NCBI GenBank assembly: GCA_015060005.1
Contig: SUZI01000002.1
Location: 218,177 to 282,176 of the forward strand
Direction: 5' to 3'
Source: Rikenellaceae bacterium
Lineage (GTDB): Bacteria > Bacteroidota > Bacteroidia > Bacteroidales > Rikenellaceae
Length of the DNA: 64,000 bases
Shown here: piece by piece, positions 1 through 64,000 of the stretch
How the letters are laid out: the number at the start of each line of letters is the position of its first letter
Numbering within the stretch: the stretch's first letter is position 1
Translations under genes and position numbers: made by a program
The notes under the pieces: model-generated
What the model was told of the DNA's origin: nothing
The model's input: the letters and a program-made list of their open reading frames with translations, nothing else
Databases searched by the model: none

Positions 1-216
1 GAGGGTATCCTCACCGACGAGGTGAAGCCTTTGCGTAAGGTTACTATCGAGCCTTATACCGACTCTTCAGATGCTATCGAGGTGGTTATGTCGCCTGTCG
101 AGGTGTCGGGCTACGACCCTACAACCGAGACCATCTATCTCTACTACCGCTACCGTATGCCATCAGAGGGCATCTGGTACGATGTACGCGAGACTATGGT
201 TCGTGCTGAAATCTAA
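1..216 (+). CDS. C-terminal fragment of a protein that starts upstream of the window; function unknown
   Basis: Frame 1 is open from base 1 (EGILTDEVKPL...) to the TAA at 214-216. The ORF-track start at 22 is a GTG inside this frame. Confidence 0.5.
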   Translation, partial: EGILTDEVKPLRKVTIEPYTDSSDAIEVVMSPVEVSGYDPTTETIYLYYRYRMPSEGIWYDVRETMVRAEI

Positions 217-232
217 AAATTTTAATTAGAGA

Positions 233-1591
233 ATGATTATGAACAAGAAATTTTTATCACTATACCTTATCGTATTTGCTGTGGCAGCGTTGGTTGGCTG
301 TACCAAGTACGATATCGAGGAGGTACCTTATGAGGATGGTCCTGCTATGCCAGAGACTTTGACTCCTCCAGCTGTAAGCCCTGAGTGGGGTCTTGAGCTG
401 ATGTATAATGAGGGTGGTCAGGCTGATTGTGTTTTCGTATACAAGGATAAGAAGTACGACCAGATGTTTACCCGTACACTCGGCTGGAACGGTGGCGATG
501 GCGTGTTGACTACCGCTCTTCCCGATGGTAACATCTATTGGACTTTCAACGATAGCTTCTATGGTCGTGTAAATCCTGAGACACGTGCTCGTTACAACTC
601 TAACTTCCCACGTAACTCTATTATGGTTCAGACAGGTGAGCAGAGCGACGAGAACCTCGTATGGCTCAACGAGTTTATCAACACCGACAATCCCGATGCT
701 TCGAACTACTATCAGGCTCGCACCCACATCCGTCATCCAAAGGCATCTTTGTCTGAGGGACAGATTCAGGCTGGCGATATTGACCAGGACTTCGTATATT
801 GGGCAGGCGATGCAACAGTTTACAACGACCCTGCACGCGGCAACGTGCTTCAGATGTTGTGGACAGGTGTTGACCTCACTCAGGGCAACGGTGCGATGAT
901 TAACATCGACGGCTGCTTGCGTGAGTATAGCTTGGAGGGTGCTCCTGGCGATGGCACCTATATGTCGGTACTCTCTACCAACTACGACTTCAAGGCTGAC
1001 GGTCAGGGCTACGGTTCTACTATGTTCGAGGATTACGAGGAGGGTCATATCTACCTCTACACTACCAAGCAGGATGGTCTTATCTGCCGTCCTTGTGTAG
1101 CTCGTACCAAGACTCTCGACCTTGCAAGCGAGTGGGAGTACTACATCCGCAACGTCGAGGGCGAGTGGGTATGGCAGACTCAGGTTCCTACCGATGAGGA
1201 GATGCTCCGTTCTTACATCTCGGAGTACTCGGGCTCAATGCCTTGGGTTGTAGAGCGTGATGGCGTATACTATATGTTTATGGAGGGCTTCCCATTTGGT
1301 CGCGACGTATATATGTATCGTTCGGAGACCCCTTATGGTCCTTTCGTAGACCGCGAGTTGCTCTTCACATTGCCTAAGACTCTGGATAAGTTTGGTGATG
1401 TATACCACCAGCGTTGGTATATGATTAACCTCCAGGAGTCGCTTTCACGTGAGGGTGAGTTGGTATTCTCTACCAACAGCGACCCAGTAAACTTCTGGGA
1501 TAACTTCAACCGTGAGGGTAGTGCCGACTTCTATCGTCCATTCTTCTTCCGTGTATATGGCTGGGAGAATGTTTACAACGATGTAGAATAA
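233..1591 (+). CDS. Secreted lipoprotein, probably glycan-active (DUF4185/DUF5005-like; family uncertain)
   Basis: Signal peptide with lipobox (AALVGC). 452 aa, first gene of a glycoside hydrolase cluster. Motifs GWNGGDGV and WTFNDSFYG. No catalytic family recognised with certainty. Confidence 0.45.
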   Translation: MIMNKKFLSLYLIVFAVAALVGCTKYDIEEVPYEDGPAMPETLTPPAVSPEWGLELMYNEGGQADCVFVYKDKKYDQMFTRTLGWNGGDGVLTTALPDGNIYWTFNDSFYGRVNPETRARYNSNFPRNSIMVQTGEQSDENLVWLNEFINTDNPDASNYYQARTHIRHPKASLSEGQIQAGDIDQDFVYWAGDATVYNDPARGNVLQMLWTGVDLTQGNGAMINIDGCLREYSLEGAPGDGTYMSVLSTNYDFKADGQGYGSTMFEDYEEGHIYLYTTKQDGLICRPCVARTKTLDLASEWEYYIRNVEGEWVWQTQVPTDEEMLRSYISEYSGSMPWVVERDGVYYMFMEGFPFGRDVYMYRSETPYGPFVDRELLFTLPKTLDKFGDVYHQRWYMINLQESLSREGELVFSTNSDPVNFWDNFNREGSADFYRPFFFRVYGWENVYNDVE

Positions 1592-1606
1592 GATTATGTT
1601 TTTCGT

Positions 1607-1639
1607 GTACCCCGTCTTACGGGGCGGGGTACATTTTTT
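1607..1639 (+). terminator. Rho-independent terminator-like hairpin
   Basis: GTACCCCG (1607-1614) pairs with CGGGGTAC (1625-1632), followed by TTTTTT (1634-1639), just after the stop at 1591. Confidence 0.6.
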
Positions 1640-1650
1640 AATTTTGACAG

Positions 1651-4539
1651 ATGCGAGTTTTATTTGCGATAGCCGCTTTATTTTTAGCTACAACGACTCT
1701 CCAGGCACAACAACACCTCTCGCTCAATAGCGATGCAGAGGGTGTTGAGTGGCAGGTAGAGCCAATAGGTGAGGGCGAGTCTTTGCCCGCAGTGAAGGCT
1801 GTGGTGCCAGGTTGTGTCTTTACGTCGTACGTGGAGGCGGGCGTTGAGGAGGACCCAAATTTCGGTGATAATGTACATCGCGTCGATAAGCGACGTTATG
1901 ACCGAGATTTTCTCTACACGTGCCGTTTTACCACCCCATCGCTGGGGGAGGGTGAGCGTCTGTGGCTCAACTTTGAGGGCGTAAATCGCAAGGGTAAGGT
2001 CTATCTGAACGACACCTATTTAGGTCTGCTCGATGGCTTTATGCAGCGAGGCAAGTACGACATCACATCGCTTGTCAAGGCTGATAATGTGCTGCGTGTC
2101 GAGGTGGAGTGGGTAGGACACCCCGTCCCCAACTTCCGCTCGCCAACCTATATCGCTTCGGCGAGCTGGGACTGGATGCCTTATGTGCCGGGACTGTTGA
2201 GCGGTATCACCGACGACGTGTTCCTCACAACATCGGGCGACGTAACGCTCCAGGACCCCTGGGTGCGTACACATCTCGCTCGCTCAAACGACAAGGCTTT
2301 CTTGACGCTCCAGACCGAGGTGCAGAACCACTCTGCCCAGACGTGGAAGGGTGTGTTGCGTGGCGAGATAGAGCCTTTGGGCATACGTTTCGAGCAGGAT
2401 GTTACTGTTGAGGCAGGTAAGAGCAGCACGGTGGTGCTTAACCCACGCAACGAGAACTCTTTGGTTGTGGAAAATCCCGCCTTGTGGTGGCCTAACGGTA
2501 TGGGTGAGCCTGTGTTGCACGATATGCACATAGAGCTTGTGCAGGGCGAGATGGTTTCCGATGCGGATGATATCCGTTTCGGTATCCGCCAATACGGTTA
2601 TGAGATGGTCGATGGCATCTTCTGTCTCAAGATAAATGGCGAGCCTGTATATGTCAAGGGTGGTAATTGGGGTATGAGTGAGTGGCTGCTACGCTCGCGT
2701 GGCGAGGAGTATGACCTCCGCATAGCTCTGCACCGCCACCTGAACTACAATATGATTCGTAACTGGATAGGCTCCGTTACAGATGAGGAGTTCTACGATG
2801 CGTGCGATAAGTATGGTATTATGGTCTGGGATGACTTCTGGCTCAACTCACACCGCAACCTGCCGCACGACCTGCATACATTCCACGCCAACGCCATAGA
2901 GAAGATTAAGCGTCTGCGTAACCACGCCTCGATAGCGGTGTGGTGTGGCGACAACGAGGGTGTGCCCGAGAAACCGCTCGACGACTGGATGCGTGGCGAC
3001 GTGGCATACTACGATGGTGGCGACCGCCATTATCAGTCGATATCCAACTCGCAGGGCTTGTCGGGAAGTGGCCCGTGGGCTAATATGCATCCGAGCTGGT
3101 ACTTTACACCCTACCCTATGATGTATGGCTATAAGGGACGTCCCGAGTGGGGCTTCCGCACAGAGATAGGTACAGCAGTGTTTACCACCTTCGAGAGCTT
3201 CCGTAAGTTTATGCCCGAGGATAGCTGGTGGCCACGTAACGAGATGTGGAACAAGCACTACTTCGGTCCTCTGGCAGCCAACGCAGGTCCCGACCGCTAC
3301 GAGGAGGCTCTGGCAGAGAACTATGGCGAGCCACAGGGCATCGAGGATTTCTGCCGCAAGGCTCAGCTGCTCAACTTAGAGGTCAACAAGGCTATGTATG
3401 AGGGCTGGCAACACCATCTGTGGCAGAATTCTACGGGTATAATGACGTGGATGAGCCAGTCGGCATATCCATCGCTCGTATGGCAGACCTACGACTACTA
3501 CTTCGACCCTACGGGAGCCTATTGGGGAGTGCGTAAGGCGTGCGAGCATATCCACATACAGTGGAGCCACGCCGACGACTCGGTGCGTGCTGTCAACACC
3601 ACTCTCGCGGCACTCGACTTTGTTGAGGCTACAGCCAAGGTCTACGACCTCGATGGTCGCGAGCTGACACAATACTCGCAGCAGCTCAAGTCATCACTCT
3701 CGCCCAACTCGGTGCAAGAGCTCTTTACGTTGAACTTCTCGGTGGGTAACTTGGCACGTGGGGCGAAGGTGAGAGCCTCTTCGACCTCACGCGACGCACA
3801 GCGAGCAAGTGCTGTAACCGACGGTAAGGGAGGCACACGCTGGGCAAGCGAGTATAACGACGCAGAGTGGATTGAGCTCGACTTGGGCAAGCAGACTACA
3901 TTCAACGAGATAGTGCTCAAGTGGGAGGGTGCTCACGCAACAGTCTACCGCATACTCCTCTCGCAGGATGGAGCACAATGGCACGAGGTGCACGCCGAGC
4001 AGGAGTGCAAGGGTGGCGAGCAGCATATCGCTGTGGAGCGACAGGCGGCACGTTACGTCAAAGTGGAGTGCTCGAAGCGAGCTACGCAGTGGGGCTACTC
4101 GCTCTATGAGATAGAGCTCTACAACCGCGATGCGAAGACTCCACAGCTCTCGCCCGTACATTTCATACGTCTTGAGCTGAAGGATGCCGAGGGTAAGCTC
4201 CTCTCGGATAACTTCTATTGGAGGGCTACCGAGCGAGGTAACTATCAGGCACTCAACACTCTCGCCCCAGCAAAGCTGAAGACTACGACACGTCTTATTA
4301 CGGAGGGCGAGCGTAAGATAATACGCACTACGGTTAGAAACGTAGGTCGAGGTGTGGCATTTGCCATCCACATCCAGCCACGTCGCACAAGCGATGGCGA
4401 GCGAATACTGCCTTATGTGGCGGAGGATAACTACATCACGTTGCTTCCGGGCGAGAGCCGCACACTCAACTTTGAGTTCGATGGAGAGTTGCTGCCCGAT
4501 GACCGTTACAGCGTCGACGTAAAAGCTTATAACAACTAA
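1651..4539 (+). CDS. Glycoside hydrolase family 2 with a C-terminal F5/8 type C (discoidin) carbohydrate-binding domain
   Basis: Signal peptide. GH2-like sugar-binding and TIM-barrel motifs (NGEPVYVKGGNWG, WDDFWL, VWCGDNEG). Discoidin-like segment TDGKGGTRWASEYNDAEWIELDLG. Confidence 0.7.
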   Translation: MRVLFAIAALFLATTTLQAQQHLSLNSDAEGVEWQVEPIGEGESLPAVKAVVPGCVFTSYVEAGVEEDPNFGDNVHRVDKRRYDRDFLYTCRFTTPSLGEGERLWLNFEGVNRKGKVYLNDTYLGLLDGFMQRGKYDITSLVKADNVLRVEVEWVGHPVPNFRSPTYIASASWDWMPYVPGLLSGITDDVFLTTSGDVTLQDPWVRTHLARSNDKAFLTLQTEVQNHSAQTWKGVLRGEIEPLGIRFEQDVTVEAGKSSTVVLNPRNENSLVVENPALWWPNGMGEPVLHDMHIELVQGEMVSDADDIRFGIRQYGYEMVDGIFCLKINGEPVYVKGGNWGMSEWLLRSRGEEYDLRIALHRHLNYNMIRNWIGSVTDEEFYDACDKYGIMVWDDFWLNSHRNLPHDLHTFHANAIEKIKRLRNHASIAVWCGDNEGVPEKPLDDWMRGDVAYYDGGDRHYQSISNSQGLSGSGPWANMHPSWYFTPYPMMYGYKGRPEWGFRTEIGTAVFTTFESFRKFMPEDSWWPRNEMWNKHYFGPLAANAGPDRYEEALAENYGEPQGIEDFCRKAQLLNLEVNKAMYEGWQHHLWQNSTGIMTWMSQSAYPSLVWQTYDYYFDPTGAYWGVRKACEHIHIQWSHADDSVRAVNTTLAALDFVEATAKVYDLDGRELTQYSQQLKSSLSPNSVQELFTLNFSVGNLARGAKVRASSTSRDAQRASAVTDGKGGTRWASEYNDAEWIELDLGKQTTFNEIVLKWEGAHATVYRILLSQDGAQWHEVHAEQECKGGEQHIAVERQAARYVKVECSKRATQWGYSLYEIELYNRDAKTPQLSPVHFIRLELKDAEGKLLSDNFYWRATERGNYQALNTLAPAKLKTTTRLITEGERKIIRTTVRNVGRGVAFAIHIQPRRTSDGERILPYVAEDNYITLLPGESRTLNFEFDGELLPDDRYSVDVKAYNN

Positions 4540-4595
4540 AAAGTAAAAACTAAAAACTAACAGCCAAGAACTGAAAACTAAAAGATATAATTACT

Positions 4596-5978
4596 ATGAA
4601 AAAACTTATTCTTCTTTGTGTGCTTTTGGCGAGTGTCGTATGTGGCACACAGGCACAGCAGGTAGCTCCTTTCAAGGATGGTGAGCGTGCAGTATTTCTG
4701 GGTAACAGTATTACCGATGGTGGTCATTACCACTCTTACATCTGGCTCTACTATATGACCCGCTTCCCATTTATGGATATCACAGTCTGCAACGCAGGTA
4801 TCGGTGGCGACACAGCAGCCGATATGTTTGACCGTCTTGATGGCGACGTGTTCGACAAGAAGCCAACAGTCCTGATGGTAACATTCGGTATGAACGATAC
4901 AGGCTACTTCGAGTTTGGTTGGGATAATGCTGCCGAGGCAACAGAGAAGAAGTTCCAGCAGTGCTACGATAACTTCAAGCTCATCGAGGCTCGTCTGAAG
5001 AGTTTGAAGGGTGTGCGTATCGTGATGGTGGGTGGCTCTCCATTTGATGAGACAGCAGAGCAGCAGAGCAACTCCTGGAAGAATAAGAACACCGTTATGC
5101 AGCGTATATCGGAGTTCCAGCGTAAGGCTGCCGAGGAGAATGGTTGGGAGTTCATAGACTTCAATGCTCCTATGACCGAGATAAATCTGCGTGAGCAGGC
5201 TAAAGACCCTAAGTTCACTTTGTGTGGTACAGACCGTATCCACCCAGGAAACGACGGTCATATGGTTATGGCATACCTCTACCTCAAGGCTCAGGGCTTC
5301 GTAGGTAAGGAGGTGGCTGACGTAGAGGTAGATGCTGCCAAGTTGCAGGCTCTGCGTGAGAAGAATTGTAAGGTGAGCAACATCGAGGGCAACCGTCGCG
5401 AGCTTAAGTTCGACTACTTGGCTGAGGCTCTGCCTTATCCTCTCGACACAATCACTCGTGGCTGGGGAGCTGTGGGCACTCAGGCGGGCGTAGATAAGGT
5501 CGTACCTTTCACCGAGGAGATGAACCGCGAGATGCTCACGGTGAAGAACCTCAAGTCGGGCACCTACGGTCTCTATATCGACGATGAGCACTGTGGCGAC
5601 TTCACATCGAAAGAGCTCGCCGAGGGTATCAACCTTGCCAAGATTGACCGTACACCACAGTATCAGCAGGCGTTGGCTGTGATGCACCTCAACGAGATTC
5701 GCTGGGAGGTGGAGCGTAAGTTCCGCGAGATAGCGTGGGTGCAGTGGGGCTTCCTGCAGCAGTATGGCTTGGCAGAGTCGTTTGACCGTCGTGCTGTGGA
5801 GGCTATCGACCGCGAGAAGGGCAACAACGGTTGGGTGAATGCTCAGCGTGGCAACTACTCGACAATGATGTATGAGGCAGTTCGTGAGGCTCGTACCGAG
5901 CAGATGGATGTGCTTGTAGATAAGATTTACGAGGTGAACAAGCCTCAGGTAAGACGCGTAGAGTTGCGTCAGCGATAG
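4596..5978 (+). CDS. SGNH/GDSL-family hydrolase (probable carbohydrate esterase)
   Basis: Signal peptide. Block I FLGNSITDGG, block III FGMNDTG, block V DRIHPGNDGH. Confidence 0.75.
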   Translation: MKKLILLCVLLASVVCGTQAQQVAPFKDGERAVFLGNSITDGGHYHSYIWLYYMTRFPFMDITVCNAGIGGDTAADMFDRLDGDVFDKKPTVLMVTFGMNDTGYFEFGWDNAAEATEKKFQQCYDNFKLIEARLKSLKGVRIVMVGGSPFDETAEQQSNSWKNKNTVMQRISEFQRKAAEENGWEFIDFNAPMTEINLREQAKDPKFTLCGTDRIHPGNDGHMVMAYLYLKAQGFVGKEVADVEVDAAKLQALREKNCKVSNIEGNRRELKFDYLAEALPYPLDTITRGWGAVGTQAGVDKVVPFTEEMNREMLTVKNLKSGTYGLYIDDEHCGDFTSKELAEGINLAKIDRTPQYQQALAVMHLNEIRWEVERKFREIAWVQWGFLQQYGLAESFDRRAVEAIDREKGNNGWVNAQRGNYSTMMYEAVREARTEQMDVLVDKIYEVNKPQVRRVELRQR

Positions 5979-6011
5979 ACTTAGTGTAAAACCCCAAAAT
6001 AAAAACATCCG

Positions 6012-8666
6012 ATGAAACGACTACTCCTCGCTGTTGCGTGTGTGATGATGCTCTGCTCGGTGGCTTCGGCTAAGGGCGTGAGCGTCGAGGCACTGCGTGT
6101 ATGCCATCTGGAGAAGCCCCTCGCCATAGACACCCCTACACCATCGTTCAGCTGGCAGATTCACTCTGCTAAGGAGGGCGATGAGCAGACCTCGTACCGC
6201 ATTATGGTGGCAAGCTCTGAGGAGCTGCTGGCACGTGGCGAGGCTGATGTGTGGGACTCGGGCACGGTGGAGAGTGAGCAGTCGGTGCAGGTCGTATATC
6301 GTGGCGAGCCTCTTGAGTCGCGACACCAATATTGGTGGCAGGTGGAGCTGACAACAGCCCTGAGCCGCAAGGTGGTACGCTCCGAGGTGAGTCGTTTCGG
6401 CATAGGAATTATCGACGCCGAGGATATTGCGGGCGAGTTCATCGGCGTGGAGGGCTCGGGAGCACGAGCTGTTATGCTGCGACAGAGCTTCGAGGTGGAG
6501 CAGAGCTTCGATGCAGCCCTTATGCAGGTAAACTCTTTGGGCTATCACGAAATATGGATTAATGGCAAGCGTGTAGGCGATTCGGTGTTGGCTCCTGCCA
6601 TTTCGCAGCTCAACAAACGCTCACAGTGGGTATGCTACGATGTAGCTCCATATCTGAGCGAGGGAGAGAACGATGTTGTCATCTGGCTCGGTCAGGGCTG
6701 GTATAAGCGTGGCACATTCGGTCGCTGGGCAATGGATGAGCCCTACACAGAGCCTTTAGTGAGAGCACAGATAGAGATCTATTCGGATGGTAATCCTGCG
6801 ACAATATGCTCGACAGATGACTCTTGGCGTGGTGCCGAGACGGGCTACCGCGACACAGGCTCGTGGAATGCCCTGGACTTCGGTGGCGAGCAGGTCGATG
6901 CACGACGCAACCCTATGTCGATGCAGCGAGAGGATTTGGATGCTATGGCGTGGGGTAAGGTCATTGAAAGAGAGAAGCCTCAGATGGTGGCAACACCTCA
7001 GATGGTGGAGGCTGATAAGATACAATACCGCCTTGAGCCTCAGCGTGTTGAGCAGGTGGGCAAAGGCGAGTGGAAGGTAGATTTCGGAAAGGTTATAACC
7101 GGTTGGTTGGAGTTCAAGGCTGAGGGGTTACTCTCCGGCGAGTGTGTTGAAATAGAGTATAGCGACGAAGTAGACAAGGAGGGTAACCTTCTCGACCAAC
7201 GCCAGCACGACAGCTACATAGCACGTGGCGAAAATGACGTGTTCTGCAACAAATTTAACCATCACGCCTTCCGTTATCTGCGTATAAAGGGGTTGAAGGA
7301 GGCACCGTCGAAGGATAATATGGCGGCACTTGCCATATATACCGACTACTCGACCGACTCCTCGTTTGAGTGTTCCGACGCAGACCTCAATGCCATACAC
7401 GCGATGATACAGCGTACGATGACGTGTCTCACGTTCAACGGTTATATGGTCGACTGTCCGCACCTGGAGCGTGCAGGATATGGTGGCGATGGCAACTCCT
7501 CGACCATAGCCTTGCAGACTATGTATGGCGTAGCTCCTCTATACCAGAATTGGGTACAGGCGTGGGCTGATGCTATGCGTGAGGGCGGTAGCCTGCCACA
7601 CGTGTCGCCTAATGCGGGAGCAGGTGGCGGAGGTCCTTATTGGTGTGGTTTCATCGTTATGGCACCATACAACACCTATCTCAACTATGGCGACTCTCTC
7701 ATCGTGGAGCGTCATTACGATAAGATGGTGGAGTGGATGGGCTACGTAGAGCGTCATTTCAAGGATGGATTGAAGCACCGCTGGCCCGATACACCTTACC
7801 GCGATTGGTATCTGGGTGATTGGTTGGCTCCGTGGGGCGTAGATGCCGGCAATGGCGACTCGGTGATGTTGGTCAACAACTGCTTCATAAGCGACTGCTA
7901 CGCACGTATGGCAGAGATGGCTCGTCTTGTAGGTAAGAGAGCCGATGCCGAGCGTTGGGAGCAGAGCCGCAAGGCACTCAATGAGGCTATACACTCCCGT
8001 TTCTACGACGCCGAGCGTCAGGCATACGCCACAGGCTCGCAACTCGATATGGTCTATCCTATGCTGGTCGGAGCAACACCCGAGGAGCTCACTGCGGATG
8101 TTCGCGAGAGCCTGATGCGTTACTCCGAGGAGCAGATGAAGGGACACATAGGTGGCGGCTTGGTTGGCGTACCTCTCATCACACGCTGGGCGATAGAGGC
8201 AGGCGAGGTAGATTGGATGTACGGTATGCTCAAGAAGCGAGACTACCCTGGCTACCTCTATATGATTGATAATGGTGCGACAGCTACCTGGGAGTATTGG
8301 AATGGCGAGCGTAGCCGCGTACATAACTGCTACAATGGCATAGCGACGTGGTTCTACCAGGCTTTGGGCGGTCTGCGACCTCTGAGCGAGGGTGCAGGAT
8401 ATAGCCGCGTGAGGATTGAGCCACAGGTGGCTGAGGGTGTCGAGTGGTGCAACATATCGAAGCAGACACCTTATGGTGAGATAACCATCGGCTGGCAGAA
8501 GCACCAGGATGAGTTCGTGATGGAGATAACATTGCCTGTGGGCGTGGAGGCTGAGGTGGTGATACCTGCCGAGGCACACAATATCAAGCACAACAAGCAG
8601 AGCTTGCAGAGCGGCGAGCTGGTTGTGATAAAGTCTGGAAGACACGTAGTGAAGTATAATATTTAG
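6012..8666 (+). CDS. Alpha-L-rhamnosidase, GH78
   Basis: 884 aa. N-terminal rhamnosidase signature (FSWQI...YRIMV...VWDSG...YWWQVEL) and a C-terminal six-hairpin region typical of bacterial GH78. Confidence 0.8.
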   Translation: MKRLLLAVACVMMLCSVASAKGVSVEALRVCHLEKPLAIDTPTPSFSWQIHSAKEGDEQTSYRIMVASSEELLARGEADVWDSGTVESEQSVQVVYRGEPLESRHQYWWQVELTTALSRKVVRSEVSRFGIGIIDAEDIAGEFIGVEGSGARAVMLRQSFEVEQSFDAALMQVNSLGYHEIWINGKRVGDSVLAPAISQLNKRSQWVCYDVAPYLSEGENDVVIWLGQGWYKRGTFGRWAMDEPYTEPLVRAQIEIYSDGNPATICSTDDSWRGAETGYRDTGSWNALDFGGEQVDARRNPMSMQREDLDAMAWGKVIEREKPQMVATPQMVEADKIQYRLEPQRVEQVGKGEWKVDFGKVITGWLEFKAEGLLSGECVEIEYSDEVDKEGNLLDQRQHDSYIARGENDVFCNKFNHHAFRYLRIKGLKEAPSKDNMAALAIYTDYSTDSSFECSDADLNAIHAMIQRTMTCLTFNGYMVDCPHLERAGYGGDGNSSTIALQTMYGVAPLYQNWVQAWADAMREGGSLPHVSPNAGAGGGGPYWCGFIVMAPYNTYLNYGDSLIVERHYDKMVEWMGYVERHFKDGLKHRWPDTPYRDWYLGDWLAPWGVDAGNGDSVMLVNNCFISDCYARMAEMARLVGKRADAERWEQSRKALNEAIHSRFYDAERQAYATGSQLDMVYPMLVGATPEELTADVRESLMRYSEEQMKGHIGGGLVGVPLITRWAIEAGEVDWMYGMLKKRDYPGYLYMIDNGATATWEYWNGERSRVHNCYNGIATWFYQALGGLRPLSEGAGYSRVRIEPQVAEGVEWCNISKQTPYGEITIGWQKHQDEFVMEITLPVGVEAEVVIPAEAHNIKHNKQSLQSGELVVIKSGRHVVKYNI

Positions 8667-8677
8667 TGATGTCAGAT

Positions 8678-10978
8678 ATGAAAAGAGAACTTTTAAGAGC
8701 AATTTGTGTGGTTGTAGCACTGTGTGTTGTGGCGGTAGCGTCGGCACAGGGCTCAAAGCGTGAGTATGTGAACTATGTCGACACACGTCAGGGTACAGAC
8801 TCACACTTCGGACTGAGCTACGGTAACACCTACCCCATTACAGCTATGCCTTTTGCGACACACGCCTGGGCACCTCACACAGGTCCTAATGGCGAGGGTT
8901 TCAAGTATCAGTATTTCCTCGATGAGATACGTGGCTTGCAGCAGGTGCATCAGTGTAGCCCCTGGGTGAGCGACTACGCTGTCTACACCTTTATGCCCGA
9001 GGTGGGCGAGCTTGTTGTCGATGACGAGAAGCGAGGTGCCAAGTTCAGCCACGACAACGAGATAGCACGCCCCCACTACTACTCTGTACAGTTCGACAAC
9101 GGTATCCGCTCCGAGATAGCACCTACCACACGTGCGGTGCATCTGCGTTTTAGCTTCCCTAAGAAGGGTGGCGACGCATATCTCGTCTTAGACGGTTACA
9201 ACGGAGCGAGCGAGATAGAGATTGACGTGGAGCGTCGCGAGATAAAGGGATGGGTTAACAACCACCGCTTTGTGAACAACGCCAAGACCTTCCGCTGCTA
9301 CTTCGTGGTGCGTTTCGACAAGCCTTTCGAGGAGTGGGGAACGTGGGAGAACGAGCACAACACGATAGCCAAGGGCGACAAACACGCCAAAGGTAAGGGC
9401 TACGGTGCTTACATCCGCTTCAAGGCAGGTGCGAAGGTGCAGGCAAAGGCGGGCTCATCGTATATCAGCTCCGAGCAGGCGGTGCTCAACCTTGAGCGTG
9501 AGGTAGGCGGCGATAAGTCGCTCGAGGTTACGAAGGCACGCGGTGCTGCTACGTGGAACGAGCTCCTGGGCAGAGTCGATGTCGAGGGTGGCACCGAGGA
9601 GCAGCTGCGTACATTCTATTCGTGTCTGTACCGCTCAAACCTCTTCTCGCGTAAGTTCTATGAGCTCAATGAGGCAGGCGAGCCTTACTATTACAGCCCT
9701 TATGACGGTCGGGTGCACGACGGATATATGTATACCGACAATGGTTTCTGGGATACATTCCGCTCGCAGTTCCCACTTACGAACATACTCCACCCAACGA
9801 TGCAGGGTCGCTATATGAATGCACTGTTAGCGGCACAGGAGCAGTGTGGCTGGCTGCCTTCGTGGTCTTGTCCGGGCGAGACAGGAGGTATGATTGGCAA
9901 CCACTCAATATCGCTCCTAACCGATGCGTGGGTGAAGGGCATCCGCACATTTGACCCCAAGAAGGCACTCGAGGCGTATGCTCACGAGGCTATGAACAAA
10001 GGTCCGTGGGGCGGTGCTAATGGTCGTGCCGGATGGAAGGAGTATTGGCAGCTGGGTTATGTCTCATATCCCGAGTCAATGGGCTCGACAGCACAGACAT
10101 TGGAGTATGCCTACGATGACTTCTGTGCCTGGCAGTTGGCTCGTATGACGGGCAATAAGTTCTACGAGGAGATTTTTGCACGTGTGATGTATAACTACCG
10201 CAACGTCTTCGACCATAAGACAGGCTTTATGCGTGGAAGGCTGAAGAGCGGCGAGTGGGTAGAGCCATTCGATGCGTTGGAGTGGGGCGGAGCATACTGC
10301 GAGGGTAATGCCTGGCACTACAACTGGTCGGTGTTCCACGATGTGCAGGGCTTGATTAACCTCTATGGCGATGATAAGACCTTCACGGAGAAGATAGATG
10401 GCGTCTTCACCGCCAGCAACGAGATTAAGCCCGGAACATACGGATATGTCATCCACGAGATGAAGGAGATGGAGTTAGCCGGTATGGGACAGTATGCCCA
10501 CGGCAACCAGCCTATACAGCACCTTGTATATCTCTACAGCTACGCAGGTCAGCCCTGGAAGACACAATATTGGGCACGCCAGATTATGAGCCGCCTCTAC
10601 AACTCTTCGCCCAAGGGCTTCCCGGGTGATGAGGACCAGGGAGGAATGTCGTCGTGGTATGTGCTGAGTGCGTTGGGTATCTATGCTGTCTGCCCTGGCA
10701 CCGACCAATATGTGTTAGGTAGCCCAATCTTTGAGCGTGCCACCATCACTATGGAGGATGGCAAGCAGTTCATAATAGAGGCTGCGGACAACTCGGAGCA
10801 GAATGTATATATCGACGCTGCCGAGCTCAACGGTGCAACACTCGAGCGAAACTGGATTTCGTATGGCGAGATTACGCAGGGCGGCAAGCTATCGCTCAGG
10901 ATGTCGGCAGAGCCTAATCGTGAGCGTGGAACGGGCAAGGAGGCAGCTCCTTTCTCGCTGTCGAAGCCTTTGGAGTAG
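8678..10978 (+). CDS. GH92 alpha-mannosidase
   Basis: Motifs VDTRQGTDSHFGLSYGNTYP and GDEDQGGMSSWYVLSALGIY are typical of GH92. The ATG at 8678 gives signal peptide MKRELLRAICVVVALCVVAVASAQG. The track start at 8666 is a GTG overlapping the GH78 stop. Confidence 0.8.
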   Translation: MKRELLRAICVVVALCVVAVASAQGSKREYVNYVDTRQGTDSHFGLSYGNTYPITAMPFATHAWAPHTGPNGEGFKYQYFLDEIRGLQQVHQCSPWVSDYAVYTFMPEVGELVVDDEKRGAKFSHDNEIARPHYYSVQFDNGIRSEIAPTTRAVHLRFSFPKKGGDAYLVLDGYNGASEIEIDVERREIKGWVNNHRFVNNAKTFRCYFVVRFDKPFEEWGTWENEHNTIAKGDKHAKGKGYGAYIRFKAGAKVQAKAGSSYISSEQAVLNLEREVGGDKSLEVTKARGAATWNELLGRVDVEGGTEEQLRTFYSCLYRSNLFSRKFYELNEAGEPYYYSPYDGRVHDGYMYTDNGFWDTFRSQFPLTNILHPTMQGRYMNALLAAQEQCGWLPSWSCPGETGGMIGNHSISLLTDAWVKGIRTFDPKKALEAYAHEAMNKGPWGGANGRAGWKEYWQLGYVSYPESMGSTAQTLEYAYDDFCAWQLARMTGNKFYEEIFARVMYNYRNVFDHKTGFMRGRLKSGEWVEPFDALEWGGAYCEGNAWHYNWSVFHDVQGLINLYGDDKTFTEKIDGVFTASNEIKPGTYGYVIHEMKEMELAGMGQYAHGNQPIQHLVYLYSYAGQPWKTQYWARQIMSRLYNSSPKGFPGDEDQGGMSSWYVLSALGIYAVCPGTDQYVLGSPIFERATITMEDGKQFIIEAADNSEQNVYIDAAELNGATLERNWISYGEITQGGKLSLRMSAEPNRERGTGKEAAPFSLSKPLE

Positions 10979-11287
10979 GTCAACTTGATTTACCAAAACG
11001 TGATGACTTACACTTGTTAAACGACTGATTGATAACGAAATAATAAAACTTTTAGTTTACCGACATATACTTTGACACTCCCACGCACACGCACGCGTAA
11101 CAAAAGAGTTAATTTTGTGATAGTGTGAAAAGTGGTGTCGGGAGATTGGACAGAAAACGAATAAATTAACCGATAACTGAACACGTAAAACTTTTCAGCC
11201 TATGAGATTTTAACCAAACTACAAACCTACACACAGAAGAGCCCACAGGGCGAGTAACTAAATGAATTTTAACAAAACCTAATCAAT

Positions 11288-11773
11288 ATGAAAAAACTAA
11301 CTTTACTTTTAGCTTTCGCACTTGTTCTTGGTACAGTTGCTTGTAGCGACGACGACAACAAGTTGCCTTACATCCCTTATGAGCCAGAGGAGCCCGAAGT
11401 ACCTGCTGCAGGTGAGGACCCTGCCATTCAGGAGGGAACTTACTATCTCAATGAGGTATTGCTTTGCGACCCTGCTCACCCAGCAGGCATCAACATCAAG
11501 GACAAGGTGAATTTCTTCTCATCAATGTCGATGACTATCAAGCAGTCGCCAACCAAGCTTTTGGTCTCTATCGACGACTCTAACTCTCCTTTCGACGCTT
11601 GGGGCGTAGAGCTTCCTGAGGGCGATATGGAGTGCACACTCGACACAGGCGTTGTGCCTAACGAGCTTCGCACAGTAGATGGTCTGTTGTTGGCTACCTT
11701 CGAGCGTAACGGTTTCACCGTATCGTTCCAGCTCGACAGCGACCAGTTGACTTATAAGTATAAATTCCAATAA
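11288..11773 (+). CDS. Small lipoprotein of unknown function
   Basis: Lipobox LGTVAC. 161 aa, no recognised motif. Confidence 0.5.
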   Translation: MKKLTLLLAFALVLGTVACSDDDNKLPYIPYEPEEPEVPAAGEDPAIQEGTYYLNEVLLCDPAHPAGINIKDKVNFFSSMSMTIKQSPTKLLVSIDDSNSPFDAWGVELPEGDMECTLDTGVVPNELRTVDGLLLATFERNGFTVSFQLDSDQLTYKYKFQ

Positions 11774-11784
11774 TTTGAGTAGCT

Positions 11785-12924
11785 ATGAAATTTTCAAGAT
11801 TACATAAGATTCTTTTCGTTGCAGTAGGTATCATCGCCGGCGTATTTATCGCTTGTAACGAGTGGGACTATATCGACCAGCCAGAGACAGTATACCTCAA
11901 CGAGGATGTTAAGGTTACTGCACGCATCCGTATCGAGCCATCTACCAACTACGATTCACGTCTTATCTTTGGTATATATGCACCAAAGTCTTTGGACTTG
12001 AAGAACAACGCAACATTGATTTTCAACACTGAGAATATCGCAGCGATTTTGGGAGCAGATTACCCTCAGGCAATCGATATCAAGAATGAGACACTTACTC
12101 CTATCGATATGGCATCTGCTGCTCCAGATGCAGGTGGTAAGACCTACGCAGAGGCATTTATGGAGCAGTTTGGCGTAGGCGAGAACGCATCACTCGGCAT
12201 CGAAATGGAGTGGGTTGCTTGGGAGTCAAAGATTCAGACTTATATCTCTGACAAGTTGCCAGGCGACGTTGCTCACAATCAGCATTTCTTTGCTACTGTT
12301 GATATCACATTCAATGCAGGTCCAGAGGAGTTGGAGTGCTACTTGGGTTATGCATCTTTGAACGCTGTTAAGGGTTTCAACAGCTCTGATGAGCAGTTCT
12401 CTCCACAGATGTTTAAGCGTTTCGTAGTTGATACTTACGAGGCTCCAGCATTGCCTACACTCACAATGGTTCAGTCTGTATATCGTTTCGGCGATATCTT
12501 CGGTATGGAGTTCTCTGACACTGCAACAGCACTTGAGGGCGAGAGTGAGATTTATATCTGCGGTCGTGCAACTCTTACAACAGGTGAGGTGATCGAGGTT
12601 ACAGAGGCAGTTGACGCTAACCGCTTGCAGCCTATCTCACGTCGTTTGCCAAACGGTGAGTATCAGTACTTGTTTGAGAAGTATATCTATCCTCCATTTA
12701 TGTTCAACCTTGCTGACGGTCAGAAGATTGATGCTTTGACAATTTGGTTTATCAACGCTGATGGCTCAAAGGTTGTAACTGAGAGCTACGACGGCGTAGC
12801 ATTCGTTCTGGAGCAGACTCCAGGCTCAATCCACGATGTTGAGGAGCCAGTGGAGCCTGAGGTTCCCGAGGAGGGCGGCGAGGAGACTCCCGAGGAGGGT
12901 GGCGATGCTCCTGTAGAGGCGTAA
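11785..12924 (+). CDS. Lipoprotein of unknown function with an acidic Glu/Pro-rich C-terminal tail
   Basis: Lipobox VFIAC. Tail EEPVEPEVPEEGGEETPEEGGDAPVEA. Starts 11 nt after the preceding lipoprotein gene. Confidence 0.5.
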   Translation: MKFSRLHKILFVAVGIIAGVFIACNEWDYIDQPETVYLNEDVKVTARIRIEPSTNYDSRLIFGIYAPKSLDLKNNATLIFNTENIAAILGADYPQAIDIKNETLTPIDMASAAPDAGGKTYAEAFMEQFGVGENASLGIEMEWVAWESKIQTYISDKLPGDVAHNQHFFATVDITFNAGPEELECYLGYASLNAVKGFNSSDEQFSPQMFKRFVVDTYEAPALPTLTMVQSVYRFGDIFGMEFSDTATALEGESEIYICGRATLTTGEVIEVTEAVDANRLQPISRRLPNGEYQYLFEKYIYPPFMFNLADGQKIDALTIWFINADGSKVVTESYDGVAFVLEQTPGSIHDVEEPVEPEVPEEGGEETPEEGGDAPVEA

Positions 12925-12965
12925 CGGTCAAGCACTCACTTATAAACTCATAGATAGAAGCAAGA

Positions 12966-12995
12966 GGGTTGTCTGCTGCGGCAGGCAGCCCTTTT
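12966..12995 (+). terminator. Rho-independent terminator
   Basis: GGGTTGTCTGC (12966-12976) pairs with GCAGGCAGCCC (12981-12991) using two G-U wobbles, then TTTT. Confidence 0.6.
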
Positions 12996-13149
12996 GTATT
13001 GTGGCAGGGGCGGTTATGCCCGTCGCCAAGAGATAGCACAAAACGTGCTCTGCTTACAATTTGTATCCACCGAAAAGTTGAATTATAGCCGCCGAGCAGC
13101 GTAAATAATTACAAATTGTAATTAAAAGCGGGTGCTGAGGGGCGTTTTA

Positions 13150-13181
13150 TTTGCTCGTGTGCTATCTATTTCGTACTTTTG
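13150..13181 (+). promoter_or_regulatory. Bacteroidetes-type promoter for kbl (TTTG-N20-TACTTTTG)
   Basis: TTTG at 13150-13153 and TAnnTTTG match TACTTTTG at 13174-13181, about 50 nt upstream of the ATG at 13231. Confidence 0.45.
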
Positions 13182-13230
13182 CCTACAAATCGTAAGTAAC
13201 AAATAGTAAAACAATATAAACAACCAGATT

Positions 13231-14421
13231 ATGTACGGAAAAATTAAGGAGTATCTTCAGCACGAGTTGGCTGAGATTAAGGCTGCCGGTCTTTATAAGA
13301 CCGAGCGTGTAATCTGCTCTCCACAGCGAGCAGAGATTGAGGTGGCAGGTAAGAGTGTTTTGAACTTTTGTGCCAACAACTACCTCGGACTGTCGGACAA
13401 CCCACGTCTGATAGAGGCTGCAAAACGTGCTATGGATGAGCGTGGATTTGGTATGTCATCGGTACGTTTCATCTGCGGCTGTCAGGATATGCACAAAGAG
13501 CTGGAGAAGGCTATCGCCGACTACTTCGGCACGGAGGACACAATCCTCTACGCTGCCTGCTTCGACGCTAATGGTGGCGTATTTGAGCCACTCCTAAGTG
13601 AGCAGGACGCTATCATCTCCGACGCTCTGAACCACGCCTCTATCATCGACGGTGTGCGTCTGTGTAAGGCTGTGCGTTACCGCTACGCTAATGCCGATAT
13701 GGGCGAGTTGGAGGAGTGTCTGAAGAAGGCACAGGAGCAGCGTTTCCGCATAATCGTTACCGATGGTGTCTTCTCGATGGATGGCAACGCAGCACCTCTC
13801 GACAAGATTTGTGCTTTGGCAGAGAAGTACGACGCATTGGTTATGGTCGACGAGTGCCACTCGGCAGGTGTGTTAGGAAAGACAGGTCGCGGTATCACCG
13901 AGCTCTACAACCTGCGTGGCGAGGTCGACATCCTGACAGGTACACTCGGCAAGGCTTTTGGCGGTGCTGTGGGAGGCTTCACAACAGGACGTAAGGAGAT
14001 TATCGATATGTTGCGTCAGCGTTCACGCCCATACCTCTTCTCTAACTCACTGCCACCAGCAGTGGTAGGTGCCGGCATAGAGCTCTTCAAGATGCTCGCC
14101 GAGAGCGACGAGATACACGACCGCTTGGCAGCCAACGTGGAGTATTTCCGCGATAAGATGACATCGGCAGGCTTCGACATCAAGCCTACGCAGTCGGCTA
14201 TATGTGCTGTTATGTTGTACGACGCGAAGCTCTCGCAGGACTTTGCAGCAGAGTTGCAGCAGGAGGGAGTCTTCGTTACGGGCTTCTACTACCCCGTAGT
14301 GCCAAAGGGACAGGCTCGTATACGTGTTCAGGTGTCGGCAGGACACACACGTGAGCAGTTGGATCGCTGCGTCGAGGCATTTATTAAGATAGGTAAGAAA
14401 CTCGGTGTGCTCAAGGCATAA
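13231..14421 (+). CDS. kbl: Glycine C-acetyltransferase (2-amino-3-ketobutyrate CoA ligase)
   Basis: 396 aa alpha-oxoamine synthase. NFCANNYLGL, SMDG, and PLP-lysine context GTLGKAFG. N-terminus typical of Kbl. Confidence 0.8.
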   Translation: MYGKIKEYLQHELAEIKAAGLYKTERVICSPQRAEIEVAGKSVLNFCANNYLGLSDNPRLIEAAKRAMDERGFGMSSVRFICGCQDMHKELEKAIADYFGTEDTILYAACFDANGGVFEPLLSEQDAIISDALNHASIIDGVRLCKAVRYRYANADMGELEECLKKAQEQRFRIIVTDGVFSMDGNAAPLDKICALAEKYDALVMVDECHSAGVLGKTGRGITELYNLRGEVDILTGTLGKAFGGAVGGFTTGRKEIIDMLRQRSRPYLFSNSLPPAVVGAGIELFKMLAESDEIHDRLAANVEYFRDKMTSAGFDIKPTQSAICAVMLYDAKLSQDFAAELQQEGVFVTGFYYPVVPKGQARIRVQVSAGHTREQLDRCVEAFIKIGKKLGVLKA

Positions 14422-14436
14422 CCCAAACGGAGAGGT

Positions 14437-14910
14437 ATGACAAAGATTACATTAGACGCAACCGACCGCAAGATACTCCGCTTCCTGATAACAAACGCCC
14501 GCACACCCTTTCTGGAGATTGCCCGCGAGTGTGGAATATCGGGTGCGGCTATACACCAACGCATAAAGAAGTTAGAGGAGTCGGGCATAATTAAGGGTAG
14601 CCGCTTAGTGGTAGCACCCAAGACCCTGGGCTTCGACGTGTGTGCCTTCGTATATATCCGTCTGTCGGATATCACCCACCAGAAGGATACCATCGAACAC
14701 TTAGAGCGTATACCCGAGATTGTGGAGTGCCACAGCGTAACGGGAGCGTACAATCTGTTGGTTAAGTTGTACTGCACCGACAATGAGCACTTTATGCAGT
14801 GTATCGAGAACAAGATTTACCACATACCAGGCATAGCAGGTACCGAGACCTATATGTCGCTCAAGGAGTCGTTCCAGCGAGAGATAAATATCGCCGACAT
14901 TGAGGATTAA
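14437..14910 (+). CDS. Lrp/AsnC-family transcriptional regulator
   Basis: N-terminal HTH LDATDRKILRFLITNARTPFLEIARECGISGAAIHQRIKKLEESGII plus a C-terminal RAM-like domain. 157 aa. Confidence 0.85.
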   Translation: MTKITLDATDRKILRFLITNARTPFLEIARECGISGAAIHQRIKKLEESGIIKGSRLVVAPKTLGFDVCAFVYIRLSDITHQKDTIEHLERIPEIVECHSVTGAYNLLVKLYCTDNEHFMQCIENKIYHIPGIAGTETYMSLKESFQREINIADIED

Positions 14911-14941
14911 AACTTTAACACGAAAGACAATATAACGAAAA

Positions 14942-16720
14942 ATGAATACAGAACAGTTTATATCGCAGATAGCCTCAGCCTCGATAGAGGCACTCTACGG
15001 TAAGGTAGAGCCACAGATGGTGCAGATACAGAAGACGCGTAAGGAGTTTGAGGGCGACTACACCCTCGTTACATTCCCACTGCTGCGTATGAGTCGCCAA
15101 GCACCCGAGGCTACCGCCCAGGCTATCGGCGAGCATATCGTAGCAAATAACCCACAGATTAGTGCTTTCAACGTCATCAAGGGCTTCCTCAACCTCAGCC
15201 TCGCCCCTGCATATTGGGCAGAGGTGGCACGCGAGATAGCCGCAGCGGAGCGTTATGGCTTTGCCGAGCCTACACACCGCAACGTGATGATTGAGTACTC
15301 GTCGCCTAACACCAACAAGCCGCTGCACTTGGGACACATACGTAACAACCTGCTCGGATACTCCGTAGCACAGATTCTCAAGGCTAACGGTCATAACGTC
15401 ATCAAGGTAAACCTCGTGAACGACCGCGGTATCCACATCTGTAAGTCGATGCTTGCGTGGCAGCTCTATGGCGAGGGTGAGACACCTGCCTCGTCGGGTA
15501 TGAAGGGCGACCACTTAGTGGGAAAATACTATGTGGAGTTTGACAAGCACTACAAAGCCCAGATAAAGGAGCTCGTTGCCGAGGGTATGAGCGAGGATGA
15601 GGCAAAGAAGAGAGCACCTATAATGCTCCAGGCACAGGAGATGTTGCGTAAGTGGGAGGCTAAGGATGAGGAGGTATACTCACTGTGGCAGACTATGAAT
15701 GGCTGGGTATACGAAGGCTTCGACGTAACGTATAAGGCTTTAGGTGTCGACTTCGATAAGGTATACTACGAGTCGCAGACCTATCTGCTGGGTAAGTCGC
15801 TGGTGCAGGATGGATTGGACAAGGGCGTATTCTTCCGTAAGGAGGATGGCTCGGTGTGGATTGACCTGGAGGCTGACGGACTGGACCAGAAGCTGCTGCT
15901 GCGTGGCGACGGCACATCGGTCTATATGACACAGGACTTGGGTACTGCCCTGAGCCGTTTCGAGGAGAATAAGCTCGACGATATGATATATGTGGTGGGT
16001 AACGAGCAGAACTACCACTTCCAGGTGCTGAAGCTCGTGCTGAAGAAGTTGGGCTACGAGTGGAGCGACAACATATACCACCTCTCATACGGTATGGTGG
16101 AGCTTCCCGAGGGTAAGATGAAATCACGCGAGGGAACGGTTGTCGATGCCGACGATTTGATTGAGGATATGGTCGCTACCGCACGCGAGATGTCTGCCGA
16201 GCTGGGTAAGTTAGACGGCTGCACAGAGGAGGAGGCTAACGCCATCTGTCGTATGGTGGGATTGGGTGCTCTGAAGTATTTCATCCTGAAGGTAGACCCC
16301 AAGAAGACTATGCTCTTCGACCCACGCGAGTCAATCGACTTTAACGGTAACACAGGACCTTTCATCCAATACACCCACGCACGTATCTGCTCTGTCCTGC
16401 GTAAGGCTGAGGAGGCTGGCATAGAGTATGGCGATGCAGCGTTTGCCGATATGATTCGCGAGGAGGTGGAGATTGTGAAGCACCTCTCACAGTTGCCAGC
16501 TATCATCGCTCAGGCAGGCGAGACACACTCTCCTTCGCTCATTGCAGCGTTTGCCTATGAGCTCGCCAAGAGCTTCAATGGCTACTACCACGACCACTCT
16601 ATCCTCCGCGAGGAGTGCGAGGCGACAAAACGTATGCGTCTGCGTCTGGCAGCTACTGTGGCTCGCACGCTGCGTCAGACTATGTCGTTGCTCGGCATTG
16701 AGGTGCCCGAGAGAATGTAA
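14942..16720 (+). CDS. argS: Arginine--tRNA ligase
   Basis: 592 aa. Class I HIGH motif (PLHLGHIRN), KMSKS-like MKSREG, C-terminal anticodon-binding domain ending in M. Confidence 0.9.
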   Translation: MNTEQFISQIASASIEALYGKVEPQMVQIQKTRKEFEGDYTLVTFPLLRMSRQAPEATAQAIGEHIVANNPQISAFNVIKGFLNLSLAPAYWAEVAREIAAAERYGFAEPTHRNVMIEYSSPNTNKPLHLGHIRNNLLGYSVAQILKANGHNVIKVNLVNDRGIHICKSMLAWQLYGEGETPASSGMKGDHLVGKYYVEFDKHYKAQIKELVAEGMSEDEAKKRAPIMLQAQEMLRKWEAKDEEVYSLWQTMNGWVYEGFDVTYKALGVDFDKVYYESQTYLLGKSLVQDGLDKGVFFRKEDGSVWIDLEADGLDQKLLLRGDGTSVYMTQDLGTALSRFEENKLDDMIYVVGNEQNYHFQVLKLVLKKLGYEWSDNIYHLSYGMVELPEGKMKSREGTVVDADDLIEDMVATAREMSAELGKLDGCTEEEANAICRMVGLGALKYFILKVDPKKTMLFDPRESIDFNGNTGPFIQYTHARICSVLRKAEEAGIEYGDAAFADMIREEVEIVKHLSQLPAIIAQAGETHSPSLIAAFAYELAKSFNGYYHDHSILREECEATKRMRLRLAATVARTLRQTMSLLGIEVPERM

Positions 16721-17718
16721 TGTGCGGTATGAGAGCCCTGATTTTTACAGTTTGGATGTTTACGATGGTAGCCTGCACCTCAACACAACCGAGTGCTGTG
16801 CTCTATCGTAACCCTGTCATAGACCGCGATGCCCCCGACCCCACGCTCATACGGGCGGAGGACGGTGCTTTCTATGCCTACACCACTATGCGTGGCGGCA
16901 ATGTCCCCATCTATCGTTCCGAGGATTTGGTCGAGTGGGAGCATATAGGAGGTGCTTTTCGCGAGGGCGAAGTGCCCAACTATGTCCCCAAGGCTGGAAT
17001 ATGGGCTCCCGACATCAACTATATCAAAGGACAATATGTGCTCTACTTCTCTATGTCGACGTGGGGCGGTGAGTGGGAGGCAGGCATAGGTCGTGCCGTG
17101 GCTGACAAGCCCGAAGGTCCTTTCACCCAGACCGAGTTTTTGTTCGACTCACGCGAGATAGGCGTGCAGAACTCGATAGACCCTGTCGTATATCAGGAGG
17201 CAGGGCGTTGCTACCTCATCTGGGGTAGCTTCCGAGGTATCTACCTCGCCGAGCTTACCGACGACGGATTGGAACTGCAGGATAAGCCACTGCGACAGAT
17301 TGCCGGCACAGCATATGAGGGCTCCTACATCCACAAACGTGGCGAGTGGTACTACCTGTTTGCGTCGGTGGGCACCTGCTGCGAGGGGCTTAAGAGCACC
17401 TATCAGACCGTCGTGGGACGCTCACGCTCACTCTTCGGACCCTATGTCAACCGCCAGGGCGAGAAGATGATGGATAACTGCCACGAGGTGCTGCTCTCGG
17501 GCGACGATAAGGTCAAGGGCTCGGGACACGACTCGCAGATAGTGCGTGACGATGCCGAGCAGGAGTGGATACTCTACCACGGATTTGATGTTGCTGAAGC
17601 CAAGGCGGGCAGGAAGACCTATCTCGACCGTGTGTGGTGGGATAGCGAGGAGTGGCCACACATAGGCGACGGAACACCTACACGCGAGGGTATAGCACCG
17701 ACTTTTAGAAAGAGATAA
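16720..17718 (+). CDS. GH43-family glycoside hydrolase lipoprotein
   Basis: NPVIDRDAPDPTLIR..GAFYAYTT is a typical GH43 N-terminal blade. Lipobox FTMVAC. The ATG at 16720 overlaps the argS TAA (TAATG); an alternative ATG lies at 16729. Confidence 0.75.
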   Translation: MCGMRALIFTVWMFTMVACTSTQPSAVLYRNPVIDRDAPDPTLIRAEDGAFYAYTTMRGGNVPIYRSEDLVEWEHIGGAFREGEVPNYVPKAGIWAPDINYIKGQYVLYFSMSTWGGEWEAGIGRAVADKPEGPFTQTEFLFDSREIGVQNSIDPVVYQEAGRCYLIWGSFRGIYLAELTDDGLELQDKPLRQIAGTAYEGSYIHKRGEWYYLFASVGTCCEGLKSTYQTVVGRSRSLFGPYVNRQGEKMMDNCHEVLLSGDDKVKGSGHDSQIVRDDAEQEWILYHGFDVAEAKAGRKTYLDRVWWDSEEWPHIGDGTPTREGIAPTFRKR

Positions 17719-17746
17719 ACGTAATACCAAACAAAAAATTGATGAT

Positions 17747-18571
17747 ATGCAGACCGTAGCACTCATATATGACTTTGACGGTACTCTCGCCCCGGGCAAT
17801 ATGCAGGAGTATGACTTCATACCCGCTGTGGGCAAGAGTAACAAGGAGTTCTGGTACGAGGCAAACACGCTGGCAGAGGTACACGATGCCGATGCGGTGT
17901 TGGCTTATATGTATCGTATGTTGCAGGAGGCACGTAGCAAGGGGCTCTCGCTGCGTCGCGAGGCTTTCCAGGAGTCGGGCAAGAAGGTTACCTACTTCAA
18001 AGGTGTCGAGCAGTGGTTCTCACGAATGAATAAGTATGCCCGAAAGAAGGGACTCAACCTGTTGCACTATATCAACTCGTCGGGTCTGAAGGAGATTATC
18101 GAGGGCACATCTATCGCCTCGGAGTTCAAACATATCTACGCCTGCTCGTTCCTCTACGATGTGGATGGCATAGCCTATTGGCCTGCTGTGGCGGTCAACT
18201 ATACCAATAAGACACAGTTTATCTTCAAGATAAATAAGGGTGTCGAGTCGGTCTTCGATGCCCAGAAGGTCAACGAGTATATGGAGGAGGATAAACGCCC
18301 TGTGCCCTTCAAGCGAATGATATACGTGGGCGACGGTACGACCGATATACCTTGTATGCGATTGGTTAAGAACTTCGGCGGACACTCCATAGCTGTCTTC
18401 AACCCCGAGGAGTCAGCACGTCGCGAGGGTATGCAGTCGCTCATACACGACAACCGCGTCAACTTCGTCTGTGCAGCAGATTATAGCGATGGCGAGGAGC
18501 TGGATACGGTCGTGAAGAGTATCATCGACAAGATTGCCGCCGACGTGCGATTAGATGAGCTGCAAGGATAA
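17747..18571 (+). CDS. HAD-superfamily hydrolase
   Basis: Motif I DFDGTL near the N-terminus and motif IV YVGDGTTD. Confidence 0.7.
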   Translation: MQTVALIYDFDGTLAPGNMQEYDFIPAVGKSNKEFWYEANTLAEVHDADAVLAYMYRMLQEARSKGLSLRREAFQESGKKVTYFKGVEQWFSRMNKYARKKGLNLLHYINSSGLKEIIEGTSIASEFKHIYACSFLYDVDGIAYWPAVAVNYTNKTQFIFKINKGVESVFDAQKVNEYMEEDKRPVPFKRMIYVGDGTTDIPCMRLVKNFGGHSIAVFNPEESARREGMQSLIHDNRVNFVCAADYSDGEELDTVVKSIIDKIAADVRLDELQG

Positions 18572-18600
18572 AAAAAGGGCTGCTCAGCTCCATTTTTACT

Positions 18601-20088
18601 ATGCTTCGTTCGCGTTATCCAATCACCAAAGCCCTCATCCTCCTTATTCTCGGCATCGTGCTTAGCGGTGCAGCGGAGCCTCCGTTAGTCTTTACGCTGT
18701 CGCTCGCGTTGCTCTCTTTTCTTGTGGCGTGGGCAGCTCACTCCTTCCGGGTGTGGGCATTGTTGGCAGCCATTGTGCTCCTTGGTGTTACCGTTGGTGA
18801 GATTGCTGAGCCGCCACACTTAGAGCGAGGCATCCACGAGGCTATCATACGACTCGACCGCCCCACCTCTGTGCGTGAGGGCGAGCTCTTGGGCGAGGCT
18901 ACCCTCTGTGCCCTGCGTGGCGATGATGGGTGGCAGGATGTGGGCTGCTCGGTGCGTTTTCGCTGCGATAGCTCTTTAGCGGCTGGCGAGGCAGACTTGC
19001 TTCACGCCCTCTTCTATGTCGTGCCCTACGAAGCTGCATCCCCTTCCGCTTTCGTGCGGAGTATCTCCCGTCAGGGCTTCGCTGCCGAGCTACGTTATTG
19101 CGATGGCACTCTTATCGCTCTCCGCACCGACGACCTCACCATAGGTGAGTCGCTACGCCACTTCTCCCTCTCGCAGCTCGACGCCCTGCCTTTGCGTAGC
19201 GATAGCCGAGCTGTCGTTGAGGCTATCACCACCGCCCACACCTCCTCTCTTACGCCCACTCTGCGTGATAGTTACTCCCTCTCGGGTATGTCGCATCTGT
19301 TGGCTATCTCGGGCTTGCATATAGGCTTTGTCGTGCTCTTTGCCCTTCTGCTTTTTCGGTGGGTTGTCCTCTTTCGCCACGGTCAGATACTTCTCTCAGC
19401 CCTTGTCATCGTTGTGGTGTGGCTCTACGCCTTTATGGCGGGCTTACAACCCTCGGTGCTGCGTGCCACCATTATGTTCTCACTCTTCGAGCTTCTCACC
19501 CTCTTCTCTCGCCGCACGCCCATCCTCGAACGCCTCTCGTTTGCAGCACTTCTTATGCTTCTGTTCGATGCCTCCACGCTCTACGATGTAGGCTTTCAGC
19601 TCTCGTTTGTGGCTGTGGTGGCTATTGTCGTGTGGGGCACGTCGTGGGGCAGGCTGTGGCAGAAGGGTAGTGCCGATGAGAGCTTGCCACGTCGCCCAAG
19701 TCCGCTTCGGCGTTGTTTGACGTGGTGTCGCAGGTGGCTATGGCTCTCGCTGAGCCTCTCTGTTGCGGCGAGTGTCGCTCTGCTACCTCTCACATCCTAC
19801 TATTTCGGTACGTTATCATTATGGAGCGTCATCACTTCGCCTCTTATGATTCCTGTCAGCGGTCTTGTCGTCTGCCTCGGCTTTGTCGCTATCGTGCTCC
19901 CTGTGGGCGATGTGTCGGAGCCTCTTGCCTGGCTGCTGGATGTGAGTGTCGGTGTTATGAATGATGTCGCTGCGTGGTGCAGCTCCCACGAATGGCTTGT
20001 CGCCTCGTGGCGTTGCGAGGGCTGGCAATGTGCAGCTATGTATGGCGTTATGGTGGTGCTTACGCTTGCCGCCACACATAAAAAATAG
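18601..20088 (+). CDS. comEC: ComEC/Rec2-family competence membrane protein
   Basis: Polytopic membrane protein, 495 aa, with the ComEC core motif HLLAISGLHIGFV. Confidence 0.7.
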   Translation: MLRSRYPITKALILLILGIVLSGAAEPPLVFTLSLALLSFLVAWAAHSFRVWALLAAIVLLGVTVGEIAEPPHLERGIHEAIIRLDRPTSVREGELLGEATLCALRGDDGWQDVGCSVRFRCDSSLAAGEADLLHALFYVVPYEAASPSAFVRSISRQGFAAELRYCDGTLIALRTDDLTIGESLRHFSLSQLDALPLRSDSRAVVEAITTAHTSSLTPTLRDSYSLSGMSHLLAISGLHIGFVVLFALLLFRWVVLFRHGQILLSALVIVVVWLYAFMAGLQPSVLRATIMFSLFELLTLFSRRTPILERLSFAALLMLLFDASTLYDVGFQLSFVAVVAIVVWGTSWGRLWQKGSADESLPRRPSPLRRCLTWCRRWLWLSLSLSVAASVALLPLTSYYFGTLSLWSVITSPLMIPVSGLVVCLGFVAIVLPVGDVSEPLAWLLDVSVGVMNDVAAWCSSHEWLVASWRCEGWQCAAMYGVMVVLTLAATHKK

Positions 20089-20118
20089 GGCTGTCGCAAC
20101 GCATTAGTTGCACAGCCC
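20088..20118. terminator. Hairpin between convergent genes (possible bidirectional terminator)
   Basis: GGGCTGTCGCAAC (20088-20100) pairs with GTTGCACAGCCC (20107-20118) with one bulge. A-run upstream. Lies between the comEC stop and the stop of the minus-strand barrel gene. Confidence 0.5.
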
Positions 20119-20143
20119 CTATAACTTGCCTCTTTGTGAGTGG

Positions 20144-20812
20144 TTACCAGAGGTAAATATTCAAACCAAACACCACCGAGTGAGTATACTGCTTAAAGTT
20201 TATGCCCTGCACCGGCACGTCGTACACACCCTTCTGCGAGGGCTCTACGCGACGCATATTACCTAAATATCCCAAGTAGAGGTCGCAACGCAGCGACTCC
20301 GCTATGCACAGACGCATACCGCCACCGGCACCTGCTGTCGCACCCACCGCCTTTGACTCTTTGTCGGTGTAGAACTGAGGGCCTATGTTCAGATATGTAA
20401 ACCATCGCATCGGCTTACGTCGCACCTGCTCGCCGAAGTAATACTTGAATGTTCCATACAGAGGTATGGCATTACCGTTGCTCTGGAAGAGCAGACCGCC
20501 CTCCAGTCCTGCTGTGAAGTGTGGTGTGAACTTATATCCCACGCCGAGCAGCACGTTACCGCCCATGAGTGATGGCTTCGAGTTATATTTCGTTAGCTGC
20601 TTGTAATCCTCAAAGTTTATGCGGTTTTGTGTTCCGAGGGCGAAGTTCATCGACGCACCTATCGACACTGTCAGCTTATCTTCGGGCTTGTCGAGCGTAT
20701 AATCTTTCTCCACCTTCTTACGCTTGTATCGAGGCACGAAGTGTCGTTGAGCCTCTGCTGCTGTTACTCCCACAAAACATATGAGGAGCACTATTGTCAA
20801 AAATTTTTTCAT
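20144..20812 (-). CDS. Outer-membrane beta-barrel (porin-family) protein
   Basis: The ATG at 20812 gives signal peptide MKKFLTIVLLICFVGVTAAEAQ. Alternating beta-strand pattern and aromatic C-terminal residue (W). The track start at 20863 adds an implausible leader. Confidence 0.65.
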   Translation of the reverse strand: MKKFLTIVLLICFVGVTAAEAQRHFVPRYKRKKVEKDYTLDKPEDKLTVSIGASMNFALGTQNRINFEDYKQLTKYNSKPSLMGGNVLLGVGYKFTPHFTAGLEGGLLFQSNGNAIPLYGTFKYYFGEQVRRKPMRWFTYLNIGPQFYTDKESKAVGATAGAGGGMRLCIAESLRCDLYLGYLGNMRRVEPSQKGVYDVPVQGINFKQYTHSVVFGLNIYLW

Positions 20813-20867
20813 CCGTCGTTGTATTATTTTTGCGGGTCTTGCCACCATAACGTGTCGCCGCACCCTT

Positions 20868-21893
20868 TTATTTTATCCCTCTGATGTTTTTCTCCCACGC
20901 CCACGCACTACGCAGTGTGTCGTCTAACTCTCTTTCAGCCCTCCATCCGAGCTCGTTGTTCGCCAACGATGTATCAGCCCATATAGCCACTACGTCGCCC
21001 GCACGTCGGGGTGCTATCTTGTAGTTCAGCTTCAGGTCGTTCACTCTCTGGAAGCTCTCCACTAACTCCAACACCGACACTCCGTTTCCCGTTCCGATGT
21101 TGAATATCTCATATTTCGCTTTGTTCTTACCCTCTATCATTCGCTCTATGGCTACCACGTGAGCTTTTGCCAAGTCGACCACGTCGATATAATCTCTCAG
21201 GCACGACCCGTCGGGTGTGGGGTAGTCGTTCCCGAACACGCTCAGACACTCACGTATGCCGGCTGCTGTCTGTGTGATGAATGGCACAAGGTTTTGTGGC
21301 ACGCCACGTGGCAGCTCGCCTATGAGAGCCGATGGGTGAGCACCTATGGGGTTGAAGTAACGCAGTGCTATACCTTTCAGTCCCTCGTATGCTGTTACTG
21401 CATCACGCAATATATCCTCGCACATCTGTTTTGTGTTGCCGTATGCCGATGTCGCAGCCTGGCGTGGTGTCTGCTCTGTTACGGGCAGCTCCTCTGCCTC
21501 GCCATATACTGTTGCCGATGATGAGAATACTATGTTTTGACGCTTGTATTCACGCATCAGGTCCACCACATTCATCATCGAGAGCAGGTTGTTGCGGTAA
21601 TATTTCATTGGGTCTGCCACCGATTCGCCCACCGCTTTGAATGCTGCGAAGTGTATCACCGAGTCGAAGTCATACTTCTTGAACACCTCACGCAGAGCCT
21701 CTTTGTCGCAGCAGTCCACCTGCACGAAGGGCACCTCTACGCCTGTTATCTTACGCACTCCCTCCACTCCGCTCATATCGGAGTTCGACAGGTTGTCGGC
21801 AACCACAACATCATATCCTGCCTCTATCAGTTCTACTGTTGTGTGCGAGCCTATATATCCCGCACCGCCTGATACCAAAACCATCTGTTTCAT
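20868..21893 (-). CDS. galE: UDP-glucose 4-epimerase
   Basis: Rossmann motif VSGGAGYIGSH right after the ATG at 21893, catalytic YGNTK, GalE-like length. Confidence 0.85.
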   Translation of the reverse strand: MKQMVLVSGGAGYIGSHTTVELIEAGYDVVVADNLSNSDMSGVEGVRKITGVEVPFVQVDCCDKEALREVFKKYDFDSVIHFAAFKAVGESVADPMKYYRNNLLSMMNVVDLMREYKRQNIVFSSSATVYGEAEELPVTEQTPRQAATSAYGNTKQMCEDILRDAVTAYEGLKGIALRYFNPIGAHPSALIGELPRGVPQNLVPFITQTAAGIRECLSVFGNDYPTPDGSCLRDYIDVVDLAKAHVVAIERMIEGKNKAKYEIFNIGTGNGVSVLELVESFQRVNDLKLNYKIAPRRAGDVVAIWADTSLANNELGWRAERELDDTLRSAWAWEKNIRGIK

Positions 21894-22059
21894 TCTCCTT
21901 TGTTGTAGAAAGTTTCTGCAAAGATAAGAAAACTCCCCGAAAAGAGAAAACAACTCCCAAAAAGCTTTTCATTTTCGGTTATTTACGTATAAATACCTAC
22001 ACGTGTTACGCCCAAAATTACGACCTTTGCGTAGTTTATTCACTAAAACTCAATAGATT

Positions 22060-23097
22060 ATGAAGAAATTTTTACTTTTAGTTTCACTTTTTGCCGCTAC
22101 GGTGTTCTCCGCTCAGGCACAGGATACCGACTCCAAGGTCGAGTCTTTGGAGGCTGATGTTGCGTCGCTCAACGAGCGTGCTGCTACGTGGGATAAGATT
22201 TTGAAGGCACTGCCCAAGATTTCGGGCTATGCACAGATTCGCTACGATTATAGCGATGTGGGCGAGGGTCTCTCTACCTTCCAGTTGCGTCGTGTACGTC
22301 TCTCGTTCGACGGAGCTATCTCTAAGAAGGTCGACTATAAGTTGCAGGCTGAGCTCACTTCGTTCAAGCTCGTCGATGCCTATTTCTCTTATAAGCCCTT
22401 CACTCAGTTCAATCTGCGTGTCGGTCAGCAGAAGTTACCTTTCTCTATCGAGAATACCGACTACGGTCCAACCAAGATTGAGCTCATCGACTATCCTATG
22501 GCTCTGACCTACCTCGTTGCTTATAGCGAGAAGCTGGGCGATACTACTCTCAAGGCTAACGGTCGTGATTTGGGCTTTAAGTTCTATGGCTCTTTCCTTA
22601 ACAAAGTCATCGGCTACGATGTGGGTATCTTCAACGGTGCTGGTTTGAATGTCAAGGATAACAATAAGTCGAAGGATGTCGTGGCACGTCTCTCTATCCG
22701 TCCTGTTGCAGGCTTGCTTATCTCAGGCTCATATATGTGGGGCGAGTGGGGTGCCGACTTCCTCAAGCGTGAGCGTTGGGGAGCAGGTATCTGCTACGAT
22801 AAGGGTGCTTGGTTGGCACGTTCGGAGTATATCGGTGGCACTACGGGCTCTACTACCAGCGATGGTGTCTATGCTATGGCGGGCTATCGTTTCTGTAAGA
22901 ATTTTATGGCTCTTGCACGCTACGACCGCTTCACTTGGGATACCGATGCTCGTTCAGCCTCTACCGATGAGAGCTATACCGTAGGTCTGCTGTGGCAGCC
23001 TGTTAAGTTCTTGCGTCTGCAGGCAAACTATATGTACCAGGACTTGCATACGGGCTGTGGCAATACATTCCAGATTCAGACATCTGCTATGTTCTAA
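22060..23097 (+). CDS. Porin (phosphate-selective porin O/P-like)
   Basis: Signal peptide, N-terminal coiled segment (LEADVASLNERAATWDKI), beta-strand periodicity, C-terminal F. Confidence 0.6.
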   Translation: MKKFLLLVSLFAATVFSAQAQDTDSKVESLEADVASLNERAATWDKILKALPKISGYAQIRYDYSDVGEGLSTFQLRRVRLSFDGAISKKVDYKLQAELTSFKLVDAYFSYKPFTQFNLRVGQQKLPFSIENTDYGPTKIELIDYPMALTYLVAYSEKLGDTTLKANGRDLGFKFYGSFLNKVIGYDVGIFNGAGLNVKDNNKSKDVVARLSIRPVAGLLISGSYMWGEWGADFLKRERWGAGICYDKGAWLARSEYIGGTTGSTTSDGVYAMAGYRFCKNFMALARYDRFTWDTDARSASTDESYTVGLLWQPVKFLRLQANYMYQDLHTGCGNTFQIQTSAMF

Positions 23098-23125
23098 CCA
23101 CTCCCTACGCGTGTTGGTTTAATGT

Positions 23126-23154
23126 AAGAGGCTCCCGCAGCCTCTTATTTTTTT
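23126..23154 (+). terminator. Rho-independent terminator of the porin gene
   Basis: AAGAGGCT (23126-23133) pairs with AGCCTCTT (23139-23146), followed by a T7 run (23148-23154). Confidence 0.75.
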
Positions 23155-23162
23155 GCCCCTCA

Positions 23163-23213
23163 CTCTTCCTCTTCCCCTCTCCTCTCTCCTCTCTCTCCTC
23201 TCTCTTCTTCCTC
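23163..23213. repeat. 51-nt pure polypyrimidine (C/T) tract
   Basis: Direct reading: only C and T between 23163 and 23213 (CTCTTCCTCTTCCCCTCTCCTCTCTCC...). Confidence 0.9.
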
Positions 23214-23214
23214 G

Positions 23215-23234
23215 CTCACTCACTCACTCACTCA
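23215..23234. repeat. (CTCA)5 tetranucleotide microsatellite
   Basis: Five perfect CTCA units directly after the polypyrimidine tract. Confidence 0.9.
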
Positions 23235-23252
23235 CGACGCCCTCGGTAACAC

Positions 23253-23272
23253 GGGTAACCAATTGGTTACCC
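23253..23272. repeat. Perfect 20-bp palindrome GGGTAACCAATTGGTTACCC
   Basis: The sequence is identical to its reverse complement. Confidence 0.9.
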
Positions 23273-23345
23273 GGAACATTTCGCCTTCTCCCTACGGTGT
23301 CGTGGGTAGCTTTTTACTCCCCACACCGCCAAAACTAAAAAGTAT

Positions 23346-23400
23346 TTTTCTATTGCGACTTTAATAACCCTTAGTATCCCTTAATAACCTTTAGCATCCC
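23346..23400 (+). repeat. Left copy of the intergenic repeat (21-nt core TTTTCTATTGCGACTTTAATA plus ~10-bp tandem units)
   Basis: The 21-nt core at 23346-23366 is identical to 35428-35448. It is followed by TAATAACCCT / TAGTATCCCT / TAATAACCTT / TAGCATCCC. Confidence 0.85.
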
Positions 23401-23752
23401 AAAAGTTTCGCGGGTAGTCTTTTTACTACCCACGACGACTAAAACTAAAATGTGAAAACTGAAAACCGAAATGTTAATTTTGAATTGTAAAACTCGTCAT
23501 TCCCCGCCTTGCCCTGCAAGGCGAAGGGAATCTACCTCATATAAATTCAAAGGTAAACTTAAACCTACAAACTGAAATCTCCTATCTCAGCCACAGACTT
23601 TACTCTCCCTTAATCTCCCTTAATATCCTTTAGCATCATAAAACTCTGCTTTCAATTCCACAACCCGAGTTGCGTTTTCAAATCTTAAAATTGCCATAAC
23701 TCCAATGTTTTAAGGTTAAAAAATGTAATTTGTTTTATAGGTATCAATAATA

Positions 23753-23795
23753 AAGGTCGGAGTGTCTACACTAATGCATAGACCACTCCGACCTT
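23753..23795 (-). terminator. Long hairpin terminating the island gene array
   Basis: AAGGTCGGAGTGTCTA pairs with TAGACCACTCCGACCTT (16 bp, one bulge). On the minus strand it lies 74 nt after the channel stop and is followed by the T-rich TTATTATTG. Confidence 0.65.
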
Positions 23796-23868
23796 CTTGG
23801 ATATTTCAAGAAAGTTAAATTACCCCCCCCCTATAGCGGATTTTAATGGGCTGTTATTTATCTGTCCG

Positions 23869-24720
23869 TCAAACATTTATATCCCCTTTTTGTCTATTTT
23901 TCTCCTTGTTTTTATGCTTGTCGTCGAGCACCTCCTGGTAGTTGTTGATGATTGCTCCGGTTACGACATTGAGCAGCAGGAACGCCGAGAGCACCACCCA
24001 CGTGATGTGGAACAGGTTGATTATCATCGGTGATGTGTTGATGAGCCCCAGCTCATACGCCTGCATACTATTGTATCTCACGTCAGCCCACGCATCACCC
24101 GTCAGCTCGCGGAAGAGTGTAAACATCGCCTCGCCCACGTTGGCAAATGGGTCGGGAGCACATTGTGGGACGTTAGATGCTGTCTGGCAATACTCCTCAT
24201 AGTTGGCTTTTAGCTGCTCCGATGCACTCTCCACGTCGGGCATACGGAACAGGCCGACACCGATGATTGCAAACAGATAGATGAATATCACGAAGAGTAT
24301 GATGTTGTAGAACATCGACACCAGCGAACGCAGCAACACCGATATTATGAGCTTTATCTCCTGCGACACACGCAGCAGTCTGAGCACGCGGAAGACTCTG
24401 ATAACACGCAGAGCCATCAGAGCTGATGGGTTTGTTATGATGGATGTCGGTATGTATCCTATCACCACTAACGTGAGGTCAAACAAGTTCCATCCGCTTG
24501 CGAAAAACTCCTTTGTGCTATCTGCGGCAATGAATCGTGCCAATATCTCGAAAGTGAATATTCCGAGAATGATTTTCTGCACCACAGTTATCGCCTCGCA
24601 GCTTACGGCGGTCTCCACGCCAATAAGTATCGAGTTCACTATGATTATTGCCGCTATAGTGAGCTCAAATATCTTGTTCTCCGTCAGCGACCGACAAAAC
24701 GATTTAAGTTGTTTATACAT
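23869..24720 (-). CDS. Voltage-gated-type ion channel subunit (6-TM, BacNav/NaChBac-like fold) with an atypical pore filter
   Basis: S4 with Arg every third residue (LRVIRVFRVLRLLRV). Pore loop MFTLFRELTGDAWADV followed by S6. 283 aa. Confidence 0.75.
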   Translation of the reverse strand: MYKQLKSFCRSLTENKIFELTIAAIIIVNSILIGVETAVSCEAITVVQKIILGIFTFEILARFIAADSTKEFFASGWNLFDLTLVVIGYIPTSIITNPSALMALRVIRVFRVLRLLRVSQEIKLIISVLLRSLVSMFYNIILFVIFIYLFAIIGVGLFRMPDVESASEQLKANYEEYCQTASNVPQCAPDPFANVGEAMFTLFRELTGDAWADVRYNSMQAYELGLINTSPMIINLFHITWVVLSAFLLLNVVTGAIINNYQEVLDDKHKNKEKNRQKGDINV

Positions 24721-24905
24721 AGTTGTTTTTTTCGTGTCTTACAGCTATCTTTTATCCGTTAATCTACATAATCCTGCATACCGAAATCCTTACCTTCGAG
24801 GCGAGAAACCATCTCCCGAGGAGCAATCAATTCTTCTCTCTGCTTGGTGTTGCTGCCCCAATATCTTGTATCCTCTTTATATGGTAAATATTGTCGGTAT
24901 CCGTC

Positions 24906-26666
24906 TTAGCAACTTTCAATGCTGTATTTCATTCTGTCACGCAGTACGTCGAGCAGTTTGGAGAACTCGGCAGGTCTGCCCTGCACGGTCGTAGGCCACT
25001 GCGATGTCAGCACAACCTCCTTGTCGGCGAGTTTAATTGTCGGCACATCGGGGCGACGACCAAAGAAGTCCACCTTTCCTTTCTCGTTCAGGATGTTGAG
25101 ATACTCGTTGTAGTCGAGGAATACGGTATCCATATTTTTCTTGAAAGCAAAAGCCTCCTTGAGCTGTTCGTGAGTGGTGCCGGGGTGCTCCGAGAGGTAG
25201 TACATCACCACATCGTTTACAAACTCCTTCTTTGTCGAGTATACCTTGCCGTTGAACTTGTACGACGATGTGTCGCGGTTGAACTTTGTAGGCTTCTTCA
25301 TCGGGCCATCAAAAGCCTTGAGGTTTGTTACAGCCGACATCTCGAGTGTTGCCTCAATTATCTCTCCCAGCTGGTCGTCATTGCCGACTATCTCTGCAAT
25401 CTTGTTGAGCAGTGTCGATACGCTGAAGGCTCTGTTGCTGAGGAATGTCTCCTTCTGGCACATACGATATACTATCTTCTCCCACTCTTCGTCGAACTCC
25501 TCCGTTTTGTCCAATACCTCTGACTCCTGTGCTGTCAGTGGACGGAGCTTGAGTTTCGATGCTATGGTCTCGTTCCAAGACTTGAAGTCGGGAGCCTCCG
25601 TCAACTGATTGTAGATATACGGATAAGCAATCTGTATGCAGACCAACGAGTAGTTGATGAGTTTGTCGAGTACTGTTATATTGTTCTGTGCTCCCGTCTG
25701 CTCCTCATAAATTATCGATATCAGGGCGAGGGTGTTTGTCAGTCGCTTCAGAGAGCGAGGGTTTGTACCTACCGAGAGACGTGTTATCTCCGACAGTTTC
25801 TCCGCCAGCGAAGGGTCTTTCAGCTCCTGGTCTGTGAAGAACTCTATCTTTCCCAGAGCATCCACCAGGAACGAGTCCACCGAGTACGAAGCCACCGGCA
25901 TAGAGAATGGCAGCTGAATTATCTTGTCGAAGAACGAACGGAACTCACGCTCGTTGGCATCTGTCAGCTCGCCGAACTTTGGTTTCAATCCTTTGATTAC
26001 TACGTCGTAGTCTATGGCGAGAATGAATACGCACTTCTCGAGGTCGAATATGTTCTTCAGCAGCTCCAGAATCTCCACCGCCACGGGTGGGTCTATACGG
26101 TCAAGATCGTCGATGTAGAACGTGAAGCCCTGCTTCGATGTATCCTTTGACAACGCCTCATCTATCAGCTTTGCAATCTCCTCCTTGAGCTGCGATATGT
26201 CCGATGCGGCACTCTCCTTGCCCTCGAAGAGATCATCTACCACTCCGCCATCGATGCCTACAGTGCCTGCGACCATCTTTGTACCTACCGATGCCATCTT
26301 CTTGAACAATCCGCCAATCTTACGTTTGCTCTCTGCCCACTTCTGGTCGCTTGGGTGGAGAGCTCCTATTTGGTTGATTATACCTTCAAGGATTGACATA
26401 ATGGCTTGCGATGGGGTCTTCATCAGCGAGTACTGCCAGGTGTTAATCCATACAGGGAAATATGGTGCATCGTTCACATCGCACAGGTTGTAACGCAACA
26501 GGTTCATCAGCGATGTCTTACCGCTTCCCCACTCACCCTGCAGGGCGATTGTTATCGGGGTGTCGGTCATACGAATATATTTAATCAAAGCATTCTGATA
26601 TGCCTGAATACCAAAAAGGTCCTCCTGCGTATGTTTACGCGGTACGTCTATTATGCTTGACTTCAT
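24906..26666 (-). CDS. KAP-family P-loop NTPase with an extra C-terminal domain
   Basis: Walker A LQGEWGSGKTSL. KAP-type Walker B FYIDDLDRIDP. NPRSLKRLTN motif. No TM insertion seen. The C-terminal ~115 aa resemble the N-terminus of the OmpA-like protein at 32224-33138. Confidence 0.75.
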   Translation of the reverse strand: MKSSIIDVPRKHTQEDLFGIQAYQNALIKYIRMTDTPITIALQGEWGSGKTSLMNLLRYNLCDVNDAPYFPVWINTWQYSLMKTPSQAIMSILEGIINQIGALHPSDQKWAESKRKIGGLFKKMASVGTKMVAGTVGIDGGVVDDLFEGKESAASDISQLKEEIAKLIDEALSKDTSKQGFTFYIDDLDRIDPPVAVEILELLKNIFDLEKCVFILAIDYDVVIKGLKPKFGELTDANEREFRSFFDKIIQLPFSMPVASYSVDSFLVDALGKIEFFTDQELKDPSLAEKLSEITRLSVGTNPRSLKRLTNTLALISIIYEEQTGAQNNITVLDKLINYSLVCIQIAYPYIYNQLTEAPDFKSWNETIASKLKLRPLTAQESEVLDKTEEFDEEWEKIVYRMCQKETFLSNRAFSVSTLLNKIAEIVGNDDQLGEIIEATLEMSAVTNLKAFDGPMKKPTKFNRDTSSYKFNGKVYSTKKEFVNDVVMYYLSEHPGTTHEQLKEAFAFKKNMDTVFLDYNEYLNILNEKGKVDFFGRRPDVPTIKLADKEVVLTSQWPTTVQGRPAEFSKLLDVLRDRMKYSIESC

Positions 26667-26790
26667 CTTTTCAAATTTTAACTTTCTTCTTCTGGCTAAG
26701 TTTGTCGTTCGTGAAAAACTTTTTATCAGCCGCTTGCGATGCGTTTTCTGTGTTATATCTCGGCTCCCTAATCTCGGTTGGGAGAGGTTG

Positions 26791-27564
26791 TTAGTTTGCT
26801 GCTGAGCAGCGGTTTGTTGCCTCTACGCGACGCGAATCATCATACGTTACGGTTGCTATGTTGTAGTCGTCTCCTCGTACTTCATCTTGTTCAAACGATG
26901 TCTTCACCTCCGTCTTGAAGAGCTTTGCCACCTTGGTTGCAAGGGCTATGTCATCGTTAGCCAATGCCATATTGAGTATCTGCTCGCATCGGTCATTGTA
27001 GAATCGCACCCACGTTTGATATACTACGTGGTCAATAGCCAACGAAGCACCCACGCCGGCATCATTGTCGTAGAACATTCCCGAGCCGTGTTTTCCCTCC
27101 GATAGGGGAGCTCCCTCTGTGGGTATGGCTACCAGCAACGATATGAGCTTGCTTGTCTTGTCTGCTGCCTCTCCGTAGTATATCGACGTAGCCTCCTGAC
27201 CGAAGATATATGCCATCGCCGTATGATATTGCTGCTGTTTTTGGCGAGCTTCTCTGTCGTTCCACGCTCCACCTCGCCACTTTCCGAACTCCTGGGTATA
27301 GTCGTTATAGAATGAGTTCAATACCTTTTTAGCCCCTACGAAGTCGCCTTCGGCACAGAGTGTGTAGTATTCCTGCTCTTGTTCCGTTGCTATTCCTGAG
27401 AAGCCACCACCGTCCATCGGATCGTTGTCGACATCTAATACTATCTGACTCAGCCCATACACCACGCCAACTATCACCAGAATAATTAGCCACTTACCTT
27501 TTATCAGCTTTGAAAATGTATGTGATCCTTTGCTTGAGGAATGGTTTTTTTCGTTAGTTTTCAT
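26791..27564 (-). CDS. Membrane-anchored protein of unknown function (one N-terminal TM)
   Basis: ATG start, basic N-terminus, then WLIILVIVGVVYGLSQIVL. 257 aa, no recognised motif. Confidence 0.5.
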   Translation of the reverse strand: MKTNEKNHSSSKGSHTFSKLIKGKWLIILVIVGVVYGLSQIVLDVDNDPMDGGGFSGIATEQEQEYYTLCAEGDFVGAKKVLNSFYNDYTQEFGKWRGGAWNDREARQKQQQYHTAMAYIFGQEATSIYYGEAADKTSKLISLLVAIPTEGAPLSEGKHGSGMFYDNDAGVGASLAIDHVVYQTWVRFYNDRCEQILNMALANDDIALATKVAKLFKTEVKTSFEQDEVRGDDYNIATVTYDDSRRVEATNRCSAAN

Positions 27565-27617
27565 ATGACCTCTTTTATTTGTTACATCCTTTCAATTTTC
27601 AATGATATGCCTTGCCA

Positions 27618-27639
27618 CATAGACTGCGAACAGTCTATG
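27618..27639 (-). other. Perfect 9-bp stem-loop with a UUCG tetraloop on the transcribed (minus) strand
   Basis: Plus strand reads CATAGACTG CGAA CAGTCTATG. Minus-strand RNA would be CAUAGACUG-UUCG-CAGUCUAUG. No U-run follows. Confidence 0.6.
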
Positions 27640-27662
27640 CCCCTTCGTTCTCATTTGGTGGT

Positions 27663-27905
27663 TTATCTGCACCTTCTCAGGGCATCTTTTGTTCTCTCAA
27701 TCTCTGCTTTCCAGCCCTCTATGCGGCGGTCGTGGTATGCAGCCTTGTCAATCTTGTTTTTGCGATACGAAGCCTTTGAGTATGACGACGATGCATTCTT
27801 TATCAGTCGTGCGTAGCTGTCGTTGTCGCGTTTCTTTGCCTCACGCTCATCCGATATGTAGCGTCGTAGGTCTATCAGCTTCTTCTTGTAATACTCTTTA
27901 CTCAT
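27663..27905 (-). CDS. Small basic coiled-coil-like protein, unknown function
   Basis: 80 aa, ATG start, K/R/E-rich (MSKEYYKKKLIDLRRYISDEREAKKRD...). Confidence 0.45.
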   Translation of the reverse strand: MSKEYYKKKLIDLRRYISDEREAKKRDNDSYARLIKNASSSYSKASYRKNKIDKAAYHDRRIEGWKAEIERTKDALRRCR

Positions 27906-27941
27906 AGTGCTTATTTTTTAAGGTTATTATTTCTTTTTTTG

Positions 27942-28253
27942 TTACATCCTTTCGATAATCAACTGCACCATATACACAGCGAATACCCACGCAGCAAAGC
28001 TCCACGCATATCCCAACACTGCTGTCACGCTGAAGCTGAATATCTGGTTCTTAGATTTTGCCCAGAACCAACGTGGGGGTATGTCGTTGCCGTATGCTAC
28101 CATACCGAATATCAGTCCTACCACTCCCACGGCTCCGCCATAGATTAACATCTCTGGCTCGTCGTAGACTATACATCCGATAAGTCCAAATGCCCCAATA
28201 GTGTTTACTATCGGAGCCAACAGGTTGATTATATATGCAATAACAAGAATCAT
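27942..28253 (-). CDS. Small integral membrane protein (about 3 TM)
   Basis: 103 aa, three hydrophobic stretches, ATG start. Confidence 0.5.
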   Translation of the reverse strand: MILVIAYIINLLAPIVNTIGAFGLIGCIVYDEPEMLIYGGAVGVVGLIFGMVAYGNDIPPRWFWAKSKNQIFSFSVTAVLGYAWSFAAWVFAVYMVQLIIERM

Positions 28254-28412
28254 AATCCAAAAATTAAACTACTTACCGATTCCAAATATTATTGTTCCAA
28301 TATCAAAAATTAACATAGATGAACTATTTAATTATAAACTCCTCTTAACGGGTCCATACCCGCATATATATCACTCTAAAGGAGCTGTGCCAACTCCTCC
28401 TTTGCGTTGTTT

Positions 28413-29000
28413 TTACTTCCAAACACCCTTCTTACAACCACTCTTCTCGCACTCGGCGTTGAACGACGCAAGAGTCTTATCATCGCTGGTTGATGATGTG
28501 TAGTAACGATGATTCTCGCCATTAGTGTAGCACACCTGGCAGTAGAGTCCGAATACTGTATCAAACTCCTTCTCAAGCGACTTAATCTTCTTGTTGCCCG
28601 ATATTGAGATGTCGCCACCAGAGTCGGCACGACGTACCGATGCGAGTGTCCTGTCATCTGGAATTCGACCACCCAATGAGTCACCTTTCTTTACCATCTC
28701 TCGGCTATAACTATAGCATACATAGAGGTTCAGATAGGGGAACTTTTTGTTGAACTCCTTACGCAAAGTACCCACCTTCTTGTTACCCGTAACCGATATC
28801 TCTGTTGCACTCTTTGAGGTGGTAGTAGTCTTCTTCGCTGCAGGTTTTGCTGCGGCAGTCTTCTTTGTAGCTGTGGCAGTAGTCTTCTTCGCTGCTGTAG
28901 TGGTCTTTTTCGCAGCTGCACTCTTTGTAGCACTCTTCTTAGCCGCTGTAGTGGTCTTCTTAGCTGTGGTTGTTTTCTTGGTTGTAGTAGTCTTTGCCAT
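28413..29000 (-). CDS. Lys/Thr/Ala-rich (histone-H1-like low-complexity) N-terminus fused to two copies of the island-specific ~50-aa module
   Basis: N-terminus MAKTTTTKKTTTAKKTTTAAKK... Modules GNKKVGTLRKEFNKKFPYLNLYVCY...DDRTLASV and GNKKIKSLEKEFDTVFGLYCQVCY...DDKTLASF. Confidence 0.6.
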   Translation of the reverse strand: MAKTTTTKKTTTAKKTTTAAKKSATKSAAAKKTTTAAKKTTATATKKTAAAKPAAKKTTTTSKSATEISVTGNKKVGTLRKEFNKKFPYLNLYVCYSYSREMVKKGDSLGGRIPDDRTLASVRRADSGGDISISGNKKIKSLEKEFDTVFGLYCQVCYTNGENHRYYTSSTSDDKTLASFNAECEKSGCKKGVWK

Positions 29001-29030
29001 AGTAGTAGTTTTTTAGGTTTCTTTGTGATA

Positions 29031-29052
29031 TGAGGTGCGGTCAGGCACCTCA
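29031..29052 (-). other. Intergenic hairpin with the conserved core GGTGCGGTCAGRCACCT
   Basis: TGAGGTGC pairs with GCACCTCA (8 bp, 6-nt loop). It lies between the stop at 29072 and the start at 29000. A 17-nt core recurs at 30550-30566 with one mismatch. Confidence 0.55.
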
Positions 29053-29071
29053 TACCTGTGTGTCGAGCCGA

Positions 29072-29386
29072 TTATTTACCAGCAGCAGCGAGAGTGATGT
29101 CGTTGTCAGCCAACTTCTTATCATCCTTGTCAGCTACCTGTACGCCGATACCGTACAACTCAGCAATCTTCTTCTCGAAGCTACCTACGCGGAGGTTGCT
29201 ACCTACAACGAGCTCGCCGCCCTTGTAACCCTCAGCACGCAATGAAGCGAGTGTAGCGTCCTCATCAGCCATAGCACCCTTGCAGGTTACGCTCTTGTAA
29301 ACACGCAAAGTTGCACCAAATGTCTTCTTAAAGTTGTCCTTCAAGCTCTTGACCTTCATACGGCCATCCAATTTGAAATCTGCCAT
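29072..29386 (-). CDS. Small protein made of two ~50-aa modules (A-B architecture), unknown function
   Basis: 104 aa. Module A MKVKSLKDNFKKTFGATLRVY...DEDATLASL. Module B LRVGSFEKKIAELYGIGVQVADKDDKKLADNDITLAAA. Confidence 0.6.
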   Translation of the reverse strand: MADFKLDGRMKVKSLKDNFKKTFGATLRVYKSVTCKGAMADEDATLASLRAEGYKGGELVVGSNLRVGSFEKKIAELYGIGVQVADKDDKKLADNDITLAAAGK

Positions 29387-29423
29387 AGTTTTTAAGTTTT
29401 TAGTTTGTTAATAAAATAGAGTG

Positions 29424-29630
29424 TTAGTTATTCTTCTTCTCGTTAAGAAAATCTACAAGTTTAGACCCAAACTGACGTGTGTTCCACGCAGGGTCATACT
29501 CGAAGCCCTCCTTCTCTGCAATCTCTCGCAGGGCTCCCTTCACATTGTCGTATATGCGATAAATCTCTATAGCACCGTTATCCAGTACCGATACTACATA
29601 CTCGCCCGAAATTACCGACTTCTTTGCCAT
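29424..29630 (-). CDS. Small soluble protein, unknown function
   Basis: 68 aa, ATG start, 37 nt upstream of the next gene in the array. Confidence 0.45.
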   Translation of the reverse strand: MAKKSVISGEYVVSVLDNGAIEIYRIYDNVKGALREIAEKEGFEYDPAWNTRQFGSKLVDFLNEKKNN

Positions 29631-29674
29631 TTTTTACTTTTTTATAGGTTAATAAAGTTCTCCAAACTCCCTGT

Positions 29675-29833
29675 TTAGAATATATCTTGTCCAAAAAAAG
29701 TTATTCCGAGATCAACACCGAAACACTTCTCGAAAATGAGCTGTGCAAGTGTCAGCACCGCTGCCAACGCCAGCAGAGCAAGAGCAACCGTCTTGCCCGT
29801 CACCACCGTCTTCTGTCTCTTCCTTCGTGCCAT
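29675..29833 (-). CDS. Unlisted 52-aa single-pass membrane micro-protein
   Basis: Hand-translated: MARRKRQKTVVTGKTVALALLALAAVLTLAQLIFEKCFGVDLGITFFGQDIF, ATG at 29831-29833, TAA at 29675-29677. It fills an otherwise empty 225-nt gap and starts 22 nt after the upstream stop. Confidence 0.45.
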   Translation of the reverse strand: MARRKRQKTVVTGKTVALALLALAAVLTLAQLIFEKCFGVDLGITFFGQDIF

Positions 29834-29855
29834 AATTACTGCTTTAAGTTTAGTG

Positions 29856-30524
29856 TCAAATAGTTACAATCTGATAGTAAAATTTCACATCATCAACAAT
29901 TTTGTCTCTCCACGCAATGGTGTACGAATTCTCCAGCTCAAATGACTTGTATGACTTCATTTGTGCACACGCACTCTGCTCGTTTTGCCAATGTTTAATT
30001 GGCGAGTGCGTACCCTCGGTTAAATTCAGCAGATAGTTATTCGACTCTTTCCTGCTTCCTTTGACATAGTATTCGTCGTTTGTTACGAACACCGCTAACC
30101 CTCCTTTGACTCGCTCAAAGCGGTTGCGTACCAGCTCCACGCGACGCACATCCTTCCAGAAGTCGTACATTCCCAGGTCCTGAGCTCCTTGATTTTTCAT
30201 CACTACTACTTTGTCTTTCAGCTCTTCATCAAAGCGTGTGATTGTACGCTCCACCTTTCGGGTTTTGTATTTCAGCTCCACAGGGCAATACTCGCCATCT
30301 TTTCTGACCACTATGTCGAGTCTGAGCTCGCTGTCCCATATATAGTTCTCAAGCTCACTCTTAGGCACATAATACTCCACGTCGACATCGTCGTAGTGGT
30401 TTGCCGACTTACGCAGCCACGTAGCTAAATGCATCTGCAGGTCTCGCTCATTGAATAACAACTCCTCGTTGCTCTCTATGAAAGCGAAAACATCTGCCCG
30501 AACAATCTCTACCAAACTTGCCAT
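29856..30524 (-). CDS. PD-(D/E)xK nuclease-fold candidate
   Basis: From the ATG at 30524 (MASLVEIV...). Motif SELRLDIVVRKDGEYCPVELKYK matches D ... E-x-K spacing of PD-(D/E)xK enzymes. The track start at 30614 adds 30 unlikely residues. Confidence 0.45.
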   Translation of the reverse strand: MASLVEIVRADVFAFIESNEELLFNERDLQMHLATWLRKSANHYDDVDVEYYVPKSELENYIWDSELRLDIVVRKDGEYCPVELKYKTRKVERTITRFDEELKDKVVVMKNQGAQDLGMYDFWKDVRRVELVRNRFERVKGGLAVFVTNDEYYVKGSRKESNNYLLNLTEGTHSPIKHWQNEQSACAQMKSYKSFELENSYTIAWRDKIVDDVKFYYQIVTI

Positions 30525-30635
30525 AAAAATTTCCTTTTTTGTACCTCTGGGTGCGGTCAGACACCTGCTCCCCGAATATCTGTTCTCCTCTTCGTTGTTG
30601 CTAAATACTGCCACAAGGGGGATTTAGGGGAAATC

Positions 30636-31142
30636 TTATGCACCCCTGAAATAATCACTTACCCTTGATGCTGCAAGAGTGATGAGAACCGCAATGGCGA
30701 CAGTTATAATACCCGTAAGAATAGTCCACCACTTCCACAAAATTATTTGTGCAATGATGGCGATGACTGCCAATGCCCAAATAACTATATTGACGATATT
30801 CCTGCGGGCGTTCTCCTTGAAATCTTCGCAGAAGTTTGCTGTGAAAAATGCAATAACAGCAGTTACAGGTCCTGTTGCCAAGGTCCACCATCCAAAGAAG
30901 ATAGCCTGCACAATAATGAGCACAAGAGCCAAAGACCAGACGCTCAAACGAATGATTCGTTTCGTCGAGTCTACAGGTTTTGCGTCATTGTCACAATCCT
31001 TAGGAGTCCTCTTCCTTCTCTTAATGTACTCTATTTCATCATCTTCCTCCTCGAGAGAGTCTTCCTGATCCATTTCGGAGTCATCATCAATCAAGGTTTC
31101 CGCTTTGGTCATTACCTTTTCTAATAAATTATCCATTTTCAT
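30636..31142 (-). CDS. Four-TM membrane protein with an acidic N-terminal tail and an internal 2-TM duplication
   Basis: N-terminus is D/E-rich (DDDSEMDQEDSLEEEDDEIEY). Repeats VWSLALVLIIVQAIFFGWWTLATGPVTAVIAFF and VIWALAVIAIIAQIILWKWWTILTGIITVAIAVL. Confidence 0.55.
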   Translation of the reverse strand: MKMDNLLEKVMTKAETLIDDDSEMDQEDSLEEEDDEIEYIKRRKRTPKDCDNDAKPVDSTKRIIRLSVWSLALVLIIVQAIFFGWWTLATGPVTAVIAFFTANFCEDFKENARRNIVNIVIWALAVIAIIAQIILWKWWTILTGIITVAIAVLITLAASRVSDYFRGA

Positions 31143-31180
31143 ATTCTGTAAATCTTAATAGAGTAAATATTCCGTGTTGT

Positions 31181-31543
31181 TTAATACTCGCCGCGTGCAG
31201 CCTGACCTATGGTAATGCCATTTGGAACGAGCTTGGTGCCTTTGGCATCCTTGATCTGAACTGTTACGCCGAAGTTCTGGTCAAAGAGCTTCTCTGCGTC
31301 GCCCACCTTCATACTCGCTTTGATTTTCAATCCATCGGCAGTCGACTTCACATCTTTGGTTGTCTTTTTGTTGAGTGCCGCCAATGTCAGGTCGCCATCC
31401 GCAATCTGTGCTCCCTTGTAGAATACAAGCGAGAGGTTGAACGCCTTCTTAAAGTCTGCCGACAAAGTCTTCAATTTCTTGTTTGGAGCCACTGTGAACT
31501 CGCCACTCTTGAAGTTGTCTAAGATATTATTCAAAATTCCCAT
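31181..31543 (-). CDS. Small protein made of two ~50-aa modules (A-B architecture), paralog of 29072-29386
   Basis: From the ATG at 31543 (MGILNNILDNF...). Module A KKLKTLSADFKKAFNLSLVFY...DGDLTLAAL. Module B MKVGDAEKLFDQNFGVTVQIKDAKGTKLVPNGITIGQA. Confidence 0.6.
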   Translation of the reverse strand: MGILNNILDNFKSGEFTVAPNKKLKTLSADFKKAFNLSLVFYKGAQIADGDLTLAALNKKTTKDVKSTADGLKIKASMKVGDAEKLFDQNFGVTVQIKDAKGTKLVPNGITIGQAARGEY

Positions 31544-31594
31544 ATTATTGTGTAAAATGTTTATTATGCTGTGTTTCACCGACTTATCACGCCA

Positions 31595-31620
31595 CACAGG
31601 GAGCTGTCATACTCCCTGTG
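31595..31620 (-). other. Perfect 9-bp intergenic hairpin
   Basis: CACAGGGAG (31595-31603) pairs with CTCCCTGTG (31612-31620). It lies between the TerB-like stop (31636) and the next start (31543). Confidence 0.55.
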
Positions 31621-31635
31621 TCGGTGTGCGTTTTT

Positions 31636-32046
31636 TTAGAAGGCGAGTTCCAGTTCTTCCTCCTCCTTTGCCAAATCTATGATGAGCAATACTGCGCGAG
31701 CATCGTCAATACCCAGAGCCGAAGCCACTGCGAGCAGGTTATCCACCTCCTCTGTGCCGAGTACGCCATCGACAATTGCAATCTGCAGAGCCGCCTCGAA
31801 AACTATCTCAGCCTCCTCCTCGTCAATTTCCGCAGAGTTGTTGAGTATATACTCGTTCACCTGCTCCTCGTTCATATTCTCCACTTCACCTAAGGCAGCC
31901 TCCACTGCTGCTGTCAGCTCAGCGTTATCCAGCTCCAAAGCCTCAGCTATCTCCTCGACAGCCACCTTCTCAGCCTCATCGTATACTCCGTCAGCCCAAA
32001 CGACTGTTGCCAGCACTGCGGCAAGATTCTTAATATCGGTATTCAT
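31636..32046 (-). CDS. TerB-like (tellurite-resistance TerB / DjlA N-terminal fold) protein
   Basis: 136 aa, very acidic. Two helical repeats with the ADG/VDG..E signature (VVWADGVYDEAEKVAVEEIAEAL and IAIVDGVLGTEEVDNLLAVASALG). Confidence 0.6.
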   Translation of the reverse strand: MNTDIKNLAAVLATVVWADGVYDEAEKVAVEEIAEALELDNAELTAAVEAALGEVENMNEEQVNEYILNNSAEIDEEEAEIVFEAALQIAIVDGVLGTEEVDNLLAVASALGIDDARAVLLIIDLAKEEEELELAF

Positions 32047-32047
32047 A

Positions 32048-32200
32048 CTATTTGAACAATCTTAAAATGCGGTTTTTCAAACTATTTTTCTCCTTGCGGG
32101 CTTTTGCCATACGGGCACATATTGCCTTACCCTCCTTGGTACGCTTGTCGACAGTACCACTCTTGGTCTTTTTGACCGAAGTTGTTTTCTTAACAGCCAT
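32048..32200 (-). CDS. Unlisted 50-aa lysine-rich micro-protein, translationally coupled to the TerB-like gene
   Basis: Hand-translated: MAVKKTTSVKKTKSGTVDKRTKEGKAICARMAKARKEKNSLKNRILRLFK. ATG at 32198-32200, TAG at 32048-32050, and one base before the TerB-like ATG (32044-32046). Confidence 0.5.
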   Translation of the reverse strand: MAVKKTTSVKKTKSGTVDKRTKEGKAICARMAKARKEKNSLKNRILRLFK

Positions 32201-32223
32201 AATATCAATGTTTTATAATAATT

Positions 32224-33138
32224 TTACTCCAAAATAATGAACTCTGTACGACGGTTAGCCTCTGGGTTGCTCTCGTCGATAGGCTCCGATGAGCCCTTGC
32301 CTTCAGACTCCAGACGCTCAGCAGCGATGCCGCGTGATACGAGGAAGTCAACCGCAGCCTTGGCACGCTCCTCCGAGAGACGCTGGTTGAACGCAGCATC
32401 GCCCTCCGATGATGTGTGTCCTACGAGCTTAAGTCTGAGCTCTGGGTGCTTCTCCATCAGCTGCTGCAGGTCGTGCAATACGAACTTGGCATCGTCTGAG
32501 AGGTCAGCCTTACCCTTCACGAATGTAGCGTTGTTGAAATCCTTCTCAATCTCCTCTACGCGGTCCACGTAGACGATTTTCTCCACCTCTACAATCTTCT
32601 CGACCTCTACAACCTTCTCTACCTCTACTACCTCCTTCTCGGCAGGCTTCAGAGCGAAGAAAGCAGCTACGCCACCTACGAGCAGGAGCAGCAGGAGCCA
32701 CAACCACCACAACGACTTCTTCTTACCCGGCATAGGTGGCACGTAGCCATTCAGATACTCCAGACGAAAACCGCCCTTCTTGCCACCCTTGTCTGCAGCC
32801 TCAAACGATGCAATCTCTATATCGTATAGTTTGGCGTGCGACACCATACGCTCAAAACTTGGTTTTGTCCACATCTTTACTACCGACACCCTCTTATTGT
32901 CGCCCATTGTGAGCAACTCATCTTCTGCCTTGAAGTATCCGTCCCAATCTGCAGTTGTACCCTTATCTTCGGCGTAAACGAAGTTCTCTTTCACTCCTTT
33001 GTCGGGGTTTAACTCATTTGGAAATGCCTTACGCAAATCCTCTAAAGTTGCTTGCGGGTACATCACCATATATGCGTGTGCAATACCCAATGCGGTACGG
33101 TTTTGTGCCTTACCATAGACTCTTACTTTACTTGCCAT
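32224..33138 (-). CDS. Membrane-anchored OmpA-family peptidoglycan-binding protein with a novel N-terminal cytoplasmic domain
   Basis: C-terminal OmpA_C motifs (LVGHTSSEGDAAFNQRLSEERAKAAVDFL, NRRTEFI). One TM (LWWLWLLLLLLVGGVAAFFAL). (V/I)VEVEK repeats. The N-terminal ~125 aa resemble the KAP NTPase C-terminus. ATG at 33138 preferred; the track start is 33171. Confidence 0.7.
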   Translation of the reverse strand: MASKVRVYGKAQNRTALGIAHAYMVMYPQATLEDLRKAFPNELNPDKGVKENFVYAEDKGTTADWDGYFKAEDELLTMGDNKRVSVVKMWTKPSFERMVSHAKLYDIEIASFEAADKGGKKGGFRLEYLNGYVPPMPGKKKSLWWLWLLLLLLVGGVAAFFALKPAEKEVVEVEKVVEVEKIVEVEKIVYVDRVEEIEKDFNNATFVKGKADLSDDAKFVLHDLQQLMEKHPELRLKLVGHTSSEGDAAFNQRLSEERAKAAVDFLVSRGIAAERLESEGKGSSEPIDESNPEANRRTEFIILE

Positions 33139-33559
33139 AACATTATTATTTTTTTTGGTTTGATCTTTCAAGTGGGGCTTACATTTTACTACGCTTGGTG
33201 CATAAAAACAGAAAGCGTAGACTAATTACTTAATCTCCGCTGATAGGTCCTAGGAAAACCGTGGTAAGAAGAAAAAAGCAACAGCCTACGCCAAGAATGC
33301 GTACACCGGGTGGTATACACAACCAGCGATAGGGTTTGTCCTCTCTTACCGTAAATGAATTTCCTAGGTTCATCAGCGAGAATGACAAACACTTTCGTGT
33401 AAATCAAAATATTTCCACAAATATATGAAAAAATTTGACAAAACCTACCAACACCTCTAAAAATCTGACATTTCAAGGAGTTTTCGAGGGGCGGGCTGTT
33501 GCTGTTACAAAGATATGAAATGTTGACAAAGGAGAATTTGTCTTTTGTTGTCTTATTGA

Positions 33560-34729
33560 CTACTCTTCGGGATATGGAGTGTATTGTAAATTGTTGTTGC
33601 GTAGCGAGTCGTAGTAAACTATCTGTTCCAAATCCGACTCGATGTAATACGAGGACATTGTATCCATTGCTGCCACCGCTTCTAAGTAGCGTTGCTGATA
33701 TATCTCCCCATATTTTGTTGCTACAATTGCTTGTTCCGCCTCATCAAGCGTCTCTGCTGTTATCGCTTTGCTGAGCGAGTCGCATCGCTCCCACATAATG
33801 AGTACTTCCTGAGTTGCAAACTCTATATAATGAGATGCTTTGATGTGTTCAATCGAGGTGTTGCAAATCTCGTTTATTCCACTCTGCATCCTTTGGATTA
33901 GCTCCTTGCGATGTCTCTCTTTTCGGTGTGTCCTCACCACCCACAATGTCTGTACAGCCACTGCCGAGATAATGATTATCGCTACCAGCAGATTGAGGGC
34001 AACCCTCCAGCCTCGGTTGTGGCGGTGCCACGCACGCTGTAACTCCTCGATGTTGGCATATCGTTTTGCAGGGATGGCATTGGTGCATCGTTTGGTAATA
34101 GACGACACTCCCAACATCTCCATCATTATAATACCTATGCTATATATATCACTGCGAGCATCTATCCTGTCGGCGTGTGCCTGCAACTCGGGTGAGGCGT
34201 AGCGGGGTGTACATCCCAAGCTACGCAGGGCATACTCTGCATCGCTGTCTGCCAATCCGAAGTCGATAAGTTTCAGTGTGTTATCCGCACGTGTTATGAG
34301 TATGTTGTCGGGCTTCAGGTCGTTGTGTATTATGCCTCGTTTGTGGAGATATCCGACAGCCGCTATCAGCTCTGCGAATATGCGTTGGCGTTCCTTTTTG
34401 GATGGATTTTCTGCTATGAACTCTGTGAGTGTTCGCCCCTCGATATACTCCATCACTATGCCCATTCCTATGGGCAGCTGTTCTATGGTGTAGATGTGAA
34501 CGATGTTGTGGTGGTCGCACTCTAACGACAATTCATACTCGCGACGTAGCATACGTTGCTGAGCTTCCGAGTTGTCTTTTGTTGTCTTTATCAAGAAACG
34601 TTTACCATTTTTATGGGCTATCCAAAGACGTGATAGTGCAGTGATTCTCAACTCGTTAAAGTCGTGAAACTCCTCTGTGATAATTCCATTTGAGCCTCCT
34701 TGTTCTCTTATTTCACTCTCTTCTACCAT
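33560..34729 (-). CDS. Hanks-type Ser/Thr protein kinase with one TM and a C-terminal helical domain
   Basis: Catalytic loop IIHNDLKPDNILI, DFGLAD, ASPE, and the beta-3 Lys in FLIKT. TM LLVAIIIISAVAVQTLWVV. The ATG at 34729 is preferred; the track start at 34750 is a TTG. Confidence 0.75.
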   Translation of the reverse strand: MVEESEIREQGGSNGIITEEFHDFNELRITALSRLWIAHKNGKRFLIKTTKDNSEAQQRMLRREYELSLECDHHNIVHIYTIEQLPIGMGIVMEYIEGRTLTEFIAENPSKKERQRIFAELIAAVGYLHKRGIIHNDLKPDNILITRADNTLKLIDFGLADSDAEYALRSLGCTPRYASPELQAHADRIDARSDIYSIGIIMMEMLGVSSITKRCTNAIPAKRYANIEELQRAWHRHNRGWRVALNLLVAIIIISAVAVQTLWVVRTHRKERHRKELIQRMQSGINEICNTSIEHIKASHYIEFATQEVLIMWERCDSLSKAITAETLDEAEQAIVATKYGEIYQQRYLEAVAAMDTMSSYYIESDLEQIVYYDSLRNNNLQYTPYPEE

Positions 34730-34747
34730 ATTGGAATTTTTGTTTGT

Positions 34748-34768
34748 CAAAGATAATAATTATTTTTG
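34748..34768. promoter_or_regulatory. Back-to-back TAnnTTTG (-7) boxes of a divergent promoter pair
   Basis: Minus strand TATCTTTG (plus CAAAGATA, 34748-34755) lies 18 nt before the kinase ATG. Plus strand TATTTTTG (34761-34768) lies 5 nt before the ATG at 34774. Confidence 0.4.
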
Positions 34769-34773
34769 CAAAT

Positions 34774-35364
34774 ATGAGCATCCGTCGTGATATACCACAA
34801 ATTCGTGTTTTGCGTGAACGCGTTGAGAGACGTTTTGGTAAGCGTTTTTCGGTGCACGCCGACTTTTTGGCATTGGTGTCGGTTATTGAGATGGAGTTGC
34901 GTCAACACATCTCCGAGAGCACTCTGGAGCGTGTGTGGGGCTACTCTACGCGAGGCTATGACACCGTTTCGCTCCGTACTCTCGATGTCCTGTCGACCTA
35001 TGCTGAGGGGTGTAGTTGGCACGACTTCTGTCATCGTTTGCAGATGGCGGCTGAGAGCGAGTCGGAGCTCTTCAGCGTTGAGCATATCTCTACTGCCGAT
35101 TTACAGGTAGGTGATCGTCTGCAGATAGGCTGGCTTCCCGACCGACGTTGTGTTATTCGCTATGTGGGTGATAATCGTTTTATGGCAGAGAGTTGCGAGA
35201 ACTCCAAGATGCAGCCAGGCGACAGCTTTTCGTGTCTGCAGTTCACGCTTGGCAAGGAGCTTGTTATGTGTGATTTCATTCCGTTTAACACCTCCTCTCC
35301 CACCTCACAGTCCTATATCGTCGGCAGCCGCAATGGCTTGACCTCCCTCTGCATCGTGCACTAA
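34774..35364 (+). CDS. Hypothetical protein, possibly HTH-containing, divergent from the kinase
   Basis: From the ATG at 34774 (MSIRRDIPQIR...). ISESTLERVWGY resembles an HTH recognition segment. The C-terminal half is beta-rich. No family recognised. Confidence 0.4.
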   Translation: MSIRRDIPQIRVLRERVERRFGKRFSVHADFLALVSVIEMELRQHISESTLERVWGYSTRGYDTVSLRTLDVLSTYAEGCSWHDFCHRLQMAAESESELFSVEHISTADLQVGDRLQIGWLPDRRCVIRYVGDNRFMAESCENSKMQPGDSFSCLQFTLGKELVMCDFIPFNTSSPTSQSYIVGSRNGLTSLCIVH

Positions 35365-35427
35365 TCTTCTGTGCAAATTTTCGGCAGGAAGACTTTAGCC
35401 TCGCCAAAACTGAAGGGTAAAAGGTAC

Positions 35428-35512
35428 TTTTCTATTGCGACTTTAATATCCTTTAATATCCCTTAGTATCCCTTAACAACCCTCAATTTAACAACCCTCA
35501 ATTTAACCTCCC
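35428..35512 (+). repeat. Right copy of the intergenic repeat (identical 21-nt core plus ~10-bp tandem units)
   Basis: TTTTCTATTGCGACTTTAATA at 35428-35448 matches 23346-23366 exactly. It is followed by TCCTTTAATA / TCCCTTAGTA / TCCCTTAACAACCC / TCAATTTAACAACCC / TCAATTTAACCTCCC. Confidence 0.85.
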
Positions 35513-35974
35513 ATTCCTCTTCCCTAATACTCATTTTCCCAAAAATGTGGATGTTTTTTGAGCTCTTCTCTTCAATTGCTATTTTCACTAACCTATATTT
35601 TCTGCCGCACCTAAAAGTTGTAATCGACAGAAAAACAATCTTTTAACATTTGCTCTTTTCTATAACTATCCACTTTTTTTGAAAATTTCGCCAGGCAAAA
35701 TCCACTCTGCCACGCCCTTTTCTTTGCCGTTATCTTGTCTGTTCCACTTATTACACGTAGGTTGTTTTGCTCAAAAGCGTGATTTTCAGCGTGTTGCAAT
35801 TTTCTAAAATCTATATTTTTACTTTATCACTTCGATAAATGGCACTTTCGAACGATTATTATCACTAACTTAGTGATACGATTAAGCGGCGAGCCTAAGC
35901 CCAGCGAGCAGAAGATGTTGTTTGGTCGGAAAGCCTAAACTCACTATACAAAACTAACTAATAACTAAAAGCCT

Positions 35975-38900
35975 ATGAAAAACTTGACAAAAATCGCATT
36001 GATCCTTGCGATCATCTGCGTGAGCACAGCTTCGGCATTTGCTCAACAAGTGAAGGGTACCGTTAAGGATAAGGCAGGCGAGCCCGTTGTCGGTGCTACT
36101 GTTATTATCGATGGTACTTCTATCGGCACAACCACAGCTTTGGATGGTTCATTTGCCATCAATGCCAAGGAGGGTAGTGTGCTGGTAGTATCTTACATCG
36201 GTTACGCCACACAGAATGTAGCCGTTGAGGGTAAGACATTCTTTGATATTCTCCTCGAGGAGGATATCCAGGGATTGGATGAGGTTGTTGTTGTCGGTTA
36301 TGGTACTCAGAAGAAGAGTGTCGTTACGGCAGCTATCTCATCTATCACATCCGACGACCTGAAGGCTCAGTCGAACACACGTATCGAGAGCGTTCTTCAG
36401 GGTATGACCTCGGGTGTAACAGTAACCGCTCCTTCGGGTGCTCCTGATGCTGCTGCACAGGTACGTATCCGTGGTGTCGGCTCTATCAACCAGTCAGGTC
36501 CTCTCTACATCGTTGATGGTTTGGCTATTTCGGGTGGTATCGACTACCTCAACCCTAACGATATCGAGCGTATCGAGGTGTTGAAGGATGCTGCGTCGGG
36601 TGCTGTTTATGGTGCACGTGCTGCCAACGGTGTTGTTTTGGTAACAACGAAGAAGGGCGAGAAGGGCCGTGCTACTGTTAACTACGACTTCTCTTATGGT
36701 TGGCAGAATCCTTGGCGTAAGCCCGATGTGCTGAACGCTACCGAGTATGCAATCATTATGAACGAGGGTTACATCAACGCTGGTCAGGCTCCTATCTACG
36801 ACGACCCATACTCTTTGGGTAAGGGTACCGATTGGGTTAGCGAGGTTCTCAACGACAATGCTCCTATTATGAAGCACGACCTCTCTATCTCGGGCGGTAA
36901 CGACAAGACTACCTACGCTCTCTCGGCAGGTTATCTCTCACGCGAGGGTACCGTAGGCGGCAACTATGACCGTTCTAACTATGAGCGTGTAACTGTTCGT
37001 GCCAACATCGGTACAACCATCTTCGACAAGTCGAAGGATCGCGATTGGCTCAACAAGATGTCAGTTCAGGTGTCGGCTTCTTACGCACGTATATTAGCAA
37101 CAGGTATCGAGGCAAACTCTGAGTTCGGCTCACCTCTGGGCTCTGCTATGAGTATGTCGCCACTGTTGAACGTATATGCTACTCCAGAGGAGGAAGAGGC
37201 TTACAAGACTCTCTATCCCGAGGGTTATCCTCATATCGTACGCGACGCTGATGGTCGTGCTTTCACTGTTGTCGATGGTGGTATCTACAACGAGCAGACC
37301 AACCCATTGGCATCGCTCTCATTGCCTGGTACAAAGTATGAGACCGATAAGTTCATCACCAACTTTGTTGGCGAGTTGCAGCTCTTCGATGGCTTGAAGC
37401 TCCGCTCTTCTGTTGGTATCGACCTGGCGTTCTGGGGCAACCACGGCTACAACAAGCAGTATTTCCTCTCTTCAAAGCGTTACAGCTACAATACTGTTGC
37501 TGCGGAGACTACCTACGACAAGGATGGCAACGCAACCGTTACCGAGAAGACCAACTATGCTGAGTCTGCTTCTCAGGAGATGAATCGTGGCTTCCAGTAT
37601 CAGGTTGAGAACGTGCTCTCTTATGAGAAGTCATTCGACAAGCACTCTATCTCTGTTATCTTGGGTCAGTCGGCTATCTCTTCTACCTCGGCTAACGTAG
37701 GTGCGTCGGCTCGCGGTTTGATGTATCCTTACGACCCATATAAGATTAGCGTAAATAACACTCTCGGCCAGCAGGCTGATGGCGACCGCAACGGTTGGGG
37801 CTCTTGGAACTCTATCCCTTACCGCTTGGCATCATATTTCGGTCGTGTATCGTACAACTACGACGAGCGTTATATGGCTGAGGTTACCTTCCGTCGTGAT
37901 GGTTCTTCTCGCTTCGGTTCTAACAACAAGTGGGGTAACTTCCCATCAGTATCTTTGGGTTGGAACATCAAGAACGAGGCATTTATGCAGAATGTAGATT
38001 GGCTCTCAGCATTGAAGCTCCGTGGCTCTTGGGGTGTCAACGGTAACGATGCTATCGGCAACTTCGTATATGCTGTATATATGAACTCTGGTAACAACTA
38101 TGTATTCGGTTCTGGTGGCAACGGCTCTGAGTCTATCATCCTGGGCTCTAAGCCATCGGGCTTGGCTAACCCTGACGCACGTTGGGAGGAGTCTCGCCAG
38201 ACCAATATCGGTATCGACGCTACATTCTTCAACAACCGCTTGACTCTTACAGCAGATTGGTACAACAAGAAGACCGCTGGTATGCTTCTTTCGATGCCTG
38301 TTCCTGGCTATGCTGGCGACTCTGCTCCTACGGGTAACTTGGGCGATATGGTCAACAAGGGTATTGAGTTTGAGATTGGCTGGCGTGATATCGTAGGCGA
38401 TTTCAAGTACCACGTATCGGTTAATGCTACCTATAATAAGAATGAGTTGACATATTTGGGTGATGACTCTACTCACCTCTACGGCTCAAGCCATAAGATT
38501 GGTCAGCTCACACGCGGCTCTATCGGTCTTCCATTCCCATACTTCTATGGTTACGAGACCGACGGTATCTTCCAGAATATGGACGAGGTTAATGCTCACG
38601 TCAACGCCGATGGTCAGCTCTTGCAGCCTAAGGCAGCTCCTGGTGATGTTCGTTTCAAGGATCTCAATGGCAATGGCACCCTCGACGATGGCGACCGTAC
38701 AATGTTGGGCAAGGGTATGCCTGATTGGACTTTCGGTATGAACTTGGGCTTCGAGTGGAAGGGCTTGGACTTCAACGCTCTGTTGCAGGGTCAGCTGGGT
38801 TGCGAGGTATTCAACGTATCACGTCGTACCGACCTCTACTACGTCAACCTCAACCGCTCTATCTTGAATCGTTGGACCGGCGAGGGCTCTACCAACGAGT

Positions 38901-39211
38901 ATCCACGCTTTATGTTCGACTCAGCTAACGAGAACTACCGCGTATCTGACCTCTGGTTGGAGGATGGCTCATTCTTGCGTTGCCGTAACTTGCAGATTGG
39001 TTACACTCTTCCAATGGAGCTTACCAAGAAGGTAGGTATCTCACGTCTCCGCGTCTTTGTTATGGCTGAGAATCTCTTCACTCTTACCAACTACACAGGA
39101 TGTGATCCTGAGGTTACCGGTGGTAATGGCTTTGGTACTGAGGTTGGTATCGACCGTGGTGTATATCCACAGGCTCGTACTTTCTCTGTTGGTGTAAACC
39201 TTACTTTCTAA
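35975..39211 (+). CDS. SusC/RagA-family TonB-dependent outer-membrane transporter (PUL 1)
   Basis: 1078 aa. Signal peptide, carboxypeptidase-regulatory-like N-domain (VKGTVKDKAGEPVVGATVII), plug and barrel, C-terminal F. Followed by a SusD homolog. Confidence 0.9.
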   Translation: MKNLTKIALILAIICVSTASAFAQQVKGTVKDKAGEPVVGATVIIDGTSIGTTTALDGSFAINAKEGSVLVVSYIGYATQNVAVEGKTFFDILLEEDIQGLDEVVVVGYGTQKKSVVTAAISSITSDDLKAQSNTRIESVLQGMTSGVTVTAPSGAPDAAAQVRIRGVGSINQSGPLYIVDGLAISGGIDYLNPNDIERIEVLKDAASGAVYGARAANGVVLVTTKKGEKGRATVNYDFSYGWQNPWRKPDVLNATEYAIIMNEGYINAGQAPIYDDPYSLGKGTDWVSEVLNDNAPIMKHDLSISGGNDKTTYALSAGYLSREGTVGGNYDRSNYERVTVRANIGTTIFDKSKDRDWLNKMSVQVSASYARILATGIEANSEFGSPLGSAMSMSPLLNVYATPEEEEAYKTLYPEGYPHIVRDADGRAFTVVDGGIYNEQTNPLASLSLPGTKYETDKFITNFVGELQLFDGLKLRSSVGIDLAFWGNHGYNKQYFLSSKRYSYNTVAAETTYDKDGNATVTEKTNYAESASQEMNRGFQYQVENVLSYEKSFDKHSISVILGQSAISSTSANVGASARGLMYPYDPYKISVNNTLGQQADGDRNGWGSWNSIPYRLASYFGRVSYNYDERYMAEVTFRRDGSSRFGSNNKWGNFPSVSLGWNIKNEAFMQNVDWLSALKLRGSWGVNGNDAIGNFVYAVYMNSGNNYVFGSGGNGSESIILGSKPSGLANPDARWEESRQTNIGIDATFFNNRLTLTADWYNKKTAGMLLSMPVPGYAGDSAPTGNLGDMVNKGIEFEIGWRDIVGDFKYHVSVNATYNKNELTYLGDDSTHLYGSSHKIGQLTRGSIGLPFPYFYGYETDGIFQNMDEVNAHVNADGQLLQPKAAPGDVRFKDLNGNGTLDDGDRTMLGKGMPDWTFGMNLGFEWKGLDFNALLQGQLGCEVFNVSRRTDLYYVNLNRSILNRWTGEGSTNEYPRFMFDSANENYRVSDLWLEDGSFLRCRNLQIGYTLPMELTKKVGISRLRVFVMAENLFTLTNYTGCDPEVTGGNGFGTEVGIDRGVYPQARTFSVGVNLTF

Positions 39212-39232
39212 CCTTAAAACCGAATGATTATT

Positions 39233-40735
39233 ATGAAAAAGATATTTTTCGCATTTAGTGCATTAGCGGTTTTGCTCTCGGCGTGTACCAAGGATTTTGT
39301 TACCGTGAAGCATAACGCTTCGGAGCCGCTTGAGGAGTATTTCACAAGCGAGGAGCGTATCTACCAGTCATTGGTTGCAGCTTACGACTCATTGGAGTGG
39401 CTCGACTACTTCGACCAGTATTGCAACGCTTTGACTCTTACTCCCGATGTAATGGCTGACGATATCTATGCAGGTGGCTCTAACGAGGGCGACCAGCCAT
39501 CTATCGTCAAGACTCACTACTATACTCTCACCTCTACCGAGCAGTTGGACCGCATCTGGACAATCTGCTACTCGGGCATCAACCGCTCTTGCATCGTTCT
39601 GGAGCACGTTGACGCTGTTCCTGGTATGGCTGAGGAGACCAAGCAGCTCTTCAAGGCTGAGGCTATGGTTTTGCGTGCCTTCTATTACAACCTCTTGTGG
39701 AAGTATTGGGGTAACGTACCTTACTACGATGTAAACCTCGGTGCACCTTATTTCGCACCTCAGTTCACTGCTGACGATGTATATACGAAGTGTGTTGAGC
39801 ACCTCGAGACCGTCTTCGCTATGAATGTTCTTCCTATGAAGGCTGCCGCAGGTCAGGAGGGTCGCGTAACCGCAGCTATGGCTTATATGCTCTACGCCGA
39901 GATGGTTATGTATCAGAACGATACTGAGCGTTACGACGAGGCTTTGGGCTATATGGAGGATATCATCGCATCGAAGCAGTACGCATTGGTTCCCGACTTC
40001 GCTTCTATCTGGCTTGAGTCAGGTGAGTGGGGCTCGGAGTCTATCTGGGAGATTAACTACACCTCTGAGGGTGCTGCCCGCGATTGGGGTACTCCATTGG
40101 TGGCTGGTGGTACAGTTTATCCTATGCTCATCGGTATCCCTGGTGCTACCGAGGCGAGTGGTTTCTCTGATGGCTGGGGCTTTGGTCCTGTTGCTAAGCA
40201 CGCTTACGAGATGTATAACGAGGGCGACCAGCGTCGTGATGGCGGTATCATCTGCTACAACGATGTTTTCGACCCTATCCCACAGGATAAGTGGCGTTGG
40301 CAGGGTACAGGTTACTACTTGCTCAAGTATGTAGCACGTCGTAACGGTACTCACGGTCAGATTGCGTCTGCCGATATGAACCACTGCAACAACGTTCGCG
40401 TATATCGCTATGCCGAGACATTGCTCAACGCAGCCGAGTTGTCAGTTTTGACAGGCAAGGATGGCTCACGTTACCTCCAGGAGGTGCGTCAGCGTGCAGG
40501 CTGTACCGACACAGGTACCGACCAGGCATCTATCATCGCCGAGCGTCGTAAGGAGTTCCTGGGCGAGGGTAAGCGTTATTGGGACTTGGTACGTTCGGGC
40601 TTGGCAGAGCAGACTTTGAAGGCTGCTAACCACGAGTGGCGTACAGTGGATTGGAATCCAGGTAAGAAGTATTGGCCATTGCCACAGGCAGAGGTTGATA
40701 AGGATCCAAACCTTGTACAGAACGTAGGTTACTAA
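39233..40735 (+). CDS. SusD/RagB-family outer-membrane lipoprotein (PUL 1)
   Basis: Lipobox LLSAC. Typical SusD TPR-like core and C-terminus (RRKEFLGEGKRYWDLVR...YWPLPQAEVDKDPNLVQN). Track start is 39224. Confidence 0.9.
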   Translation: MKKIFFAFSALAVLLSACTKDFVTVKHNASEPLEEYFTSEERIYQSLVAAYDSLEWLDYFDQYCNALTLTPDVMADDIYAGGSNEGDQPSIVKTHYYTLTSTEQLDRIWTICYSGINRSCIVLEHVDAVPGMAEETKQLFKAEAMVLRAFYYNLLWKYWGNVPYYDVNLGAPYFAPQFTADDVYTKCVEHLETVFAMNVLPMKAAAGQEGRVTAAMAYMLYAEMVMYQNDTERYDEALGYMEDIIASKQYALVPDFASIWLESGEWGSESIWEINYTSEGAARDWGTPLVAGGTVYPMLIGIPGATEASGFSDGWGFGPVAKHAYEMYNEGDQRRDGGIICYNDVFDPIPQDKWRWQGTGYYLLKYVARRNGTHGQIASADMNHCNNVRVYRYAETLLNAAELSVLTGKDGSRYLQEVRQRAGCTDTGTDQASIIAERRKEFLGEGKRYWDLVRSGLAEQTLKAANHEWRTVDWNPGKKYWPLPQAEVDKDPNLVQNVGY

Positions 40736-40776
40736 ACCTCCACACCTTATTATTTAATTAATAAAATATGACAATT

Positions 40777-42744
40777 ATGAAGAGATTGTTTAATTATATC
40801 GCTGCTGTGGCATTTATTGTGCCTGTGCTGTTGGTTGGATGTACACCCGACTACACAACACCGGACCAGGGTCAGTTGCCATCAGCTCAGGATTTCAATG
40901 TTACCATCCAGGTGGACCAGGAGACCAACTATGTTACCTTCACGTTGAATAACCCTGGTATGGTTCCTATGTTCATCTTCGGCGATGAGAAGGTCGATGG
41001 TAAGGCTAACAAGACTTATGCTTACACAGGCAATGGTCTTTCACTCCGCTTCCGTGATGCAGGTGTTCACACTGTTGAGGTCAAGGCATACAATGCTCAC
41101 GGCATATCGGTAGGCTCTAAGGTCTACGAGTTTACTCTCGAGAACACCTATCGCGACCCATTCGATGCTACTCCTTATATGACAGCTTTGGCTAACGAGT
41201 GGCAGTGGGATTCAGCTACTGACGGACACTTTGGTTGTGGCTCTATCGTTGCTGAGACAGGACAGGCTAACCCCGACAACCCGGGTGTTGACTGGTGGAA
41301 GTGCGGTCCTAACGGTAAGGATGGTATGGGACTTTACGACGATAAGTTGACCTTCACCGCTGCGGGCGAGTTCACATTCGACCCAGGTGAGGGTGGTACA
41401 ACCTACGTCAATTGGGGTGTCGCTGAGAGCGGACTCTACCCAGGTAACTACAACAACGACGAGCAGGACTACCAGGCTCCTGTTGAGAGCTTCACCTGCT
41501 CATACTCTATCGAGAGCAATTGGAACGACGCTGGTATCCAGGAGTTGTACTTGGTATTGGAGGAGGGACACAACCTCTCTTATATCCCTCACTTGACAGC
41601 TATCAACGAGCCACGTTACCGCTTCTTGGAGACTAACATACCTGATATCCGCAAGACCCTCTCACTCGTTAATGAGGCACCAACCGAGAATGGTGGTGGC
41701 GGTATCGCTTGGAAGTATCAGTTCACTCCTGCAGTCCGGGTTTTGGGACCAGAGGAGATGTTGGCAGGTACAACAGGTGCAGGTAAGGTATGGGTTATGG
41801 ATTCTGAGGCTCAGGGCCACTTGGGCTGCGGCGATAGTGTTGGTAACGCTGCCGGCTGGTGGTCAGCTCCTCCAGGGGACAAGGCTGCATATGGTCTCTA
41901 TGACGACGAGATTACCTTCTATCCTGATGGTAAGTATGTCTACAACCCAGGTCCTGATGGCAAGATGTACATCAATTGGGGAGTAACAGCTATTGGTCCT
42001 AATCCTGGTGTTGAGCCTGATATCGATATCGACTGGACGCTCACCGAGAGTACTTATGAGTTCGATGGCTCTACTATCACTCTTGCTCCAAATACTCCTA
42101 TGGTATACGTTCCTTCGGATTATGTTTGGGAGAACCCTGTATTCCACGTTAAGTCTATCACCGAGACTCAGATGGTTGTTGTTGCCGAGAATCCTGGCTG
42201 CTATTGGCAGATGATTTTCAAGGCACGCGACATCGAGGCTCCAAATCCAGACATCCCAGAGTCTTTGGACCCATCAGCTGCGGGTAACCTCTGGAAGGGT
42301 GGCTATGAGGTAACTTATTGGTTCGCTAATAACGATTGGACACAGATTGCTAACCCTGATGTAGAGGTTGACGGTACAACCTACCGCATCACTATCCCTG
42401 AGGGTATGGGTAGCTTACGTTGGCAGGGTCAGATGGCTATCTTGACCGACATCAACCTCGAGGAGGGCAAGAAGTATGACTTCCAGGTTAAGCTCTACTC
42501 TGAGACTGACCAGGGCCAGGTTATCACTATCAAGCTCTGCAACGGTTTGGCAGGCTCTAACGACGACCCATTCTTCTTCGATCCTATGGTAGGTATCACC
42601 TCTTATGAGACTACTACCTATATCAACTACGGTTTCGATGGTAAGGTGGTAACTCCTGCGAAGCTTGTTTTGGACTTCGGTGGCTGTGCTATTGGCAGCG
42701 TTATCGAGGTGAGCGACTTCGTTCTTCAGGAGCACGTCGAGTAA
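40777..42744 (+). CDS. Surface lipoprotein, probable SusE/F-position glycan-binding protein (PUL 1)
   Basis: Lipobox LLVGC. Position directly after SusD. Beta-rich, aromatic-rich, with no catalytic motif recognised. Confidence 0.55.
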   Translation: MKRLFNYIAAVAFIVPVLLVGCTPDYTTPDQGQLPSAQDFNVTIQVDQETNYVTFTLNNPGMVPMFIFGDEKVDGKANKTYAYTGNGLSLRFRDAGVHTVEVKAYNAHGISVGSKVYEFTLENTYRDPFDATPYMTALANEWQWDSATDGHFGCGSIVAETGQANPDNPGVDWWKCGPNGKDGMGLYDDKLTFTAAGEFTFDPGEGGTTYVNWGVAESGLYPGNYNNDEQDYQAPVESFTCSYSIESNWNDAGIQELYLVLEEGHNLSYIPHLTAINEPRYRFLETNIPDIRKTLSLVNEAPTENGGGGIAWKYQFTPAVRVLGPEEMLAGTTGAGKVWVMDSEAQGHLGCGDSVGNAAGWWSAPPGDKAAYGLYDDEITFYPDGKYVYNPGPDGKMYINWGVTAIGPNPGVEPDIDIDWTLTESTYEFDGSTITLAPNTPMVYVPSDYVWENPVFHVKSITETQMVVVAENPGCYWQMIFKARDIEAPNPDIPESLDPSAAGNLWKGGYEVTYWFANNDWTQIANPDVEVDGTTYRITIPEGMGSLRWQGQMAILTDINLEEGKKYDFQVKLYSETDQGQVITIKLCNGLAGSNDDPFFFDPMVGITSYETTTYINYGFDGKVVTPAKLVLDFGGCAIGSVIEVSDFVLQEHVE

Positions 42745-42757
42745 CATAAACTCTTTT

Positions 42758-42789
42758 AGGCAAGCAGAGCCTTCGGGCTTTGCTTGCCT
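42758..42789 (+). terminator. Strong hairpin with T-run inside PUL 1 (internal terminator or attenuator)
   Basis: AGGCAAGCAGAGCC-TTCG-GGCTTTGCTTGCCT (14 bp with one G-U), then TTTATTCTTTATTTTTT. Confidence 0.6.
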
Positions 42790-42843
42790 TTATTCTTTAT
42801 TTTTTCTATATTTACTACGCAAAATTTAACATTTAACTTTGAT

Positions 42844-44361
42844 ATGAGAGTCATACATTTCTTTGTCGGCATCGTTTCCCTGTTTTACCTTGCCGCTACA
42901 ACCTCTTGTAGCGAGTCGGGTGCTACCCCAACACCTACCCCTGCGGGCAACTTGCAACTCAGCGTTGAGGCCCTTGCTGTGAGCTACGAAAAGCAGACAG
43001 CGGACATCACTGTTGAGGCAGATTGGGAGTGGGGCGTTTACCCCCAGGTAGATTGGATTACCGCTTCGCCAAGCGGCGGTGTGTCGGGCACAACCAAGGT
43101 ACGCCTCTCTATCGCAGAGAATAAGACGGGCGACGTGCGTCAGGGCAGTGTCGAGTTCCGCATCAATGGGAAGGTCATAGAGCTCGCTGTTCGCCAGAAC
43201 TATGCTGTCGAGGCGGTGAGTATCGCCGATGCGAATTTCCTTGCGGCACTTCTTGAGGACCACGACACCGATGGCGACGGAATTCTCTCTACGAAGGAGG
43301 CTTCGGAGGTACGTCGCATAGAGTGCTCATCAAAGGGTATCCGCTCTATGGCTGAGCTGGGCGTCTATTTCACGCAGATTACCAGCCTCGACTGCTCCGA
43401 TAATGAGCTTAAGAAGTTGGATGTGTCGAAGCTCACCAAGTTGCAGTCGCTCGATTGCTCGGGCAACAATCTTACCTCTATCGATATTCAGAACTTGCAG
43501 TCGCTCACCACATTTGACTGTACCGACAACCCTTCGCTTGCGACTATCTACGTATGGTTCAACTTCTCGGCTCCTGCGGGCTTCTCTAAGCCTGCTTCGG
43601 CAGAGTATGTCGAGCCCGATATCCCTACTCCAGAGGGCTATCAGCTGGTATGGCACGATGAGTTCGACACAGCGGGCGTAACCTCTCCTTCGACCGATAA
43701 GTGGTGGTACGAGACAGGCGATGGCGGCTGGGGCAATAATGAGCTTCAGGACTATGTGTCGGGCGGCAAGTATAATGGCACACGTATCGCCGAGGTGTCG
43801 GATGGCACGCTGAAGATTACCGCACAGAAGATTGACGGTAAGGTACGCTCCGTACGTATGAACACCGTCGAGGGCTGGACTTATGGCTATTTTGAGGGCA
43901 GATTGAAACTCTGTAAGGGTAGAGGTACCTGGCCAGCATTCTGGATGATGCCAAAGAACTTCCGTGCTTGGCCCGACGATGGTGAGATAGATATTATGGA
44001 GCACGTAGGCTACCACGAGAATTTCGTTTCTTCCTCTATCCACTGTAAGGCTTACTATCACTCTATCGGCACGCAGAAGACCCACGAGCTCTATCTTGCT
44101 ACCGCCACTTCGGAGTTCCACACCTACGCTTGCGAGTGGACACCCGAGTATCTGAAGTTCTATTTCGATGGCAAGCTCCACTTCACATTCAATAACGACG
44201 GTCGGGGCAATAAGGACACCTGGCCATTCAACGCTCCGTTCTACTTGAAGCTCAACCTCGCGTGGGGCGGTAATTGGGGCGGTGCTGAGGGCGTCGATGA
44301 GACGTGCCTGCCTACCACCTACGAGATTGACTATGTGCGTGTGTTCCAGAAGATTGAATAA
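42844..44361 (+). CDS. GH16 endo-beta-glucanase (laminarinase/licheninase type) with N-terminal BACON-like and leucine-rich-repeat domains
   Basis: Lipobox ATTSC. BACON-like segment (DWITASPSGGVSGTTKVRLSIAENKTGDVRQGSV). LRR units (LDCSDNELKKLDVSKLTKLQSLDCSGNNLTSIDIQNLQSLTTFDCTDN). GH16 catalytic motif GEIDIMEH. ATG at 42844. Confidence 0.8.
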   Translation: MRVIHFFVGIVSLFYLAATTSCSESGATPTPTPAGNLQLSVEALAVSYEKQTADITVEADWEWGVYPQVDWITASPSGGVSGTTKVRLSIAENKTGDVRQGSVEFRINGKVIELAVRQNYAVEAVSIADANFLAALLEDHDTDGDGILSTKEASEVRRIECSSKGIRSMAELGVYFTQITSLDCSDNELKKLDVSKLTKLQSLDCSGNNLTSIDIQNLQSLTTFDCTDNPSLATIYVWFNFSAPAGFSKPASAEYVEPDIPTPEGYQLVWHDEFDTAGVTSPSTDKWWYETGDGGWGNNELQDYVSGGKYNGTRIAEVSDGTLKITAQKIDGKVRSVRMNTVEGWTYGYFEGRLKLCKGRGTWPAFWMMPKNFRAWPDDGEIDIMEHVGYHENFVSSSIHCKAYYHSIGTQKTHELYLATATSEFHTYACEWTPEYLKFYFDGKLHFTFNNDGRGNKDTWPFNAPFYLKLNLAWGGNWGGAEGVDETCLPTTYEIDYVRVFQKIE

Positions 44362-44379
44362 CCGTAAAACTTCTATATT

Positions 44380-46590
44380 ATGAAACTTAAGCACTTTGTT
44401 TTGCTCCTTGCAGCCCTTGCTTGTAGCTCTGTGGCTATGGCACAGGCTGACATCGAGCAGCGTGTCGAGGAGCTGTTGCAGAAGATGACCCTCGAGGAGA
44501 AGATTGGACAGATGAATCAGGTCTCTGGCGGTCTTCAGTTCAGCAATGAGATTGCCGCAGGTCATATTGGCTCTGTGTTGAATATCGTCGACCCTGTCGA
44601 GGTCAATGCCATCCAGCGTATCGCTGTCGAGCAGAGCCGTCTGGGTATTCCGCTCCTTGTGAGCCGCGATGTCATTCACGGCTTCCGCACCATCTTCCCT
44701 ATTCCGCTCGGTATGGCTGCTACGTTCGATACCGATATCGTTGAGCGTGGAGCACGTGTTGCTGCTGTGGAGTCTACCGCAGCAGGTATCCGCTGGACCT
44801 TCTCGCCTATGCTCGACATAGCACGCGACTCACGTTGGGGACGTGTTGCCGAGGGCTCTGGTGAGGACCCATATCTCGACTCACAGATGGGTGTAGCTAT
44901 GGTTAAGGGCTATCAGGGTGAGAAGTTCGACGACCCTACTTGTTTGGCTGCCTGCGTTAAGCACTTCGTGGGCTATGGTGCTGCCGAGGGTGGCCGCGAC
45001 TACAATACCGCTATGATTTCGGAGCGTTCGCTGCGTAACACCTATTTCCCTGCTTTTAAGGCTTGTATCGAGGCTGGAGCATTGACTCTTATGACCTCGT
45101 TCAACGATGTCGATGGAGTCCCCTCTACGGGCAATAAGTGGCTCCTAAAGGATGTGTTGCGTCAGGAGTGGGGCTTCGATGGTATGGTCGTTACCGATTG
45201 GAACTCTTCGGGTGAGATGGTTATGCACGGTTTTGCCGAGGATTTGAAGGATGCCACCGCTATCTCTATCAATGCGGGTGTCGATATGGATATGATGTCG
45301 TTTGGCTTTATCGCCCACACCAAGACTCTCGTTGAGGAGGGCAAGCTCTCTATGGCAACTATCGACAATGCCGTTCGTAATATCTTGCGTCTTAAGTTCC
45401 GCTTGGGCTTGTTCGAGAATCCTTATGTCGATGAGTCTTTGGCACGTAAGGTGGCTTATGCTCCCGAGCATCTGGCTGCTGCCAAGCAGTGTGCTGTTGA
45501 GTCGGCTATCCTGCTGCAGAACGAGGGTGATGTGTTGCCCCTGAAGAAGGGTAGCACTATCCTTGTTACCGGCCCTATGGCTGATGCTCCTTACGACCAG
45601 CTCGGCACCTGGACTTTCGATGGCGAGGAGCAGTATACCGTTACCCCTCTGAAGGCTCTGTCGGCTCATTTCAACGTCATCAATGTCCCCACTTTGGCAT
45701 ATAGCCGCGATAACGATACCAAGTCATTTAAGGCGGCACAGAAGGCAGCTCGCAAGACTGATGCTGTTGTCGTTTTCGTGGGCGAGGAGGCTATCCTCTC
45801 GGGCGAGGCTCATAGCCTTTCGCAGCTCAATTTGCAGGGTGCACAGAGCGAGCTTATCGCCGCTATGCACGCTACGGGCAAGCCTGTCGTTGTCGTTGTT
45901 ATGGCGGGTCGTGCCTTGACTATCGAGCGTGATTTGGCACAGTGCGACGCTATGCTCTATTCGTTCCATCCGGGTACTATGGGTGGCGAGGCTCTTGCCG
46001 ATTTGTTGGCTGGTGTGGCTGTCCCTTCGGGCAAGGCTCCTATGACCTTCCTGCGTGATTCTGGTCAGGCTCCTTTCTACTACAACCACCCTATGACAGG
46101 TCGTCCAAATTTGGGTAACGAGACTCTCCTGAACGATATTCCGCTCAAGGCGGGCCAGACCTCTTTAGGCTGCACCTCGTTCTATCTCGACTCGGGCTAC
46201 GGCCCTCTCTTCCCATTCGGCTATGGTCTGTCATACACCACCTTCGAGTATAATAATATCGCGATTGACAAGCAGACATACGATAAGTCGGATACTATCC
46301 ATATAGCCTTCGATTTGACCAATGCGGGCAAGGTAGATGCTACGGAGGTTGTCCAGATTTATGTCCGCGACCTCGTAGGCTCTGTTGTTCGTCCTGTCAA
46401 GGAGCTCAAGGGCTTTATGCGTGTGTCGCTCAAGGCTGGTGAGACACGTCGTTGCGAGTATGACATCCCTGTCAGCGACTTAGCTTATTGGAACTACAAT
46501 ATGGAGTATGTCGTTGAGGCAGGACGCTTCGAGTTGTGGGTTGCCGGCGACTCTGCTTCGGGCGAGGCTCTCGGCTTCGAGGTTAAGTAA
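44380..46590 (+). CDS. GH3 beta-glucosidase (PUL 1)
   Basis: 736 aa. Signal peptide. GH3 motifs including the nucleophile context GFDGMVVTDW and a C-terminal FnIII-like domain. Confidence 0.85.
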   Translation: MKLKHFVLLLAALACSSVAMAQADIEQRVEELLQKMTLEEKIGQMNQVSGGLQFSNEIAAGHIGSVLNIVDPVEVNAIQRIAVEQSRLGIPLLVSRDVIHGFRTIFPIPLGMAATFDTDIVERGARVAAVESTAAGIRWTFSPMLDIARDSRWGRVAEGSGEDPYLDSQMGVAMVKGYQGEKFDDPTCLAACVKHFVGYGAAEGGRDYNTAMISERSLRNTYFPAFKACIEAGALTLMTSFNDVDGVPSTGNKWLLKDVLRQEWGFDGMVVTDWNSSGEMVMHGFAEDLKDATAISINAGVDMDMMSFGFIAHTKTLVEEGKLSMATIDNAVRNILRLKFRLGLFENPYVDESLARKVAYAPEHLAAAKQCAVESAILLQNEGDVLPLKKGSTILVTGPMADAPYDQLGTWTFDGEEQYTVTPLKALSAHFNVINVPTLAYSRDNDTKSFKAAQKAARKTDAVVVFVGEEAILSGEAHSLSQLNLQGAQSELIAAMHATGKPVVVVVMAGRALTIERDLAQCDAMLYSFHPGTMGGEALADLLAGVAVPSGKAPMTFLRDSGQAPFYYNHPMTGRPNLGNETLLNDIPLKAGQTSLGCTSFYLDSGYGPLFPFGYGLSYTTFEYNNIAIDKQTYDKSDTIHIAFDLTNAGKVDATEVVQIYVRDLVGSVVRPVKELKGFMRVSLKAGETRRCEYDIPVSDLAYWNYNMEYVVEAGRFELWVAGDSASGEALGFEVK

Positions 46591-46606
46591 TCACAGAGCA
46601 CACAAT

Positions 46607-46642
46607 GAAAATAGCGACCTGCAATGGCAGGTCGCTATTTTC
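46607..46642. terminator. Perfect 16-bp hairpin between convergent genes (bidirectional terminator)
   Basis: GAAAATAGCGACCTGC-AATG-GCAGGTCGCTATTTTC. A/T runs on both sides. It overlaps the stop of the minus-strand regulator. Confidence 0.75.
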
Positions 46643-48323
46643 ATTTACCAATTGTCTTTATCCTCTCCTCAAAGCTGCTTCTGTCGCCCAATGCAAAGTT
46701 TTTCGTGCGTGCACGATAGTTATATATCGTATTTACCGAGTAACGCAGCAGCGATGCTATGCGTGAAGAGTCTGTTATGCCAAGTCGTATCAGGGCAAAT
46801 ATACGGTGCTCTGTGCTGAGCGACTCGCCACGTTTAGGCTCTATGTGTGCCTCTGGCTTGAGCAGTGCGTTAAACTCATCCACAAAGTTGGGATATAGGT
46901 TCAGGAACGCATCGTCAAACATCTGATAGAAGTTCTTCAGCTCCTCATCCATCAGCTTCGATGATGATAGCTCACGCTCCAACTCGGCTATGTTACCACG
47001 CGAGAGCTTACGTTTCACTCCGCTCTGCATCTTGGCAAACTTATCTATGTAGTCCGAGCACATCGCCAGGAATAGGGCTATATACTCCTCCTTCACAGCA
47101 TTTGCCTCACCCAAGTTGCTGTTCACCGTTGCCAGCTTGTCGTTGAGCACCTTCAGCTCCTCGTTTGTCGTTACTATATGTTCATTCATCTGACGTATCT
47201 GTCGTGCTTTGCGATGTGATGAGCGTAGCAGCCACGCCATATAGCAACATAGTGCCAGGAGAGCTATCGCCAATACCGATATTATCATCGCTAAGAAGCA
47301 GGAGTGTTTCTGCTGCTTCACCAAGTGTGCTTTGTGCTGCTCCTCCTTCTCGCGGTACGCCTTCTCTATGTGGGGCATTATGCCCGATATCTGCCAGGGG
47401 CGTAGCTTTGCGTTGTAGAACAGAGCGTCGTTGAGCGATATTGTTACGTAGCGGAATGCTCGCTCCACCTCCTCGAATTCGAGTATGCTGTTCGCTAAGC
47501 TGCACAGTGCTGCATTATCTTTCGTTGCTGTGCGTATGTCTGCCATTGCCGAGCGTGCAAACCACTCGCACATCTCCTCTCGTCGCTCCAAAGCCTCGAG
47601 TATGCGTGCACGGTCGTATGCGTACATAGCATATTCGTGCTCGTTAGGCTGATATTTCGATAGTAACGCCATATTGAGCACCTCTGCCTCCTCCCAGCGT
47701 CCCTCCTCGGTGAGTATATGCACCTTCACATATTGGTGCACAGGGTCCTCCTCATCTGTCATCTCCAATATGCGTTGGCAGTAGTAGTTTCGCTTCATAT
47801 CCGACCTCTCGCGGCTCTCTGCGTCGCTTGTGTAGTGGCGGAAGTCTGTGTGGAAGCGGCGTTGAGCCACGTAGTAGTTTATCTTTTGGTAGGGTTGCAG
47901 GTTGAGTGTATCTATCTGCTCCGACAACATCTCTCCTGCCTCATAGTACATACCCGATGTGGCGTAGAGCATAGCTCTGTCTATCTGGTCATCCGTTATG
48001 AGGGTGCTGTTTCGCATACGTACCGAGAGTTCATATCGGCGGTCGAGCATCTCCATCGCCTTGTCAAATTGGAACGACAGATACTGCTCATACAGATTTT
48101 TGTATATGTCGTACTGCTGCTGGAGCGATAGATTGTCGCCCTCTAACATACTGTTTATAGCGTCAATGTTGGTCTGTCGAGCCTCTACAAATTGCTCGGC
48201 AGCCTCCAATGTGCTATCCAACTCTTTGAGTATGTTCTCGCTCTGTGCCCATAGTGTGAGAGGAGACAGAAAGCCTGCTGTGGCAAGTAGCCACGTCGTG
48301 ATATGTCGGTATAGTTTTTTCAT
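46641..48323 (-). CDS. Transmembrane one-component regulator: periplasmic TPR-like domain, one TM, coiled coil, C-terminal HTH (DUF6377-like)
   Basis: Signal peptide MKKLYRHITTWLLATAGFLSPLTLWAQ. TM FLAMIISVLAIALLALCCYMAWLL. C-terminus RIFALIRLGITDSSRIASLLRYSVNTIYNYRAR. Paralog at 62124-63779. Confidence 0.6.
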   Translation of the reverse strand: MKKLYRHITTWLLATAGFLSPLTLWAQSENILKELDSTLEAAEQFVEARQTNIDAINSMLEGDNLSLQQQYDIYKNLYEQYLSFQFDKAMEMLDRRYELSVRMRNSTLITDDQIDRAMLYATSGMYYEAGEMLSEQIDTLNLQPYQKINYYVAQRRFHTDFRHYTSDAESRERSDMKRNYYCQRILEMTDEEDPVHQYVKVHILTEEGRWEEAEVLNMALLSKYQPNEHEYAMYAYDRARILEALERREEMCEWFARSAMADIRTATKDNAALCSLANSILEFEEVERAFRYVTISLNDALFYNAKLRPWQISGIMPHIEKAYREKEEQHKAHLVKQQKHSCFLAMIISVLAIALLALCCYMAWLLRSSHRKARQIRQMNEHIVTTNEELKVLNDKLATVNSNLGEANAVKEEYIALFLAMCSDYIDKFAKMQSGVKRKLSRGNIAELERELSSSKLMDEELKNFYQMFDDAFLNLYPNFVDEFNALLKPEAHIEPKRGESLSTEHRIFALIRLGITDSSRIASLLRYSVNTIYNYRARTKNFALGDRSSFEERIKTIGK

Positions 48324-48511
48324 ACCATAAAGTTACAACGAAAAAGCTTATCTACACCATTTTTTATCCACTTTTATTTTTTGCTATACTATTTATTTAC
48401 AACACATTATACTCCAGCCAATCCACCTTTATTTTCCCACATCCTCTCCGCCTGCCACGATATTGCCTTTTTCCTTAATTTTGTGTAGATGTCTAACCAA
48501 CCTTTTCAGTT

Positions 48512-50377
48512 ATGCGAAACACCCTCTACTATCTCCTATTTTCTCTGCTTATGGCTTTTACGGCTTGTAGCGAGGACTCTTCGACTCCACCTCGTGAAGT
48601 CGCTCTACGTAGTATTGTCTGCTCTACGGATGAGTGTGTCATCTCGGTTGGAGGTAGTGCCGACTTTAGCTTTAGTGTCGAGGATTGTGAGGCTCAGTTT
48701 GACTATGAGGTAGGCTCTGCGGGGTGTCAGGTAGAGCTGCGTCTGAGCGATAAACCTACGCAGCAGCCTCAGCTATTCGTTTTGGAGCGTGTGGCGTTGG
48801 CTCAGGGCGTGGGCAACTATCGTGCTACGTTACGGGATAGGGGCGATGGCGTACCCTATAAGGTCGATGTCAACCTTGTCATCAAACTACCATCGGGCGA
48901 GCTGGTACGTTCCGATGTCGTTACGGTGCGAAGCAGCAATTTTGTAGGTGGTGTATACAATATCAGCCTACGCCGAGCAGACAACCCGTCGCTCAGTAGC
49001 GATGTCCACTTCTCCTACGACGGCTCTCACCATAGCTACAACGCCCATATTGACGATTATATAGCCCTGCGTGAGTTCGTTGTAACTATCGAGGGCATTG
49101 AGGATGAGACGCTTAGCATCAATGGCGAGCCATACGATGCCAAAGCCAAAATCAACCTTCGCAGCGATGCGACGCTTCGTGTGGAGTACGAGGGCAACAC
49201 CACCGATTATACGCTCCATTTGAGCTGCTTTACAGGACTCCCCGTTATGAGTATCAACACCCCTGGTGGTGTGGGCGTGTGGTCTAAGGAGGAGTGGGTT
49301 GAGGGCTCCGTTATGACACTCGATGGTATGGGCTTGTTCGACGATATGACCTCTGTCGAGCTCTCTATCCGAGGTCGTGGCAACTCCACCTGGGGCTACG
49401 AGAAGAAACCTTATAATCTCAAGTTGGAGAAGAAGCAGTCGGTTATGGGTATGCCCAAGCATAAGCGTTGGTGTCTGCTTGCTAACTATATGGACCGCAC
49501 GCTGTTACGCAACCGCGTAGCCTACCGTCTTGCGGAGTATACCTCCCTTGCCTGGACTCCACGTTGCGAGTTTGTAGAGCTCTTCCTCAATGGCGAGCAC
49601 CTCGGACAATATCTTCTTACGGAGCACATCAAGGTCGACGAGAATCGTGTCGACATCACCGAGATGGAGACCACCGACAATAGTGGCGAGGCTGTTACGG
49701 GAGGCTACCTTCTGGAGCTCGACTTCCACTACGATAACGTATGGCAGTGGAAGGGTGCGAGTGGCACACCTTTCGCAGTCAAGTATCCCGATGAGGAGGA
49801 TTTGACCGAGCAGCAGTTCGCCTGGATTAAGAGCCATATCGCCCAGGTCGAGTCGGTGCTCTATGGCGGCGATTTCGCCGATGCGGAGAGCGGCTATGTC
49901 AAATATATTGACCCAGAGTCGTTTGTAGACTATTGGCTCATCTATGAGATATGTGTCAACCACGAGTTGGGTAACCCTGGTAGTGTCTATTTGAGCAAAG
50001 ACCGCAATGGTAAGCTCTTTGCAGGCCCTGTGTGGGATTTCGATTGGGGCACCTTCTCTTTCAAGGCTTCGCCACACGCCGAGTGGGGCTTGTTCATCCA
50101 GTGGGCGTGGTGGTATGACCGTCTCTTCAAGGATGAGGCTTTCACAGCCTTAGCTCGCGAGCGATGGGCTCTTCTGAAGCCTCGCTTCGAGCAGATTTTC
50201 GATTTCATCGCTACCGAGAGCGACTATATCCGCCTTTCGTGGCAGCGTAATTTTGCTCTGTGGAGTATCTCCACCGATATCAATGGTGATGAGAAACTGA
50301 CATTTGATGCCGCTGTCGAGAGGATGATATCCGTTCTTCGCCGACGTATTGATATCATCGACACCGCACTCAGGTAG
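48512..50377 (+). CDS. CotH-family (atypical kinase fold) lipoprotein
   Basis: Lipobox AFTAC. CotH-like blocks KKPYNLKL, KRWCLLANYMDRTLLRNRVAYRL, GNPGSVYLSKD, AGPVWDFDWG. Confidence 0.65.
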   Translation: MRNTLYYLLFSLLMAFTACSEDSSTPPREVALRSIVCSTDECVISVGGSADFSFSVEDCEAQFDYEVGSAGCQVELRLSDKPTQQPQLFVLERVALAQGVGNYRATLRDRGDGVPYKVDVNLVIKLPSGELVRSDVVTVRSSNFVGGVYNISLRRADNPSLSSDVHFSYDGSHHSYNAHIDDYIALREFVVTIEGIEDETLSINGEPYDAKAKINLRSDATLRVEYEGNTTDYTLHLSCFTGLPVMSINTPGGVGVWSKEEWVEGSVMTLDGMGLFDDMTSVELSIRGRGNSTWGYEKKPYNLKLEKKQSVMGMPKHKRWCLLANYMDRTLLRNRVAYRLAEYTSLAWTPRCEFVELFLNGEHLGQYLLTEHIKVDENRVDITEMETTDNSGEAVTGGYLLELDFHYDNVWQWKGASGTPFAVKYPDEEDLTEQQFAWIKSHIAQVESVLYGGDFADAESGYVKYIDPESFVDYWLIYEICVNHELGNPGSVYLSKDRNGKLFAGPVWDFDWGTFSFKASPHAEWGLFIQWAWWYDRLFKDEAFTALARERWALLKPRFEQIFDFIATESDYIRLSWQRNFALWSISTDINGDEKLTFDAAVERMISVLRRRIDIIDTALR

Positions 50378-50439
50378 CCTAAGAATGTGAGGCTCCTTAC
50401 CCAATATGTAGCCCCGAGAGATAGGTATAAATTGAGATT

Positions 50440-51183
50440 TTATTTTTCTGGTAGTCGGCGACGGAATTCAGCACAGATGATGCCCGTCGCCATTGCTACG
50501 TTCAGCGACTCCGAGCCCTGACGGTCGGCAGGGTAGGCGGGTATGAGCAGTCGGTGCGAGAAGTGCTGCTGACACGCCTTGCTTACGCCCTGTCCCTCGT
50601 TGCCCATAACAATCACACCACGCGGCTCAAACTCCGAGTCGTATAGGTTCTCGCCATCGAGCATCGTACCATATATAGGAGTGCCCTCGGCTGCGGTACG
50701 CTGCAGTAGGGCAGCAAGTTCTACGTAATGTACCCTCACACGCAATATAGCCCCCATCGTCGCCTGTACGACCTTGGGATTGAAGCAGTCGGCACACTCC
50801 TCCGAACAGAATATATCCTCCACTCCAAACCAATCCGCCAAGCGTATTATCGTACCTATATTACCCGGGTTCTGCACTCCATCCAACGCCAACGACAGCC
50901 GCTTTGCGTCGGCTACGGCAGGCATCTTCCAGCGAGGCTTCTCTACGATGGCTACGCACTGCGATGCGGTTTTTAGCTGCGACAGACGCTCCATCTCCTT
51001 GCTGCTGACCATCTCGGCACGACCTCCAAAGTCGTTGTGTGTGGAGTATATATGGCGTATAGGCAGCTGCGAAGAGATAATCTCCTCGATGAGCTTCTCG
51101 CCCTCGGCTATAAATAGCCCCTCGGCATCACGCACCCGCTTATCGGCAAGTGAGCGGACAAATTGTATCTCGGCTTTAGTCAT
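50440..51183 (-). CDS. TrmH/SpoU-family RNA 2'-O-methyltransferase
   Basis: SpoU motifs LDGVQNPGNIGTIIRLADWFG, VMGNEGQGVS, IPAYPADRQGSESLNVAMATGI. Confidence 0.8.
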   Translation of the reverse strand: MTKAEIQFVRSLADKRVRDAEGLFIAEGEKLIEEIISSQLPIRHIYSTHNDFGGRAEMVSSKEMERLSQLKTASQCVAIVEKPRWKMPAVADAKRLSLALDGVQNPGNIGTIIRLADWFGVEDIFCSEECADCFNPKVVQATMGAILRVRVHYVELAALLQRTAAEGTPIYGTMLDGENLYDSEFEPRGVIVMGNEGQGVSKACQQHFSHRLLIPAYPADRQGSESLNVAMATGIICAEFRRRLPEK

Positions 51184-51212
51184 CTGTTGTAGAATTACAA
51201 CACAAAGTTAGC

Positions 51213-51245
51213 AAAAAAAACACTCCGACAAAAATTATCGGAGTG
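51213..51245 (-). terminator. Rho-independent terminator of the minus-strand GH3 gene
   Basis: The minus strand reads CACTCCGA-loop-TCGGAGTG followed by T8 (plus-strand A8 at 51213-20). Confidence 0.75.
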
Positions 51246-51270
51246 CTTCGTATTGTTGGGAATTGATTTC

Positions 51271-53496
51271 CTACTTGAGCAAGAAATCTACGGTGTAGAG
51301 AATCTCCTCAGCCGATGTTGCGATGTAAGCTGTGAACTCTCCCTTCTCCGATACCCACTCGTGCTTCTTATCGTCGAAGAACTTCAAATCCTCCTCGGTT
51401 ATGGTGAACTCGGCAATGCCACTCTCGCCAGCCCCCAAGTGGAGTTTCTCGAAGTCCTTGAGCTCCTTCACAGGACGAGGCAGATATGACTCCTTGTCGC
51501 CTATGTAGAGCTGTACGACCTCTGCTCCCTCACGCTTGCCTGTGTTACGCACCTCGCACTTGATGGTAATCTTACCGTTGCCACCCTGCTTGATGGCACT
51601 CTTGCTAACCTCTGGCTCGCCCACCTCAAATGTGGTGTAGCTCAATCCGTGTCCAAAAGGGAACAACGCCTTCAGCTGCTCCTTATCTGCCCAGCGGTAA
51701 CCTACGAATATGCTCTCTGTGTAGTGCACATCCTTTGCTCCTGGCCACTCGCCCACAGAGTGTGCCGAGTTATCCTCCAGACGTACAGGGAATGTGAATG
51801 GCAGGTGTCCCGATGGGTTTACCTCGCCGAATATCACCTGTGCTAATGCGTTACCCGACTCCGAGCCGAGGAACCAGCCCTGCATAATCGAAGGCACCTT
51901 CTCTACCCAAGGCATAGCCACCGCATTACCCGATATGTTTATCACAACCAAGTTCTTGTTAGCGGCAACCAAAGCCTCGATAACCTCGTTCTGACCGTAT
52001 GGCAGAGCATACTCCGAGCGGTCTGCACCCTCGCAGTCCTGACCCTCCTTCTTGTTCAGACCACCGAAGAAGAGCACCACGTCAGCCTTCTTGGCTGCTG
52101 CCACTGCGTCAGCGATAAGCTGCTCGGCAGAGCGACTCTCGCTCAAATCCTGACCCGACTTCACGCCGTTATACTCGCCTGTAACGTCGCCCACGTAGCC
52201 ACGCTCGTAGAGAACCGTCGCCTTGTCGCCTACATAACGCTGAATACCCTCCAGCGGAGTGTACTCCTTCTGCACTTTGAGTGATGAAGAGCCACCACCT
52301 ACGGTCATCATCTTGATAGCGTTCTCACCCACAACGAGGATGGTCTTTGCCTCAGCCAAATCCACAGGCAACACCTCGCCCTCGTTCTTGAGCAATACAA
52401 CGCCCTCGCCTGCTATGTCGCGTGCTGCCTGCAAGTGTGCCTCGGTATTCATCGAGCCGAAAGGCTTGCGGGTGTTCATTGCTGTACGGAATATCAGACG
52501 CAAAACGCGACGCACCTTGTCATCAAGCTCTTTTGTTGTGAGCTCGCCGCTCTGGATAGCCTTCATATAAGGCACTGCCATATGATACATATCGTATGCG
52601 TTGCTTGCACCCCAGTTCAGACCGTTTGTCCACGAACCAAACTCCATATCCAATCCGTGCAGAGCCGCCTCACGTGTGTCGTGTACGCCGCCCCAGTCCG
52701 AGAGAGCTACACCGTCGAAGCCCCACTCGCCCTTGAGGATGTCGTTCAACAGATATTGGTTGTGGCAGCAGTGCTGACCCTTATAGCGGTTATACGCAGG
52801 CATAATAGCCCAGGCACCGCCCTCCTGTACTGCCGCCTTGAATGCTGGCAGATAAATCTCATACAGAGCACGGTCATCCACTACTACATTCACTCCGTGT
52901 CGCTCAATCTCCTGGTTGTTCAGTGCGAAGTGCTTCACACACGCCGCCACACCATTCTTCTGCACGTTCTGGATGTAGGGCACAACCATCTTCGATGCTA
53001 AGAGTGGGTCTTCACCCATATACTCGAAGTTACGGCCATTCATCGGTGTACGATAGATGTTCACGCCCGGACCGAGCAACACATCCTTCTCACGATAGCG
53101 AGCCTCCTCGCCGATAGCCATACCATACTTTGCCGACATCTCTGGATTCCACGTCGCAGCCAGACAGGTGAGTGCTGGGAATGCTGTACACGAGTCGTTT
53201 GTCCACTTTGCCTGGTCCCACTCGTCCCACATAACCTCCGGACGTATTCCGTGAGGACCATCGGTGCACCACACCTCAGGTATACCCAGACGCTCTACGC
53301 CCGCCGATGAGAACTTCGACTGTGCGTGAATCAAATCAATCTTCTCACGCAGTGTCAGACGCTGCAACGCATCCTCGACACGCTCCTCTAACGGAGCATC
53401 CTCGTTCAGATATACAGCTATCTCAGCCTTCTCTGGCACTGTAGCACATCCTACGGCAAAGAGAGCCGCAGCATAAAAGAGTTTTTTAAGTTTCAT
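51271..53496 (-). CDS. GH3 beta-glucosidase (PUL 2)
   Basis: The ATG at 53496 gives lipoprotein signal MKLKKLFYAAALFAVGC. GH3 nucleophile context GFDGVALSDWGG. C-terminal FnIII-like domain. Confidence 0.85.
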   Translation of the reverse strand: MKLKKLFYAAALFAVGCATVPEKAEIAVYLNEDAPLEERVEDALQRLTLREKIDLIHAQSKFSSAGVERLGIPEVWCTDGPHGIRPEVMWDEWDQAKWTNDSCTAFPALTCLAATWNPEMSAKYGMAIGEEARYREKDVLLGPGVNIYRTPMNGRNFEYMGEDPLLASKMVVPYIQNVQKNGVAACVKHFALNNQEIERHGVNVVVDDRALYEIYLPAFKAAVQEGGAWAIMPAYNRYKGQHCCHNQYLLNDILKGEWGFDGVALSDWGGVHDTREAALHGLDMEFGSWTNGLNWGASNAYDMYHMAVPYMKAIQSGELTTKELDDKVRRVLRLIFRTAMNTRKPFGSMNTEAHLQAARDIAGEGVVLLKNEGEVLPVDLAEAKTILVVGENAIKMMTVGGGSSSLKVQKEYTPLEGIQRYVGDKATVLYERGYVGDVTGEYNGVKSGQDLSESRSAEQLIADAVAAAKKADVVLFFGGLNKKEGQDCEGADRSEYALPYGQNEVIEALVAANKNLVVINISGNAVAMPWVEKVPSIMQGWFLGSESGNALAQVIFGEVNPSGHLPFTFPVRLEDNSAHSVGEWPGAKDVHYTESIFVGYRWADKEQLKALFPFGHGLSYTTFEVGEPEVSKSAIKQGGNGKITIKCEVRNTGKREGAEVVQLYIGDKESYLPRPVKELKDFEKLHLGAGESGIAEFTITEEDLKFFDDKKHEWVSEKGEFTAYIATSAEEILYTVDFLLK

Positions 53497-53588
53497 AGTT
53501 ATTCTGTTATTTAGTTTGCTATACAATGCAGGGCGTGTCATTAGCGGCACGCCCCACAAAGTTAGGCATTTTTCTCAAAAAGAGAAAC

Positions 53589-55613
53589 TTATATTTCTAC
53601 CTCGGTGAAAGTAACAACCACGTTGTCCTTACCAGCCGAAGCGTCGATTACAAGGCAGTACGCATTATTCTCTACAAGCTGTACGCCATCAGCCAACTCA
53701 AGGTTACCCTTAACGGCAATCAGGTCGCTAACGAGAGTAGTGTTCTCCGCTGTCATCTCACCACCCCAACCGTTCTGGTGGAAGTACTTGAATGAGAGAT
53801 AGTCGTAACGGAAATACTGACCGATTGAAGAGCCCGTCTCAGGACCAGCCAAACCTATTAACTGATATACACCAGGCTCAACCTCAGGCATACAGTAAGC
53901 AGCACCAGGATTCCAACCAAACTGGAAGTCCAATGATGGAAGACCTGTACCCCAGCCCATCAACCAGATAGCACCTGAGCCATCGTCAGCGAGAGTAGCG
54001 TCTGTTCCGTCAGCATTTACTCGCTTGAAGAGAACCATCTTAGTATCGGTGTTTACAGAAATCTTGTAGTGTCCATCAACAGGCAAGAACTGCAAGCCCT
54101 GAGCGGTCAAGCTCACATAGTTAGTATCAGCGTACCAAGCTGTCAAGTCGCCGAAGCCACCAGGAATGAGCATATCGCCCTGCTTGAGCTCAAATACACC
54201 TGCGTAGTTAGCAGCGTCAATCTGCTCGAGCAGAGTGCCGTTGATTGTCAAGTCCTCCTTTGGAAGCTCTACCTGACCAACCTTCTCAACAGCGAATGTG
54301 CCTGTGCCACCGTTCCAAGTGAGTGTGAATGTGTAAACACCACCTGGCTCGAAAGTCTTACCCTCCTGGAGATATACGTTACCAGAGTCGTATCCATCAA
54401 CACCCTGACCTACCAGGATAAGGTCGCTTGTGCAAGAGAGCATATCGCCCTTCAACTCAACAGGACCCCAGCCATTGTTCTGACCGAAGAACTTGAAGTT
54501 GATACCGTCAGCCTTCATTGACAAACCGGCAATAGCAGTAATCTGATGCCTATCAGCAGCCACAGGAGCCAAGCACAAGCCCTTCTCAGGAACCCATCCT
54601 GGAGCACCTGCCAAGTTTGGCTTACCAAGACCCTCACCTACGAGGTACAAAGCACCCTTACCAGTTGCAGTGTCGAACATTGCAGGAACACCTGCAGCGT
54701 CGCAAGTCATAGCCGATACATACTCAGCAGCAGTATCGAACTGTACGAGGTAGTAGCCGTCAATTACGTTACATACCATCGAGCCATCACCGTTAGATGT
54801 GAACCAGTCTGGGTCGATAGTCCAAGCCGAGATATCCAAGCCCTCCAAAGTGTAAGTCTCGCCCTGCTTCAAAGCAACAGCAGCAACATACTGAGAGTCA
54901 GAGCCATCACGAAGACCGAGCTCTGAGCCAGCAAACATCAGCTTGAGGAATGGAGTAGCCTCGAATGAGAACATATCAAATGTGATAGGATACTCACCTG
55001 CCACAGCGTTGCTGAGTGGAATATCAGCTGTTGAGTCCCAAGCGATAGCACCGCTCTTCCAACCGAAAGTAGCGATAGTGCCATCAACGTCCAACTCGTC
55101 TGTGCGGAAGTAGCCCTTAGGCTTCTGTGGGAACTCTGCAGTTACAGAGTAGAGGTAACCGCTCTGGCGAGCCATCTCATACTCCTGGTCGCCTGATACG
55201 AAGTAAATCTTATCAGGCTGTGGACGGTAAACTGCTACTTCTTTCTCGATAGTTGTCAAACCGAACTCGATGTTCTGACCTACCAAAGCCAACTTAGCTG
55301 TTCCGTCAGGAATCTCCGCAGCGAAAGGAACCAGAACAGTACCCTCATAAGTACCGTTAGTCTTTGTACGGATAACAGTCTCTGCTACCATCTCCTCGTC
55401 GAAGAAGAGCTGAGCCTTGAGTGTAGAGAGTGGACGAACGTCGTTCATCGAAACCTCAAAGTGGATGTTACTACCGAAATATGCCTCAGCGTCCACAGCC
55501 ACAACATTCATCTGAGGGCCCTGGTCTGTTACACGCAACTCGGGATCATCCTTACATCCCACCATTGTAGCGATAGCCAAGAGTGGAAGTGCGATGTATT
55601 TCAAAATTTTCAT
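53589..55613 (-). CDS. Surface lipoprotein, probable glycan-binding protein (PUL 2)
   Basis: Lipobox TMVGC. Beta-rich, 674 aa, with no catalytic motif recognised. Embedded between GH30 and GH3. Confidence 0.5.
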   Translation of the reverse strand: MKILKYIALPLLAIATMVGCKDDPELRVTDQGPQMNVVAVDAEAYFGSNIHFEVSMNDVRPLSTLKAQLFFDEEMVAETVIRTKTNGTYEGTVLVPFAAEIPDGTAKLALVGQNIEFGLTTIEKEVAVYRPQPDKIYFVSGDQEYEMARQSGYLYSVTAEFPQKPKGYFRTDELDVDGTIATFGWKSGAIAWDSTADIPLSNAVAGEYPITFDMFSFEATPFLKLMFAGSELGLRDGSDSQYVAAVALKQGETYTLEGLDISAWTIDPDWFTSNGDGSMVCNVIDGYYLVQFDTAAEYVSAMTCDAAGVPAMFDTATGKGALYLVGEGLGKPNLAGAPGWVPEKGLCLAPVAADRHQITAIAGLSMKADGINFKFFGQNNGWGPVELKGDMLSCTSDLILVGQGVDGYDSGNVYLQEGKTFEPGGVYTFTLTWNGGTGTFAVEKVGQVELPKEDLTINGTLLEQIDAANYAGVFELKQGDMLIPGGFGDLTAWYADTNYVSLTAQGLQFLPVDGHYKISVNTDTKMVLFKRVNADGTDATLADDGSGAIWLMGWGTGLPSLDFQFGWNPGAAYCMPEVEPGVYQLIGLAGPETGSSIGQYFRYDYLSFKYFHQNGWGGEMTAENTTLVSDLIAVKGNLELADGVQLVENNAYCLVIDASAGKDNVVVTFTEVEI

Positions 55614-55643
55614 AGTAAACTATTGTTTTTTGTTTGTTCATAA

Positions 55644-57173
55644 TTAATTCTCACTCCAACGCAATGACGCAATTGACGCTGCAGGAATGGTGAAACGGAA
55701 TCCCTTTGCAGGACCCTGGAATGCTACCGAGATATCCTTATTAGAGCGATTCAACGCCAATACAGCGTATGAACCGTCAGGGTTAAGGAATGCCTCGTAG
55801 GTCAAGCCGTCAGCTGTGTAGCCCGAGCTCTTGATACGCTTTGCTCCAGCCTTCACGACCTTCGAGCAGTGTGCGATATCGTAGTAGTGTGAGCTGTACT
55901 CGAGCGACTCGTAGCTGTAAGTGCCATTGTTAATCTGTACTGCACCGAAACAGGTCGAGCAACCGCCTGGGCGGAAAGGCTTACGATCCTGGTCGAGCAT
56001 CAGATTCCACATAATAACACCGCTACCGTTGCGAGACAACACGCCGAGGAAGTTATGCTCGAAGTCGTTCAGGATACAAGACTTCAACACGCCCTTCCAG
56101 GTACCATCGCCAATCCAAGTACCGATAGATGCCTCGGTGAAGTAGATTGACTTGTCGGGAGCCATCTTGTTGATGTAATCCAGCTCCGATACGTGTCCTC
56201 CGTAGCTATGCCAAGCCGAGCCGTCAGCATACTTCGATGCCTCAGCGTCAGCAAAGATGTGCAAAGGATAACGCTCCTGACCCGACTTGTTGTCGTAGTT
56301 GTAGTTGTGGTCGAAGAGCAAAATCTTAGTGTCGATACCCTCACGCTCAAAAGCAGGACCTAAGTGCTTGATAAACGCCAGCTGGTCCTCCCAAGGCATA
56401 TAGAGCGACATAGAGTTACCGTGGTTGAGAGGCTCATTCTGCATTGTGATGGCGAAGATAGGGAATCCCTCTGCCTCCATCTCCTGCACCCACTTCACGA
56501 AGTACTCTGCATACTCGTCGTAGTACTCTGGGTTCAGACGACCACTTGTCCACGAGTTGTAAGGAGCCTTCATAGTGTTAGGGTTAACCTTCATCCAGCG
56601 AGGGCAAGACCAGGGCGAGCCCATAATCTTCAAATTAGGGTTGATAGCCATAATCTCACGCAGCACAGGGAATATACCCTCACGCTCAATCTGTGGAATC
56701 TCAAAGAACTCTATACCCTCCTTGTCGCAGCAGGTATACTCATCCATCGAGAAGTCCGAGCCACCGATGTGCATACGTATAAAGCTAAAGCCCATACCCT
56801 CCTCGGGGTCGAAGGTCTCCTTCAGGAAACGAGCACGGTCTGCTGCCGACATCTTCATCAGATTGTAGCACGATGAGCCTGTCAAAGCTGCACCGAAACC
56901 GTCGATATCCTGATAGGTCTCCGTTGGGTCCAACTTAATCTTCGAAGGCGACATACTCACCGAAGCAAACCTGGTATCAATCTTCGTGAAACGATACGCC
57001 AAGTTCTCCGATGTAACGTAAGCCTCCACATCGCACGACTCCTCTGCGGGAGGTGTAGGAGGTGTTGGCTGTGGCTCCTCGCCGCCATTGTCGCTATTGC
57101 TTGAGCAGGAAGCACATCCTGTCGAAAGCAGGAGTGCCACCGCCCAAAACATAAATTTACTCAATTTAATCAT
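55644..57173 (-). CDS. GH30 glycoside hydrolase (beta-1,6-glucanase/glucosylceramidase family)
   Basis: Lipoprotein signal LLSTGC. GH30 blocks IDGFGAALTGSS, FIRMHIGGSDFS, GSPWSCPRWMK, ITMQNEP, IYFTEAS. Confidence 0.8.
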   Translation of the reverse strand: MIKLSKFMFWAVALLLSTGCASCSSNSDNGGEEPQPTPPTPPAEESCDVEAYVTSENLAYRFTKIDTRFASVSMSPSKIKLDPTETYQDIDGFGAALTGSSCYNLMKMSAADRARFLKETFDPEEGMGFSFIRMHIGGSDFSMDEYTCCDKEGIEFFEIPQIEREGIFPVLREIMAINPNLKIMGSPWSCPRWMKVNPNTMKAPYNSWTSGRLNPEYYDEYAEYFVKWVQEMEAEGFPIFAITMQNEPLNHGNSMSLYMPWEDQLAFIKHLGPAFEREGIDTKILLFDHNYNYDNKSGQERYPLHIFADAEASKYADGSAWHSYGGHVSELDYINKMAPDKSIYFTEASIGTWIGDGTWKGVLKSCILNDFEHNFLGVLSRNGSGVIMWNLMLDQDRKPFRPGGCSTCFGAVQINNGTYSYESLEYSSHYYDIAHCSKVVKAGAKRIKSSGYTADGLTYEAFLNPDGSYAVLALNRSNKDISVAFQGPAKGFRFTIPAASIASLRWSEN

Positions 57174-57192
57174 CCTATTACTTTAATATATA

Positions 57193-58731
57193 TTAGTAAC
57201 CAGGGTTCTGCTCGATGTTTGGATTCTCATCCAAAGCAGATGTTGGGATAGGAAGTATTACACGCTCATCGCTCAGAGGAGTACGCACTGCGAACCACTC
57301 GTCGTATGAAGCTGAGCCCTTTACATTACCGCCATCGTGTACCTCCTTGAGCTTCGAGAAGTCTTCACCGAAACGCATCAGGTCGAAGTAACGGTGTCCC
57401 TCGTATGCGAGCTCCAGACGACGCTCGTTCAATACGTAGAGCTTAGCCTCCTCAACACCTACATTCTCAGGAAGAGCTGCAATCTTGGCACGCTCACGAA
57501 CGCGGTTCACGAGTCTCATAGCACCCGATGCGTCGCCCAAGTTAGCCAAAGCCTCTGCGTGGAGCAGCAATACGTCAGCCAGACGTGCGTGATAGATTAC
57601 AGTGATGTTGGTAGGAATCTTACCCATAAATGCGTAGTTGTCCTTTGGATAATACTGCTCCCAGTCGCACTTGTCCCAGCGGATAGATATGTTCTTACGC
57701 TCGGTGTCGCCCTGTGCGTCGTATGCCTCAGCAAGGTTACGGGTAGGAGTACACCACTTAATCCAGCTGAATGAATCCTCAGGCTTGAAGTGGTTACGCC
57801 AGAACATCATAAAGAACCAGTTACCACTTGCTGGCTTATCGTAACCAGCCTCGAAGATAGACTCTACGTTGTTGTGCATAGATGTCTCAGCATCCAAATC
57901 GTATGCCCACAAGTTTGCATAGCTTGGGTCGAGCTGATAACCCATAGCCTCGATAGCCTCACAAGCAGCCTTAACCTTATTCCAGTCGCGATACTGCTTG
58001 AGTGAGTACATCTTAGCTACGAGATACTGAGCGAAGCCCTTCGATGCAAAGTCCTTCTCTACTGACTGTGGCTCTGGAGCGTGCTCGCAAGCAAATGCCA
58101 AGTCCTGCTCCAACTGAGCCTTCAAAGTCTCAGCGTCTACACGCTTAGGGAAGTACAAAGGATAAACCTCCTCTACATTGTCAGCGTTGATTGCAGGTGG
58201 GATAGCTGTCAGCATAGGGATATCACCGAAATACTGAGTCATCAGCAGCCACATATATGCACGTACGCACAACGCCTCTGCCATCCACTGGTTATACTCT
58301 GTCTCAGAGAGAGTAGGGTCGTTCTCCTTCACAGCGTCAAGGTTACAAATCACATTGTTAGCCTTGCTTACACCGCTCATGAATCCTGTCCAGAAAGTAC
58401 TTGGGAACTCGTTATCCGAAGTAAAGGTGTTAGCCTCCATCTCGGTTGGTTTACCGCTATCGCCCGCACCGTAAGCATCGTCTGCACGGCAAGCATTAGC
58501 AGTCAGATGCTTATAGTTAGCATCCTGGAAATCGCCACGCAGCCAGTTATACATCGCTGTACGCTGACCCTCGATATCCGCTTTAGTCTTGATGGCACTC
58601 TCGTTCTCGTTACCCTCAGGTACCTCAACGTTGCCCTCATTGTAGCCGGTCTCTGGGAAGAGCTCCAAGTTGCAAGATGAGAGCATTGCACCCAGACCGA
58701 ACACGCTAATTGCTATAAATAACTTTTTCAT
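57193..58731 (-). CDS. SusD/RagB-family lipoprotein (PUL 2)
   Basis: The ATG at 58731 gives MKKLFIAISVFGLGAMLSSC. SusD-like C-terminus (ERRLELAYEGHRYFDLMR...PIPTSALDENPNIEQNPGY). The track start at 58755 overlaps the SusC stop. Confidence 0.9.
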   Translation of the reverse strand: MKKLFIAISVFGLGAMLSSCNLELFPETGYNEGNVEVPEGNENESAIKTKADIEGQRTAMYNWLRGDFQDANYKHLTANACRADDAYGAGDSGKPTEMEANTFTSDNEFPSTFWTGFMSGVSKANNVICNLDAVKENDPTLSETEYNQWMAEALCVRAYMWLLMTQYFGDIPMLTAIPPAINADNVEEVYPLYFPKRVDAETLKAQLEQDLAFACEHAPEPQSVEKDFASKGFAQYLVAKMYSLKQYRDWNKVKAACEAIEAMGYQLDPSYANLWAYDLDAETSMHNNVESIFEAGYDKPASGNWFFMMFWRNHFKPEDSFSWIKWCTPTRNLAEAYDAQGDTERKNISIRWDKCDWEQYYPKDNYAFMGKIPTNITVIYHARLADVLLLHAEALANLGDASGAMRLVNRVRERAKIAALPENVGVEEAKLYVLNERRLELAYEGHRYFDLMRFGEDFSKLKEVHDGGNVKGSASYDEWFAVRTPLSDERVILPIPTSALDENPNIEQNPGY

Positions 58732-58754
58732 ATCTGTATTCTCCTTATTAATCA

Positions 58755-61700
58755 TTAGAAGTTAACATTAAGACCTACGACAACGGTACGAACGTTAGGA
58801 TATGTACCCCAGTCGATACCCATAGATGTTGCAGATGTCGACTGGCTAACCTCTGGGTCGTAACCTGAGTAGTTTGTCCAGGTGATGAAGTTCTGCAATG
58901 TGATGTAAGGCTGAATCTTCGAGATGTGGAGATGAGCCAAACGCTTGCAAGGGATGTCGTAAGAGAGGGTGATGTTCTTAACCTTTAGGTAAGATCCGTC
59001 CTCAATCCAACGAGTTGAGTTACGTACGTTGTAGTTGCTTGTTGTAGCACGTGGTATATCGGTAATCTGACCAGGAATTCTCCAACGACGCAAAACCTCG
59101 GTAGTCTGGTTGTAACCGTTGTACATACCCTCAGTCTCGATACGTGATGCGTTGAAGATATCGTTGCCATACGAACCTGTGATAAGGATATTCAGGTTCA
59201 AGCCCTTCCAAGAGAAGTTGTTGGTCATACCGAATGTGAACTTAGGATTAGCGTTACCAATCCAGGTCTTATCCGATGGAGTAACCTGACCGTCGCCATT
59301 GATATCGCGGTACATCAAATCACCGGTCTCAGGATCAACACCGTCAGAGATATAACCCCAGAACTTCGAGAGAGCGTGTCCAGGAGTCATACGAACAACG
59401 TAGTCGTTGGTCATATCGGCAGTCTTCGAGTAGTAGTAAACCTGCTGAAGATCCAACTTCTCCAACTCGTTGCGGTTGAGTGAGATGTTGAAGTCTGTTG
59501 TCCAGTTGAAATCCTTGTGAACGATGTTACGTGAAGAGATAGCGAGCTCCAAACCCCAGTTTGACATCTCACCCTCGTTACGCATGATTGATGGATAAGG
59601 TGATGGCAGTGGTACCCACATCAACATATCCTTAGTATATTTATAGTATGCGTCCAAAGTAACCTCCAAGCGGTGGTTGAACATCGACCAGTCGATACCG
59701 ACGTTAGTCTGTGTTGTAGTCTCCCAAGTGAGGTCCTCATTCTTAATGTTTGACTGACCACCCAATGTAGGAACGTCCTGTGAGTGTCCTGACTCAGTCC
59801 AGTTAGTGTAGTTTGTGTTGTACTGCTGCAAGTAACCGTAGTCGCTCAAACCAGCCTGGTTACCTGTCTGACCCCAACCTACGCGGAGCTTCAAGTCGTC
59901 AATCCACTTCACATCCTCCATAAACTTCTCGCCAGAGATACGCCAAGCAGCAGAGAATGATGGGAAGTAACCCCACTTATGACCTGGAGCCAGCTTTGAT
60001 GAACCATCGGCACGGAAGTTAGCGGTGAAGAGGTACTTGTGGTCGAAGTTGTAAGATACACGTGCCAGGTATGACATGATAGCCCACTCTGACTTACCGT
60101 AGCTCTGACCACGCAAGCCACCGTTGTTACCACCATTGATGTTAGGTATAGCGTTGTTGTGCCCTGCTGAGAAGTAGCTACGGCTACCTGAGAGCTCCTC
60201 CCAGATAGATGTAGTAGCCGATGTACCACCCATAAGCTCAATCTCGTGGCGACCCATAGTGCGGTTGTAAGTAAGGATGTTATCGTAAATCATACGACGG
60301 TCCTCTGAACGAGTGTCAGAAGCTGTACCCTGCTGCTCGCGACCATAAGTTGTACGGATAGGATCGAGGAATGAAGAGTTGTGTACCCAACGAGAGTCAA
60401 CCGATACTGTTGACTTGAATACCAGACCCTCGTAGAGGTTGAATGTCAAACCACCGGTAGCCAACAGACGGCTTGTTACGCCCTTGTTGTAGTCTGTACG
60501 AGCCATATTCTCCAGAGGAGAAGTCATTGTAGCACCGTAGAAGTTGTTGTAATACTGCTCGGGAGCATCTGGGTTCCAGATAGGAGCGTAAGTAGGAGTT
60601 GTAACTGTTGAAACAACTACGCCCGCACGGTTACCTCCCTGACCAGAGATGATACCACCCTTGCTTGTATAGTGTGAGTAAGCAACCGATGCGTTAGCTG
60701 TGAGCCACTTACGAATCTTACGGTCGAAGTTCACCTTCACGTTGAAACGCTCTGCCGAAGTTGTGCTGATGACACCCTTCTCGTTGGTGTAACCACCACC
60801 TACGTAGTAAGCACCCTTCTCATCACCGTCAGAGAGTGAGAACTGATAGTTCTGGTTAACACCTGTTGAGTATGTCTCATCAAACCAGTCTGTCTGGTCG
60901 GTAAGAGTTGTTGGCAGACCCTTGATAAGACCAATCTCCTCCTGCAACTCCAAATACTGCTGTGTGTTCAGTACGTCGAAAGTCTTAGTTACGTTAGAGA
61001 TACCTACGAAAGTAGAGAATGTAACTAAAGCACCATCCTTCTTGCTACCCTGCTTGGTAGTAATCAGAACGACACCGTTTGCAGCACGCGAACCGTAGAT
61101 AGCAGCCGATGATGCATCCTTCAATACCTGCATTGTCTCGATATCGTTTGGAGAGAGGTATGCGATAGCGTACTCACCCTCACCTACAGGCACACCGTCA
61201 ACAACATACAATGGGTCGTTTGACGAAGCGATAGAAGATGCACCACGCACGCGGATAACCATTCCTGAGCCTGGAGCACCGTTAGGCTGAAGTACCTGTA
61301 CACCGGCAGCCTTACCCTGCAATACTCCCGAAACCGAGGTGATAGGGCGGCGGTCCAGGTCGTCAGTGTCAACAACCGATACAGCTGTTGTCAAATCCTT
61401 CTGCTTTACCTGACCGTAACCGATAGCCACGACAGCCTCGATACCGATTGCGTCTTCAGCAAGCTCAACGTTCACGTTGCTCTTACCCGATATGTTCACC
61501 TTCTGTGATACATATCCCAAAGACTCCACTGTAAGCTCGTTGCCATTCTCACGGAGTGAGATAGAGAACTTACCATCCACATCAGTCGCAACACCATTCA
61601 TTGTGCCTGTCTCGATAACAGTTGCACCAATTACAGGTTCACCGGTTGAGTCTACAACCTTACCGGTAACGACCCTTTTTTGTGCGTCAGCCGCAGTAGC

Positions 61701-61787
61701 GAATGACAGCAACATCACTACCAACAAAGAGGTAACTATACCTCGCTTGTTATCCAGTGACATCAGTTTTGTAAAAAACTTTCTCAT
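58755..61787 (-). CDS. SusC/RagA-family TonB-dependent transporter (PUL 2)
   Basis: 1010 aa. N-terminal VTGKVVDSTGEPVIGATVIE domain, plug, barrel, C-terminal F. Upstream of a SusD homolog. Confidence 0.9.
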   Translation of the reverse strand: MRKFFTKLMSLDNKRGIVTSLLVVMLLSFATAADAQKRVVTGKVVDSTGEPVIGATVIETGTMNGVATDVDGKFSISLRENGNELTVESLGYVSQKVNISGKSNVNVELAEDAIGIEAVVAIGYGQVKQKDLTTAVSVVDTDDLDRRPITSVSGVLQGKAAGVQVLQPNGAPGSGMVIRVRGASSIASSNDPLYVVDGVPVGEGEYAIAYLSPNDIETMQVLKDASSAAIYGSRAANGVVLITTKQGSKKDGALVTFSTFVGISNVTKTFDVLNTQQYLELQEEIGLIKGLPTTLTDQTDWFDETYSTGVNQNYQFSLSDGDEKGAYYVGGGYTNEKGVISTTSAERFNVKVNFDRKIRKWLTANASVAYSHYTSKGGIISGQGGNRAGVVVSTVTTPTYAPIWNPDAPEQYYNNFYGATMTSPLENMARTDYNKGVTSRLLATGGLTFNLYEGLVFKSTVSVDSRWVHNSSFLDPIRTTYGREQQGTASDTRSEDRRMIYDNILTYNRTMGRHEIELMGGTSATTSIWEELSGSRSYFSAGHNNAIPNINGGNNGGLRGQSYGKSEWAIMSYLARVSYNFDHKYLFTANFRADGSSKLAPGHKWGYFPSFSAAWRISGEKFMEDVKWIDDLKLRVGWGQTGNQAGLSDYGYLQQYNTNYTNWTESGHSQDVPTLGGQSNIKNEDLTWETTTQTNVGIDWSMFNHRLEVTLDAYYKYTKDMLMWVPLPSPYPSIMRNEGEMSNWGLELAISSRNIVHKDFNWTTDFNISLNRNELEKLDLQQVYYYSKTADMTNDYVVRMTPGHALSKFWGYISDGVDPETGDLMYRDINGDGQVTPSDKTWIGNANPKFTFGMTNNFSWKGLNLNILITGSYGNDIFNASRIETEGMYNGYNQTTEVLRRWRIPGQITDIPRATTSNYNVRNSTRWIEDGSYLKVKNITLSYDIPCKRLAHLHISKIQPYITLQNFITWTNYSGYDPEVSQSTSATSMGIDWGTYPNVRTVVVGLNVNF

Positions 61788-62123
61788 AAGATAGGGTTTT
61801 AGTAAAGATAGTTTGGTAATTAATAAAAAAATTAAAAAATATTAGAGTTATTTTTCAAATAATCGTTTGTTATACAAATTTATATAATGTTTTTTAATGA
61901 ATTTTCGTAGAGAAAAAAAATATAAATGCTCTTAAATATTAACACTTTGATTATTATGCGATTAACATTTGGCAAGCGTTCAAAAATATAAATTCGCAGG
62001 ACTAAAAAAGAGTTAAAAACGGCGGTTTTAAGGGCTGATTTTGCTGTTATTATTTAACTTTTTGAGGGCTATGCTGTGTTTCAAATTTTTTATTATCTTT
62101 GTACTCCGTAATCCATTATTCGA

Positions 62124-63779
62124 ATGAGAAAATTAACAGCAATTCTATCTTTGAGTCTGGTTTTGTTATCTGCTCCTGTGGCGGCAGACGGAGAGATTGA
62201 CAAATTGATAATCACTTTAGACAATCGTATCGAGCAGCGTGATACCTATCGGGCTAATCGTGTGCAGCGTATCGAGTCATTGATGGCTCTTTACAAGAGC
62301 GAGTCGAGCTCGGCGGAGCGTCTGTATGCTCTCAACGAGCGGTTGATTGAGGAGTATATAACTTTTCAGGCAGACTCGGCTATCAGCCTTTATCAGCAGA
62401 ATTTATCGTTGGCTCGTACCTTAGGCGATATGTTGCTTTTCGAGCGTGCAGCGATAGGTCTTGCTCACTTTTATGCCTCTACGGGACTCTATTATGAGGC
62501 GTCAGAGATTTTGTCGCACGTCGACACGTTGTCGCTCCCTCAGCCGATGCTTTTGGACTATTATATCTCGCAGCAGAAGCTCAACGATGAGTTGCGTCTC
62601 TACTCCAACGATGCTACGCAGGCTTCTCGTTCGTTGCGGTTGGCGAAGTATTACAATCGTGAGATTTTACGCCATAGCGACATAGGCTCTTATACGGCTC
62701 GCTGTGCCGAGTTGTGGAGTGCTGTTCAGCGAGGTGATGACGATGCTGCCGTAGAGCTCACGCAGCAGATTATGGAGCAGGTACCCGAGCTCTCTCGCGA
62801 GTGGGCTACTGCCGCCTTTATGAGGGCTCTTGTCGAGCAGAATAAGAGTAATAGTCAGGGCTTTATCGAGTGGATGATACGGTCGGCACTCGTCGATATG
62901 CAACTTGGCATACGCGATTATGCGGCACTCAAGAGTATCGCCTCACACTATTCGCGTACCGATGTCGAGCGTTCTATGCGATATATGCGTGTTGTTATGG
63001 ACGATGTCCAGGCTTTCAATTCGCGTCTGCGACCTTGGCAGGATGCTATGATTTTGCCCGAGATAGAGAAGGGCTATCACTCCTATACCGAGCGTATGGC
63101 AGCCGAGCACCGTTTGTACATCTATCTGTTGACTGCGTTGGTCATCGTTGTCGTGCTGCTGTTGATTTACGTGGTCTTCCAGAATAGACGTCTGCGTGAT
63201 GTGCGACGCACGATGCGAGATGTCAACCTGAGCCAGCAGGCATCTGTTGAGGAGTTGCGTGAGGCTACCGAGCGACTCACCAAGCTCAATGTGCAGATTA
63301 CCGAGGCTAATGGTGTCAAGGAGGAGTATATTGGTATTTTTCTTCAGGTCTGCTCCGAGCATATCGATAAGATTGTCGCGGAGCGTCGACAAATCCTCAA
63401 GCAGCTCCGTGCGGGCAAGGCTGAGGAGCTACGTAAGCAGCTGGATACTCCCGAGTTGGAGCACTCCGAGCTCAAGCAGTTTTACAATCTCTTCGATAGC
63501 ACATTCCTGCGACTCTATCCCACTTTCGTTGAGGAGCTTAATGAGCTGCTGGCTGAGGACTCTCAGATTATCCCTCGCAAAGGTGAGTATCTCAATACTG
63601 AGCTTCGTATTTTTGCTTTGATACGACTCGGTATTAGCGATACGCCACGTATAGCTTCGCTGCTTCACTATTCGCTGTCAACTATCTACAACTACCGCTC
63701 CCGTATACGTTACCGCGAGGGCATAACGCGAGAGGAGTTCGAGCGTCGTCTGCGTACGATAGGCTCTTTCAATCGCTAA
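62124..63779 (+). CDS. Transmembrane TPR/HTH one-component regulator (DUF6377-like), paralog of 46641-48323
   Basis: Signal peptide, TM LYIYLLTALVIVVVLLLIYVVF. C-terminus RIFALIRLGISDTPRIASLLHYSLSTIYNYRSR. Divergent from the PUL 2 SusC. Confidence 0.6.
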   Translation: MRKLTAILSLSLVLLSAPVAADGEIDKLIITLDNRIEQRDTYRANRVQRIESLMALYKSESSSAERLYALNERLIEEYITFQADSAISLYQQNLSLARTLGDMLLFERAAIGLAHFYASTGLYYEASEILSHVDTLSLPQPMLLDYYISQQKLNDELRLYSNDATQASRSLRLAKYYNREILRHSDIGSYTARCAELWSAVQRGDDDAAVELTQQIMEQVPELSREWATAAFMRALVEQNKSNSQGFIEWMIRSALVDMQLGIRDYAALKSIASHYSRTDVERSMRYMRVVMDDVQAFNSRLRPWQDAMILPEIEKGYHSYTERMAAEHRLYIYLLTALVIVVVLLLIYVVFQNRRLRDVRRTMRDVNLSQQASVEELREATERLTKLNVQITEANGVKEEYIGIFLQVCSEHIDKIVAERRQILKQLRAGKAEELRKQLDTPELEHSELKQFYNLFDSTFLRLYPTFVEELNELLAEDSQIIPRKGEYLNTELRIFALIRLGISDTPRIASLLHYSLSTIYNYRSRIRYREGITREEFERRLRTIGSFNR

Positions 63780-63806
63780 TATGCGGGGGAGCCCTCCTCC
63801 TCGCTG

Positions 63807-63880
63807 TTCTATTTTTTGCGACTTTAGTATCCTTTAGTGCTCTTTAATACCCCTTTTAGCCCCTTTTGCCCCCTTTTATC
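63807..63880 (+). repeat. Third, diverged copy of the intergenic repeat family
   Basis: TTCTATTTTTTGCGACTTTAGTATCCTTTAGTGCTCTTTAATACCCCTTTTAGCCCCTTTTGCCCCCTTTTATC. Related to the cores at 23346 and 35428 and followed by a CT-rich stretch. Confidence 0.7.
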
Positions 63881-64000
63881 TCTCTTCGCCTCCCTTCACT
63901 CTCCCTAAAAATCGACAATTTTATCCCATCATAGGTCAAAAAATGCTAATAATTGGAAATTATTAGTATATTTGCTTTTTGAAACTGAAACAATTGATTA

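Follow-up and report, generated by a model that had tools for sequence, protein, structure and literature searches.

The window analysed here is a stretch of 64,000 nt in which a block of about 12 kb carries 16 co-directional genes on the minus strand and one further gene, p196, on the plus strand (Table 1). The order and sizes of the minus-strand genes, the gaps of 1–185 nt between the genes 3′ of the kinase–OmpA spacer and the seven products with clear hydrophobic helices (the channel, p257, p103, p52, p168, the OmpA-like protein and the kinase) agree with the preliminary description of this DNA. That description had missed p196, which is divergent from the kinase, and had taken for a spacer the 390 nt in which a conserved structured RNA was found. 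As it had noted by eye, the GC content is lower in the block (0.42–0.49) than in most adjacent 1-kb bins (about 0.49–0.57), and profile searches detected no integrase, transposase or phage family within the block.

Table 1. Positions of the features of the block and its surroundings in the 64,000-nt window; the fourth column gives the number of loci at which the feature or its family was found.
Feature	Position	Strand	Loci	Description
Left repeat copy	23336–23407	+		exact 21-mer at 23346–23366, then ~10-nt CCTTTAATAT-like units
Block	23346–35448			~12 kb
Weak partial repeat copy	23575–23646	+		63% identity to left copy
Hairpin	23756–23796	−		GGTCGGAGTGTCTA...TAGACCACTCCGACC, read directly from the sequence; just downstream of channel gene
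Cation channel	23869–24720	−	14 (window type)	283 aa, single-domain voltage-gated type; Ion_trans 2.6e-42
KAP-family P-loop NTPase	24906–26666	−	26/89	586 aa; KAP_NTPase 1.7e-36
p257	26791–27564	−	5	257 aa, N-terminally anchored; rare
p80	27663–27905	−	71	80 aa, highly charged, helical; core family, 73% mean pairwise identity
p103	27942–28253	−	32	small protein, 3 transmembrane helices
p195	28413–29000	−		Lys/Thr/Ala-rich basic tail, then two module copies
p104	29072–29386	−		tandem ~50-aa module protein; signature core family
p68	29424–29630	−		68-aa domain protein
p52	29675–29833	−	11	52 aa, single transmembrane helix
p222	29856–30524	−	43	PD-(D/E)xK-like; invariant D70, E83, K85
p168	30636–31142	−	5	acidic N-terminus, then 2×2 transmembrane helices; rare
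p120	31181–31543	−	67	second tandem-module protein, p104 paralog; 79% identity
TerB-domain protein	31636–32046	−	43	136 aa, acidic; Pfam TerB 3.2e-10
p50	32048–32200	−	43	50 aa, very basic, pI 11.2; 87% identity
OmpA-like protein	32224–33138	−	58	304 aa; OmpA 4e-17
Structured RNA leader	33195–33406	−	43/86	~215 nt; in 390-nt spacer between kinase and OmpA-like genes
−7 promoter box	33418–33425	−		TATATTTG; Bacteroidetes type (TAnnTTTG), immediately upstream of RNA
Kinase	33560–34729	−	41	389 aa, receptor-type Hanks Ser/Thr kinase; Pkinase 3.8e-38
p196	34774–35364	+	40	196 aa, divergent from kinase
Right repeat copy	35418–35489	+		21-mer at 35428–35448
Third, more diverged repeat copy	63808–63860	+		28 kb outside block; repeat core 63816–63829

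The earlier domain calls for the channel, the KAP NTPase, TerB, the OmpA-like protein and the kinase were all reproduced in profile searches (E values in Table 1). The PD-(D/E)xK-like assignment of p222 is plausible, with three invariant residues and Cas4 as the best PDB sequence match (E = 0.23), and the paralogy of the module proteins is real (p104 against p120, 1e-13; p195 against p104, 6e-7). Most core families have no match in Pfam, NCBIfam, PHROGs and PADLOC, six core families gave none in any profile library searched, and none of the four named libraries places the cluster in a named system; its proteins are mostly uncharacterised. The terminator described 3′ of the channel gene corresponds to a long hairpin that probably ends the transcription unit, and it is missing from the consensus scan because its loop exceeds 8 nt.

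According to helix prediction, the OmpA-like protein consists of an N-domain (residues 1–131), a transmembrane helix (145–163), a linker of VEVEK repeats and an OmpA_C domain. The N-domain is novel, highly conserved and, by its predicted topology, cytoplasmic; its AF2 model (pLDDT 83.7) has neither a fold nor a sequence match in PDB. The OmpA_C domain is predicted to be periplasmic and to bind peptidoglycan. In several species the OmpA-like protein carries a p68 domain fused to its N-terminus, and a module–OmpA fusion (P0260) forms a cluster of 41 members; such fusions tie the small proteins to the OmpA-like protein. LRR proteins also carry a fused module or p68 domain. Elsewhere the p68 domain is duplicated or fused to LRR proteins of the BspA type.

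The fold of p104 is predicted to be ubiquitin-like (beta-grasp; AF2 pLDDT 89.8), the top Foldseek matches of the model being ISG15/di-ubiquitin (E = 5e-3), and a p104 homolog matches Pfam Ubiquitin_TPR1 (7e-7). The p104 family was found in 160 species-level genomes and comprises 1022 family representatives. Among the small core proteins, the true start of p120 is the ATG at 31543, p80 showed only weak coiled-coil matches in PDB, and p50, which is duplicated in family F25, is a real gene.

From its hydrophobic helices, the kinase is predicted to have a cytoplasmic kinase domain, a transmembrane helix (247–265) and an outer domain of about 120 aa; it is a transcription unit separate from the operon, upstream of the RNA. 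The conservation of p196, which has no family match, goes with that of the kinase. At the opposite end of the block, the channel has an S4 segment RVIRVFRVLRLLRV and the pore motif LTGDAWAD, and its PDB matches are voltage sensors of bacterial NavRh/NaChBac and single repeats of CaV/NaV channels. The neighbouring p257 is without a family match.

Collinear copies of this cluster were found in 79 further species-level Bacteroidales genomes, where the chromosomal contexts differ. The block is one copy of a gene cluster that at least 80 gut Bacteroidales species have in common on their chromosomes. The genes usually run p196 (divergent), kinase, OmpA-like, p50, TerB, the 120-aa module protein, (PD-(D/E)xK-like), (p68), the 104-aa module protein, p80, variable genes and a cation channel. 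The conserved neighbourhood is real, as the kinase, the OmpA-like protein, TerB, the modules, p80, p222 and the channel recur jointly and in unchanged order in some 80 further species. Mean identity across species is 72–87% for the core proteins and 42% for the kinase; the high identity of the families could partly be an effect of horizontal transfer. In 51 of 86 loci the cluster ends with a channel of the Ion_trans type, belonging either to family F3 or to the window type; many loci are truncated by contig ends. In about half of the loci (e.g., L006–L008) the kinase, RNA, OmpA-like protein and TerB are missing but p120, p222, p104, p80 and a channel are kept, and therefore the full gene set is not obligatory. 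The GC content is below that of the flanks in 57 of 65 loci.

The 5′ part of the cluster is conserved; the 3′ part varies among species in both content and order. The variable cargo includes PDDEXK_4, GIY-YIG, LRR, Sel1 and WG-repeat proteins and differs even between the window and strain L005, where the strain-variable p195 slot is replaced or expanded. With its nuclease folds, GIY-YIG proteins and KAP NTPase, this cargo resembles a defence island.

The block had been described as bracketed by a perfect 21-nt direct repeat, and the repeat TTTTCTATTGCGACTTTAATA is indeed exact at both borders, where none is expected by chance. It is part of a longer element of 72 nt with 82% similarity between the borders. 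A horizontally acquired island that had recombined at these repeats into the site between porin gene and polysaccharide-utilisation locus would also agree with the lower GC content and with the differing genomic contexts of the cluster between species. However, the repeat is not unique to the borders: its core recurs in the third copy in the window, and a similar element that contains the 21-mer lies upstream of an unrelated gene in an unrelated contig (L091). The repeat is not present at the borders of the 85 loci of other species, integrase, transposase and tRNA are all absent, and strain L005 has an extra Mfa-like gene outside the repeat, adjoining the porin. Moreover, the block is present on every contig that encodes the flanking porin or SusC protein in exact form (23 contigs per flank), with no empty site among them. 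Judged from these sampled strain contigs, the block is fixed in the species, and the repeat is a dispersed intergenic element, not an attachment site. We therefore rejected the repeat-bounded mobile island, which is highly improbable and already largely refuted.

The RNA is a previously undescribed structured RNA with no match in Rfam. It is built from a 5′ hairpin, P1 plus the CCUAGGAA/UUCCUAGG stem, a hairpin that varies, and two more helices which covary and cross P1; the last stem runs into a U-tract (about 33204–33212). In all, five helices covary, two of them crossing the main stem. Pairing in the alignment holds in 95% of cells, compared with 33–51% when the partner columns are slid, both-sided changes occur in 20 pairs, whereas shuffles gave 10.6 ± 1.6 and none of 500 reached 20, and the folding energy z-score is −6.7. 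The RNA lies on the operon strand at every locus that carries it and alongside 35 of 40 kinase genes. Its distance from the first operon gene is 45–90 nt in 32 of 44 loci, irrespective of the identity of that gene, the 3′ end in the window being about 65 nt from the OmpA-like ATG. At 34 of 44 loci the motif TAnnTTTG precedes the RNA by 8–15 nt, as against 1 of 44 control windows.

That promoter box would also suit a stand-alone small RNA gene that has a promoter and a terminator of its own, the operon being transcribed separately or via read-through, and the covarying terminal stem (98% paired) with its conserved U-tract could be the end of such a transcript. The nested alternative helices of a simple switch have no covariation support, and those crossing P1 could be pseudoknots of one fold rather than alternative states, so that the RNA need not act as a switch. 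Its same-strand position shortly before the first operon gene, whichever gene that is, speaks against a small RNA gene, which we regard as improbable; the leader RNA probably switches the operon on and off.

The preliminary description had proposed an envelope stress-sensing or anti-phage module. The functional unit stands, and envelope stress appears its most reasonable role; an anti-phage role is less likely, and PADLOC gave only generic domain matches. Reading the sequence data as a whole, we give an even chance to a kinase-flanked complex that is gated by the leader RNA and tethered to the inner membrane and to peptidoglycan; it would serve in envelope or ion stress and carry strain-variable accessory genes. 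Of the two units of the cluster, one consists of the receptor-type kinase and its divergently transcribed 196-aa partner, and the other is the long operon, which would be read from its own Bacteroidetes promoter and is headed by the leader, a putative attenuator or riboswitch-like gate over transcriptional read-through. The OmpA-like protein would sit in the inner membrane with its C-terminal domain on peptidoglycan and its N-domain in the cytoplasm. To judge from fusions and synteny, the ubiquitin-like soluble modules (p104, p120 and p195), p68, p80, p50 and TerB may assemble on or near this N-domain. The adjacent kinase may have the Thr/Lys-rich tails of p195 and p50 as its substrates, and the distal channel would supply or dissipate ion flux. 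Jointly, the parts would respond to stress on the envelope or on ion balance. Genes that vary among species or strains, such as those for the KAP NTPase and the PD-(D/E)xK-like protein, would be accessory operon cargo, some of which may be defence-related.

We consider it unlikely that the whole is instead an anti-phage or conflict system of the abortive-infection type, in which the kinase or the RNA would sense infection, the channel would depolarise the membrane, the PD-(D/E)xK-like protein and the KAP NTPase would be the effectors, and the repeated small domains (module, p68) would be adaptors coupling them to the sensor. The KAP NTPase does match PifA (5e-33, N-terminal half only) and PDC-S20 defence candidates (1e-31) in PADLOC, the kinase matches defence kinases and TerB matches PDC-S48; the accessory content is highly variable, the GC content is under that of the flanks, and the same small domains recur on several proteins. 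These PADLOC matches, however, are all to generic domains and to no system, and the core, fixed in every sampled strain, is far more conserved over some 80 species than is usual for defence genes. Neither proposed effector is general (26 of 89 loci for the KAP NTPase, 43 loci for p222), and the module family has no member in 50,697 phage and 72,556 plasmid records and was detected on 1 of 2.9 million viral contigs.

It is likewise doubtful that there is no single system, only a conserved small-protein operon (OmpA-like, p50, TerB, modules and p80) acting as a chromosomal hotspot that gathers unrelated genes, with the KAP NTPase, the channel, p257, p168 and p222 as independent passengers. The variable 3′ part behind a conserved 5′ part would be expected of a hotspot, and so would the low locus counts of the KAP NTPase, the window-type channel, p257 and p168. 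The same holds for the two widest gaps (124 and 185 nt), which border the KAP gene, and for the KAP C-terminal domains, which are unlike between loci. The frequent closure of the cluster by one of two Ion_trans channel families, the tight spacing of co-directional genes and the single strong hairpin after the last gene only speak against a hotspot. The C-terminal domain of about 120 aa in the KAP NTPase, moreover, is weakly similar to the OmpA-like N-domain (hhalign E = 0.0025).

The minus-strand gene list of the preliminary description was reproduced for the 12-kb block, and profile searches upheld its five domain assignments: the ion channel (Ion_trans, 2.6e-42), the KAP NTPase (KAP_NTPase, 1.7e-36), the TerB-like protein (TerB, 3.2e-10; 40.8 bits against a cut-off of 24.4), the OmpA-like protein (OmpA, 4e-17) and the kinase (Pkinase, 3.8e-38). 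The intergenic gaps downstream of the kinase spacer measured 1–185 nt, and seven products have clear hydrophobic helices, in agreement with the earlier count of at least seven membrane proteins. The impression of a more AT-rich block was borne out by the GC profile (0.42–0.49 inside, about 0.49–0.57 in most neighbouring bins). The translated kinase carries an HNDLKPDN catalytic loop and an IDFG motif, features of a predicted Hanks-type Ser/Thr kinase. Two elements had escaped the first reading. One is a plus-strand gene, divergent from the kinase gene, that encodes a protein of 196 aa (p196; proteins are named here by their length in amino acids). The other lies in the "390-nt spacer" between the kinase and OmpA-like genes: the interval exists, but it contains a conserved structured RNA of about 215 nt.

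No match was obtained in Pfam, NCBIfam, PHROGs or PADLOC for p257, p80, p104, p68, p52, p120, p50 and p196, and the remaining unannotated products gave only sub-threshold, chance-level matches in these libraries. At least eight protein families, together with the N-terminal domain of the OmpA-like protein, are absent from all four. The coordinates of the features discussed are collected in the table.

Coordinates of the features discussed; positions are those of the window unless another contig or locus (L number) is named
Feature	Location	Strand	Remark
Ion channel gene (283 aa)	23869-24720	-	
p196 gene	34774-35364	+	
Structured RNA, ~215 nt	33195-33406	-	invariant blocks separated by variable ones in the alignment of kinase-to-OmpA spacers
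Bacteroidetes -7 box (TAnnTTTG), TATATTTG	33418-33425	-	directly upstream of the RNA
Exact 21-mer TTTTCTATTGCGACTTTAATA	23346-23366; 35428-35448		
Dispersed repeat family, ...CGCCAAAACTNAAAGGTA..TTTTCTATTGCGACTTTAATA with ~10-nt CCTTTAATAT-like units	23336-23407; 35418-35489; 63808-63860	+	
Dispersed repeat family, member in an unrelated contig	L091 2309-2389	-	
14-nt repeat core, third occurrence	63816-63829		directly 3' of a plus-strand gene
Imperfect 21-nt-periodic DNA repeats of the p195 tail	28800-29020	-	
CT-rich low-complexity long tract (CTCTTCCTCTTCCCCTCTCCTCTCTCC... then CACTCA repeat)	23150-23240	+	between the porin terminator and the repeat element
Two similar hairpin-containing segments, GGGTAG-CTTTTTACT-CCCCAC..AAAACTAAAA and GGGTAGTCTTTTTACTACCC..AAAACTAAAA	23291-23330 and 23409-23445	+	around the left repeat copy
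Left flank in a related strain	L005 13593-15167		compared with window 23100-23870
Two leader RNA copies in one cluster	L073 2285-2484; 9305-9507		
Peptidase–Ion_trans cluster ends, examples among L006–L090	L022 12439-13041; L053 11725-13425		

The block had been interpreted as a repeat-bounded mobile island, an explanation that is now largely refuted. The exact 21-nt direct repeat is indeed present at both borders, where chance would give none, and it is embedded in a 72-nt stretch that shows 82% similarity between the borders and precedes the ~10-nt units. However, its 14-nt core recurs at a third position in the window, and the 21-mer was also found upstream of an unrelated gene in an unrelated metagenome contig, where it lies inside a 74-nt similar stretch; the scan of metagenome contigs for the 21-mer gave two matches, neither of them related to the block. 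The repeat is moreover confined to loci of the same species and missing from 85 cluster-bearing loci in other species. The repeat is therefore taken to be a dispersed intergenic element of this lineage. All three copies in the window lie directly downstream of plus-strand genes.

An empty site, sought through exact matches to the flanking proteins, was not found. The block was present in each of the 23 contigs identified by the exact porin and in each of the 23 identified by the exact SusC protein, all from near-identical strains, and the proposed presence/absence polymorphism at the 21-nt repeats was accordingly not seen. Among the near-identical strains sampled, the block is fixed. The contig L003, which seemed to end after the porin gene, was rejected as an empty site, as it is collinear with the window to its end, an assembly break inside the block. 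No integrase or recombinase gene in the block was matched by Pfam, NCBIfam or PHROGs, and searches for transposases, phage families, tRNAs and Rfam RNAs were equally negative; the earlier statement that integrase, transposase and phage genes are absent agreed with these searches.

A scan of one genome per species detected relatives of p104 in 160 genomes, and 79 loci, 70–88% identical, were kept. They represent Rikenellaceae/Alistipes, Muribaculaceae, Alloprevotella, "Bacteroidaceae" and other Bacteroidales MAGs, mainly from ruminant, bird and human guts. The 17 proteins of the window were searched against the six-frame ORFs of all loci, and the check for co-occurrence in Bacteroidales genomes revealed a conserved neighbourhood with a collinear order: p196 (opposite strand), kinase, OmpA-like, p50, TerB, p120, (p222), (p68), p104, p80, (p103), (p195-like), (KAP), (channel). 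The chromosomal context varies, the cluster adjoining the rpsL-fusA ribosomal operon in loci L009–L011 and a GH2 gene in L006–L008. Its GC content is below that of the flanks in 57 of 65 loci, with a mean difference of 4.2 points. The architecture of two units, the kinase with p196 and the promoter box with the RNA and the operon, is conserved. About half of the loci are devoid of the kinase, the RNA, the OmpA-like gene and TerB, while p120, p222, p104, p80 and a channel are kept there.

The mean pairwise identity over the loci was highest for p50 (0.87), p68 (0.82), p120 (0.79), p104 (0.78), p80 (0.73) and the OmpA-like protein (0.72), followed by p222 (0.65), TerB (0.56), p196 (0.45) and the kinase (0.42). 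The gap between the small unannotated proteins and the kinase therefore suggests either a much stronger constraint on the former or their recent transfer between lineages. We consider it very probable that the block is a conserved chromosomal cluster with an RNA leader and not an island.

The clustering of all locus genes into families also revealed frequent families with no member in the window: a 566-aa Ion_trans protein (F3, 47 loci), a 54-aa basic protein (F5, 47 loci), a pyroglutamyl peptidase (F7, 43 loci), a 429-aa lipoprotein (F10, 36 loci), DUF4230 pairs (F4, 25 loci), a Phenol_MetA_deg outer-membrane barrel (F17, 18 loci) and a PDDEXK_4 protein (F18, 17 loci), as well as GIY-YIG, DUF1232, BspA-type LRR, Sel1 and WG-repeat proteins in fewer loci. 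A channel of either type is present in 51 of 86 loci, many of which are interrupted by contig ends. In most other species the cluster ends with the Peptidase_C15 (pyroglutamyl peptidase) gene directly followed by that of the 566-aa Ion_trans protein, which has a long cytoplasmic tail; the two occur together in 37 loci, and the window cluster has neither. One slot varies within the species: where the window has p195, the closely related strain of locus L005 (flanks 97–99% identical to the window) carries a WG-repeat gene, an F5 gene and a gene for a 176-aa module protein.

The structured RNA was detected by nucleotide profile in 43 of 86 loci, in every case on the operon strand. It lies 130–320 nt past the kinase stop codon and, in most loci, 45–90 nt before the first operon gene, which varies: it is the OmpA-like gene in 19 loci, DUF4230 in nine, a member of family F24 in four or F16 in three, and others elsewhere. 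The box TAnnTTTG was found 8–15 nt upstream of the RNA in 34 of 44 loci, against one of 44 control windows; a sigma-70 promoter scan is uninformative for Bacteroidetes. In Rfam 15 (4227 families) there was no match at gathering score in the window, and only two chance-level matches at E ≤ 10 fell within 33100–33600. One locus (L073) carries two copies of the RNA in one cluster, the second of which precedes a sub-operon led by p104.

Helix support was computed on an alignment of 37 sequences. The 5' hairpin (ACAC-GNRA-GUGU) is about 96% paired. Helix P1 (GCUGAUG/UAUCAGC) is 100% paired, with four of its seven pairs changing on both sides (GCCAAU/AUUGGC, GUUAGU/ACUAAC and GAUAGU/ACUAUC among other compensatory variants), and P2 (CCUAGGAA/UUCCUAGG) is invariant. 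A hairpin of variable sequence changes on both sides in all seven pairs. Two further helices cross P1: GUUUGUC/GACAAAC with UCUC/GAGA (90–93% paired) and a terminal stem (GCGUAGGCU/AGUCUACGC, 98% paired) that is followed by a U-tract, located at about 33204–33212 in the window. Over the 45 pairs of the structure, 95% of cells are paired, against 33–51% when the partner columns are slid, and 20 pairs change on both sides, compared with 10.6±1.6 in shuffles, none of 500 shuffles reaching 20. The copy in the window has a folding energy of -81.9 kcal/mol (z = -6.7). Nested alternatives from the minimum-free-energy fold were rejected (81.8% paired versus 81.0% in shuffled alignments), and covariation gave weak support for a local GNRA hairpin close to the 3' end. 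An ORF of 49–84 aa over the RNA (family F22) is intact in only 12 loci and was therefore treated as spurious.

Both the covarying secondary structure and the position 5' of the operon, downstream of a promoter box, are features of a cis-regulatory leader, and we read the RNA as a probable 5' leader with an attenuator-like end. The helices that cross P1 may be pseudoknots within one fold or mutually exclusive states. The RNA could also be an independent sRNA. Attenuating riboswitches and leaders are known upstream of genes for ion homeostasis or the envelope, such as the yybP-ykoY (Mn2+), M-box (Mg2+) and ydaO (c-di-AMP) elements. The RNA of the block shares with them a structured, covarying region between a promoter box and the first gene that ends in a stem and U-tract, and likewise the operon downstream encodes channels and membrane proteins. 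However, at about 215 nt it is larger than most aptamers, and two of its helices cross the main stem.

The three module proteins (p104, p120 and p195), built of a module of about 50 aa, are paralogs as had been proposed (p104 versus p120, 1e-13; p195 versus p104, 6e-7). The AF2 model of p104 (pLDDT 89.8) has two tandem units of about 50 aa with beta-alpha-beta-beta-alpha topology, and nearly all of its top Foldseek matches were ISG15, di-ubiquitin and Atg8, with weak scores (ISG15: E = 5e-3, prob 0.84, TM 0.33). One homologous module repeat matches Pfam Ubiquitin_TPR1 at 7e-7 (29.3 bits, cut-off 27). An exhaustive profile search recovered 1022 representatives of the module family, 548 of them at E ≤ 1e-10. 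In most representatives the module forms the N-terminal ~100 residues of proteins of 200–640 aa; the C-terminal partners observed were BspA-type and classical LRRs, DUF6273, DUF4116, the ribosomal L7/L12 C-terminal domain and OmpA. The fusion to the L7/L12 domain (representative P0243, 317 aa; 1.8e-17) is unusual and might hint at a connection to translation factors. In p195, imperfect 21-nt-periodic repeats code for the Lys/Thr/Ala-rich tail, whose length could thereby vary between strains. A tblastn search with p104 gave zero matches in the phage and plasmid collections. The single IMG/VR match (L094) was discounted; it contains the bacterial cluster in full, and the contig has probably been misassigned.

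The OmpA-like protein starts with a 131-aa N-domain bearing an invariant VYGKAQNRT..G..HAY motif, followed by a TM helix (145–163) after KKK, a linker of VEVEK repeats and the OmpA match at residues 216–307 of the 315-aa ORF, which places a predicted OmpA_C domain beyond the membrane anchor. Its shorter relatives consist of the N-domain and the TM helix only. The predicted structure of the N-domain (pLDDT 83.7, pTM 0.82) gave no Foldseek fold match (best E = 0.6), and a profile search against PDB sequences returned nothing significant for this domain, p222, p80 or p196. The relation of the N-domain to the module hinted at by blastp (0.003) was rejected because hhalign found none. The p68 domain is fused to the N-terminus of the OmpA-like protein in several species, and module sequence is fused to it in locus L067 and in the P0260 cluster (41 members); elsewhere the p68 domain is duplicated (F33) or located at the C-terminus of LRR proteins (F21). 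These domain fusions are our main reason to propose a joint action of the module proteins, p68 and the OmpA-like protein.

The channel is a single-domain protein with six TM helices, an S4 with Arg at every third position and the pore sequence LTGDAWAD, which conforms to the T-x-D/E-x-W motif; with its Ion_trans fold, charged S4 and pore loop, it is a putative channel of the BacNaV type. Its voltage-sensor half matches the bacterial NavRh (1.6e-25) and NaChBac, and the full length matches single repeats of eukaryotic CaV/NaV channels. The pore half aligns to these single repeats and not to the solved bacterial NaV channels. The LTGDAWAD motif hints at Ca2+ permeability. In the KAP NTPase (586 aa), residues 5–315 match positions 6–315 of the 720-position PifA profile (5e-33), and the C-terminal half is unmatched; its weak similarity to the OmpA-like N-domain (hhalign, E = 0.0025, probability 12%) is only suggestive of a relationship. 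The earlier assignment of p222 as a PD-(D/E)xK-like protein held in part: D70, E83 and K85 are invariant in 31 sequences, but the best PDB sequence match, to a Cas4 nuclease over the D70–K85 region, is weak (E = 0.23) and there is no Pfam match. On these grounds p222 is a reasonable candidate for this fold. The protein p80 is charged and helical with coiled-coil-type PDB matches only, and p196 had no relatives of known structure in the profile search of PDB sequences.

The preliminary description had recognised no named system in this combination, and the Pfam and PADLOC checks agreed. PADLOC-DB 2.0 gave only domain-level matches (KAP to PifA, PDC-S20 and QatA; the kinase to mad6 and PD-T4-6; TerB to PDC-S48; OmpA to ZorB at 8e-5); the full protein set of no system was matched, and 12 products had no match at all. 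In Ter stress neighbourhoods TerB reportedly associates with membrane proteins and Ser/Thr kinases, according to the comparative genomics of Anantharaman, Iyer and Aravind from 2012. The block likewise has a small TerB-domain protein adjoining membrane proteins, with a Hanks-type kinase close by. However, none of its 17 products is TerD/TerZ/TerA, TerC, TerY (vWA) or PP2C; of the TerY-phosphatase-kinase triad only the kinase is found, and TerB represents a single gene in a core of about 10, whose remaining families are unannotated. With the defence genes PifA of the F plasmid, PADLOC PDC-S20 and QatA the block shares the KAP P-loop domain (1e-24 to 5e-33), but its KAP protein has a distinct, cluster-specific C-terminal domain and its gene is accessory (26 of 89 loci).

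The OmpA-like protein resembles MotB, ZorB and Pal in its single TM helix with predicted N-in/C-out orientation and its C-terminal OmpA_C domain with the NxxLSxxRA...NRRxE signature. It differs in having no MotA, ZorA, ExbB or TolQ partner in the block and in its 131-aa cytoplasmic domain without a relative in sequence or fold; some of its relatives are devoid of the OmpA domain. Regarding Zorya, the match of the OmpA_C part to ZorB is weak, and ZorA, ZorC and ZorD are absent. NaChBac, NavAb and NavRh are, like the block channel, six-TM single-domain channels with an Arg-rich S4 and a T-x-D/E-x-W pore motif, but their pore reads TLESWS/M in place of LTGDAWAD, and the pore half of the block channel is closer to eukaryotic CaV single repeats. 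The two small tandem units predicted for p104 recall the beta-grasp of ISG15 and di-ubiquitin, although at about 50 aa they are shorter than ubiquitin; unlike the bacterial Ubl conflict systems, the cluster has no E1, E2 or JAB enzyme and no C-terminal Gly-Gly. The cluster does not have the defining features of the known systems: TerD, TerC, TerY, ZorA and an integrase are absent, and PifA is matched over part of its length only. Because of this, and because the families and the RNA are absent from the libraries and neither the RNA nor the cluster was described in the literature searched, we rate the cluster as outside known kinds of system, judged by Pfam, NCBIfam, PHROGs, PADLOC, Rfam 15 and that literature.

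As to function, a role in the response to envelope or ion stress appears the likeliest, and we see about an even chance that the cluster encodes an RNA-gated, kinase-flanked envelope/ion-stress complex with accessory variable genes. In such a complex the receptor kinase would sense an extracytoplasmic cue, and its substrates may include p195 and p50 with their Thr/Lys-rich tails. The leader RNA would determine whether transcription stops at the U-tract or continues past it. The OmpA-like protein would tie a cytoplasmic assembly of module proteins, p68, p80, p50 and TerB to the inner membrane and peptidoglycan, and the distal channel would alter ion flux. The KAP NTPase, the PD-(D/E)xK-like protein and the other variable genes would be accessory. 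A more specific version, rather unlikely in our judgement, is that the leader belongs to a new class of riboswitch, or is a ligand- or signal-responsive pseudoknotted RNA of another kind. It would gate a hitherto unrecognised Bacteroidales envelope system in which a peptidoglycan-tethered inner-membrane scaffold recruits ubiquitin-like modules and controls a voltage-gated-type channel, that is, a module for membrane excitability or ion signalling, perhaps linked to abortive-infection effectors.

A defence or abortive-infection system would fit the variable cargo, which includes nuclease, KAP and repeat proteins, and the generic PADLOC matches, but no match is at system level, and the core is strongly conserved and, in the near-identical strains sampled, fixed. 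Moreover, the module family, searched with p104, is missing from the phage and plasmid collections, and the only viral-contig match carries the whole bacterial cluster. A core operon that serves as a hotspot for passenger genes would explain the genes found at low frequency (KAP in 26 loci, the window-type channel in 14, p257 and p168 in five each), yet it leaves unexplained the near-constant occurrence of a channel of some type at the distal end.

The Bacteroidales of the gut belong to the most abundant bacteria of animals, and in at least 80–160 of their species about ten families are conserved here at near-housekeeping levels while annotated in no library. The strongly covarying orphan RNA offers a direct experimental handle, and its trigger would show what the operon responds to. 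That one conserved unit combines a receptor kinase with a peptidoglycan anchor, TerB, ubiquitin-like modules and a voltage-gated-type channel suggests an unexplored link between the state of the envelope and ion flux. Should the variable cargo prove to consist of defence genes, such genes could also be sought in the cluster as a new type of Bacteroidales hotspot.

The left flank of the block has further minor features. A long CT-rich tract of low complexity, passing into a CACTCA repeat, precedes the repeat element, and two similar segments with hairpins surround the left repeat copy. In the strain of locus L005 an extra Mfa-like/DUF5000 fimbrial gene lies between the repeat element and the porin gene.

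Follow-up and report, generated by a model that had tools for sequence, protein, structure and literature searches.

An uncatalogued domain shared by a KAP-family NTPase and an OmpA-like membrane-anchored protein in a Bacteroidales gene island

Within a 64,000-nucleotide stretch of Rikenellaceae DNA (hereafter the window), a gene for a KAP-family P-loop NTPase and a gene for an OmpA-like membrane-anchored protein lie in the same gene island. A preliminary description had proposed that the C-terminus of the former and the N-terminus of the latter share a domain of about 115 residues, and had taken this as a sign of functional coupling between the two proteins. This raises two questions, namely whether these segments are homologous, and what a domain common to an NTPase and a membrane-anchored protein may do.

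The KAP gene (24906–26666, minus strand) encodes a protein of 586 residues matched by the Pfam KAP_NTPase family (126.5 bits, E = 1.7e-36), with an NTPase domain at residues 22–316 and the Walker A motif GEWGSGKTS. KAP NTPases are typically membrane-inserted (PMC13552941), as reportedly also described by Aravind et al. in 2004; the protein encoded here has no transmembrane-like stretch (maximum 19-residue hydropathy 1.52). Its NTPase part matches profiles of PifA of the F plasmid (E = 5.3e-33) and QatA of the Qat system (E = 1.3e-23), and the PADLOC PifA, PDC-S20 and QatA profiles all match stretches within residues 5–435. However, the PifA profile covers residues 5–315 and the QatA profiles short stretches within 149–260, all in the NTPase part, and none of the PifA, PDC-S20 and QatA profiles extends into the C-terminal domain. 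In addition, the protein scores 89 bits against the NCBIfam QatA model, far from its cut-off of 600, and QatB, QatC and QatD were not found in the island. The KAP-type copy of the shared domain, as delimited by hhalign and AlphaFold2, lies at 24909–25262 (minus strand, residues about 469–586), with an hhalign-aligned core at residues 484–583 (24918–25217), and is 43–97% identical to its orthologues.

The OmpA-like gene is likewise encoded on the minus strand. The mechanically called open reading frame (32224–33171) starts at a TTG codon at 33171; since the homologues all begin at MASK/MVNK, the start is best placed at the ATG at 33138, as previously assumed, giving a gene at 32224–33138. Its product is matched by Pfam OmpA with 62.8 bits, the OmpA/MotB-type peptidoglycan-associating domain (PF00691, E = 4e-17) corresponding to residues 216–307 (32251–32526, minus strand), and several NCBIfam OmpA-like models match it as well, all below their family cut-offs. 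According to the family alignment and the AlphaFold2 model, the OmpA-type copy of the shared domain occupies 32734–33138 (minus strand, residues 12–146 of the open reading frame), with residues 29–114 (32830–33087) as the core that aligns with the KAP copy. The domain thus reaches residue 146 (...GGFRLEYLNGYVPP, coordinate 32734), slightly past the limit initially given, and ends in an extra invariant strand, RLEYLNG, which follows a Gly/Lys-rich linker just before the membrane helix. A hydropathy scan places this single transmembrane helix at residues 152–178 (32638–32718, minus strand). Because it is preceded on its N-terminal flank by KKK and the protein has no signal peptide, the natural inference, already drawn in the preliminary description, is that the OmpA-type copy would be cytoplasmic.

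This layout is reminiscent of MotB/ZorB-type inner-membrane proteins, which combine a cytoplasmic N-terminus, one membrane helix, a linker and a C-terminal periplasmic OmpA-like domain, and a weak ZorB profile match is indeed seen on the OmpA part. In contrast to the short tail of those proteins, the OmpA-like protein carries a folded cytoplasmic domain of 135 residues; moreover, many of its relatives lack the OmpA domain and consist of the shared domain and a membrane helix only, and a search with Pfam and PADLOC profiles identified no MotA- or ZorA-like partner encoded in the island.

Pairwise comparison of the two segments gives a weak but not null signal. No BLASTP alignment was obtained at E ≤ 100, whereas a Smith–Waterman alignment with BLOSUM62 scored 57, a value reached by none of 2000 shuffles (29.0 ± 4.9, z = 5.7), and BLOSUM45 raised z to 7.1. 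The evidence from profiles is strong, and increases with the breadth of the profile used. Narrow family profiles of both copies were aligned by hhalign at 71–75% probability (E about 3e-5), while a broad OmpA-type profile, built from 138 domain instances out of 150 representatives that had been collected by an exhaustive HMMER search seeded with OmpA-type sequences only, aligned to the KAP copy at 96.9% probability (E = 1.7e-10, score 61.5, 88 columns). Control scores were 12.4 ± 2.6 (maximum 20.6) after shuffling the columns of the KAP alignment 100 times, and 11.2 for the reversed alignment. Neither removal of an intermediate protein (P0250) nor restriction to N-terminal instances altered this outcome (96.7% and 96.4% probability, respectively). 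Among the 541 six-frame open reading frames of the window, the KAP and OmpA-type profiles are reciprocally the best non-self match, at the expected position, the broad profile giving E = 1.5e-4 for the partner segment and 4.1 for the next open reading frame. Furthermore, of the 150 OmpA-type representatives, over 40 are matched by the KAP profile at E < 1e-3, without exception in an identical register, and intermediates such as P0250 and a short variant of the domain are matched by both profiles. The two conserved blocks originally recognized by eye both fall inside the tool-made alignment.

Structure predictions point in the same direction. AlphaFold2 models calculated from separate alignments (pLDDT 85.7 for the OmpA-type and 88.9 for the KAP-type copy) display an identical order of elements, namely strand, helix, helix, strand, variable insert, strands, helix, strand, and, in the hhalign register, 73% of columns have matching secondary structure, compared to 29–48% when shifted. 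Taken together, these results indicate that the KAP C-terminus and the OmpA-like N-terminus are almost certainly homologous and represent one alpha/beta domain of about 110–135 residues, in line with the size first proposed. As that description also noted, the domain has no name: no Pfam family covers it, NCBIfam, PADLOC and PHROGs provide none, and no match was found in PDB or BFVD. Pfam DUF7381 (PF24100) is the nearest candidate, with a weak match to the N-terminal half of the KAP-type copy (E = 0.008); however, its 17 bits fall short of the 27-bit cut-off, no more than 3 of 12 diverse members are matched, and the OmpA-type copy is not.

The columns conserved across the subfamilies are Y, V, L, F, L and W together with a near-invariant D in a turn, and the family alignments contain no polar invariant residues common to both. 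As the conserved columns hold no shared polar set, the domain is probably non-catalytic. Each subfamily has invariant polar residues of its own, within KAQNR, WTK and LEYLNG for the OmpA type (invariant in alignment A1: Y8, K10, A11, Q12, R14, W90, K92, E127, Y128, N130 and G131) and within NRD and WPT..G.P for the KAP type.

The domain is widespread, being detected in at least 685 representative protein clusters at E ≤ 1e-3. It occurs in 268 genomes, and the 80 that were examined all belong to Bacteroidales. It may be N-terminal, internal or C-terminal, occurs in tandem arrays of two or four, and also exists as a stand-alone protein in a plasmid-like setting, preceded by a short ribbon-helix-helix-like N-terminus. 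OmpA is present in 49 of 109 long representatives, others carrying PDDEXK_4, AAA_5 or TerB. Between a KAP NTPase (locus L084) and a PDDEXK_4 protein (L065), the short variant retains 81% identity, which demonstrates a recent exchange of the module. As judged from such architectures, the domain is a mobile module of the island, and in other genomes it is fused to most island parts.

The island itself is membrane-associated and conserved yet variable. It encodes a kinase, the OmpA-like anchor, a TerB protein, small proteins built of repeats and a nuclease-like protein, with a KAP NTPase in some cases; co-occurrence was counted over 80 OmpA-type loci. The most constant neighbour of domain-bearing genes is p104 (29072–29386, minus strand; 74/80 loci), a small protein with two copies of an uncatalogued repeat, which is also present in most KAP-anchored loci with enough flanking DNA and is fused to the shared domain in P0164, P0274, P0217 and P0170. 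Its paralogue p138 (31181–31597, minus strand; 32% identity, E = 2e-12; 69/80 loci) is fused to the domain in P0176, and p195 (28413–29000, minus strand; 60/80 loci), in which two p104-type repeats follow a Lys/Thr/Ala-rich basic tail (41 K+R and 16 D+E overall), in P0277. A very acidic TerB-domain protein (31636–32046, minus strand; Pfam TerB, E = 3.2e-10; 55/80 loci) has its fused counterpart in P0177. The small, basic p80 (27663–27905, minus strand; 51/80 loci) immediately precedes the KAP gene in compact operons, with the order p104–p80–KAP in L090, L095 and L105, and L090 as a whole reading p252, domain plus transmembrane helix, TerB, p104, p80, KAP. The protein p252 (29856–30614, minus strand; 41/80 loci) has no match in Pfam or PDB and is probably PD-(D/E)xK nuclease-like, based on its invariant D...ExK motif (D70, E83 and K85 invariant); 12 of the 150 representatives combine a p252-type domain with the shared domain, and PDDEXK_4 is fused to the latter in P0176 and in L064/L065. 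A Ser/Thr protein kinase with one transmembrane helix (33560–34750, minus strand; Pfam Pkinase, E = 3.8e-38; 41/80 loci) is matched by the PADLOC mad6 and PD-T4-6 kinase profiles. Finally, the divergently oriented p224 (34690–35364, plus strand) travels with the island: homologues occur in 33 fetched loci at E ≤ 1e-20, where the housekeeping flanks of the window are not conserved.

These neighbourhoods and fusions provide good contextual evidence of shared function, and to this extent the functional coupling originally suggested is supported. A specific pairing of the KAP NTPase with the OmpA-like anchor is not: a KAP gene lies within 10 kb in only 10 of the 80 OmpA-type loci, and 6 of the 13 KAP loci with about 10 kb of upstream sequence have no OmpA-type gene although the shared domain on KAP is intact, so that a direct pairing cannot be obligatory. 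Moreover, copies in the same locus are only 22% identical (maximum 25%), compared to 41–100% between each copy and its orthologues in other loci, and the two copies are thus best described as two old subfamilies rather than a co-evolving homotypic pair. Same-locus pairs score only slightly above cross-locus pairs (46.2 vs 42.1, permutation p = 0.003), in a data set in which many loci are near-duplicates.

What may the domain do? We tentatively favour a model in which it is the common docking or recognition module of the island, attaching interchangeable parts (a membrane/peptidoglycan anchor, an NTPase, nucleases) to one partner or assembly. This partner may be a second copy of the domain or one of the small proteins that are constant in the island; given the subfamily-specific polar residues and the 22% identity, distinct binding partners are a better fit than homotypic pairing. 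It is an established arrangement for an NTPase core to be coupled to effectors through shared terminal domains (PMC7159879). Like the effector-associated domains of Kaur, Burroughs, Iyer and Aravind (2020, PMC7159879), the domain is small, shows no enzymatic features, is found at one end of a core NTPase, and recurs, in some cases several times per protein, at the termini of neighbourhood proteins with varied output domains. It departs from them in several respects. Same-locus copies are not closest relatives (22% identity), and KAP genes often lack a second copy in their vicinity. The domain is also larger, has an alpha/beta composition and shows no sequence relationship to any Pfam entry. 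Finally, the NTPase at the core belongs to the KAP rather than the STAND, MoxR or GTPase type, and the hosts are gut Bacteroidales rather than multicellular bacteria.

A less likely alternative is that each carrier independently senses the same small molecule or invader-derived component, a common input requiring no contact between the proteins. Persistence of the domain on KAP NTPases with no OmpA-type partner nearby, the tandem arrays of two and four copies, and the stand-alone form behind a ribbon-helix-helix-like N-terminus, a layout typical of ligand-responsive regulators, are all compatible with such a sensor, and the subfamily-specific invariant polar residues could line a pocket. However, no polar residues are conserved across the subfamilies, which makes a single common ligand unlikely, Foldseek matched the domain to no known ligand-binding fold, and fusion to most structural parts of the island is more simply explained by assembly. 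Still less probable is nucleic-acid binding, by which the domain would target nucleases and NTPase to DNA or another substrate while anchored proteins tether that substrate to the membrane. The repeated PD-(D/E)xK-type fusions (PDDEXK_4 and p252 type), the associated ribbon-helix-helix-like N-terminus, the two helices in the first half of the domain, and the presence in the island of the basic p80 and the basic, histone-tail-like p195 would agree with this, but both copies are near neutral in charge (20 K+R vs 19 D+E in one, 18 vs 17 in the other), no solved DNA-binding fold resembles them by sequence or structure, and most members are membrane-anchored with no nuclease domain. A resemblance that arose by chance, or by convergence of unrelated alpha/beta segments, would account for the BLASTP null, the identity of about 22% and the modest narrow-profile probabilities, but is scarcely credible in view of the broad-profile score far above all 100 shuffles, the reciprocal matches within the window, the identical register over dozens of family members, the doubly matched intermediates and the collinear predicted secondary structure.

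Returning to the docking model, its KAP component invites comparison with antiphage KAP NTPases, whose variable C-terminal regions are required for phage defence (PMC13552941). The KAP protein resembles these in that no known domain is recognized in the region C-terminal to its NTPase domain, the part needed for defence in that study; unlike the single-gene systems with membrane helices described there, it has no such helices and belongs to a multi-gene island, and its C-terminal region is a defined domain common to other island proteins. Given that KAP and the kinase resemble defence-library profiles, and that the island has a lower G+C content and a variable genomic position among loci, the island would most likely be an anti-phage or envelope-stress system, in which, in the window, the shared domain may bring the soluble KAP NTPase to a complex that the OmpA-like protein anchors at the inner membrane.

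The preliminary description had read the C-terminus of the KAP NTPase and the N-terminus of the OmpA-like protein as two copies of one domain on the basis of two conserved blocks, and this reading was confirmed, for segments at about 24909-25262 and at 32734-33138, by alignment statistics, profiles, reciprocal matches within the window and the order of elements in structural models. BLASTP produced no alignment between the two segments; it was judged too insensitive and was replaced by Smith-Waterman alignment with shuffles and by profile comparison. Smith-Waterman recovered both blocks within a single collinear alignment with a score of 57, compared to 29.0 ± 4.9 for 2000 shuffles (z=5.7), none of which reached 57. 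The OmpA-type family comprised 271 matches in a word-index search and the KAP-type family 23, every one a fragment of an orthologous KAP protein, and these narrow family profiles matched each other with 71-75% probability (E about 3e-5). When 1.84 billion representatives were searched exhaustively with HMMER from OmpA-type seeds only, 685 proteins were retrieved at E<=1e-3, with no KAP NTPase among the 109 long representatives scanned. The resulting broad profile (138 domain instances, best 150) matched the KAP family with 96.9% probability (E=1.7e-10, score 61.5, 88 columns), whereas 100 column shuffles of the KAP alignment scored 12.4 ± 2.6 (maximum 20.6) and the reversed alignment 11.2. This result stands without the intermediate protein P0250 and without internal copies.

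In addition, among 541 six-frame ORFs of the window, the best non-self match of each profile was the other segment, and the KAP profile matched dozens of OmpA-type representatives in an identical register every time. Separate alignments were used for the two AlphaFold2 models (pLDDT 85.7 and 88.9), which displayed a common order of secondary-structure elements; compared in the register of the sequence alignment, their secondary structure was the same at 73% of aligned positions, and at 29-48% once the register was shifted. Taken together, these results leave us with very little doubt that the two segments are homologous, and a resemblance by chance is effectively excluded.

The domain spans about 110-135 residues, ordered as strand, 15-residue helix, short helix, strand, variable insert, hairpin, helix and final strand. 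The insert is a helix in the KAP type, the hairpin ends at an invariant Trp, and the last helix comprises 12-14 residues. The OmpA type carries an additional invariant strand, RLEYLNG, placed between a Gly/Lys-rich linker of low confidence and the membrane helix, right before the latter. Scans of the full proteins against Pfam, NCBIfam, PADLOC and PHROGs, and of the isolated segments against Pfam, returned nothing for the domain beyond a sub-threshold DUF7381 (PF24100). DUF7381 was rejected as the family: the KAP copy scored 15-17 bits compared to a gathering cut-off of 27, the OmpA copy was unmatched, and 3 of 12 diverse members matched at E<=1. Sequence-profile searches of the PDB yielded only noise (best E>=0.03; ribosomal protein L28, prion protein and the uncharacterised 2mca). 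No match at E<=0.001 emerged when Foldseek was run on the PDB with both models and on BFVD with the KAP model (top TM-scores ~0.25), so that no fold can be assigned. A phage origin was rejected, since 2.9 million viral contigs contained a single match to the OmpA type.

Within the window, the two domain-bearing genes are part of an island (23869-35364) formed by a run of minus-strand genes and probably also the divergent p224 on the plus strand. From low to high coordinate, the minus-strand genes encode an Ion_trans channel (23869-24720), the 586-aa KAP-family NTPase (24906-26666), p257 with one membrane helix (26791-27564), p80 (27663-27905), the membrane protein p103 (27942-28253), p195 (28413-29000), p104 (29072-29386), p252 (29856-30614), the membrane protein p168 (30636-31142), p138 (31181-31597), a TerB protein (31636-32046), the OmpA-like protein (32224-33171) and a Ser/Thr kinase with one membrane helix (33560-34750); p224 (34690-35364, plus strand) adjoins the kinase. 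Only the channel, KAP, TerB, OmpA and kinase genes bear Pfam names, and NCBIfam, PADLOC and PHROGs scans added nothing for the remaining ones. In a PADLOC scan the kinase and the KAP NTPase were similar to defence-library profiles. When 22000-36000 was compared with its surroundings, G+C was 0.44-0.48 in the island and higher, 0.50-0.55, in the flanks. Literature searches did not find this gene combination described.

Both carriers score above the curated cut-off of their family. The KAP NTPase scored 126.5 bits against PF07693 (cut-off 20) and contains the Walker A motif GEWGSGKTS. Membrane helices within or beside the NTPase domain are usual in this family (PMC13552941), though not universal; the KAP NTPase of the window is without a TM-like stretch, its maximal 19-residue hydropathy of 1.52 never reaching the threshold of 1.6. 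The OmpA-like protein scored 62.8 bits against PF00691 (cut-off 27.2) over residues 216-307. A conserved Asp/Arg pair of OmpA-like domains binds the peptidoglycan stem peptide. Read by eye, the OmpA domain of the window (32251-32526, minus strand) shows GHTSSEG where many OmpA-like domains show GHTD, so that the usual peptidoglycan-contacting Asp appears to be replaced by Ser, and the Arg of ..ERA is kept in this family. Membership in known systems was rejected in three cases. For Qat, the NCBIfam equivalog score for QatA was 89 bits compared to a cut-off of 600, and PADLOC gave no further Qat profile match (QatB-D) among the island proteins. For Zorya or a MotA/MotB stator, the ZorB match was weak (E=8.4e-5) and confined to the OmpA part, and a ZorA/MotA channel partner had no match in any island protein scanned. 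PifA was rejected by PADLOC and NCBIfam profile scans.

Among the unnamed proteins, p104, p138 and p195 are three small paralogues, in each of which an uncatalogued repeat of ~45 residues (..V..LK..F.K.FG..v.vy..) occurs twice; the identity between p104 and p138 is 32% (E=2e-12). None of the three matched Pfam, PHROGs or PADLOC, and p104 was also without a PDB match. The N-terminal ~60 residues of p195 form a Lys/Thr/Ala-rich low-complexity tail, KKTTTAKKTTTAAKK..., reminiscent of histone H1-like DNA-binding tails, and the whole protein counts 41 K+R and 16 D+E. In the p252 family D70, E83 and K85 are invariant, and this D...ExK motif, the sole basis for the assignment, suggests a PD-(D/E)xK nuclease fold; p252 had no match in Pfam or in the PDB by sequence, even by profile. 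Its true start is probably an internal ATG (MASLVEIV...) rather than the GTG at 30614, and in other genomes p252 is fused to the shared domain on either side.

Scanning a single genome for each species turned up relatives in 268 genomes, and the best 80 of these were all Bacteroidales, namely Alistipes, other Rikenellaceae, Bacteroidaceae, Alloprevotella, Prevotella, Muribaculaceae and Porphyromonas. Within 10 kb of the OmpA-type gene in these best 80 of 268 genomes, p104 was present at 74 of 80 loci, p138 at 69, p195 at 60, TerB at 55, p80 at 51, the kinase and p252 at 41 each, p103 at 28, KAP at 10 and the channel at 9. The paralogues p104, p138 and p195 are the most constant neighbours of domain-bearing genes. 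Homologues of p224 were found again in 33 fetched loci, and p224 probably belongs to the island; the housekeeping flanks of the window were not conserved beside the island in the fetched loci, indicating that the island occupies different genomic places. Across assemblies labelled Alistipes, Rikenellaceae and Bacteroidaceae, the protein sequence of the OmpA-type domain shows 95-98% identity, which points to horizontal transfer or binning errors.

As the C-terminus of a KAP NTPase, the domain occurs in the window, at 7 genome loci and at about 30 metagenome loci. Among the loci anchored on the KAP C-terminus, L090 shows a compact operon, p252 - domain plus membrane helix - TerB - p104 - p80 - KAP; the triad p104 - p80 - KAP is what stays constant in these loci. 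A second domain copy lies nearby in the window and at 15 other loci, but within 10 kb an OmpA-type gene or other second copy is missing from 6 of 13 well-covered KAP loci. Directly downstream of KAP, L090 (10428-12401) and L095 (10397-12396) carry two ORFs of matching size (~221 aa and 435-448 aa) that are missing from the window, where the ion channel gene comes after KAP. An 8.6-kb metagenome contig (JAEIGA010028204.1) is 100% identical in protein to the window KAP C-terminus over 131 residues and also bears homologues of adjoining island genes, and therefore probably derives from the organism of the window or one almost identical to it.

The commonest architectures are the domain followed by a membrane helix, which at ~165 aa is a complete protein on long contigs, and the domain followed by membrane helix, linker and OmpA. 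Tandem forms contain two or four copies, and N- or C-terminal fusions join the domain to PDDEXK_4, p252-type domains, repeats of the p104/p138/p195 type, TerB and AAA_5. Locus L084 has tandem KAP NTPase genes (180-1901 and 1909-3675), one with the window-type C-terminal domain and the other with a shorter variant; this variant shares 81% identity with the end of a PDDEXK_4 protein (C-terminus, L064/L065), implying that the module moved recently between NTPase and nuclease. A third homologue search with a mixed KAP-type alignment added few new proteins but revealed stand-alone forms, in which the domain follows a short ribbon-helix-helix-like N-terminus. In P0292 (L117, 8001-8525), P0291, P0293 and P0250, stand-alone or tandem proteins of this kind, that N-terminus has weak SeqA_N, VapB-antitoxin and DUF7557 matches, and the neighbours of P0292 are transposase, resolvase, replicase and ParE/Phd (toxin-antitoxin) genes. 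Some OmpA-type proteins (L021 9617-10882, P0050, P0238, P0283) carry an extra uncatalogued N-terminal domain of ~60 residues (..YG.Y.I....G.v.V..NG......K.alrEia...G......WnTrq.G.KL..fl), which also occurs twice at the C-terminus of P0238 and is not found in the window.

By analogy, this pattern resembles that of the effector-associated domains (EADs) of NTP-dependent conflict systems, with one defining feature failing. EADs are small domains without enzymatic features, of which one copy is terminally fused to the core NTPase component, at its N- or C-terminus, and more copies are terminally fused to effector or signalling domains, often from a nearby gene of the same operon; EAD copies are also expected to interact homotypically (PMC7159879). 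Likewise, the shared domain is terminal on a core NTPase; as read from its sequence it is small, with neither enzymatic features nor shared catalytic residues, and its 110-135 residues place it at the large end for the class. For further copies the picture is mixed: some are joined to OmpA, PDDEXK_4, p252-type and TerB parts, and a second copy near KAP is often absent. The feature that fails is the kinship of neighbouring copies, which here are not each other's closest relatives: same-locus copies are 22% identical (maximum 25%), whereas across loci KAP-type copies share 41-100% identity among themselves and OmpA-type copies 33-100%.

The preliminary description had taken the sharing of the module as a sign of functional coupling between the two carriers. 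This interpretation is supported in part, by the fusions to island parts; the KAP loci lacking an OmpA-type gene speak against it. The domain could be a docking or recognition module through which interchangeable parts enter one shared assembly at the inner membrane. We regard docking as the simplest account because of the absence of shared catalytic residues, the interchangeable anchor, NTPase and nuclease, and the fusions, in one genome or another, to most of the island's constant parts, and we hold it tentatively, at somewhat short of an even chance. Since the KAP NTPase of the window is without the membrane helices usual in its family, the domain could be its route to the membrane. As the copies are not closest relatives and the second is often absent, the partner may be another island protein rather than the other copy, the p104-type repeat proteins, the most constant of the island, being candidates.

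Alternatively, the domain may be a ligand sensor. Each subfamily has its own set of invariant polar residues, which could line a pocket; the columns kept across subfamilies hold hydrophobic or turn residues only, which makes a single common ligand unlikely. A role as DNA binder is a weaker rival, both domain copies being near neutral in charge.

A defence or envelope-stress role of the island is plausible by analogy: KAP NTPases with variable C-terminal regions are antiphage and require that region (PMC13552941). Taken further, the docking idea would give the domain a new fold and make it the hub on which a so far undescribed system of gut Bacteroidales is assembled, one that serves immunity or envelope stress, has many components and moves horizontally; we consider this proposal rather unlikely as it stands. 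Such a hub would act through heterotypic pairing of two old subfamilies or joint binding to p104-type repeat proteins, and would recruit the soluble KAP NTPase and PD-(D/E)xK nucleases to a peptidoglycan-tied inner-membrane anchor; the membrane kinase, TerB and small membrane proteins, and in the window the ion channel, would act alongside.

Overall, the domain family and the island are both undescribed, while the organisational logic is already known. At least 685 protein clusters at 50% identity make this a common domain, and the curated families do not include it; both profiles could annotate hundreds of proteins now labelled "hypothetical" or "OmpA family". It links about ten genes, mostly unannotated, in dominant gut bacteria whose defence and stress systems are poorly charted. 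If docking is true, it would explain the way in which a KAP NTPase that lacks membrane helices reaches the membrane, and would extend the shared-adaptor logic of other bacterial conflict systems to the Bacteroidales.
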